From Elusimicrobiota bacterium (GTDB taxonomy: Bacteria > Elusimicrobiota > Elusimicrobia > UBA1565): a DNA stretch of 18,376 bases. Location: NCBI GenBank assembly GCA_043819795.1, contig JBDREN010000024.1, positions 1 through 18,376 on the forward strand, read 5' to 3'. Made by a program: the position numbers and the translations under genes. Every line of letters starts with the position of its first letter. Positions within the stretch are counted from its first letter, which is position 1. Under the pieces are notes generated by a model, which saw nothing but the letters and a program-made list of their open reading frames with translations, searched no databases and was not told the origin of the DNA. Of this stretch, positions 1-18,376 are shown piece by piece.

Positions 1-47
1 GGCGGACGCGATTATCCTATTTTAGCAGTTATACTTAAGTTTGCTAG

Positions 48-70
48 CCTGGATTGCTACGCCGGGGCCA
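48..70. repeat. IS terminal inverted repeat downstream of the transposase, preceded by CTAG target duplication at 44-47
   Basis: Sequence reads ttgCTAG|cctggattgctacgccggggcca. Confidence 0.93.
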
Positions 71-150
71 AAAACTAACATTTTGGTCCTTGTGTAGGTC
101 GGCGTTAGTCCAAAAACTTGACACTACGCCGATCCTGCGCAGCGCTGGAA

Positions 151-1904
151 TCATCTTCCAAAAAATAGCCGGAGTCTTTTGTTGCCGAGCCAGGGCACGC
201 GCACGTCTGTCTTGCCGAAGTCGGCGGCCAGCAGCAACGGGTTGTGGGCGCGCTTCTGAAAATGGACATCAACGGCTTTGGCTGTGATTGCGATGTGGCC
301 GTGGCCTCGACAAAGTCGCGGAAGATATGGCGTGACTTGGCGGTTTTGTAGCCGTGGCCGATGCGTGCGCCGAGCAAGCGGTAGAGACTGCTGGCCATTA
401 AGGTCAGTTGGAGGTCAAGATTCACTTTCATGGCTACAGCGGAGGAGAGCGCGTCCATGTGGAAGAAGTCCACGCCATCCTGTATGCCGTTCTCGATGAG
501 CATGCGCTTGGCATAGCGCTCAATAAGCTTGGCGGCAGAGCGTTTCAATTGGTTGGTCACGAGCAGCGTGGGCTCTTCATGTCCCAGGTCCGTAATGGAC
601 AATTGGCGGACGGCGCCGTCGTAGTCCTTGAGTTTTACGGTGCGGTCGAGGACACGCGGCGTGCGGTAGATCCGTGAGACGCCGTCGAGTTCGAGACGTC
701 GCCAGGCGGATATGGGCTCGGCCAGGATTTTTGCGAGCATCTTGTCCGAACGCCGGCGCAGCGTGATGAAGTTGATGCCCATTTTGTTGATGCGGCTGAG
801 ATTGGCGTAGGTGGTCAGTTTGGAATCGAAAATCAGTTCCTCGGGCGGACGGCCTGTGCGCTGCTTCCAGAACTCGACGAAGCGAAGGATTTCGTCGGCC
901 TGATCCTGCTTTCGCAGATCCGAGTTTGCATAGCAAAGGACCAGTTGGTCGGCATCCTGAGCGAGGAAAGCCAGCAGTCCCTTCTGGCGTCGGCTGCGCT
1001 TGGAGACGTAATGCTTCTCAACGAGTGCGTCTTCGCCATGGAATGGGATGGTATGGAAGTCGAGGTGGAAAGAGGCGCCGCGCCCCAGGCCGAGCTTGGT
1101 CACGGCATCGAACCAATCGCGCATAAGAGCGGGATAGCAGCGCGCATCGACGCGGCAACTGTATTGGGTCAGGAAGGCGCGTTTGGGGATGGCGTTGAGG
1201 CCTGCGAAGAGGGCCAAACCCTGGTCAAAGACAGAGCTCATCACGTGGCTGTGTCGTGCTCGGCCGAACAACTTGAGCCCCAGCAGGGAGCGGATAGCAT
1301 GCCCGGCACCGATCATCTGCGAGCCTGGGAGCCCGGCTCGCGAGAGGATGTGGTCGAAGGGGATGGCGGCGAGGTAGGGAAGAAACAAGAACAAGCCACC
1401 GAACTGGGTGCGGAACTCGCGTTCTTCGGAGATGTTGAGCATTCGCTGGTCGGCGATCGGCGCTGCGACGGGCCCTGTTTGGGGCGGCCGTTCCTCGTCA
1501 TGGCGGCGCGGCAGGCGGGCGAAACCTTCCTGAGCAAGGATGATCGCGATGGCGGCGGGGGTGCGATGAATGTCCACGGCATCCAAAGCGCGGCTGATGT
1601 CGTAGATGGACAGGTTCTGTTTACGCAGCACGATAATACGTTCACGGATACGGTCGCGTTTGGGCGATGGCCTTGGTTGTTGGCGTGGCTCGATGAAGAA
1701 CTGGCGATTGGGCGCGCGACGGAATTGGTGGCAGAGGACGCGGAAGCTGCCAGGAGAATACCCGAAGCGCTTGGCGGCCGTGGTGGAGGGGGCGTGGTCG
1801 ACAAAGAAGGCGCGCAGGGCCTCATACTGGCGGTGCGCCGCATTTGTGGGTTGCAGAAAGGCCTTGGCCCATTTAGTTAGTGTTATACATTTACCGTTTG
1901 ACAT
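151..1904 (-). pseudogene. DDE transposase (about 584 aa if repaired) with an apparent frameshift at ~295
   Basis: Candidate catalytic motifs HLDFH, LIFDSK and YAKRMLIENGI (Y-x2-R-x3-E), plus N-terminal HTH-like segments. After RDFVEATA the ORF-track frame (ending at 105) becomes non-protein-like. The frame starting at 294 reads IAITAKAVDVHFQKRAHNPLLLAADFGKTDVRVPWLGNKRLRLFFGR with TGA at 153-151, which looks like the natural C-terminus. Confidence 0.8.
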
Positions 1905-1910
1905 CTCTCC

Positions 1911-1939
1911 ACTATATCATATATCACTATGGATGGCAA
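1911..1939 (-). promoter_or_regulatory. sigma70-type promoter for the transposase
   Basis: Minus strand: TTGCCA (1939-1934), 17-nt spacer ending in TGa, TATAGT (1916-1911), then 6 nt to the ATG at 1904. Confidence 0.65.
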
Positions 1940-2128
1940 GCTTAATTTGTCGTGATTCTTCCTCCCGACGCTAATATGGAAATCCGGAGACGCATGGCCC
2001 CGGTGGGGGATTTTCATAAGACAGTGGATACCAGTTTTATATCAATTAAATGTATAACGGACGCAGGGCGAGATGGGACGGGCTGCCGACGAGAAGGGGG
2101 ACGATTCAGATGTTCACCGCGTTAGGCA

Positions 2129-2151
2129 TGGCCTCGGCGTAGCAATCCAGG
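2129..2151. repeat. IS terminal inverted repeat upstream of the transposase, followed by CTAG target duplication at 2152-2155
   Basis: Sequence reads tggcctcggcgtagcaatccagg|CTAGtcggt. Confidence 0.93.
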
Positions 2152-2433
2152 CTAGTCGGTCCGGCTCGTGATCTCCAGCAGATGGTATCCGAACTGGGTC
2201 CGGACCGGTCCGTGCACCTTACCGACCTCCCCGCTGAACACCACTTGGTCGAACTCCTTGACCATCTGGCCCGGGCCGAACTCTCCCAGGTCGCCGCCCT
2301 GCTTGCCGGAAGGGCACTGGGAATGCTGTCTCGCCAGATCGGCGAAGTCCACGCCCTTCTCAATCTGCGTCTTGAGGTCCTGGCACGCTTCTTCGGTCTG
2401 CACCAGGATGTGACGTGCTCTCGCTTTAGCCAT
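2152..2433 (-). CDS. ppiC: Parvulin-type peptidyl-prolyl cis-trans isomerase C (93 aa)
   Basis: Motifs ARHILV, FADLARQHSQCPSGKQGGDLGEF, MVKEFDQVVF and GPVRTQFGYHLL. GGGGG RBS lies just upstream of the ATG. Confidence 0.95.
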   Translation of the reverse strand: MAKARARHILVQTEEACQDLKTQIEKGVDFADLARQHSQCPSGKQGGDLGEFGPGQMVKEFDQVVFSGEVGKVHGPVRTQFGYHLLEITSRTD

Positions 2434-2447
2434 GGCTACCCCCGTTC

Positions 2448-2533
2448 GGTGTCAGGCTTCAACTTATGCAACTTTTTTGAGTTTTCGATAGGCAAGAAAG
2501 TTTCATAAGTTGCATAAGTTGAAGCCTGACACC
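2448..2533. repeat. Perfect 27-bp inverted repeat with 32-nt spacer (REPIN/MITE-like stem-loop)
   Basis: 2448-2474 GGTGTCAGGCTTCAACTTATGCAACTT and 2507-2533 AAGTTGCATAAGTTGAAGCCTGACACC are exact reverse complements. The element is AT-rich relative to the flanking genes. Confidence 0.9.
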
Positions 2534-2543
2534 ATTACCATTA

Positions 2544-3629
2544 TTAGCGGCCCGCGGCCGCGATCAGGCTCGCCTGAATCTTGCCCCTCTGCCGGTAGGC
2601 CCTGAATACATGGAACAGGATGACGAGCGCTCCGATGATCCCGCTGGCGAAAAGCAGGGCCTTGCTGGCCATGTTTAGGTGGGGGATCCAGGCGGGAGGC
2701 AGCTCGATCCAGCGCAGCTCCGCGAGATACACGGGCATGGCGATCACCCGACTGAAGACGCAGAGCAAGATAATGAAGCCGGTCACCAGGCGTATCACCA
2801 CCTCTTTGACCACTTTCGTGCCGTAGGCCCCGAGGTAGACCCCCACCAGGGAACCCAGATAGAGCAGCATGGTGAGGCGGATGTCAACGAAGCCCTCGTA
2901 GGCGTAGTTCAAGGCGCCGAAAGCCCCCATGAACATGGCGAGGAACAGCTCGGTCCCGGCCGCCACAGCGGTGGGGACGCCGAAGACGTAGATCATGGCG
3001 GGGACCCCGATGAACCCGCCCACCCCGATCGTGCCGGCGAGATAGCCCGTGGCGAGCCCCACGATGAGGATCATCCACAGCGACACCTTGACGTCCGCCA
3101 CCGGGAAGTGGATCAGCGGGCGCAGGTGCAGCCGGGCGAGGAAATCGCTGATCTTGCGGGACGGGCCGGCATCCTCCTCCCCGCTCCCCGCGAGGGCATC
3201 CCTCAGGATGAGGACCCCTACGATGGAGAGGATACTCACAAAGACCGTGCTGATGTAGAGGTCCGCGGCCGCGCTCTTCGGCGCTCCCTTGCCCGCGCCG
3301 CCGGCGAAAAGAAAACTGTTGATCACGACCGCGAGCCGGATCCCCGCCGCCGCCGTGGCCAGAAGGTAGAACCCCAGCTTCTTGTCGACGTTGCCCATCT
3401 CGGCATGCTTCCTGGACCCGACCATGGCCTTGCCGAACTTGTGGGTAATGTTGCTCCCCACCGCGACCACGCCCGAAACCCCGAGGTTCATCATCCCCGG
3501 AGTCATGAAGAAAGCCCCGCCGGAGCCGATGAATCCGCTGAGGACCCCGCCGATGAAGCCCAGCGTGATCACCTGCAGGGCTGTGGGCAGGTCGAGGACT
3601 ATGAAGAGCTGCGACAACGGGCCGGGCAT
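2544..3629 (-). CDS. TauE/SafE (TSUP, DUF81) family membrane transporter, 361 aa
   Basis: Two repeated halves (GFIGGVLSGFIGSGGAFFMTP and GLATGYLAGTIGVGGFIGVP...AVAAGT), a GNVD motif, many hydrophobic helices and a GGGGGA RBS. Confidence 0.88.
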   Translation of the reverse strand: MPGPLSQLFIVLDLPTALQVITLGFIGGVLSGFIGSGGAFFMTPGMMNLGVSGVVAVGSNITHKFGKAMVGSRKHAEMGNVDKKLGFYLLATAAAGIRLAVVINSFLFAGGAGKGAPKSAAADLYISTVFVSILSIVGVLILRDALAGSGEEDAGPSRKISDFLARLHLRPLIHFPVADVKVSLWMILIVGLATGYLAGTIGVGGFIGVPAMIYVFGVPTAVAAGTELFLAMFMGAFGALNYAYEGFVDIRLTMLLYLGSLVGVYLGAYGTKVVKEVVIRLVTGFIILLCVFSRVIAMPVYLAELRWIELPPAWIPHLNMASKALLFASGIIGALVILFHVFRAYRQRGKIQASLIAAAGR

Positions 3630-3636
3630 TTCCCCC

Positions 3637-5082
3637 TCACTCCATCTTTATCATCTTCAACGCGAGCTTGGCGGCGGACCCGTAGACGTAGGCGATGGAC
3701 GGCACGAACAGCAGCACGGCGATCACCGCGAGGATCCGGAGCTTGCCCCCCATCTGAAGGAAGCTCAGCACCTGCGCCTGATGGCTGAATACCGCCGCGT
3801 AGACGGCCAGCGTCGCCAAGGCGTAGAGCACGAGGCTGACCAGCTGCCGGGGCCCGAAGAGGTACTGGACGGCAAGCTCTTCGGCCATGACCGCGGGACG
3901 CCTCAGCTTCTCGAAGAGGAACCCCGCCAACTCCCGCGCGAGGCGGAGCCGGGCCGCGCGCCCCTTGGAGAGGAACACGTCGCCGATGACGATCAGGCTG
4001 TAAGGCACTCTCGGATCGATGGCGGACACCAGGGCCTTCTGCCCTCCCCGCACCGTCCGGGTGCCTCCGGCCCGTCCCCTCTCGATGAGCTCCGCCACGG
4101 TCCTCTGCGCGCCGCCGTCGTCGGCGGGCTCCGATTCCACGCCCTCGACTCGGCCCTCGGCCGCGCCTTCGTCGGCGGGAAGCAGGCGGAGGAGCTCGAC
4201 CGCGGCGTTCCATTTCTCCGCGATCTGGGTGATGTTGCCGAATGCCCCGGAATCGGGGGAGTAGCTCTCCGCGATCCAGAGGATGTTCGTGCTGGCCACG
4301 GTGCACACGATCTCGCGGACGCCCTCGACGCCTTTCAGGATCTCCGGGATGGACTCCGCCACCCCCGCCTGCTGCGGAAGATACGTGACGGAGACCGCGC
4401 CGCCGGTCGCCTGCACCTTCAGCTGGGCGTGACGGGTCGCCTCGTGCCGCGCCAGAGCCACGCGGGCTCGGGCTCCCAGACGCAGGTCCTGCATCGCCTT
4501 CAGGGACGCGGGCGTGGGCTGGAACTCCGGAAGGGCGGCCACGGCGCACATCGCGGCGGCCGCGTTCTCAACCCCGAGCTGCTCCAGGTTCAGGATGACG
4601 TCGTAGTGGGAGGAAGCGTCCCACTCGACGCCGTAGAAGCAGCTCGCCCACCTCCGGCGGTCTTCCTCCACCTTCTCGATGAAGTCCAGCGATCCCTTCC
4701 GGTCCAAGCGGGTGCGCTGCATCACCGCCTTGACGCGGTACTCCATGTCGGCCACGACGCGCAGGCGCAGAACATGGGCTATCCCGCGCAGCAGCAGGTG
4801 GCCGGTCCAGCCGTGGTAGACGATGTTCTCGCGCAGCGCTCGCTCGCAGAGGATAGAGGCGAGCAGGGCCTGGTAATGCTCCTTCTCGGGAGCCAGGCGC
4901 TCGGAGAAGACGGCCTGCTTGGTCATGGCCAGCTCCAGCTTGCTTACGGCGATGCCGGCCTTGACCGCCTCCTCGACGAGGTCCTCGCGCCCGAGGCATT
5001 TGTAGCCGAGCTTCTTCGCCAGGGCCTCGGCGAACTCCCGGCCCCGGCTATAGCTGCCCCTGGAAACGCAGATGACTTGCAC
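3637..5082 (-). CDS. Cytidylate-kinase-like domain protein fused to BON-like, USP-like and C-terminal transmembrane segments, 481 aa
   Basis: N-terminus VICVSRGSYSRGREFAEALAKKLGY and DRRRWASCFYGVEWDASSHYDVILN match the cytidylate kinase-like (Cytidylate_kin2) pattern. A BON-like stretch ends in GVEGVREIV, and there are two hydrophobic C-terminal helices. GTG start with GGAG upstream. The USP-like call is inference. Confidence 0.8.
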   Translation of the reverse strand: MQVICVSRGSYSRGREFAEALAKKLGYKCLGREDLVEEAVKAGIAVSKLELAMTKQAVFSERLAPEKEHYQALLASILCERALRENIVYHGWTGHLLLRGIAHVLRLRVVADMEYRVKAVMQRTRLDRKGSLDFIEKVEEDRRRWASCFYGVEWDASSHYDVILNLEQLGVENAAAAMCAVAALPEFQPTPASLKAMQDLRLGARARVALARHEATRHAQLKVQATGGAVSVTYLPQQAGVAESIPEILKGVEGVREIVCTVASTNILWIAESYSPDSGAFGNITQIAEKWNAAVELLRLLPADEGAAEGRVEGVESEPADDGGAQRTVAELIERGRAGGTRTVRGGQKALVSAIDPRVPYSLIVIGDVFLSKGRAARLRLARELAGFLFEKLRRPAVMAEELAVQYLFGPRQLVSLVLYALATLAVYAAVFSHQAQVLSFLQMGGKLRILAVIAVLLFVPSIAYVYGSAAKLALKMIKME

Positions 5083-5125
5083 AGGCTTCTATTCTCCGCG
5101 CGGCTCCCCGCTCTTGAGGAAATGC

Positions 5126-5154
5126 ATTCTAACAAAACCGCCCCGCGGCGGCAA
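5126..5154 (-). promoter_or_regulatory. Internal sigma70-type promoter upstream of 5082
   Basis: Minus strand: TTGCCG (5154-5149), 17 nt ending in TGt, TAGAAT (5131-5126). It lies in the only sizeable gap (178 nt) within the minus-strand gene run. Confidence 0.6.
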
Positions 5155-5260
5155 TCCAGCGCCGCAGGCTCGCCCCGCGGCGCTTACTCCGCGACGTTAT
5201 CGGGGACTCCGTCGCAAGAACGCCGTTGCCCTTCCAGCGCCCGGGGAATGCGGCATCCGA

Positions 5261-6103
5261 TCATTCGATGGGGATCGGCGAGTCCTCAAGCTCCAGCTTG
5301 ACGTCCTTGACGCCGGGCACGGACTCGACCGCGTCGAGGACCTCGGCCTCGCCGCGCTTGAAGCCCCTCGGCAGTATGCCGCTGCTGTAGAACCGCCCGG
5401 CGACTTTCACGCTTCCTCGATGCGCCTGGACCTCGAAGTCCATCCCCTTGGTGCGGCCGTTGAGGGCCAGGGCGACCTTCACCTCGCAGGCCAGGGCGAA
5501 ATCCTCGAGCGCCTGCCGCTTCTCCTTGGTGTCGCGGAACTCGGGCAAAGAAAGCGCGCGGGCCACCAGATCGCACGCGCCCTCGACGGTGATCGTCGCC
5601 AGGTTCAAGACGATGTCGTAGAGGGAAGCGTCCTGCCAATCCACTCCATAGAGGAACCGCGTCCACTCCATCCTCTTCCTGTCGACCTGATCGATATGCC
5701 GCTGGGCCTCCTCAACGGTCATCCCTTCGAGCGTCTCCCGCAGCATCTTGATCCGGATGTCCACGGGCGCGATGAGGCGGACCTTCAACACCTGGGGCAG
5801 CCCTTTGAGCAGCAGATGGCCGGCGTGTCCGTGGTAGATGTAGCTCCCTTTCCGGGCCCGCGCCACCAAGGCCGACTGAATGGCCAGCAGATAGCACCGC
5901 CTTTCCTTTGTGAGGCGGTCGAAGAATCCGGGCTTCTTCTCCAGCTCTCGGGCCAGATCCTCTTCGGAGATGCCGTGCTGCAGCGCCGCGTCCTTGACGG
6001 CCTCCCTGCTGATGGCGGGATAGCCGAGCTTCTTGGACAGGCGCTCGGCCAGCTGCTGCCCGCCGCTCATGCTCCCGCGTGAAATGGTGATGATTAGCGC
6101 CAT
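5261..6103 (-). CDS. Cytidylate-kinase-like family protein with C-terminal BON-like domain, 280 aa
   Basis: Motifs IITISRGSMSGGQQLAERLSKKLGY, YHGHAGHLLL and DRKRMEWTRFLYGVDWQDASLYDIVLN. The C-terminus VKVALALNGRTKGMDFEVQAHRGSVKVAG...VESVPGVKDVKLEL is BON-like. Confidence 0.85.
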   Translation of the reverse strand: MALIITISRGSMSGGQQLAERLSKKLGYPAISREAVKDAALQHGISEEDLARELEKKPGFFDRLTKERRCYLLAIQSALVARARKGSYIYHGHAGHLLLKGLPQVLKVRLIAPVDIRIKMLRETLEGMTVEEAQRHIDQVDRKRMEWTRFLYGVDWQDASLYDIVLNLATITVEGACDLVARALSLPEFRDTKEKRQALEDFALACEVKVALALNGRTKGMDFEVQAHRGSVKVAGRFYSSGILPRGFKRGEAEVLDAVESVPGVKDVKLELEDSPIPIE

Positions 6104-6105
6104 CG

Positions 6106-6510
6106 TTAGGACTCTCCCTCCGGCTCGCGCCCGGCCGGGTCCGCCCCTCGGGAGGCGTTCAGGATCAGGTCGCGCAGCTGGCTCAGCTTGAACGGCTTGG
6201 CGATGAAATCATGCGCCCCGATCTTGAGCGCCTCCTTGGCCTTCTCCACCGTGGCGAAGCCCGTGATCAGGATGACCTTGGTCTCGGGGGAGCGGGTCTT
6301 CACCAGCTTGAGGATCTCGATGCCGTCCCAGCCCTTCATCTTCAGGTCGGTGACGACGAAATCGAAGCGCGCCTCCTCCAAACGCTTGACGACCCGCTCG
6401 CTTTCCGTGAAGGTCTCCACCTCGAATCCGGCCTTCTCGAGGGACCCCTTGAGCCGGTCGCAGACGATCGGCTCGTCGTCCAGAATCAGCACCCGCAGTC
6501 TCTGTCCCAT
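6106..6510 (-). CDS. Single-domain response regulator (receiver only), 134 aa
   Basis: Motifs LILDDE, VVTDLKM (phospho-Asp), ILITG and IAKPF. GGAGG RBS. Confidence 0.93.
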   Translation of the reverse strand: MGQRLRVLILDDEPIVCDRLKGSLEKAGFEVETFTESERVVKRLEEARFDFVVTDLKMKGWDGIEILKLVKTRSPETKVILITGFATVEKAKEALKIGAHDFIAKPFKLSQLRDLILNASRGADPAGREPEGES

Positions 6511-6522
6511 AGGAACCCTCCG

Positions 6523-6900
6523 CTACGCCAGCGCGGCCTTCTTCGCCGCTTTGACGACCAGCTTGCACAGCGCGCTCATTTTGAACGGCTTGGACACGAA
6601 CTCGAAGACTCCGATCGCCTCCGCCTCCCGAGCTTGCTCGAAGGAGCCGTACGCGGTGATGAGGATGACCTGGGTGCCCGGGCTGTGGGTCTTGACGAAG
6701 TTCAGGACGTCCAGGCCGTCCGCCCCCTTCATCTTCAGGTCGGTGACGACGACGTGGAAGCTCTTCTCCTTGAGACGGTCCAGCGCCTTTTGGCTCTCGG
6801 TAAAGACTTCCACCTCAAGCCCCTCCTTCTCGAGGACGGGCATCAATCGCTCGCCCACCAGCGCCTCGTCGTCCAAGACCATCACCTGTTTGCCTGTCAT
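6523..6900 (-). CDS. Single-domain response regulator (receiver only), 125 aa
   Basis: Start moved to the ATG at 6900 (TAAGGAGG RBS upstream). Motifs VLDDE, VVTDLKM, ILITA and VSKPF. Confidence 0.92.
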   Translation of the reverse strand: MTGKQVMVLDDEALVGERLMPVLEKEGLEVEVFTESQKALDRLKEKSFHVVVTDLKMKGADGLDVLNFVKTHSPGTQVILITAYGSFEQAREAEAIGVFEFVSKPFKMSALCKLVVKAAKKAALA

Positions 6901-6913
6901 GCGAAAGGCCTCC

Positions 6914-9493
6914 TTATCGGGCCGTCTCCGGCGCGTCTGAGCGCCCCTCCCGCTCTTCCGCGGGAGATGCGAACTTGCTTTCGAACCGCTCGACATGCTT
7001 GTCGATATCCTCATCGGAGCGAAGCAGCACGTCGAGCTGCCTGGTGAAGCCGATAAGGCGCCCGAGCATGAGCAGCCGCTTCTCCATCTCTCTCGGCTCC
7101 ATCTTCTTGGTGCGGGACACGACCAAGTCCCCCTTCATCTCCACGGCGAAATCGTTCCTTTCCAAGATCTCCTGCAGCAGGCGCGCGCGCCGCGAACGCC
7201 GCGTGATATCGGTGACCCCTCCGAGGAACCGGAAATAGATGTAGTTCTCGTTCCTGTTCTCGCTCAGGTATACGTCGACCATGTTGAAATGGTAGCCCAA
7301 GCGGAGACTCAGGTTCACGTACTCCTTGGAGACGATGGCGACATTCCGGCCTTCCGCGCCCGCCGGCGAAGCGGAGGTGGCCGCGGTGCGGGTGAGGCTG
7401 GACATGAAGCCGTTGAAATCGAGGTCGACCGGCTCCGAATGCCACACCCCCGGCGCGGTGAGCGCGGAGAGCAAGAGCCGCAGGGGGACGCACGCGAGCT
7501 CCCCGATGGTCGCGGCCGCGCTTCCCGGCGGGGTGCTCAGGCCGCCCCCGATATCGATCACGAGCAGATCCAGCGGCACCGAGAGGTCCATCTTCCTGGA
7601 GGGCATCTCCCCTCCCAGCCGCCTGGGATCGAGGCTGGCCGCCACCTCCCGCACGGCCATCTCGTGCGCGAAACGGATGATGTCGTGATAGGTCGAGCAG
7701 TTCTCCGGGGTGAACTCCGCCGCGTCGGGAGCGGTCAGGCGCAAAGGGGCGATCCTCCTCAGCAGCCGGCGCAGGAGCCTGAACTCGAAGGCGTCCTCGT
7801 AGGGATCGTCGATGAAGAGCTCGGACCTCAGCAGCTCGCCGACCGTCCCCTCATAGACGACGTTCTCCTTGGCGTCGACCGTGACCTCCATGCCGGGCTT
7901 GAGCACCCGCGTGGCCGAGCCGGTGTCCACGATGGCCGGGACGCGGAACTCGCGCGCCACGGTCGCCAGATGTCCCGTCACCGCCCCCACATCCGTGACC
8001 ACCGCGCTGGCTTTGGGCATCAGCTTCGACAGGACCGGGGAGGTATGCTTGGCCACCAATACGGCGCCTTGGGGGAAATCCTTGTGGTCCTCTCTTCGAT
8101 TCACGACGACCACGGAGCCGGCGGCGACCCCCCGGCAGGCCACGACCCCCTCTCCCCGAAGCAGGACGCGGTGCCTCCGCGCGGCGGCAACGGCCGCGTC
8201 GGAACGGCGTTCCTTCTTGTAGTGGACGATATGGAGGGGGCGCGCCTGCAGCAGGTATATCTCCCCCCGCGCGTCCATGGCCCACTCGACGTCCTGGAAG
8301 CATTTCAGGTAGCCTTCCACCCTCTTGACCATCCCGGCCAGCCGCCGCAGATCCTCCTCGCCCAGGCAGGGGACCTCCCGGTCCCTCTCCGGCACCGGGA
8401 CCGCCTCGACGCCGCCCGGAGAGAGGACGTACCGCCGCTCCTTGCGGCCGATCCTCCGGGAAAGCACGTCGTACGGGGGAGACTTGGAGAGCTCGAATTG
8501 GTCTATCTGGCCTTCCCCTTCCACCACCATCTTCCCCAGCCCCCAGGAGGCGGAGACCACCATCCGGTCCTTCTCGGGCGTGGACGGATTGAGGCTGTAG
8601 CATACCCCGCTCACCGCGGCGGGGACCATGAGCATGCCCCCCACGGACATGGCGGTCTTCCTCGGGAGCGAGAGCTGCTCATCGCGGTAGGCGAGCACCT
8701 GGGAGCTGAAGAGACTGGCCAGGACCTCCTTGTACGCGGAGAGGAACTCCGCCGCGGGGACGTTGAGGCGGGTCTCGTAGAGGCCGGCGAAGCTCCGGCC
8801 GCCGTCCTCTCCGAGGGCGCTGCTGCGCACCGCCAGGCTCTTCGGCCTGCCGAGCGCGGAGAGCGCCTCCTGCAGCGCCCTCTTCAGATCCGGCGGGACG
8901 CGGCCCCCGACGATCCTCTTTCGCATCTCTCGGGCCGCCTCCTCCAGTGCGTCCCCGCTCAGCGCGCCCGCCTCCTCGATGAACCGGTCCGCGTCGATGC
9001 CGTTGTGCTCGAAGAACCTCCGGCAGGAGTACGCCGAGACCACGAAGCCCTCCGGGACCTTCAGGCCGAGGCGCTTCATCTCCCCCAAAGTCGCCATCTT
9101 CTCCCCGGTGCCGTCGGAGATGTCCAGCGAGACCTTGTCGAGCCCCAGCACATAGTCGCTCTTTGGGATGACGAGGCGGGAGTCCATCTCGGCGGTGATG
9201 TTCGCCTTCGCGGCTTCGAAGGCGTCGAAAAGCCGGGGATACTTCCGGTCGGAGATGGCGTTCAGGCTGTAGACGATCTTGTAGACCGTCTCCTCCAAGC
9301 GGGCGACGACGTCGCGGAGATATTGGCTGTCGAAAACGTAGTCCCCGCTCAGCTTGTCGCCCATGTCGGCGATGAGCTCCAACGCCGCGTTGTTGAGGCC
9401 GACCAGCTCGCGGAACCTATTGACGATCTCTCTCAGGAAATGGATGTCCCGGGTCCTCCCGGGGCGTCGGAACAGGCTCCCCCAATCGATCAT
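6914..9493 (-). CDS. PEP-synthase/dikinase-like protein (ATP-grasp + phospho-His swivel + unassigned C-terminal domain), about 859 aa
   Basis: Motifs GEKMATLGEM, VPEGF, AVRSSALGED..SFAG.YET.LNV, QDVEWA and LLQARP. The swivel motif VVTDVGAVTGHLATVAREFRVPAIV has its His codon at 7972-7970. Start placed at ATG 9493 (MIDWGSLF) to avoid overlap with the upstream gene; the start is uncertain. Confidence 0.88.
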   Translation of the reverse strand: MIDWGSLFRRPGRTRDIHFLREIVNRFRELVGLNNAALELIADMGDKLSGDYVFDSQYLRDVVARLEETVYKIVYSLNAISDRKYPRLFDAFEAAKANITAEMDSRLVIPKSDYVLGLDKVSLDISDGTGEKMATLGEMKRLGLKVPEGFVVSAYSCRRFFEHNGIDADRFIEEAGALSGDALEEAAREMRKRIVGGRVPPDLKRALQEALSALGRPKSLAVRSSALGEDGGRSFAGLYETRLNVPAAEFLSAYKEVLASLFSSQVLAYRDEQLSLPRKTAMSVGGMLMVPAAVSGVCYSLNPSTPEKDRMVVSASWGLGKMVVEGEGQIDQFELSKSPPYDVLSRRIGRKERRYVLSPGGVEAVPVPERDREVPCLGEEDLRRLAGMVKRVEGYLKCFQDVEWAMDARGEIYLLQARPLHIVHYKKERRSDAAVAAARRHRVLLRGEGVVACRGVAAGSVVVVNRREDHKDFPQGAVLVAKHTSPVLSKLMPKASAVVTDVGAVTGHLATVAREFRVPAIVDTGSATRVLKPGMEVTVDAKENVVYEGTVGELLRSELFIDDPYEDAFEFRLLRRLLRRIAPLRLTAPDAAEFTPENCSTYHDIIRFAHEMAVREVAASLDPRRLGGEMPSRKMDLSVPLDLLVIDIGGGLSTPPGSAAATIGELACVPLRLLLSALTAPGVWHSEPVDLDFNGFMSSLTRTAATSASPAGAEGRNVAIVSKEYVNLSLRLGYHFNMVDVYLSENRNENYIYFRFLGGVTDITRRSRRARLLQEILERNDFAVEMKGDLVVSRTKKMEPREMEKRLLMLGRLIGFTRQLDVLLRSDEDIDKHVERFESKFASPAEEREGRSDAPETAR

Positions 9494-9537
9494 CGGAAGG
9501 AGCGCGATCCCTTTCCGGCGGGCCCGTCCCGCACGCG

Positions 9538-10284
9538 TCAATGCCTCCCCTTCCCGAAGATGAAGCCCACGGCAAGACCCGCCGCGCAAGCGAACAGAAC
9601 GGCGAAACAGCCGTAGAGAAGGGGATGCCGCTCCAACAGGAGCGTGAGATAGGCGGGTATCCCGGACCTCCTCACCGTGAACGGCTCCGCCCCCAGGAGC
9701 GTGAACCGGCCGTCCCGCCGGCCGAAAAGCTCGATCCTGTACTCGGCCGGAGGCGCCTTCGCGGGCAGGCGGAAGACGGCGCGGACGAGACTCCCGCCGC
9801 TGCCGTGCGATCCCAGGCCTTCGACGCCTCCCGTCCGGGCGGAGTACAACCCTTCGCTCTCCTTGAGCTTCATGAGCTGGGAGACGAGTTCGTCATCGGC
9901 CGCCTCCCGCCTCCCTTGGCCGGCCAGGGTCCGGCAGCCCAGCTCGGACGCCTCCTCCAGAGGCAGCCCCGGAGAGGTCATGACCAGGCACAACGCCGGA
10001 GCCTTCTCGAACTCGACCTCCCCGACGTTCATCCAGAATCCCCAGGCCCTCGCCTTACGCCTCAGCCTCAGATCCTCGGCCGGGCCCAGGCACCTCAGGA
10101 CCAAGTCGCCCGCCTCGGGCGAGGCGGCGATGACCGTGATATCGCTCCCGTGGTACGACAGCCCCTGCCTGATCTCCGAAGGCGTTATCTTGAGCATCCC
10201 CGCGGCGCCCGCCGGAGCGCCCGCGGCCGGCGCGGACGAGCACACGGCCGACCCGAGGAAGAGAATCGTCCCGAGCCCCGTCAT
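9538..10284 (-). CDS. TIGR02186-like exported protein with C-terminal membrane anchor (TSUP partner), 248 aa
   Basis: The ATG at 10284 overlaps the upstream TGA (ATGA). It has a signal-peptide-like N-terminus, GLSYHGSDITV, LRRKARAWGFWMN, LMKLKESEGLY, FRLPAKAPPAEY and a C-terminal HPLLYG...AGLAVGFIF helix. Confidence 0.82.
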   Translation of the reverse strand: MTGLGTILFLGSAVCSSAPAAGAPAGAAGMLKITPSEIRQGLSYHGSDITVIAASPEAGDLVLRCLGPAEDLRLRRKARAWGFWMNVGEVEFEKAPALCLVMTSPGLPLEEASELGCRTLAGQGRREAADDELVSQLMKLKESEGLYSARTGGVEGLGSHGSGGSLVRAVFRLPAKAPPAEYRIELFGRRDGRFTLLGAEPFTVRRSGIPAYLTLLLERHPLLYGCFAVLFACAAGLAVGFIFGKGRH

Positions 10285-11213
10285 GACGCGCCCCCGTACG
10301 CCAACAGCAGCTTGGGCGGCAGGACGAGCTTGCCCAGCATCACGAGCATGACGGCGAGAACGATCAGCGACAGGAGGATCTTGATCTGATCGGCCTTCAG
10401 TCTTCTCGAGACCTTCACCCCGATCTGGGCTCCGATGGAGGAGCCCACAAGGAGAAGCAGCGCCAAGATCATATCGACCGTCTGGTTGAGATACGACTGC
10501 ATGATGGTCACGTTCACGCAGGTGAAGAATATCTGAAAGAGGCTGGTCCCGAGCACGGTGTGCATGGGCATGCGGAGCAGGTAGACCATGACCGGGATGA
10601 GGAGGAAGCCGCCCCCCACCCCCATGATGGCGGCCAGGACGCCTACGACGACGCCAAGGAGCAACGGCAGCAGGACCGAGAACCGGACTCCGGACTTGGG
10701 AAAATCGGTCTGGAAGGGCAGCCGGTTGACGATCCTGGCGTAAACGGACGGCCGCAACTCCCGGGCGGGCGCCCTCTCCGCCCGCTGCGGCCCCCTGAGG
10801 CTCGTCAGGCTCTCCATGAGCATGTAGCCCCCGATGAGCCCCAGCATGGCGACATAACAAAGCATGATGACGAAGTCGGCATTGCCGAGCTGCCGCAACA
10901 GCTTGACCAGCCCGACCCCCAACGTGCTGCCCGCCACCCCTCCGACAAGCAGCAGGACCCCCATCTTGAAATCCACGTTGCCGTAGCGATAGTGGCCCAG
11001 CATGCCGGAAGCCGAGGCCGCGACGATCTGGTTCGAATCCGAGGCCGCGGCCACGGTGGGCGGGATGCCGATCATGATAAGCAGCGGGGTCAGGACGAAT
11101 CCTCCCCCCACCCCGAAGAGGCCGGAGAGAAAGCCCACCATGCCCCCGAGCCCCAGCAGCAGCAGCACGTTGATGCTGCATCCCGCGACCGGAAGAAACA
11201 TCTGGAGACTCAC
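10281..11213 (-). CDS. TauE/SafE (TSUP) family membrane transporter, 310 aa
   Basis: Motifs GFLSGLFGVGGGFVLTPLLIMIGIPPTVAAAS, GNVDFKMG and AAIMGVGGGFLLIP...GTSLFQI. The GTG start overlaps the kinase stop (GTGA). Confidence 0.92.
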   Translation of the reverse strand: MSLQMFLPVAGCSINVLLLLGLGGMVGFLSGLFGVGGGFVLTPLLIMIGIPPTVAAASDSNQIVAASASGMLGHYRYGNVDFKMGVLLLVGGVAGSTLGVGLVKLLRQLGNADFVIMLCYVAMLGLIGGYMLMESLTSLRGPQRAERAPARELRPSVYARIVNRLPFQTDFPKSGVRFSVLLPLLLGVVVGVLAAIMGVGGGFLLIPVMVYLLRMPMHTVLGTSLFQIFFTCVNVTIMQSYLNQTVDMILALLLLVGSSIGAQIGVKVSRRLKADQIKILLSLIVLAVMLVMLGKLVLPPKLLLAYGGAS

Positions 11214-12739
11214 GTCATCGCTCCCCCGGCATCCTGCCGCCCGTCGGCCAACGGCAGATATACCGAGAAAGTCGTGCCCTCGTTCACGCGGCTCTCCACC
11301 GTGATGCTGCCCTCATGCTTCTTGATGATGCTGAAGCTGACGGAAAGCCCCAGCCCGGTGCCCTTCCCCTGCTCCTTGGTGGTGAAATAGGGATCGAAGA
11401 TGTACGGGAGATTCGATTTGGGGATGCCCGGGCCGGTATCGGCGACGTCGACCCGCAGCCTTTCCCCGTCTCGGCACGCCCGGACCTCCAGCGTGCCGCC
11501 CTTGGGCATGGCCTGGATGCTGTTCAAGAAGAGGTTGAGGAAGACCTGCTGGAGCTGGCTGAAGTCGCCGCGGACCGCGGGCAGGTCCTCACCCACCTCA
11601 TCCTTCAAGACGATGTCGTTGAGCTCTATCTCGTGCATCACGAGGCGCAGGGTGGTGGAGAGGATCTCGAGCGGCTTCAGGGGCACGAAGGCGGGCCGCT
11701 CCATCCGGGTGAAGTCCAGGAGGTTCCTCACCGTGCCGCCGGCCCGCTCGGTCTGGATGGAGATGTCCCGGAGCAGCTTCATCCTTTTCTCCGGGGGCAT
11801 GTCCTCGCCTTCGTCGAGGAGGGCCTCGACCGTGAGGCCGATGTTGTTGAGCGGATTGTTGAGCTCGTGAGCGATCCCGGACGTCAGATTGCCCACGGCC
11901 GCCATCTTGCGCGACTGCAGCAGCTGCTCCTCGCGCTCCTTCAGGCGGTCGAGCATCAGGTTGATGGCCATCGCCAGGTCGGAGAACTCGTCCCTGTAGC
12001 GCTTCGCCGGCAGGATCGGCGAGCTGTCGCCGCGCGCGATCCGGTCGGTGTAGCTCACGAAGCGGTTCAACGGCTTGAGCATCTGCTGGGTGAGGAAATG
12101 GGTCGTGTAGAGGACGAGGGCCAGAAGCAGGAGGATGAAGCCCAGCGGCACCTGTTTGGAGACCCTCAGCATGCGCTCCACGCGCTGGCGCTCCCTGTCC
12201 AGCAATTGCGCGGCCACCGAGATCATCTCGGCGCCGTGGCGCCGGAGCTCGACCTCGACCGCCTCCCTGCCCCCGCGGCCGGCCTTCTCGCTTCGCGGAG
12301 GCGCGATGAGCTCTTTGAGCAGCTCATCGTAACGCCTGGCGTGCCGCATCATCAGGTCGTAGTGCTTCTCCCCCACCACCGCCGTTATATCCTCGCTCTC
12401 TCTTTCGAGAAGCCGCCTGGCTTCATGGATGCTCTCCAGCGCATCCGCGAGGCTGGTGCCGTAGAGGAAATAGTTCTTCTCGAAGCGCCGCGCCTCCTGG
12501 ATCGCGAAGGCGTAGTTGCCGCAAGCCTCGAGGAAGTGAAGCGTCTTGTGGATCCGGGAGAGGATGATCAAGGAAGCCACCGAGACCGCGGCGCTGAAAA
12601 GGAAGAGCGAGAGGAACGCGAGGATGATCCGGGCGCGGATGCTGATGCTGGGACGTTCGCGCAGCGCTCTCTGGGCCGCTCCCGAATCCCTGTTCCGATG
12701 CGGAAAGTCTATATGGGACGCCGTGTCGATGTCCGCCAT
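11210..12739 (-). CDS. Membrane sensor histidine kinase (TM-periplasmic-TM-HAMP-HisKA-HATPase), about 509 aa
   Basis: H-box AHELNNPL, N-box QQVFLNLFLNSIQAM, DTGPGI, IFDPYFTTK, GTGLGLS and HAMP motif KPL...DEFSDLAMAINLM. Start placed at ATG 12739 with a GGGGGA RBS. Confidence 0.92.
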   Translation of the reverse strand: MADIDTASHIDFPHRNRDSGAAQRALRERPSISIRARIILAFLSLFLFSAAVSVASLIILSRIHKTLHFLEACGNYAFAIQEARRFEKNYFLYGTSLADALESIHEARRLLERESEDITAVVGEKHYDLMMRHARRYDELLKELIAPPRSEKAGRGGREAVEVELRRHGAEMISVAAQLLDRERQRVERMLRVSKQVPLGFILLLLALVLYTTHFLTQQMLKPLNRFVSYTDRIARGDSSPILPAKRYRDEFSDLAMAINLMLDRLKEREEQLLQSRKMAAVGNLTSGIAHELNNPLNNIGLTVEALLDEGEDMPPEKRMKLLRDISIQTERAGGTVRNLLDFTRMERPAFVPLKPLEILSTTLRLVMHEIELNDIVLKDEVGEDLPAVRGDFSQLQQVFLNLFLNSIQAMPKGGTLEVRACRDGERLRVDVADTGPGIPKSNLPYIFDPYFTTKEQGKGTGLGLSVSFSIIKKHEGSITVESRVNEGTTFSVYLPLADGRQDAGGAMT

Positions 12740-12780
12740 CTTCCCCCACGCGCGACAGCCGCCGGACGCCGCTTCAGACA

Positions 12781-12809
12781 ACTGTAGCAAGGCGCGCGCG
12801 AAGGGGCAA
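12781..12809 (-). promoter_or_regulatory. sigma70-type promoter for the leftward operon
   Basis: Minus strand: TTGCCC (12809-12804), 17 nt ending in TGc, TACAGT (12786-12781), about 40 nt upstream of ATG 12739. Confidence 0.6.
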
Positions 12810-12827
12810 GAGGCCGGAATTTTTACG

Positions 12828-12833
12828 TATAAT
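12828..12833 (+). promoter_or_regulatory. Consensus -10 box for the rightward operon (no recognisable -35)
   Basis: TATAAT lies in the only AT-rich patch of the divergent intergenic region. The -35 position reads GGCAAG and overlaps the -35 of the leftward promoter. Confidence 0.45.
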
Positions 12834-12949
12834 GCCTCGACCAAAATGCTGGCAAAATCCCCCGGGCCCCTCCCGAAGGAGGGGCGGCTCTTCGCTCCCC
12901 TCCGAGGCGCGGACCTGCGTGAGGGACGCCCCCGCAGGAGACCACGCCG

Positions 12950-15577
12950 TTGATGCGATGGCTGCGCTCCTGGTTCAGCGGCTTGGGCAAGCTGCTCTCC
13001 CCCGGAGGGGAACGGCAGGACTTCCTTAGAGAACTCCAAGACGCCCTAGGAGGGCCGCAAGACCCCTCGACCGCCCTCAAGGCCCTGCACGAGAAGTTCG
13101 CTCACTTCACGCGCCTGCTCGAGCGCAACAACCAGGTGCTCAAGGTCATGAGCGATCTGGAGGAGAAGGCGCAGGGGGACTATCTTTTCGACATCAACTA
13201 CATCCGCTCCAGCCTCGCCGGGTTGCGCGAGGGACTCAAGGACATCATCGAGAGCATGGTCGCGCTGGGCGGCGCGGACTACGCGCCGCTCCGGGGCCGC
13301 TACGCCGCGATAGACCGGGAGATCGGCCGCGTCCTCTCCGGGGACCGTCCCATCGAGAAAGACGACTTCATCGTCCCGTTCGCCGAGCTCCGGGCGGACC
13401 GGGACTGGAGCGTGGGGGCGAAAGCCGCCGGCCTCGGCGAGATGAAGGCCCTGGGCCTGCCGGTCCCCGAAGGCTTCGCCGTGAGCGCCTGGGCCTACAA
13501 GCGCTTCCAGGACGCCAACGGCCTTAATGAGCGGCTCGCCGGCCGCCTCAAGTCGCTCGACGTCAAGAGCCTTGACGAGCTGCGCGAGGCCAGCCGGCGG
13601 ATCAGGGAGCTGGTCGCCTCCAGCCCCGTGCCGGAGGACCTGGCCGAGGCTCTCCGGCGGAGCGCCGCCGGGCTGGCGGAACGGTCCCCGTCCGGGAGCT
13701 TCTCTCTTCGCTCCAGCGCCATCGGCGAGGACAGCGCGCTCAGTTTCGCCGGGCAATACGAAACCCTCCTGAACGTCCGCCCCGAGGAGGTCGTGGAGCG
13801 CTACCGCGATGTCCTGGCCGGCCAGTTCACCCCACGGGCCATCTACTATTTTCTGAGCCATTCCCTTTCCGAGTCCAGGCTCGCGATGTGCGTGGCCGCG
13901 GTCTCCATGGTGGACGCCGCGGCCAGCGGGGTGGTCTATACCCGCGACCCGGTCTCCCCCGACGACGGGTCGCTCTTGGTCAGCGCGATCCGCGGCCAGG
14001 GGAGGTACCTCGTGGACGGCACCCTCACCCCCGACATGTTCCGGATATCCCGCGACGACCTCTCCGTGAGGGAGTCCCGGCCGGCCGGGAAGCCGGTGCG
14101 CTTGGTCATGCGCCCGGGCGGAGGGATGGTCCGAGAGGCGGTTCCCGAGCGGGAGCGGGAGCTCCCCTCGCTCGCCGAGGGCCCTCTCAAAGAGCTGGCC
14201 CGGATGTGCCTGCGGATCGAAGATCACTCCGGCGGGCCGCGGGACATCGAGTGGGCCCTCGACCGGGAGGGCCGTCTCTTCCTGCTCCAGAACCGCCCGC
14301 TCAGGGTCTTCCGGCGCGGGGAGGCCGGCTCCATGCCCGACGTCTCGCGCTTCGAGGCGCTCGCGTCCGGCGGGACCACGGTGTGTCCCGGGGCCGGATG
14401 CGGGCCGGTCTGCTTCGTCTCCGCTCCCGATGACCTTCCCCGGGTCCCCGAAGGCGCCGTGCTGGCGGCGACCCATCCCTTCCCGGAGATCGTCACCGTG
14501 ATGGGACGCGTGCGCGCCATCGTGTCCCGCGTGGGCGGCGTCGCCAGCCACATGGCCACTTTGGCGCGGGAATACCGTATTCCCACCGTTGTGCTCGATC
14601 CGGGCGGGATCGAGCCGGGGGCGGAGGTCACGGTGGACGCCACGGCCGGAACCGTCTACGCCGGCCTTTGCCGGGACCTGATCGAAGCTCGGCAAGAGGA
14701 GGGCGGCTCTCTCGAGGACGAGGCCATCATCGCCCTGGCAAGGAGGCTGCTGGCCCGGATATCCCCCCTCAATCTACTCCACCCCACGGACCCCGGCTTC
14801 GCCATCGCGAGCTGCCGGACTTTCCACGACATCACCCGCTTCGCTCACCAGCGGGCCATGGAGGAGATGTTCTCCTCGGGCCGGGACATCAAGGACAAAG
14901 GCAAGCTCGGGTTGAGGCTGAGAAGCGAGGTCCCCCTCCCGGTCGTGATCATCTACCTCGACCGCGACCTCGCCGCGGGATGCCGGGGGCGGGGCCGGGG
15001 AAAGAGGTCCGTGGACGAGGACGATATCCGCTCCGAGCCGATGCGGGCGTTCTGGGCCGGGATCCGGAAGGAGGGCTGGCCCAAACCGCCCGCCGTGGAC
15101 GCGAGAGGCTTCATGTCGGTCGTCGGCACGCACCTGGTGAAGGGGCAGCGCGCGGAGTTCTCCGAGAGCAGCTACGCGCTGCTCGGCCGCGAGTACATGC
15201 TCGTGAGCCTGAGGATGGGCTACCACTTCACCACGGTGGAGGCGATGTGCACGACGGAGACCAGCAAGAACTACATCCGCATGCAGTACAAGCAGGGCGG
15301 GGCCTCGCCGGAAAGGAGGCTGCGGCGGATCCGGCTGATCGAGGCCCTGCTCGGGAGGATGGGGTTCACGAGCACGAGCCGGGGGGATTTCCTGGACGCT
15401 TCGCTCAGCTACCAAAGCCGCGAGGACATCGCCCGGAAGCTCGTCCTGCTGGGCCGCCTCAACATCATGACCAAGCAGCTCGACATGGCGCTCGGCAGCG
15501 ACGCGATCGCCGAATGGTATCTCCGGGACCTGGCGGGGAGGCTGGGATTGGGCATGGCGCCGGAGGGCGGGGCATGA
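12950..15577 (+). CDS. Second PEP-synthase/dikinase-like protein with the same architecture as 6914-9493, about 875 aa
   Basis: Motifs GAKAAGLGEM, VPEGF, LRSSAIGED..SFAGQYETLLNV, RDIEWA and LLQNRP. The swivel motif GGVASHMATLAREYRIPTVV has its His codon at 14549-14551. AGGAG RBS at 12936-12940; start is TTG 12950 or ATG 12953. Confidence 0.88.
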   Translation: MMRWLRSWFSGLGKLLSPGGERQDFLRELQDALGGPQDPSTALKALHEKFAHFTRLLERNNQVLKVMSDLEEKAQGDYLFDINYIRSSLAGLREGLKDIIESMVALGGADYAPLRGRYAAIDREIGRVLSGDRPIEKDDFIVPFAELRADRDWSVGAKAAGLGEMKALGLPVPEGFAVSAWAYKRFQDANGLNERLAGRLKSLDVKSLDELREASRRIRELVASSPVPEDLAEALRRSAAGLAERSPSGSFSLRSSAIGEDSALSFAGQYETLLNVRPEEVVERYRDVLAGQFTPRAIYYFLSHSLSESRLAMCVAAVSMVDAAASGVVYTRDPVSPDDGSLLVSAIRGQGRYLVDGTLTPDMFRISRDDLSVRESRPAGKPVRLVMRPGGGMVREAVPERERELPSLAEGPLKELARMCLRIEDHSGGPRDIEWALDREGRLFLLQNRPLRVFRRGEAGSMPDVSRFEALASGGTTVCPGAGCGPVCFVSAPDDLPRVPEGAVLAATHPFPEIVTVMGRVRAIVSRVGGVASHMATLAREYRIPTVVLDPGGIEPGAEVTVDATAGTVYAGLCRDLIEARQEEGGSLEDEAIIALARRLLARISPLNLLHPTDPGFAIASCRTFHDITRFAHQRAMEEMFSSGRDIKDKGKLGLRLRSEVPLPVVIIYLDRDLAAGCRGRGRGKRSVDEDDIRSEPMRAFWAGIRKEGWPKPPAVDARGFMSVVGTHLVKGQRAEFSESSYALLGREYMLVSLRMGYHFTTVEAMCTTETSKNYIRMQYKQGGASPERRLRRIRLIEALLGRMGFTSTSRGDFLDASLSYQSREDIARKLVLLGRLNIMTKQLDMALGSDAIAEWYLRDLAGRLGLGMAPEGGA

Positions 15578-17856
15578 TGCGGCTGCTGGCACGCCTTCGG
15601 GAGCTCGGCAGATCCTTCCTGGACTTCCGCCACCTGGTGACGGGAAGCTCGGTGATCTTCTTCCTCATCGTAGGATCGGCGGTCATCCTGATCTACCAGA
15701 ACGCCGGCGTCATGCGACGCCAGATCAATTCCGATTTCAACCAGCAGCAGCTCTCCCTCGCCAAGCAAGCCGTCTATCAGATCGAGGCCAACCTGCGGGA
15801 CATCGAGCTCGAGCTGATGAGCCTCAAGGGGTACCTGGAAGCCGACATCGGGGAGGTCGCGATCGCCAAGGCCATGAGGGCGGCGCTGGCGCGCAACAGG
15901 GACCAGGGCCTCAGGGAGGTGGGGGTCATGGACCGGCGGGGCCGCGCGGTCGAGGCCCTCTACGCGGGACGGCGCCGCCCCGAGGCGCGCCCGCCCGCAT
16001 GCGAGAAGATCGCCGAGGACCGGATGGTCCTCGGCCCCCTGCTCGCCGAGGAAAAGGACCCGGACCGGTCCCGGGTGACCAGCGTGGTCTGCATGCGTAT
16101 CGCCAGCGGCGGAGCGCGGGGCGGGCTGATCTTCGCCAAGATCGACGTCTCGGGCCTGGCGGGGGGCGTGACCAGGCATATCCGGTCGGGAAGGACCGGC
16201 TACGCGTGGGTCATCGACGAGAAGGGGATATTCCTCTTCCATCCCGAGGAAAGCTTCATCGGCAGGAGCGCCTTGGAGGCCCGCAAGCAGAGAAAGCCCT
16301 ATATCAGCTTCGCCCAGATCAACGCCATCATGAAGGACCGCATGCTCCGGGGAGAGGAAGGCGCCGGCGAGTACGTCAGCGGCTGGCACCGGGGCATCGA
16401 GGGCGAGATGGCCAAGCTCATCGGCTTCGCCCCGGTCAAAGCGCCGTCCCTTCCCGACGGCCACGCGTGGTCGGTGGCCGTGGTGGCCCCCAAGAGCGAG
16501 GTGGCGGACGCGGTCCACTACGTCTACATCCGGAACACCGCGGCGGGGGCGGCCATCGTCGCGGGGATGTTCGTCTTCGGGCTGCTGGTGATGACCTATC
16601 AGCACCGGATATCCCTCGCCCTCCGGCAGAGGGTGGAGAAGACCGAGGCGGATTTCCACGAGATGGAGCGCATTTACGAGCGCGTGGTGGCGCAGGCCAC
16701 CGACCTCATCTACATCCTGGACCTCGAGATGCGCGTGGTGCTGCTCAATCAGAAGACGATGGACATCCTCGCCAAGCTGGTGGCCGACAAGGCCGGGGGA
16801 CGGGGCGAAGGGGACGCGGCCGATCCCCATCGCAAGGAGTTCTACCTCGGCAGGAGCTTCGCGGAGCTCCTGGAGGCGGGGGACGTCTCGTTCATAAGGA
16901 GCAAGATGGACCAGCTGCTGGCGACCCAGTCCGAAACCTCCTTCGAGCATACCATCGAACTGGACGGGCGCAGGACCCGCCTGAGCACGAAGCTGGTCCC
17001 CATCCGCGACGACCAAAGACGCATCCGCCTCATCCTCGGCATAGGCCGCGACATCACCGAGGAGTTCGAGATGGACCAGCGCATCTACAACACGGAGAAG
17101 CTGGCCTCGATAGGGACGCTGGCCGCCGGGGTGGCCCATGAGATCAACAACCCGCTCGGAGTCATCCTGGGCTTCACCGACCTGCTCCTGGAGAAGACCG
17201 AGAGCGGAACGCCCGAATACGAGGACCTGAAGGTCATCGAGGCCCAGGCCACCAACGCGAAGAAGATCGTGGAGAAGCTGCTCGGCTTCGCGCGCATAAC
17301 TGAAGGGCTGGAGGACATCGTCGATGTCAAGGCCGCGCTGGAGACCGTGGCCAATATCGTCAGCAACACGCTGATGACCAAGAAGATGGGCCTGGACCTC
17401 GATGTCCCCGACAAGCTGCCGAAGGTGCGCGGGGACAGCCGCGAATTCCAGCAGGTGATCTTCAACCTGATCAACAACGCGATCGCGGCCATGGATAAGG
17501 AGGGCGGCCGCATCGAGCTGAAGGCCCGGGTCAGGGGGGGCTGGGTGCATGTGGACGTCAAGGACTCGGGGGCGGGCATCCCGGAAAGCGTCAAGCCCCG
17601 CATCTTCGATCCCTTCTTCACGACGAAGAAGGTGGGCGAGGGTACCGGCCTGGGACTATCCCTCTGCTATGGAATTGTGAGAAAATACGGGGGCAGGATC
17701 ACGTTCACGAGCGTGGCCGAGGGCGAGGACCCGGGCGAGAAGAGCGGGACGACCTTTACGGTCTCATTGCCCGCGCGAGGGGAGGGCGGGAATAGCCCCG
17801 GCGGGCCGGGAGGGGAGGAGGAACGGCATGGCACAGAGCATCCTAGCGCTGGATGA
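15574..17856 (+). CDS. Membrane sensor histidine kinase (TM-Cache-TM-PAS-HisKA-HATPase), about 760 aa
   Basis: ATGA overlap with the upstream stop. Cache motif SGRTGYAWVIDEKGIFLFHP, PAS DLIYILDLEMRVVLLN...GIGRDITE, H-box AHEINNPL, QQVIFNLINNA, DSGAGI, IFDPFFTTK and GTGLGLS. Confidence 0.92.
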   Translation: MMRLLARLRELGRSFLDFRHLVTGSSVIFFLIVGSAVILIYQNAGVMRRQINSDFNQQQLSLAKQAVYQIEANLRDIELELMSLKGYLEADIGEVAIAKAMRAALARNRDQGLREVGVMDRRGRAVEALYAGRRRPEARPPACEKIAEDRMVLGPLLAEEKDPDRSRVTSVVCMRIASGGARGGLIFAKIDVSGLAGGVTRHIRSGRTGYAWVIDEKGIFLFHPEESFIGRSALEARKQRKPYISFAQINAIMKDRMLRGEEGAGEYVSGWHRGIEGEMAKLIGFAPVKAPSLPDGHAWSVAVVAPKSEVADAVHYVYIRNTAAGAAIVAGMFVFGLLVMTYQHRISLALRQRVEKTEADFHEMERIYERVVAQATDLIYILDLEMRVVLLNQKTMDILAKLVADKAGGRGEGDAADPHRKEFYLGRSFAELLEAGDVSFIRSKMDQLLATQSETSFEHTIELDGRRTRLSTKLVPIRDDQRRIRLILGIGRDITEEFEMDQRIYNTEKLASIGTLAAGVAHEINNPLGVILGFTDLLLEKTESGTPEYEDLKVIEAQATNAKKIVEKLLGFARITEGLEDIVDVKAALETVANIVSNTLMTKKMGLDLDVPDKLPKVRGDSREFQQVIFNLINNAIAAMDKEGGRIELKARVRGGWVHVDVKDSGAGIPESVKPRIFDPFFTTKKVGEGTGLGLSLCYGIVRKYGGRITFTSVAEGEDPGEKSGTTFTVSLPARGEGGNSPGGPGGEEERHGTEHPSAG

Positions 17857-18376
17857 CGAGCCCCACATGCTCAGGCTGCTGGAGCGGATCATAACCGAGA
17901 AGACCCCCTACCGGATATCCACCACGGACAATCCCCTCGAGCTGCCCGGCCTGCTGGAGAAGGACACATACGATCTCGTCATCACGGACCTGAAGATGCC
18001 CGGCATGGACGGGCTGGACGTCCTGCGCCTCCTGAAGGAGAAGAACCGCCCGGAAGAGGTCATCATCATCACGGCCTTCGGCTCCATGGAGACGGCCATA
18101 GAGGCGCTCTCTCTGGGCGTATTCGACTACCTCACGAAGCCGTTCAAGAAAGAGCAGATCATCTTCACCGTGGACCGGGCCATGCGCTGGCAGCGGCTCA
18201 AGCGGTCGGAGGCCGAGCTCTCCGCCATCTTCGACAAGGAGCCTTTCGAGGAGGCGCGCGCGAGCTTCCAGCGGGAATATCTCCGGCGCCTCTCCCGGCG
18301 GGCGGGGACGGACGTCGAGGTCCTGAGCGGGCGCTGCGGCCTGCCGGCCGACATTATCGCCGACGCGTTGAGCTAG
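17828..18376 (+). CDS. Response regulator: receiver plus short Fis/NtrC-tail-like helical C-terminus, 182 aa
   Basis: Motifs ILALDDE, ITDLKMPG, IIITAFG and LTKPF. Tail FEEARASFQREYLRRLSRRAG. Overlaps the kinase by 29 nt; the TAG stop is the last codon of the window. Confidence 0.9.
   Translation: MAQSILALDDEPHMLRLLERIITEKTPYRISTTDNPLELPGLLEKDTYDLVITDLKMPGMDGLDVLRLLKEKNRPEEVIIITAFGSMETAIEALSLGVFDYLTKPFKKEQIIFTVDRAMRWQRLKRSEAELSAIFDKEPFEEARASFQREYLRRLSRRAGTDVEVLSGRCGLPADIIADALS

Follow-up and report, generated by a model that had tools for sequence, protein, structure and literature searches.

Dikinase-like proteins linked to dissimilatory sulfur metabolism as candidate switches of sulfur-anion transport

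Why would enzymes that resemble phosphoenolpyruvate (PEP) synthase be encoded among anion transporters, membrane histidine kinases and receivers? We examined this question in an Elusimicrobiota contig (JBDREN010000024.1), which in its entirety forms the 18,376-nucleotide window of this study and whose end truncates the right of two divergent arms within the third receiver gene. The reading that we favor, at close to but below an even chance, is a kinase under the control of a receiver, and thus of a signal, that activates the transport of sulfur oxyanions.

All twelve genes of the locus are present in the families named by the preliminary description, each with a GC3 of 0.87-0.91. The left arm, on the minus strand, begins with a membrane histidine kinase (11210..12739; two transmembrane helices, HAMP, HisKA, HATPase, intact H-box HELNNPL), followed by TauE/TSUP permease 1 (10281..11213, 310 aa, PF01925 E 5e-48), its TIGR02186/PF09608 partner with a C-terminal membrane anchor (9541..10284, 248 aa; PF09608 E 1e-37, below the TIGR02186 cut-off) and the left dikinase-like protein (6914..9493, 859 aa; PF01326 and PF00391 without PF02896). 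Further along lie the stand-alone receivers 1 (6523..6900, 125 aa) and 2 (6106..6510, 134 aa), two cytidylate-kinase-like (CMK-like) proteins of 280 aa (5261..6103) and 481 aa (3637..5082, with two C-terminal membrane helices), and TauE/TSUP permease 2 (2544..3629, 361 aa), a family match with 32% identity to permease 1. On the plus strand, the right arm encodes a dikinase-like protein of the same architecture but another subfamily (12950..15577, 875 aa, 36% identity to the left one), a 760-aa membrane histidine kinase (15574..17856; dCache, PAS, HisKA, HATPase, intact H-box HEINNPL) and the truncated receiver protein of at least 182 aa (17828..18376).

The junctions reported previously (GTGA 11210-11213, ATGA 10281-10284, ATGA 15574-15577 and the 29-nt overlap at 17828) were reproduced exactly, as were short gaps of 2, 7, 12 and 13 nt; wider gaps of 47 nt and, separating the two CMK-like genes, 178 nt had been omitted. 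We set the start of the left histidine kinase at 12739. Its longer reading frame to 13039 overlaps with a neighbor, as do the longer starts at 14668 for the right kinase and at 9589 for the left dikinase, and all three were rejected. No sigma-70 site was detected in the divergent gap, and a sigma-54 pattern showed no excess (12 observed vs 14 expected). The paralogue pairs described earlier do exist, but they are distant (32-53% identity) and the two dikinases belong to different subfamilies, which rules out local duplication and indicates two modules side by side.

The left dikinase consists of a helical bundle (residues 17-104), an ATP-grasp domain (113-421), a swivel histidine domain (440-553, with His508) and a C-terminal domain (about 570-845, hereafter C-domain). 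Its AF2 model has a pLDDT of 86, and residues 113-421 superpose on PEP synthase 2ols with Z 38 and rmsd 1.8 over 300 aligned residues. Among 86 full-length homologues, the catalytic residues are conserved (K132 in 83, R223 in 86, E403 in 84, Q416 in 83, R418 in 84, H508 in 86). A conventional PEP synthase whose barrel has diverged, and which stands here by chance or for gluconeogenesis, would agree with the database label 'pyruvate, water dikinase' and with the interpretation of an up-regulated 'PEP synthase' as gluconeogenesis in PMC13490349. Against this reading, the two proteins score 312 and 297 bits with NF005057, whose cut-off is 598, and the matches end at the histidine domain; the PEP/pyruvate barrel PF02896 is absent, by Pfam, from both dikinases and from the entire contig, while three PF02896 matches occur elsewhere in the genome, one of them on a PPDK_N-bearing frame of contig C202; and the predicted model of the C-domain is a mixed sheet rather than a barrel. 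We therefore agree with the preliminary description that these are not ordinary PEP synthases, and consider that explanation scarcely credible.

The C-domain, which spans about 290 aa and replaces the pyruvate-binding end, has no Pfam match. Foldseek returned nothing for it at E<=0.001, and T3SS-chaperone-like and DHH rows were rejected as weak, with rmsd above 9. A VIA fold search of 48,161 chains gave no match with Z>=8, the best one (Z 7.2, rmsd 3.7, 84 aligned) covering a generic alpha/beta sub-part. Likewise, there was no match to PDB sequences (best E 0.34), no named cluster in the Atlas, no kinship to the CMK-like family (probability 0.3), and no acceptor domain of the rifampin phosphotransferase (RPH) or HpeI type among the matches listed. 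Conservation is nevertheless strict: H603, D604, H610, R769 and D821 are each present in all 86 full-length homologues and H735 in 85. This invariant His/Asp/Arg set suggests an undescribed acceptor domain, although the three His, two Asp and the Arg could just as well form a binding site for a small molecule or a metal.

The CMK-like proteins also depart from the enzymes whose name they carry. In a 39-sequence alignment that includes both window proteins, their P-loop reads S-R-G-S/T-x-S-G-G and lacks the Walker-A Lys that (d)CMP/NMP kinases possess, and their TIGR02173 scores (43 and 28 bits) lie below the cut-off of 102. The BON label given to the pair is not borne out in these two proteins themselves (no match at E<=5), but is valid for the family, since 18 of 34 members of an alignment containing both match BON; BON-like regions, at family level, thus include the tail of the 280-aa protein and a part of the 481-aa protein. 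The latter also has a USP-like region, a lead that comes from a predicted structure with a TM of about 0.45-0.5.

We found a near-strict link of the dikinase family to dsr/apr genomes, which is new here. In 754 genomes from four phylum samples, dsrA was present in 85 of 87 C-domain carriers (2/2, 21/21, 58/60 and 4/4 per sample) and the C-domain in only 2 of 631 dsrA-negative genomes, counts in which related genomes are not independent and which come from samples without oxidative-type dsr lineages, Bacillota and Archaea. The two dsrA-less carriers have aprA pieces located at contig ends. In one sample, 9 of 21 carriers have the dikinase gene and dsrA on one contig, no more than 25 kb apart. 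As 38 of 123 dsrA genomes are without the C-domain, it is accessory. Both this tie and published mutants of a related cluster (PMC4001038) had been overlooked in the preliminary description.

That cluster, the Desulfovibrio 'nitrate cluster' (DVU0251-DVU0245 / Dde_0597-0605), has receiver and dikinase genes downstream of TauE, and each of the insertions isolated in the genes for TauE, the partner, the receiver and the dikinase conferred nitrate resistance; its authors propose a thiosulfate transporter and assign the dikinase no role (PMC4001038). It shares TauE, a membrane partner, a histidine kinase, a stand-alone receiver and a dikinase-like gene (DVU0246, 744 aa) with the window, a likeness in gene order; in loci with this gene order, all six of six dikinases match profile A3 and carry the same C-domain. 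The nitrate cluster goes beyond this set with a dual-specificity phosphatase and a phosphonate-binding-like protein of the periplasm, in place of which the window encodes TIGR02186 and CMK-like proteins; PF12974 binding proteins were absent from the window genes, and the phosphatase had no match in the window's own genome. Of 30 phosphatase loci, 26 have this CX5R phosphatase immediately behind the dikinase, as do 22 of 26 when the four seeds are set aside; it was seen with one dikinase subfamily only, that of the nitrate-cluster layout. The mutant data come from another subfamily than the window's dikinases, and phosphatase insertions were inconsistent, with no resistance in D. vulgaris and +2.08 in D. 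alaskensis (PMC4001038). The nitrate-resistance phenotype could also arise otherwise than through permease gating.

The preliminary description had mentioned similar clusters in Desulfovibrio-like anaerobes that lack an assigned mechanism, and indeed none was found for the dikinase/transporter module in the literature searched; the main text of PMC10102598 does not mention the module genes. Two further clusters, likened here by description rather than sequence, are known by expression or regulon, with no mechanism proposed. In D. vulgaris, DVU0145-DVU0152 form a membrane cluster that lacks annotation and includes a receiver, with an 853-aa 'PEP synthase-related protein' adjacent (PMC4265775, PMC4641369); in DITHS69_1988-1990 of D. 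thermophilus, TauE, partner and 'PEP synthase' are co-induced on thiosulfate disproportionation (PMC13490349).

Conservation of the neighborhood, which had been set as a check on the original idea, holds across phyla. Among 48 related loci of at least 15 kb, 43 contain an anion transporter gene and 41 receiver genes, whereas 2000 control stretches of 20 kb, drawn at random from the genome of the window, gave 25 and 205, respectively, so that the clustering greatly exceeds chance. The dikinases partner TauE, SLC13/CitMHS or SulP transporters, which are unrelated families, and the dikinase subfamily follows the transporter type. Permease, partner and enzyme are tightly coupled at the level of translation, and mutants of the nitrate cluster have a phenotype in common; both might be taken as signs of a PTS-like group translocation in which the solute is phosphorylated by the dikinase as the permease takes it up. 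However, in the two alphaproteobacterial records considered, from Ruegeria and Sinorhizobium, no annotated enzyme of this kind was present within 5 kb of the TauE/TIGR02186 pair; the C-domain found no match in a plasmid collection with 12 TIGR02186 matches; and the enzyme also sits beside those unrelated transporter families. Group translocation is therefore unsupported and in our view very improbable. The earlier proposal that the dikinases phosphorylate either the solute or a partner instead of making PEP survives in its non-PEP part, given the absent barrel, while solute-coupled translocation gains no support.

The suspected association of dikinases with receivers, by contrast, gained substance. 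Two-component hallmarks are in place (kinases with H-box and ATPase, receivers with Asp, Thr and Lys), and receiver 1 falls into a clade (support 0.983) of 24 members, 21 of which directly follow a dikinase and two of which are fused to one; further fusions were found besides. Such a dedicated receiver clade, with D54, T82 and K104 intact in receiver 1 and invariant in 20 of 20, could point to a non-canonical phosphorelay, with an ATP-grasp histidine kinase passing phosphate from His508, perhaps via His603/His610, to the receiver Asp. His-to-Asp transfer is standard chemistry, and the invariant H603-D604-x-x-R-x-x-H610 runs, in the predicted model and the alignment, along a single long helix. 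On the other hand, 42 of the 48 long loci encode a conventional histidine kinase whose H-box is intact and which suffices to explain the receivers, and CX5R phosphatases, which are not known to remove acyl phosphates, would be unsuited to such a relay. Since the receivers carry no output domain, the relay would also have no endpoint. Predicted complexes of the left dikinase (12-846) with receiver 1 scored 0.18, 0.38 and 0.20 against a mark of 0.32, with controls left unfolded, and count neither for nor against an interaction. Direct phosphotransfer to the receivers, as first suggested, is possible but less favored because of the conventional kinases and the phosphatase paired with one subfamily; we rate the phosphorelay as distinctly improbable.

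A stronger competitor, though still an unlikely one, is a small-molecule dikinase whose substrate would be either the sulfur anion taken up or some intermediate metabolite in sulfate reduction, with the receiver in a purely regulatory role. Phenylphosphate synthase, rifampin phosphotransferase and selenophosphate synthetase are precedents of this type, and all characterized barrel-less structure matches (RPH 5hv1, HpeI 9goj) have small-molecule substrates. The invariant His/Asp/Arg cluster would suit an anion site, the near-strict dsr/apr tie fits as well, and some substrates of CX5R phosphatases are non-protein. Yet genomes contain up to nine dikinase copies, and every copy has a transporter and a sensor of its own; such numbers are easier to reconcile with switches for individual pathways than with a single metabolic step. 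Variants without the ATP-grasp or the histidine domain exist, and catalytically dead or domain-deleted members remain in intact operons; we count these toward a signaling role, because such loss is common among signaling proteins. The domain's absence from part of the dsrA genomes also argues against the small-molecule reading, as do rows of a published supplement in which the D. vulgaris dikinase gene is dispensable.

The signal-controlled kinase that we favor draws on the conserved catalytic residues, the dedicated receiver, the neighboring anion transporters, the dsrA/aprA co-occurrence, the nitrate-cluster mutants and the phosphatase pairing; counting against it, a receiver is adjacent or fused in only 56 of 124 dikinase reading frames. 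For this kinase we propose the following sequence of events. The membrane histidine kinase would phosphorylate the stand-alone receiver, which in turn would gate the dikinase. Dikinases convert ATP to AMP and Pi and load the beta-phosphate onto the swivel histidine, which by this established chemistry would be His508. From there, the phosphate may pass to an acceptor bound by the N-terminal bundle and the C-terminal domain, most likely a side chain in one of the transport-module proteins; the TauE-type permease would thereby be opened or activated for thiosulfate, sulfate or sulfite as candidate anions. CMK-like, USP and CBS partners might contribute adenine-nucleotide (energy) sensing.

More generally, sulfate and sulfite reducers may share an unrecognized system, a proposal to which we give rather less than an even chance: a swivel-histidine dikinase, neither Hanks-type nor GHKL, would use the ATP beta-phosphate to phosphorylate proteins, or relay it via a second histidine to receivers, and would gate respiratory sulfur-anion uptake; in one subfamily, a dual-specificity phosphatase would undo its action. 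If true, bacterial protein kinases would gain a new class, and sulfate/thiosulfate uptake in dissimilatory sulfur metabolism its missing control layer; a protein-phosphorylating dikinase would in itself be new enzymology. For uptake and control of sulfur electron acceptors in sulfate reducers, candidates have only been listed (PMC5840216), and the dsr/apr tie, the adjacent transporters and the mutants in two tractable Desulfovibrio strains make the question of sulfur-anion uptake directly testable. Annotation as PEP synthase inflates gluconeogenesis calls in sulfur-cycling genomes, of which PMC13490349 would be an example if its gene belongs to the dikinase family. With dsrA or aprA in 87 of 87 carriers, the C-domain may moreover be useful as an additional marker for dissimilatory sulfur metabolism.

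Several known systems share parts of this design, which is built on an ATP-grasp and a swivel histidine domain. With PTS enzyme I, the window dikinases match in the histidine domain only, and PTS families were absent from the twelve genes of the locus. Rifampin phosphotransferase (5hv1), HpeI (9goj) and PigC/RedH also join these two catalytic modules to an acceptor domain that takes the place of the barrel, and phenylphosphate synthase is another dikinase without a barrel. These RPH/HpeI/PigC-type enzymes have aromatic or macrocyclic substrates, and RPH is ordered as ATP-grasp, acceptor and C-terminal histidine domain, whereas the histidine domain of the left dikinase is central and its NF041857 score is 185 bits against a cut-off of 999. 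In plant starch, glucan,water dikinase and the SEX4/LSF2 phosphatases form a pair of swivel-histidine dikinase and dual-specificity phosphatase for reversible phosphorylation, a likeness of shared modules and phosphatase pairing. PEP synthase PpsA (EC 2.7.9.2; TIGR01418, NF005057; 2ols) and PPDK share the ATP-grasp followed by a central swivel histidine domain, and their catalytic Lys, Arg, Glu, Gln, Arg and His are retained in the window dikinases. These differ, however, in having an extra N-terminal bundle and a new C-domain in place of the PEP/pyruvate TIM barrel, and in belonging to a multi-copy family tied to transporters, receivers and dsr genomes.

The left arm of the locus, on the minus strand, encodes a HAMP histidine kinase (11210-12739), a TauE transporter (10281-11213) with its TIGR02186/PF09608 partner (9541-10284), a dikinase-like protein (6914-9493), receivers 1 (6523-6900) and 2 (6106-6510), two cytidylate-kinase-like proteins (5261-6103 and 3637-5082) and a second TauE (2544-3629). 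The right arm, on the plus strand, carries another dikinase-like protein (12950-15577), a dCache/PAS histidine kinase (15574-17856) and a receiver that starts at 17828 and is ended by the contig edge. The window spans an entire contig of the 4.99 Mb genome (90% complete). All gene junctions cited in the preliminary description are exact; two further intergenic gaps measure 47 and 178 nt. Its paralogue pairs share no more than 32-53% identity, and its BON label fits the cytidylate-kinase-like family (18/34 members match) but not the window's two proteins, which have no match; the Walker-A Lys is missing from the cytidylate-kinase-like proteins. Downstream of the second TauE lies a parvulin-type (PpiC-like) peptidyl-prolyl isomerase of 93 aa (2152-2433, minus strand), which is no recurring member of the dikinase/transporter module. 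A 599-aa transposase-like frame (105-1904, minus strand), present once in the assembly and with a GC content below that of the rest of the window, weakly matches the models of IS1380, IS481, IS701, IS4 and IS1634, with scores far under the cut-off in every case, and possibly represents an unclassified IS family.

Both dikinase-like proteins match PF01326 and PF00391, with no family match beyond about residue 580, and the genome's three PF02896 barrel matches are all on other contigs, one in a frame that also contains PPDK_N. This bears out the earlier view that they are not ordinary PEP synthases; production of PEP by these enzymes is extremely improbable. An AlphaFold2 model of the left dikinase (114 rows, pLDDT 86) predicts three helices bundled at the N-terminus, an ATP-grasp superposable on PEP synthase 2ols (Z 38, rmsd 1.8, 300 aligned), a swivel domain and a mixed-sheet C-terminal domain (C-domain). 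Folded alone (95 rows, pLDDT 82), the C-domain had no Foldseek match at E<=0.001 and no PDB sequence match, and its top VIA hit in 48,161 chains scored Z 7.2, which leaves the predicted fold without assignment and does not thereby prove it new. Among 86 full-length homologues, K132 (83), R223 (86), E403 (84), Q416 (83), R418 (84) and H508 (86; left-dikinase numbering), which we take to be the equivalents of PPDK residues, are conserved, as are H603, D604, H610, P670, R769 and D821 (86 each), H735 (85) and R607 (84) of the C-domain. The family comprises 1672 clusters at 50% identity (E<=0.001). The N-terminal bundle accompanies the C-domain in 298/299 full-length sequences; among 394 C-domain sequences, some of which may be partial, five join the bundle straight to the C-domain and four consist of bundle, His match and C-domain only. 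We interpret bundle and C-domain as parts of a single acceptor unit that has the two catalytic domains inserted into it. A 423-aa protein directly 3' of a receiver gene (L107:10296-11567, minus strand) consists of bundle and C-domain alone with every C-domain invariant, and may serve as a scaffold or receive phosphate in trans.

A species-genome scan confirmed at least 554 relatives, of which the best 80 were used, so that the set leans towards the left enzyme. Among the 48 resulting loci of >=15 kb, a TauE, SLC13 or CitMHS transporter was encoded in 43, a histidine kinase in 42 and a receiver in 41, versus 25, 436 and 205, respectively, of 2000 random 20-kb windows from the own genome. A gene order of kinase, TauE, partner, dikinase, receiver, receiver, cytidylate-kinase-like protein recurs in records labelled Deltaproteobacteria, Myxococcota, Acidobacteriota and Gemmatimonadetes, which supports conservation of the neighbourhood across phyla. 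A tree of 122 C-domains places the left enzyme in a clade of 37 (support 1.0) with a TIGR02186 partner within 4.5 kb in 33, and the right enzyme in a clade of 18 (support 0.972) with nearby CBS (13/18) and SLC13/CitMHS genes (11/18). For the left dikinase, the nearest named relative carries the label Elusimicrobia. The receiver 1 clade (n=24, support 0.983) includes 21 members directly 3' of a dikinase, two dikinase-fused and one elsewhere, and four of six proteins scanned, chosen by length, are dikinase-receiver fusions; overall, a receiver is adjacent or fused in just 56/124 dikinase frames. A direct His-to-Asp relay, in which phosphate would pass from dikinase to receiver, appears unlikely to us.

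The module also occurs in variant forms. A third copy in the own genome (contig C114, 3662-17875) combines a TauE (430 aa), a CitMHS/TrkA-C transporter, a cytidylate-kinase-like/receiver fusion, two kinases, several receivers, a dikinase and a 230-aa membrane protein of no Pfam family. Two loci (L053, L058) carry three dikinase-like genes in tandem after TauE and partner. At L113:8273-17313, a dikinase pair immediately precedes genes for a SulP/STAS sulfate permease, which adds a third family to the transporters of the system, and for a cytidylate-kinase-like/receiver fusion. Pseudo-enzymes in which the His domain and the catalytic residues are gone (L094:17671-19806, 711 aa; L096:9262-11226, 654 aa) sit in otherwise intact TauE/kinase operons without phosphatase. 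A coiled-coil protein with a DUF202 membrane tail, absent from the window, adjoins cytidylate-kinase-like genes of the TIGR02186-type module at L029:3109-3888 and 10 other loci.

The same genome samples were searched for the C-domain and DsrA (TIGR02064). Within the own phylum, a single-protein query found the C-domain in 2/201 genomes, the same two that carry dsrA (2/201). In the phylum samples centred on a Terriglobales, a Desulfarculus and a Myxococcales genome, 21 of 21, 58 of 60 and 4 of 4 C-domain carriers were within the 30/251, 77/151 and 14/151 dsrA genomes; in the first, both genes were <=25 kb apart on one contig in 9/21 carriers. Summed over all four samples, dsrA was present in 85/87 carriers (81/83 without the centre genomes, which were picked as carriers), carriers made up 2/631 dsrA-negative genomes, and the C-domain was missing from 38/123 dsrA genomes. 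Both dsrA-negative carriers have aprA matches. Because kin are not independent, Fisher values overstate the association; the evidence for this tie is its repetition in four samples. Of 50 genomes checked from the best 80 loci, 43 had dsrA, and aprA was found in all three tested of the seven negatives. The module directly flanks aprBA-qmoABC in several loci. In the own genome, contig C222 (37900-62100) carries sat, aprBA, qmoAB, dsrAB and a DsrL-like gene; dsrA is this rare (2/201) among the sampled genomes of its phylum.

Published genetics concern a related cluster. According to Korte et al. (2014, PMC4001038), D. vulgaris strains with isolated insertions in DVU0251 (TauE), DVU0250, DVU0247 (receiver) or DVU0246 (dikinase-like) showed the same growth with 100 mM nitrate as without it, which inhibition set apart from the control strain and the phosphatase mutant (DVU0245), both sensitive to nitrate. 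Supplement rows of PMC10102598 place receiver and dikinase genes downstream of TauE; their mutant phenotype is therefore not polarity on TauE. D. alaskensis showed positive fitness for all eight listed cluster genes (kinase +2.34, phosphatase +2.08; PMC4001038); pooled negative fitness is unreliable in that study, as DVU0250 scored -5.82 in the pool and was resistant alone. Its authors proposed a thiosulfate transporter that is leaky and referred to unpublished, mild thiosulfate defects (PMC4001038); the transporter interpretation is repeated in PMC9723548. Our link to the DVU0246 (744 aa) cluster is by locus layout in Desulfovibrionaceae genomes, where six dikinases found in such loci all contain the C-domain and form one clade. 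Four of these are intact and followed by a CX5R dual-specificity phosphatase; two lack the His domain and catalytic residues, with no phosphatase after them. This phosphatase occurs in 34/61 genomes, every one among the 44 carriers (most of the 17 non-carrier genomes are small), and directly 3' of the C-domain in 26/30 fetched loci (22/26 without seeds). A genome search found none in the window's genome. At L097:12018-13103 and L099:7969-9081, the phosphatase (HCRHGIGRTG) is part of a fusion protein whose second domain has conserved cysteines (CC...C...C..RPL.CR), no Pfam match and a resemblance to YkgJ-type cysteine clusters.

During thiosulfate disproportionation, the TauE DITHS69_1990, partner 1989 and 'PEP synthase' 1988 were up together (log2 1.56, 1.79 and 3.40; PMC13490349); the paper interprets this enzyme as part of gluconeogenesis and uses two differing locus tags for it. 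DVU0145-0150, a cluster of no assigned function, were induced in syntrophy (PMC4265775), and DVU0150-0146 are regulated by DVU0151 (PMC4641369). TSUP genes were present in 44/44 sulfate reducers, and the accessible sections of PMC5840216 do not mention kinases. These clusters are thus already in print, as unexplained genes, and our literature search found no paper assigning them a mechanism.

Dikinases transfer the beta-phosphate of ATP onto a swivel His (here predicted to be His508), releasing AMP and Pi. The sensor kinase would pass phosphate to the receiver, which may gate the dikinase; the dikinase would then phosphorylate a component of the transport module and thereby switch the permease on. 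We base such a permease switch on the phenotype common to the mutants, the pairing with a phosphatase, the large number of paralogues with different transporters and the dead variants retained in operons, and tentatively put the whole chain at slightly below even chances. Its main rival, a small-molecule acceptor, is suggested by the structurally nearest barrel-less enzymes, which act on small molecules, and is possible, if rather doubtful. Group translocation, raised in the preliminary description, must be rated very low, given that one record each from Ruegeria and Sinorhizobium has the TauE/TIGR02186 pair with no such dikinase annotated within 5 kb.

Our results reveal conserved dikinase chemistry combined with a putative new acceptor unit, receivers dedicated to the enzyme, neighbouring transporters and a tie to dsr/apr. 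By the features tested, the family is not a member of PpsA/PPDK, RPH or PTS, and would work like a swivel-His dikinase.
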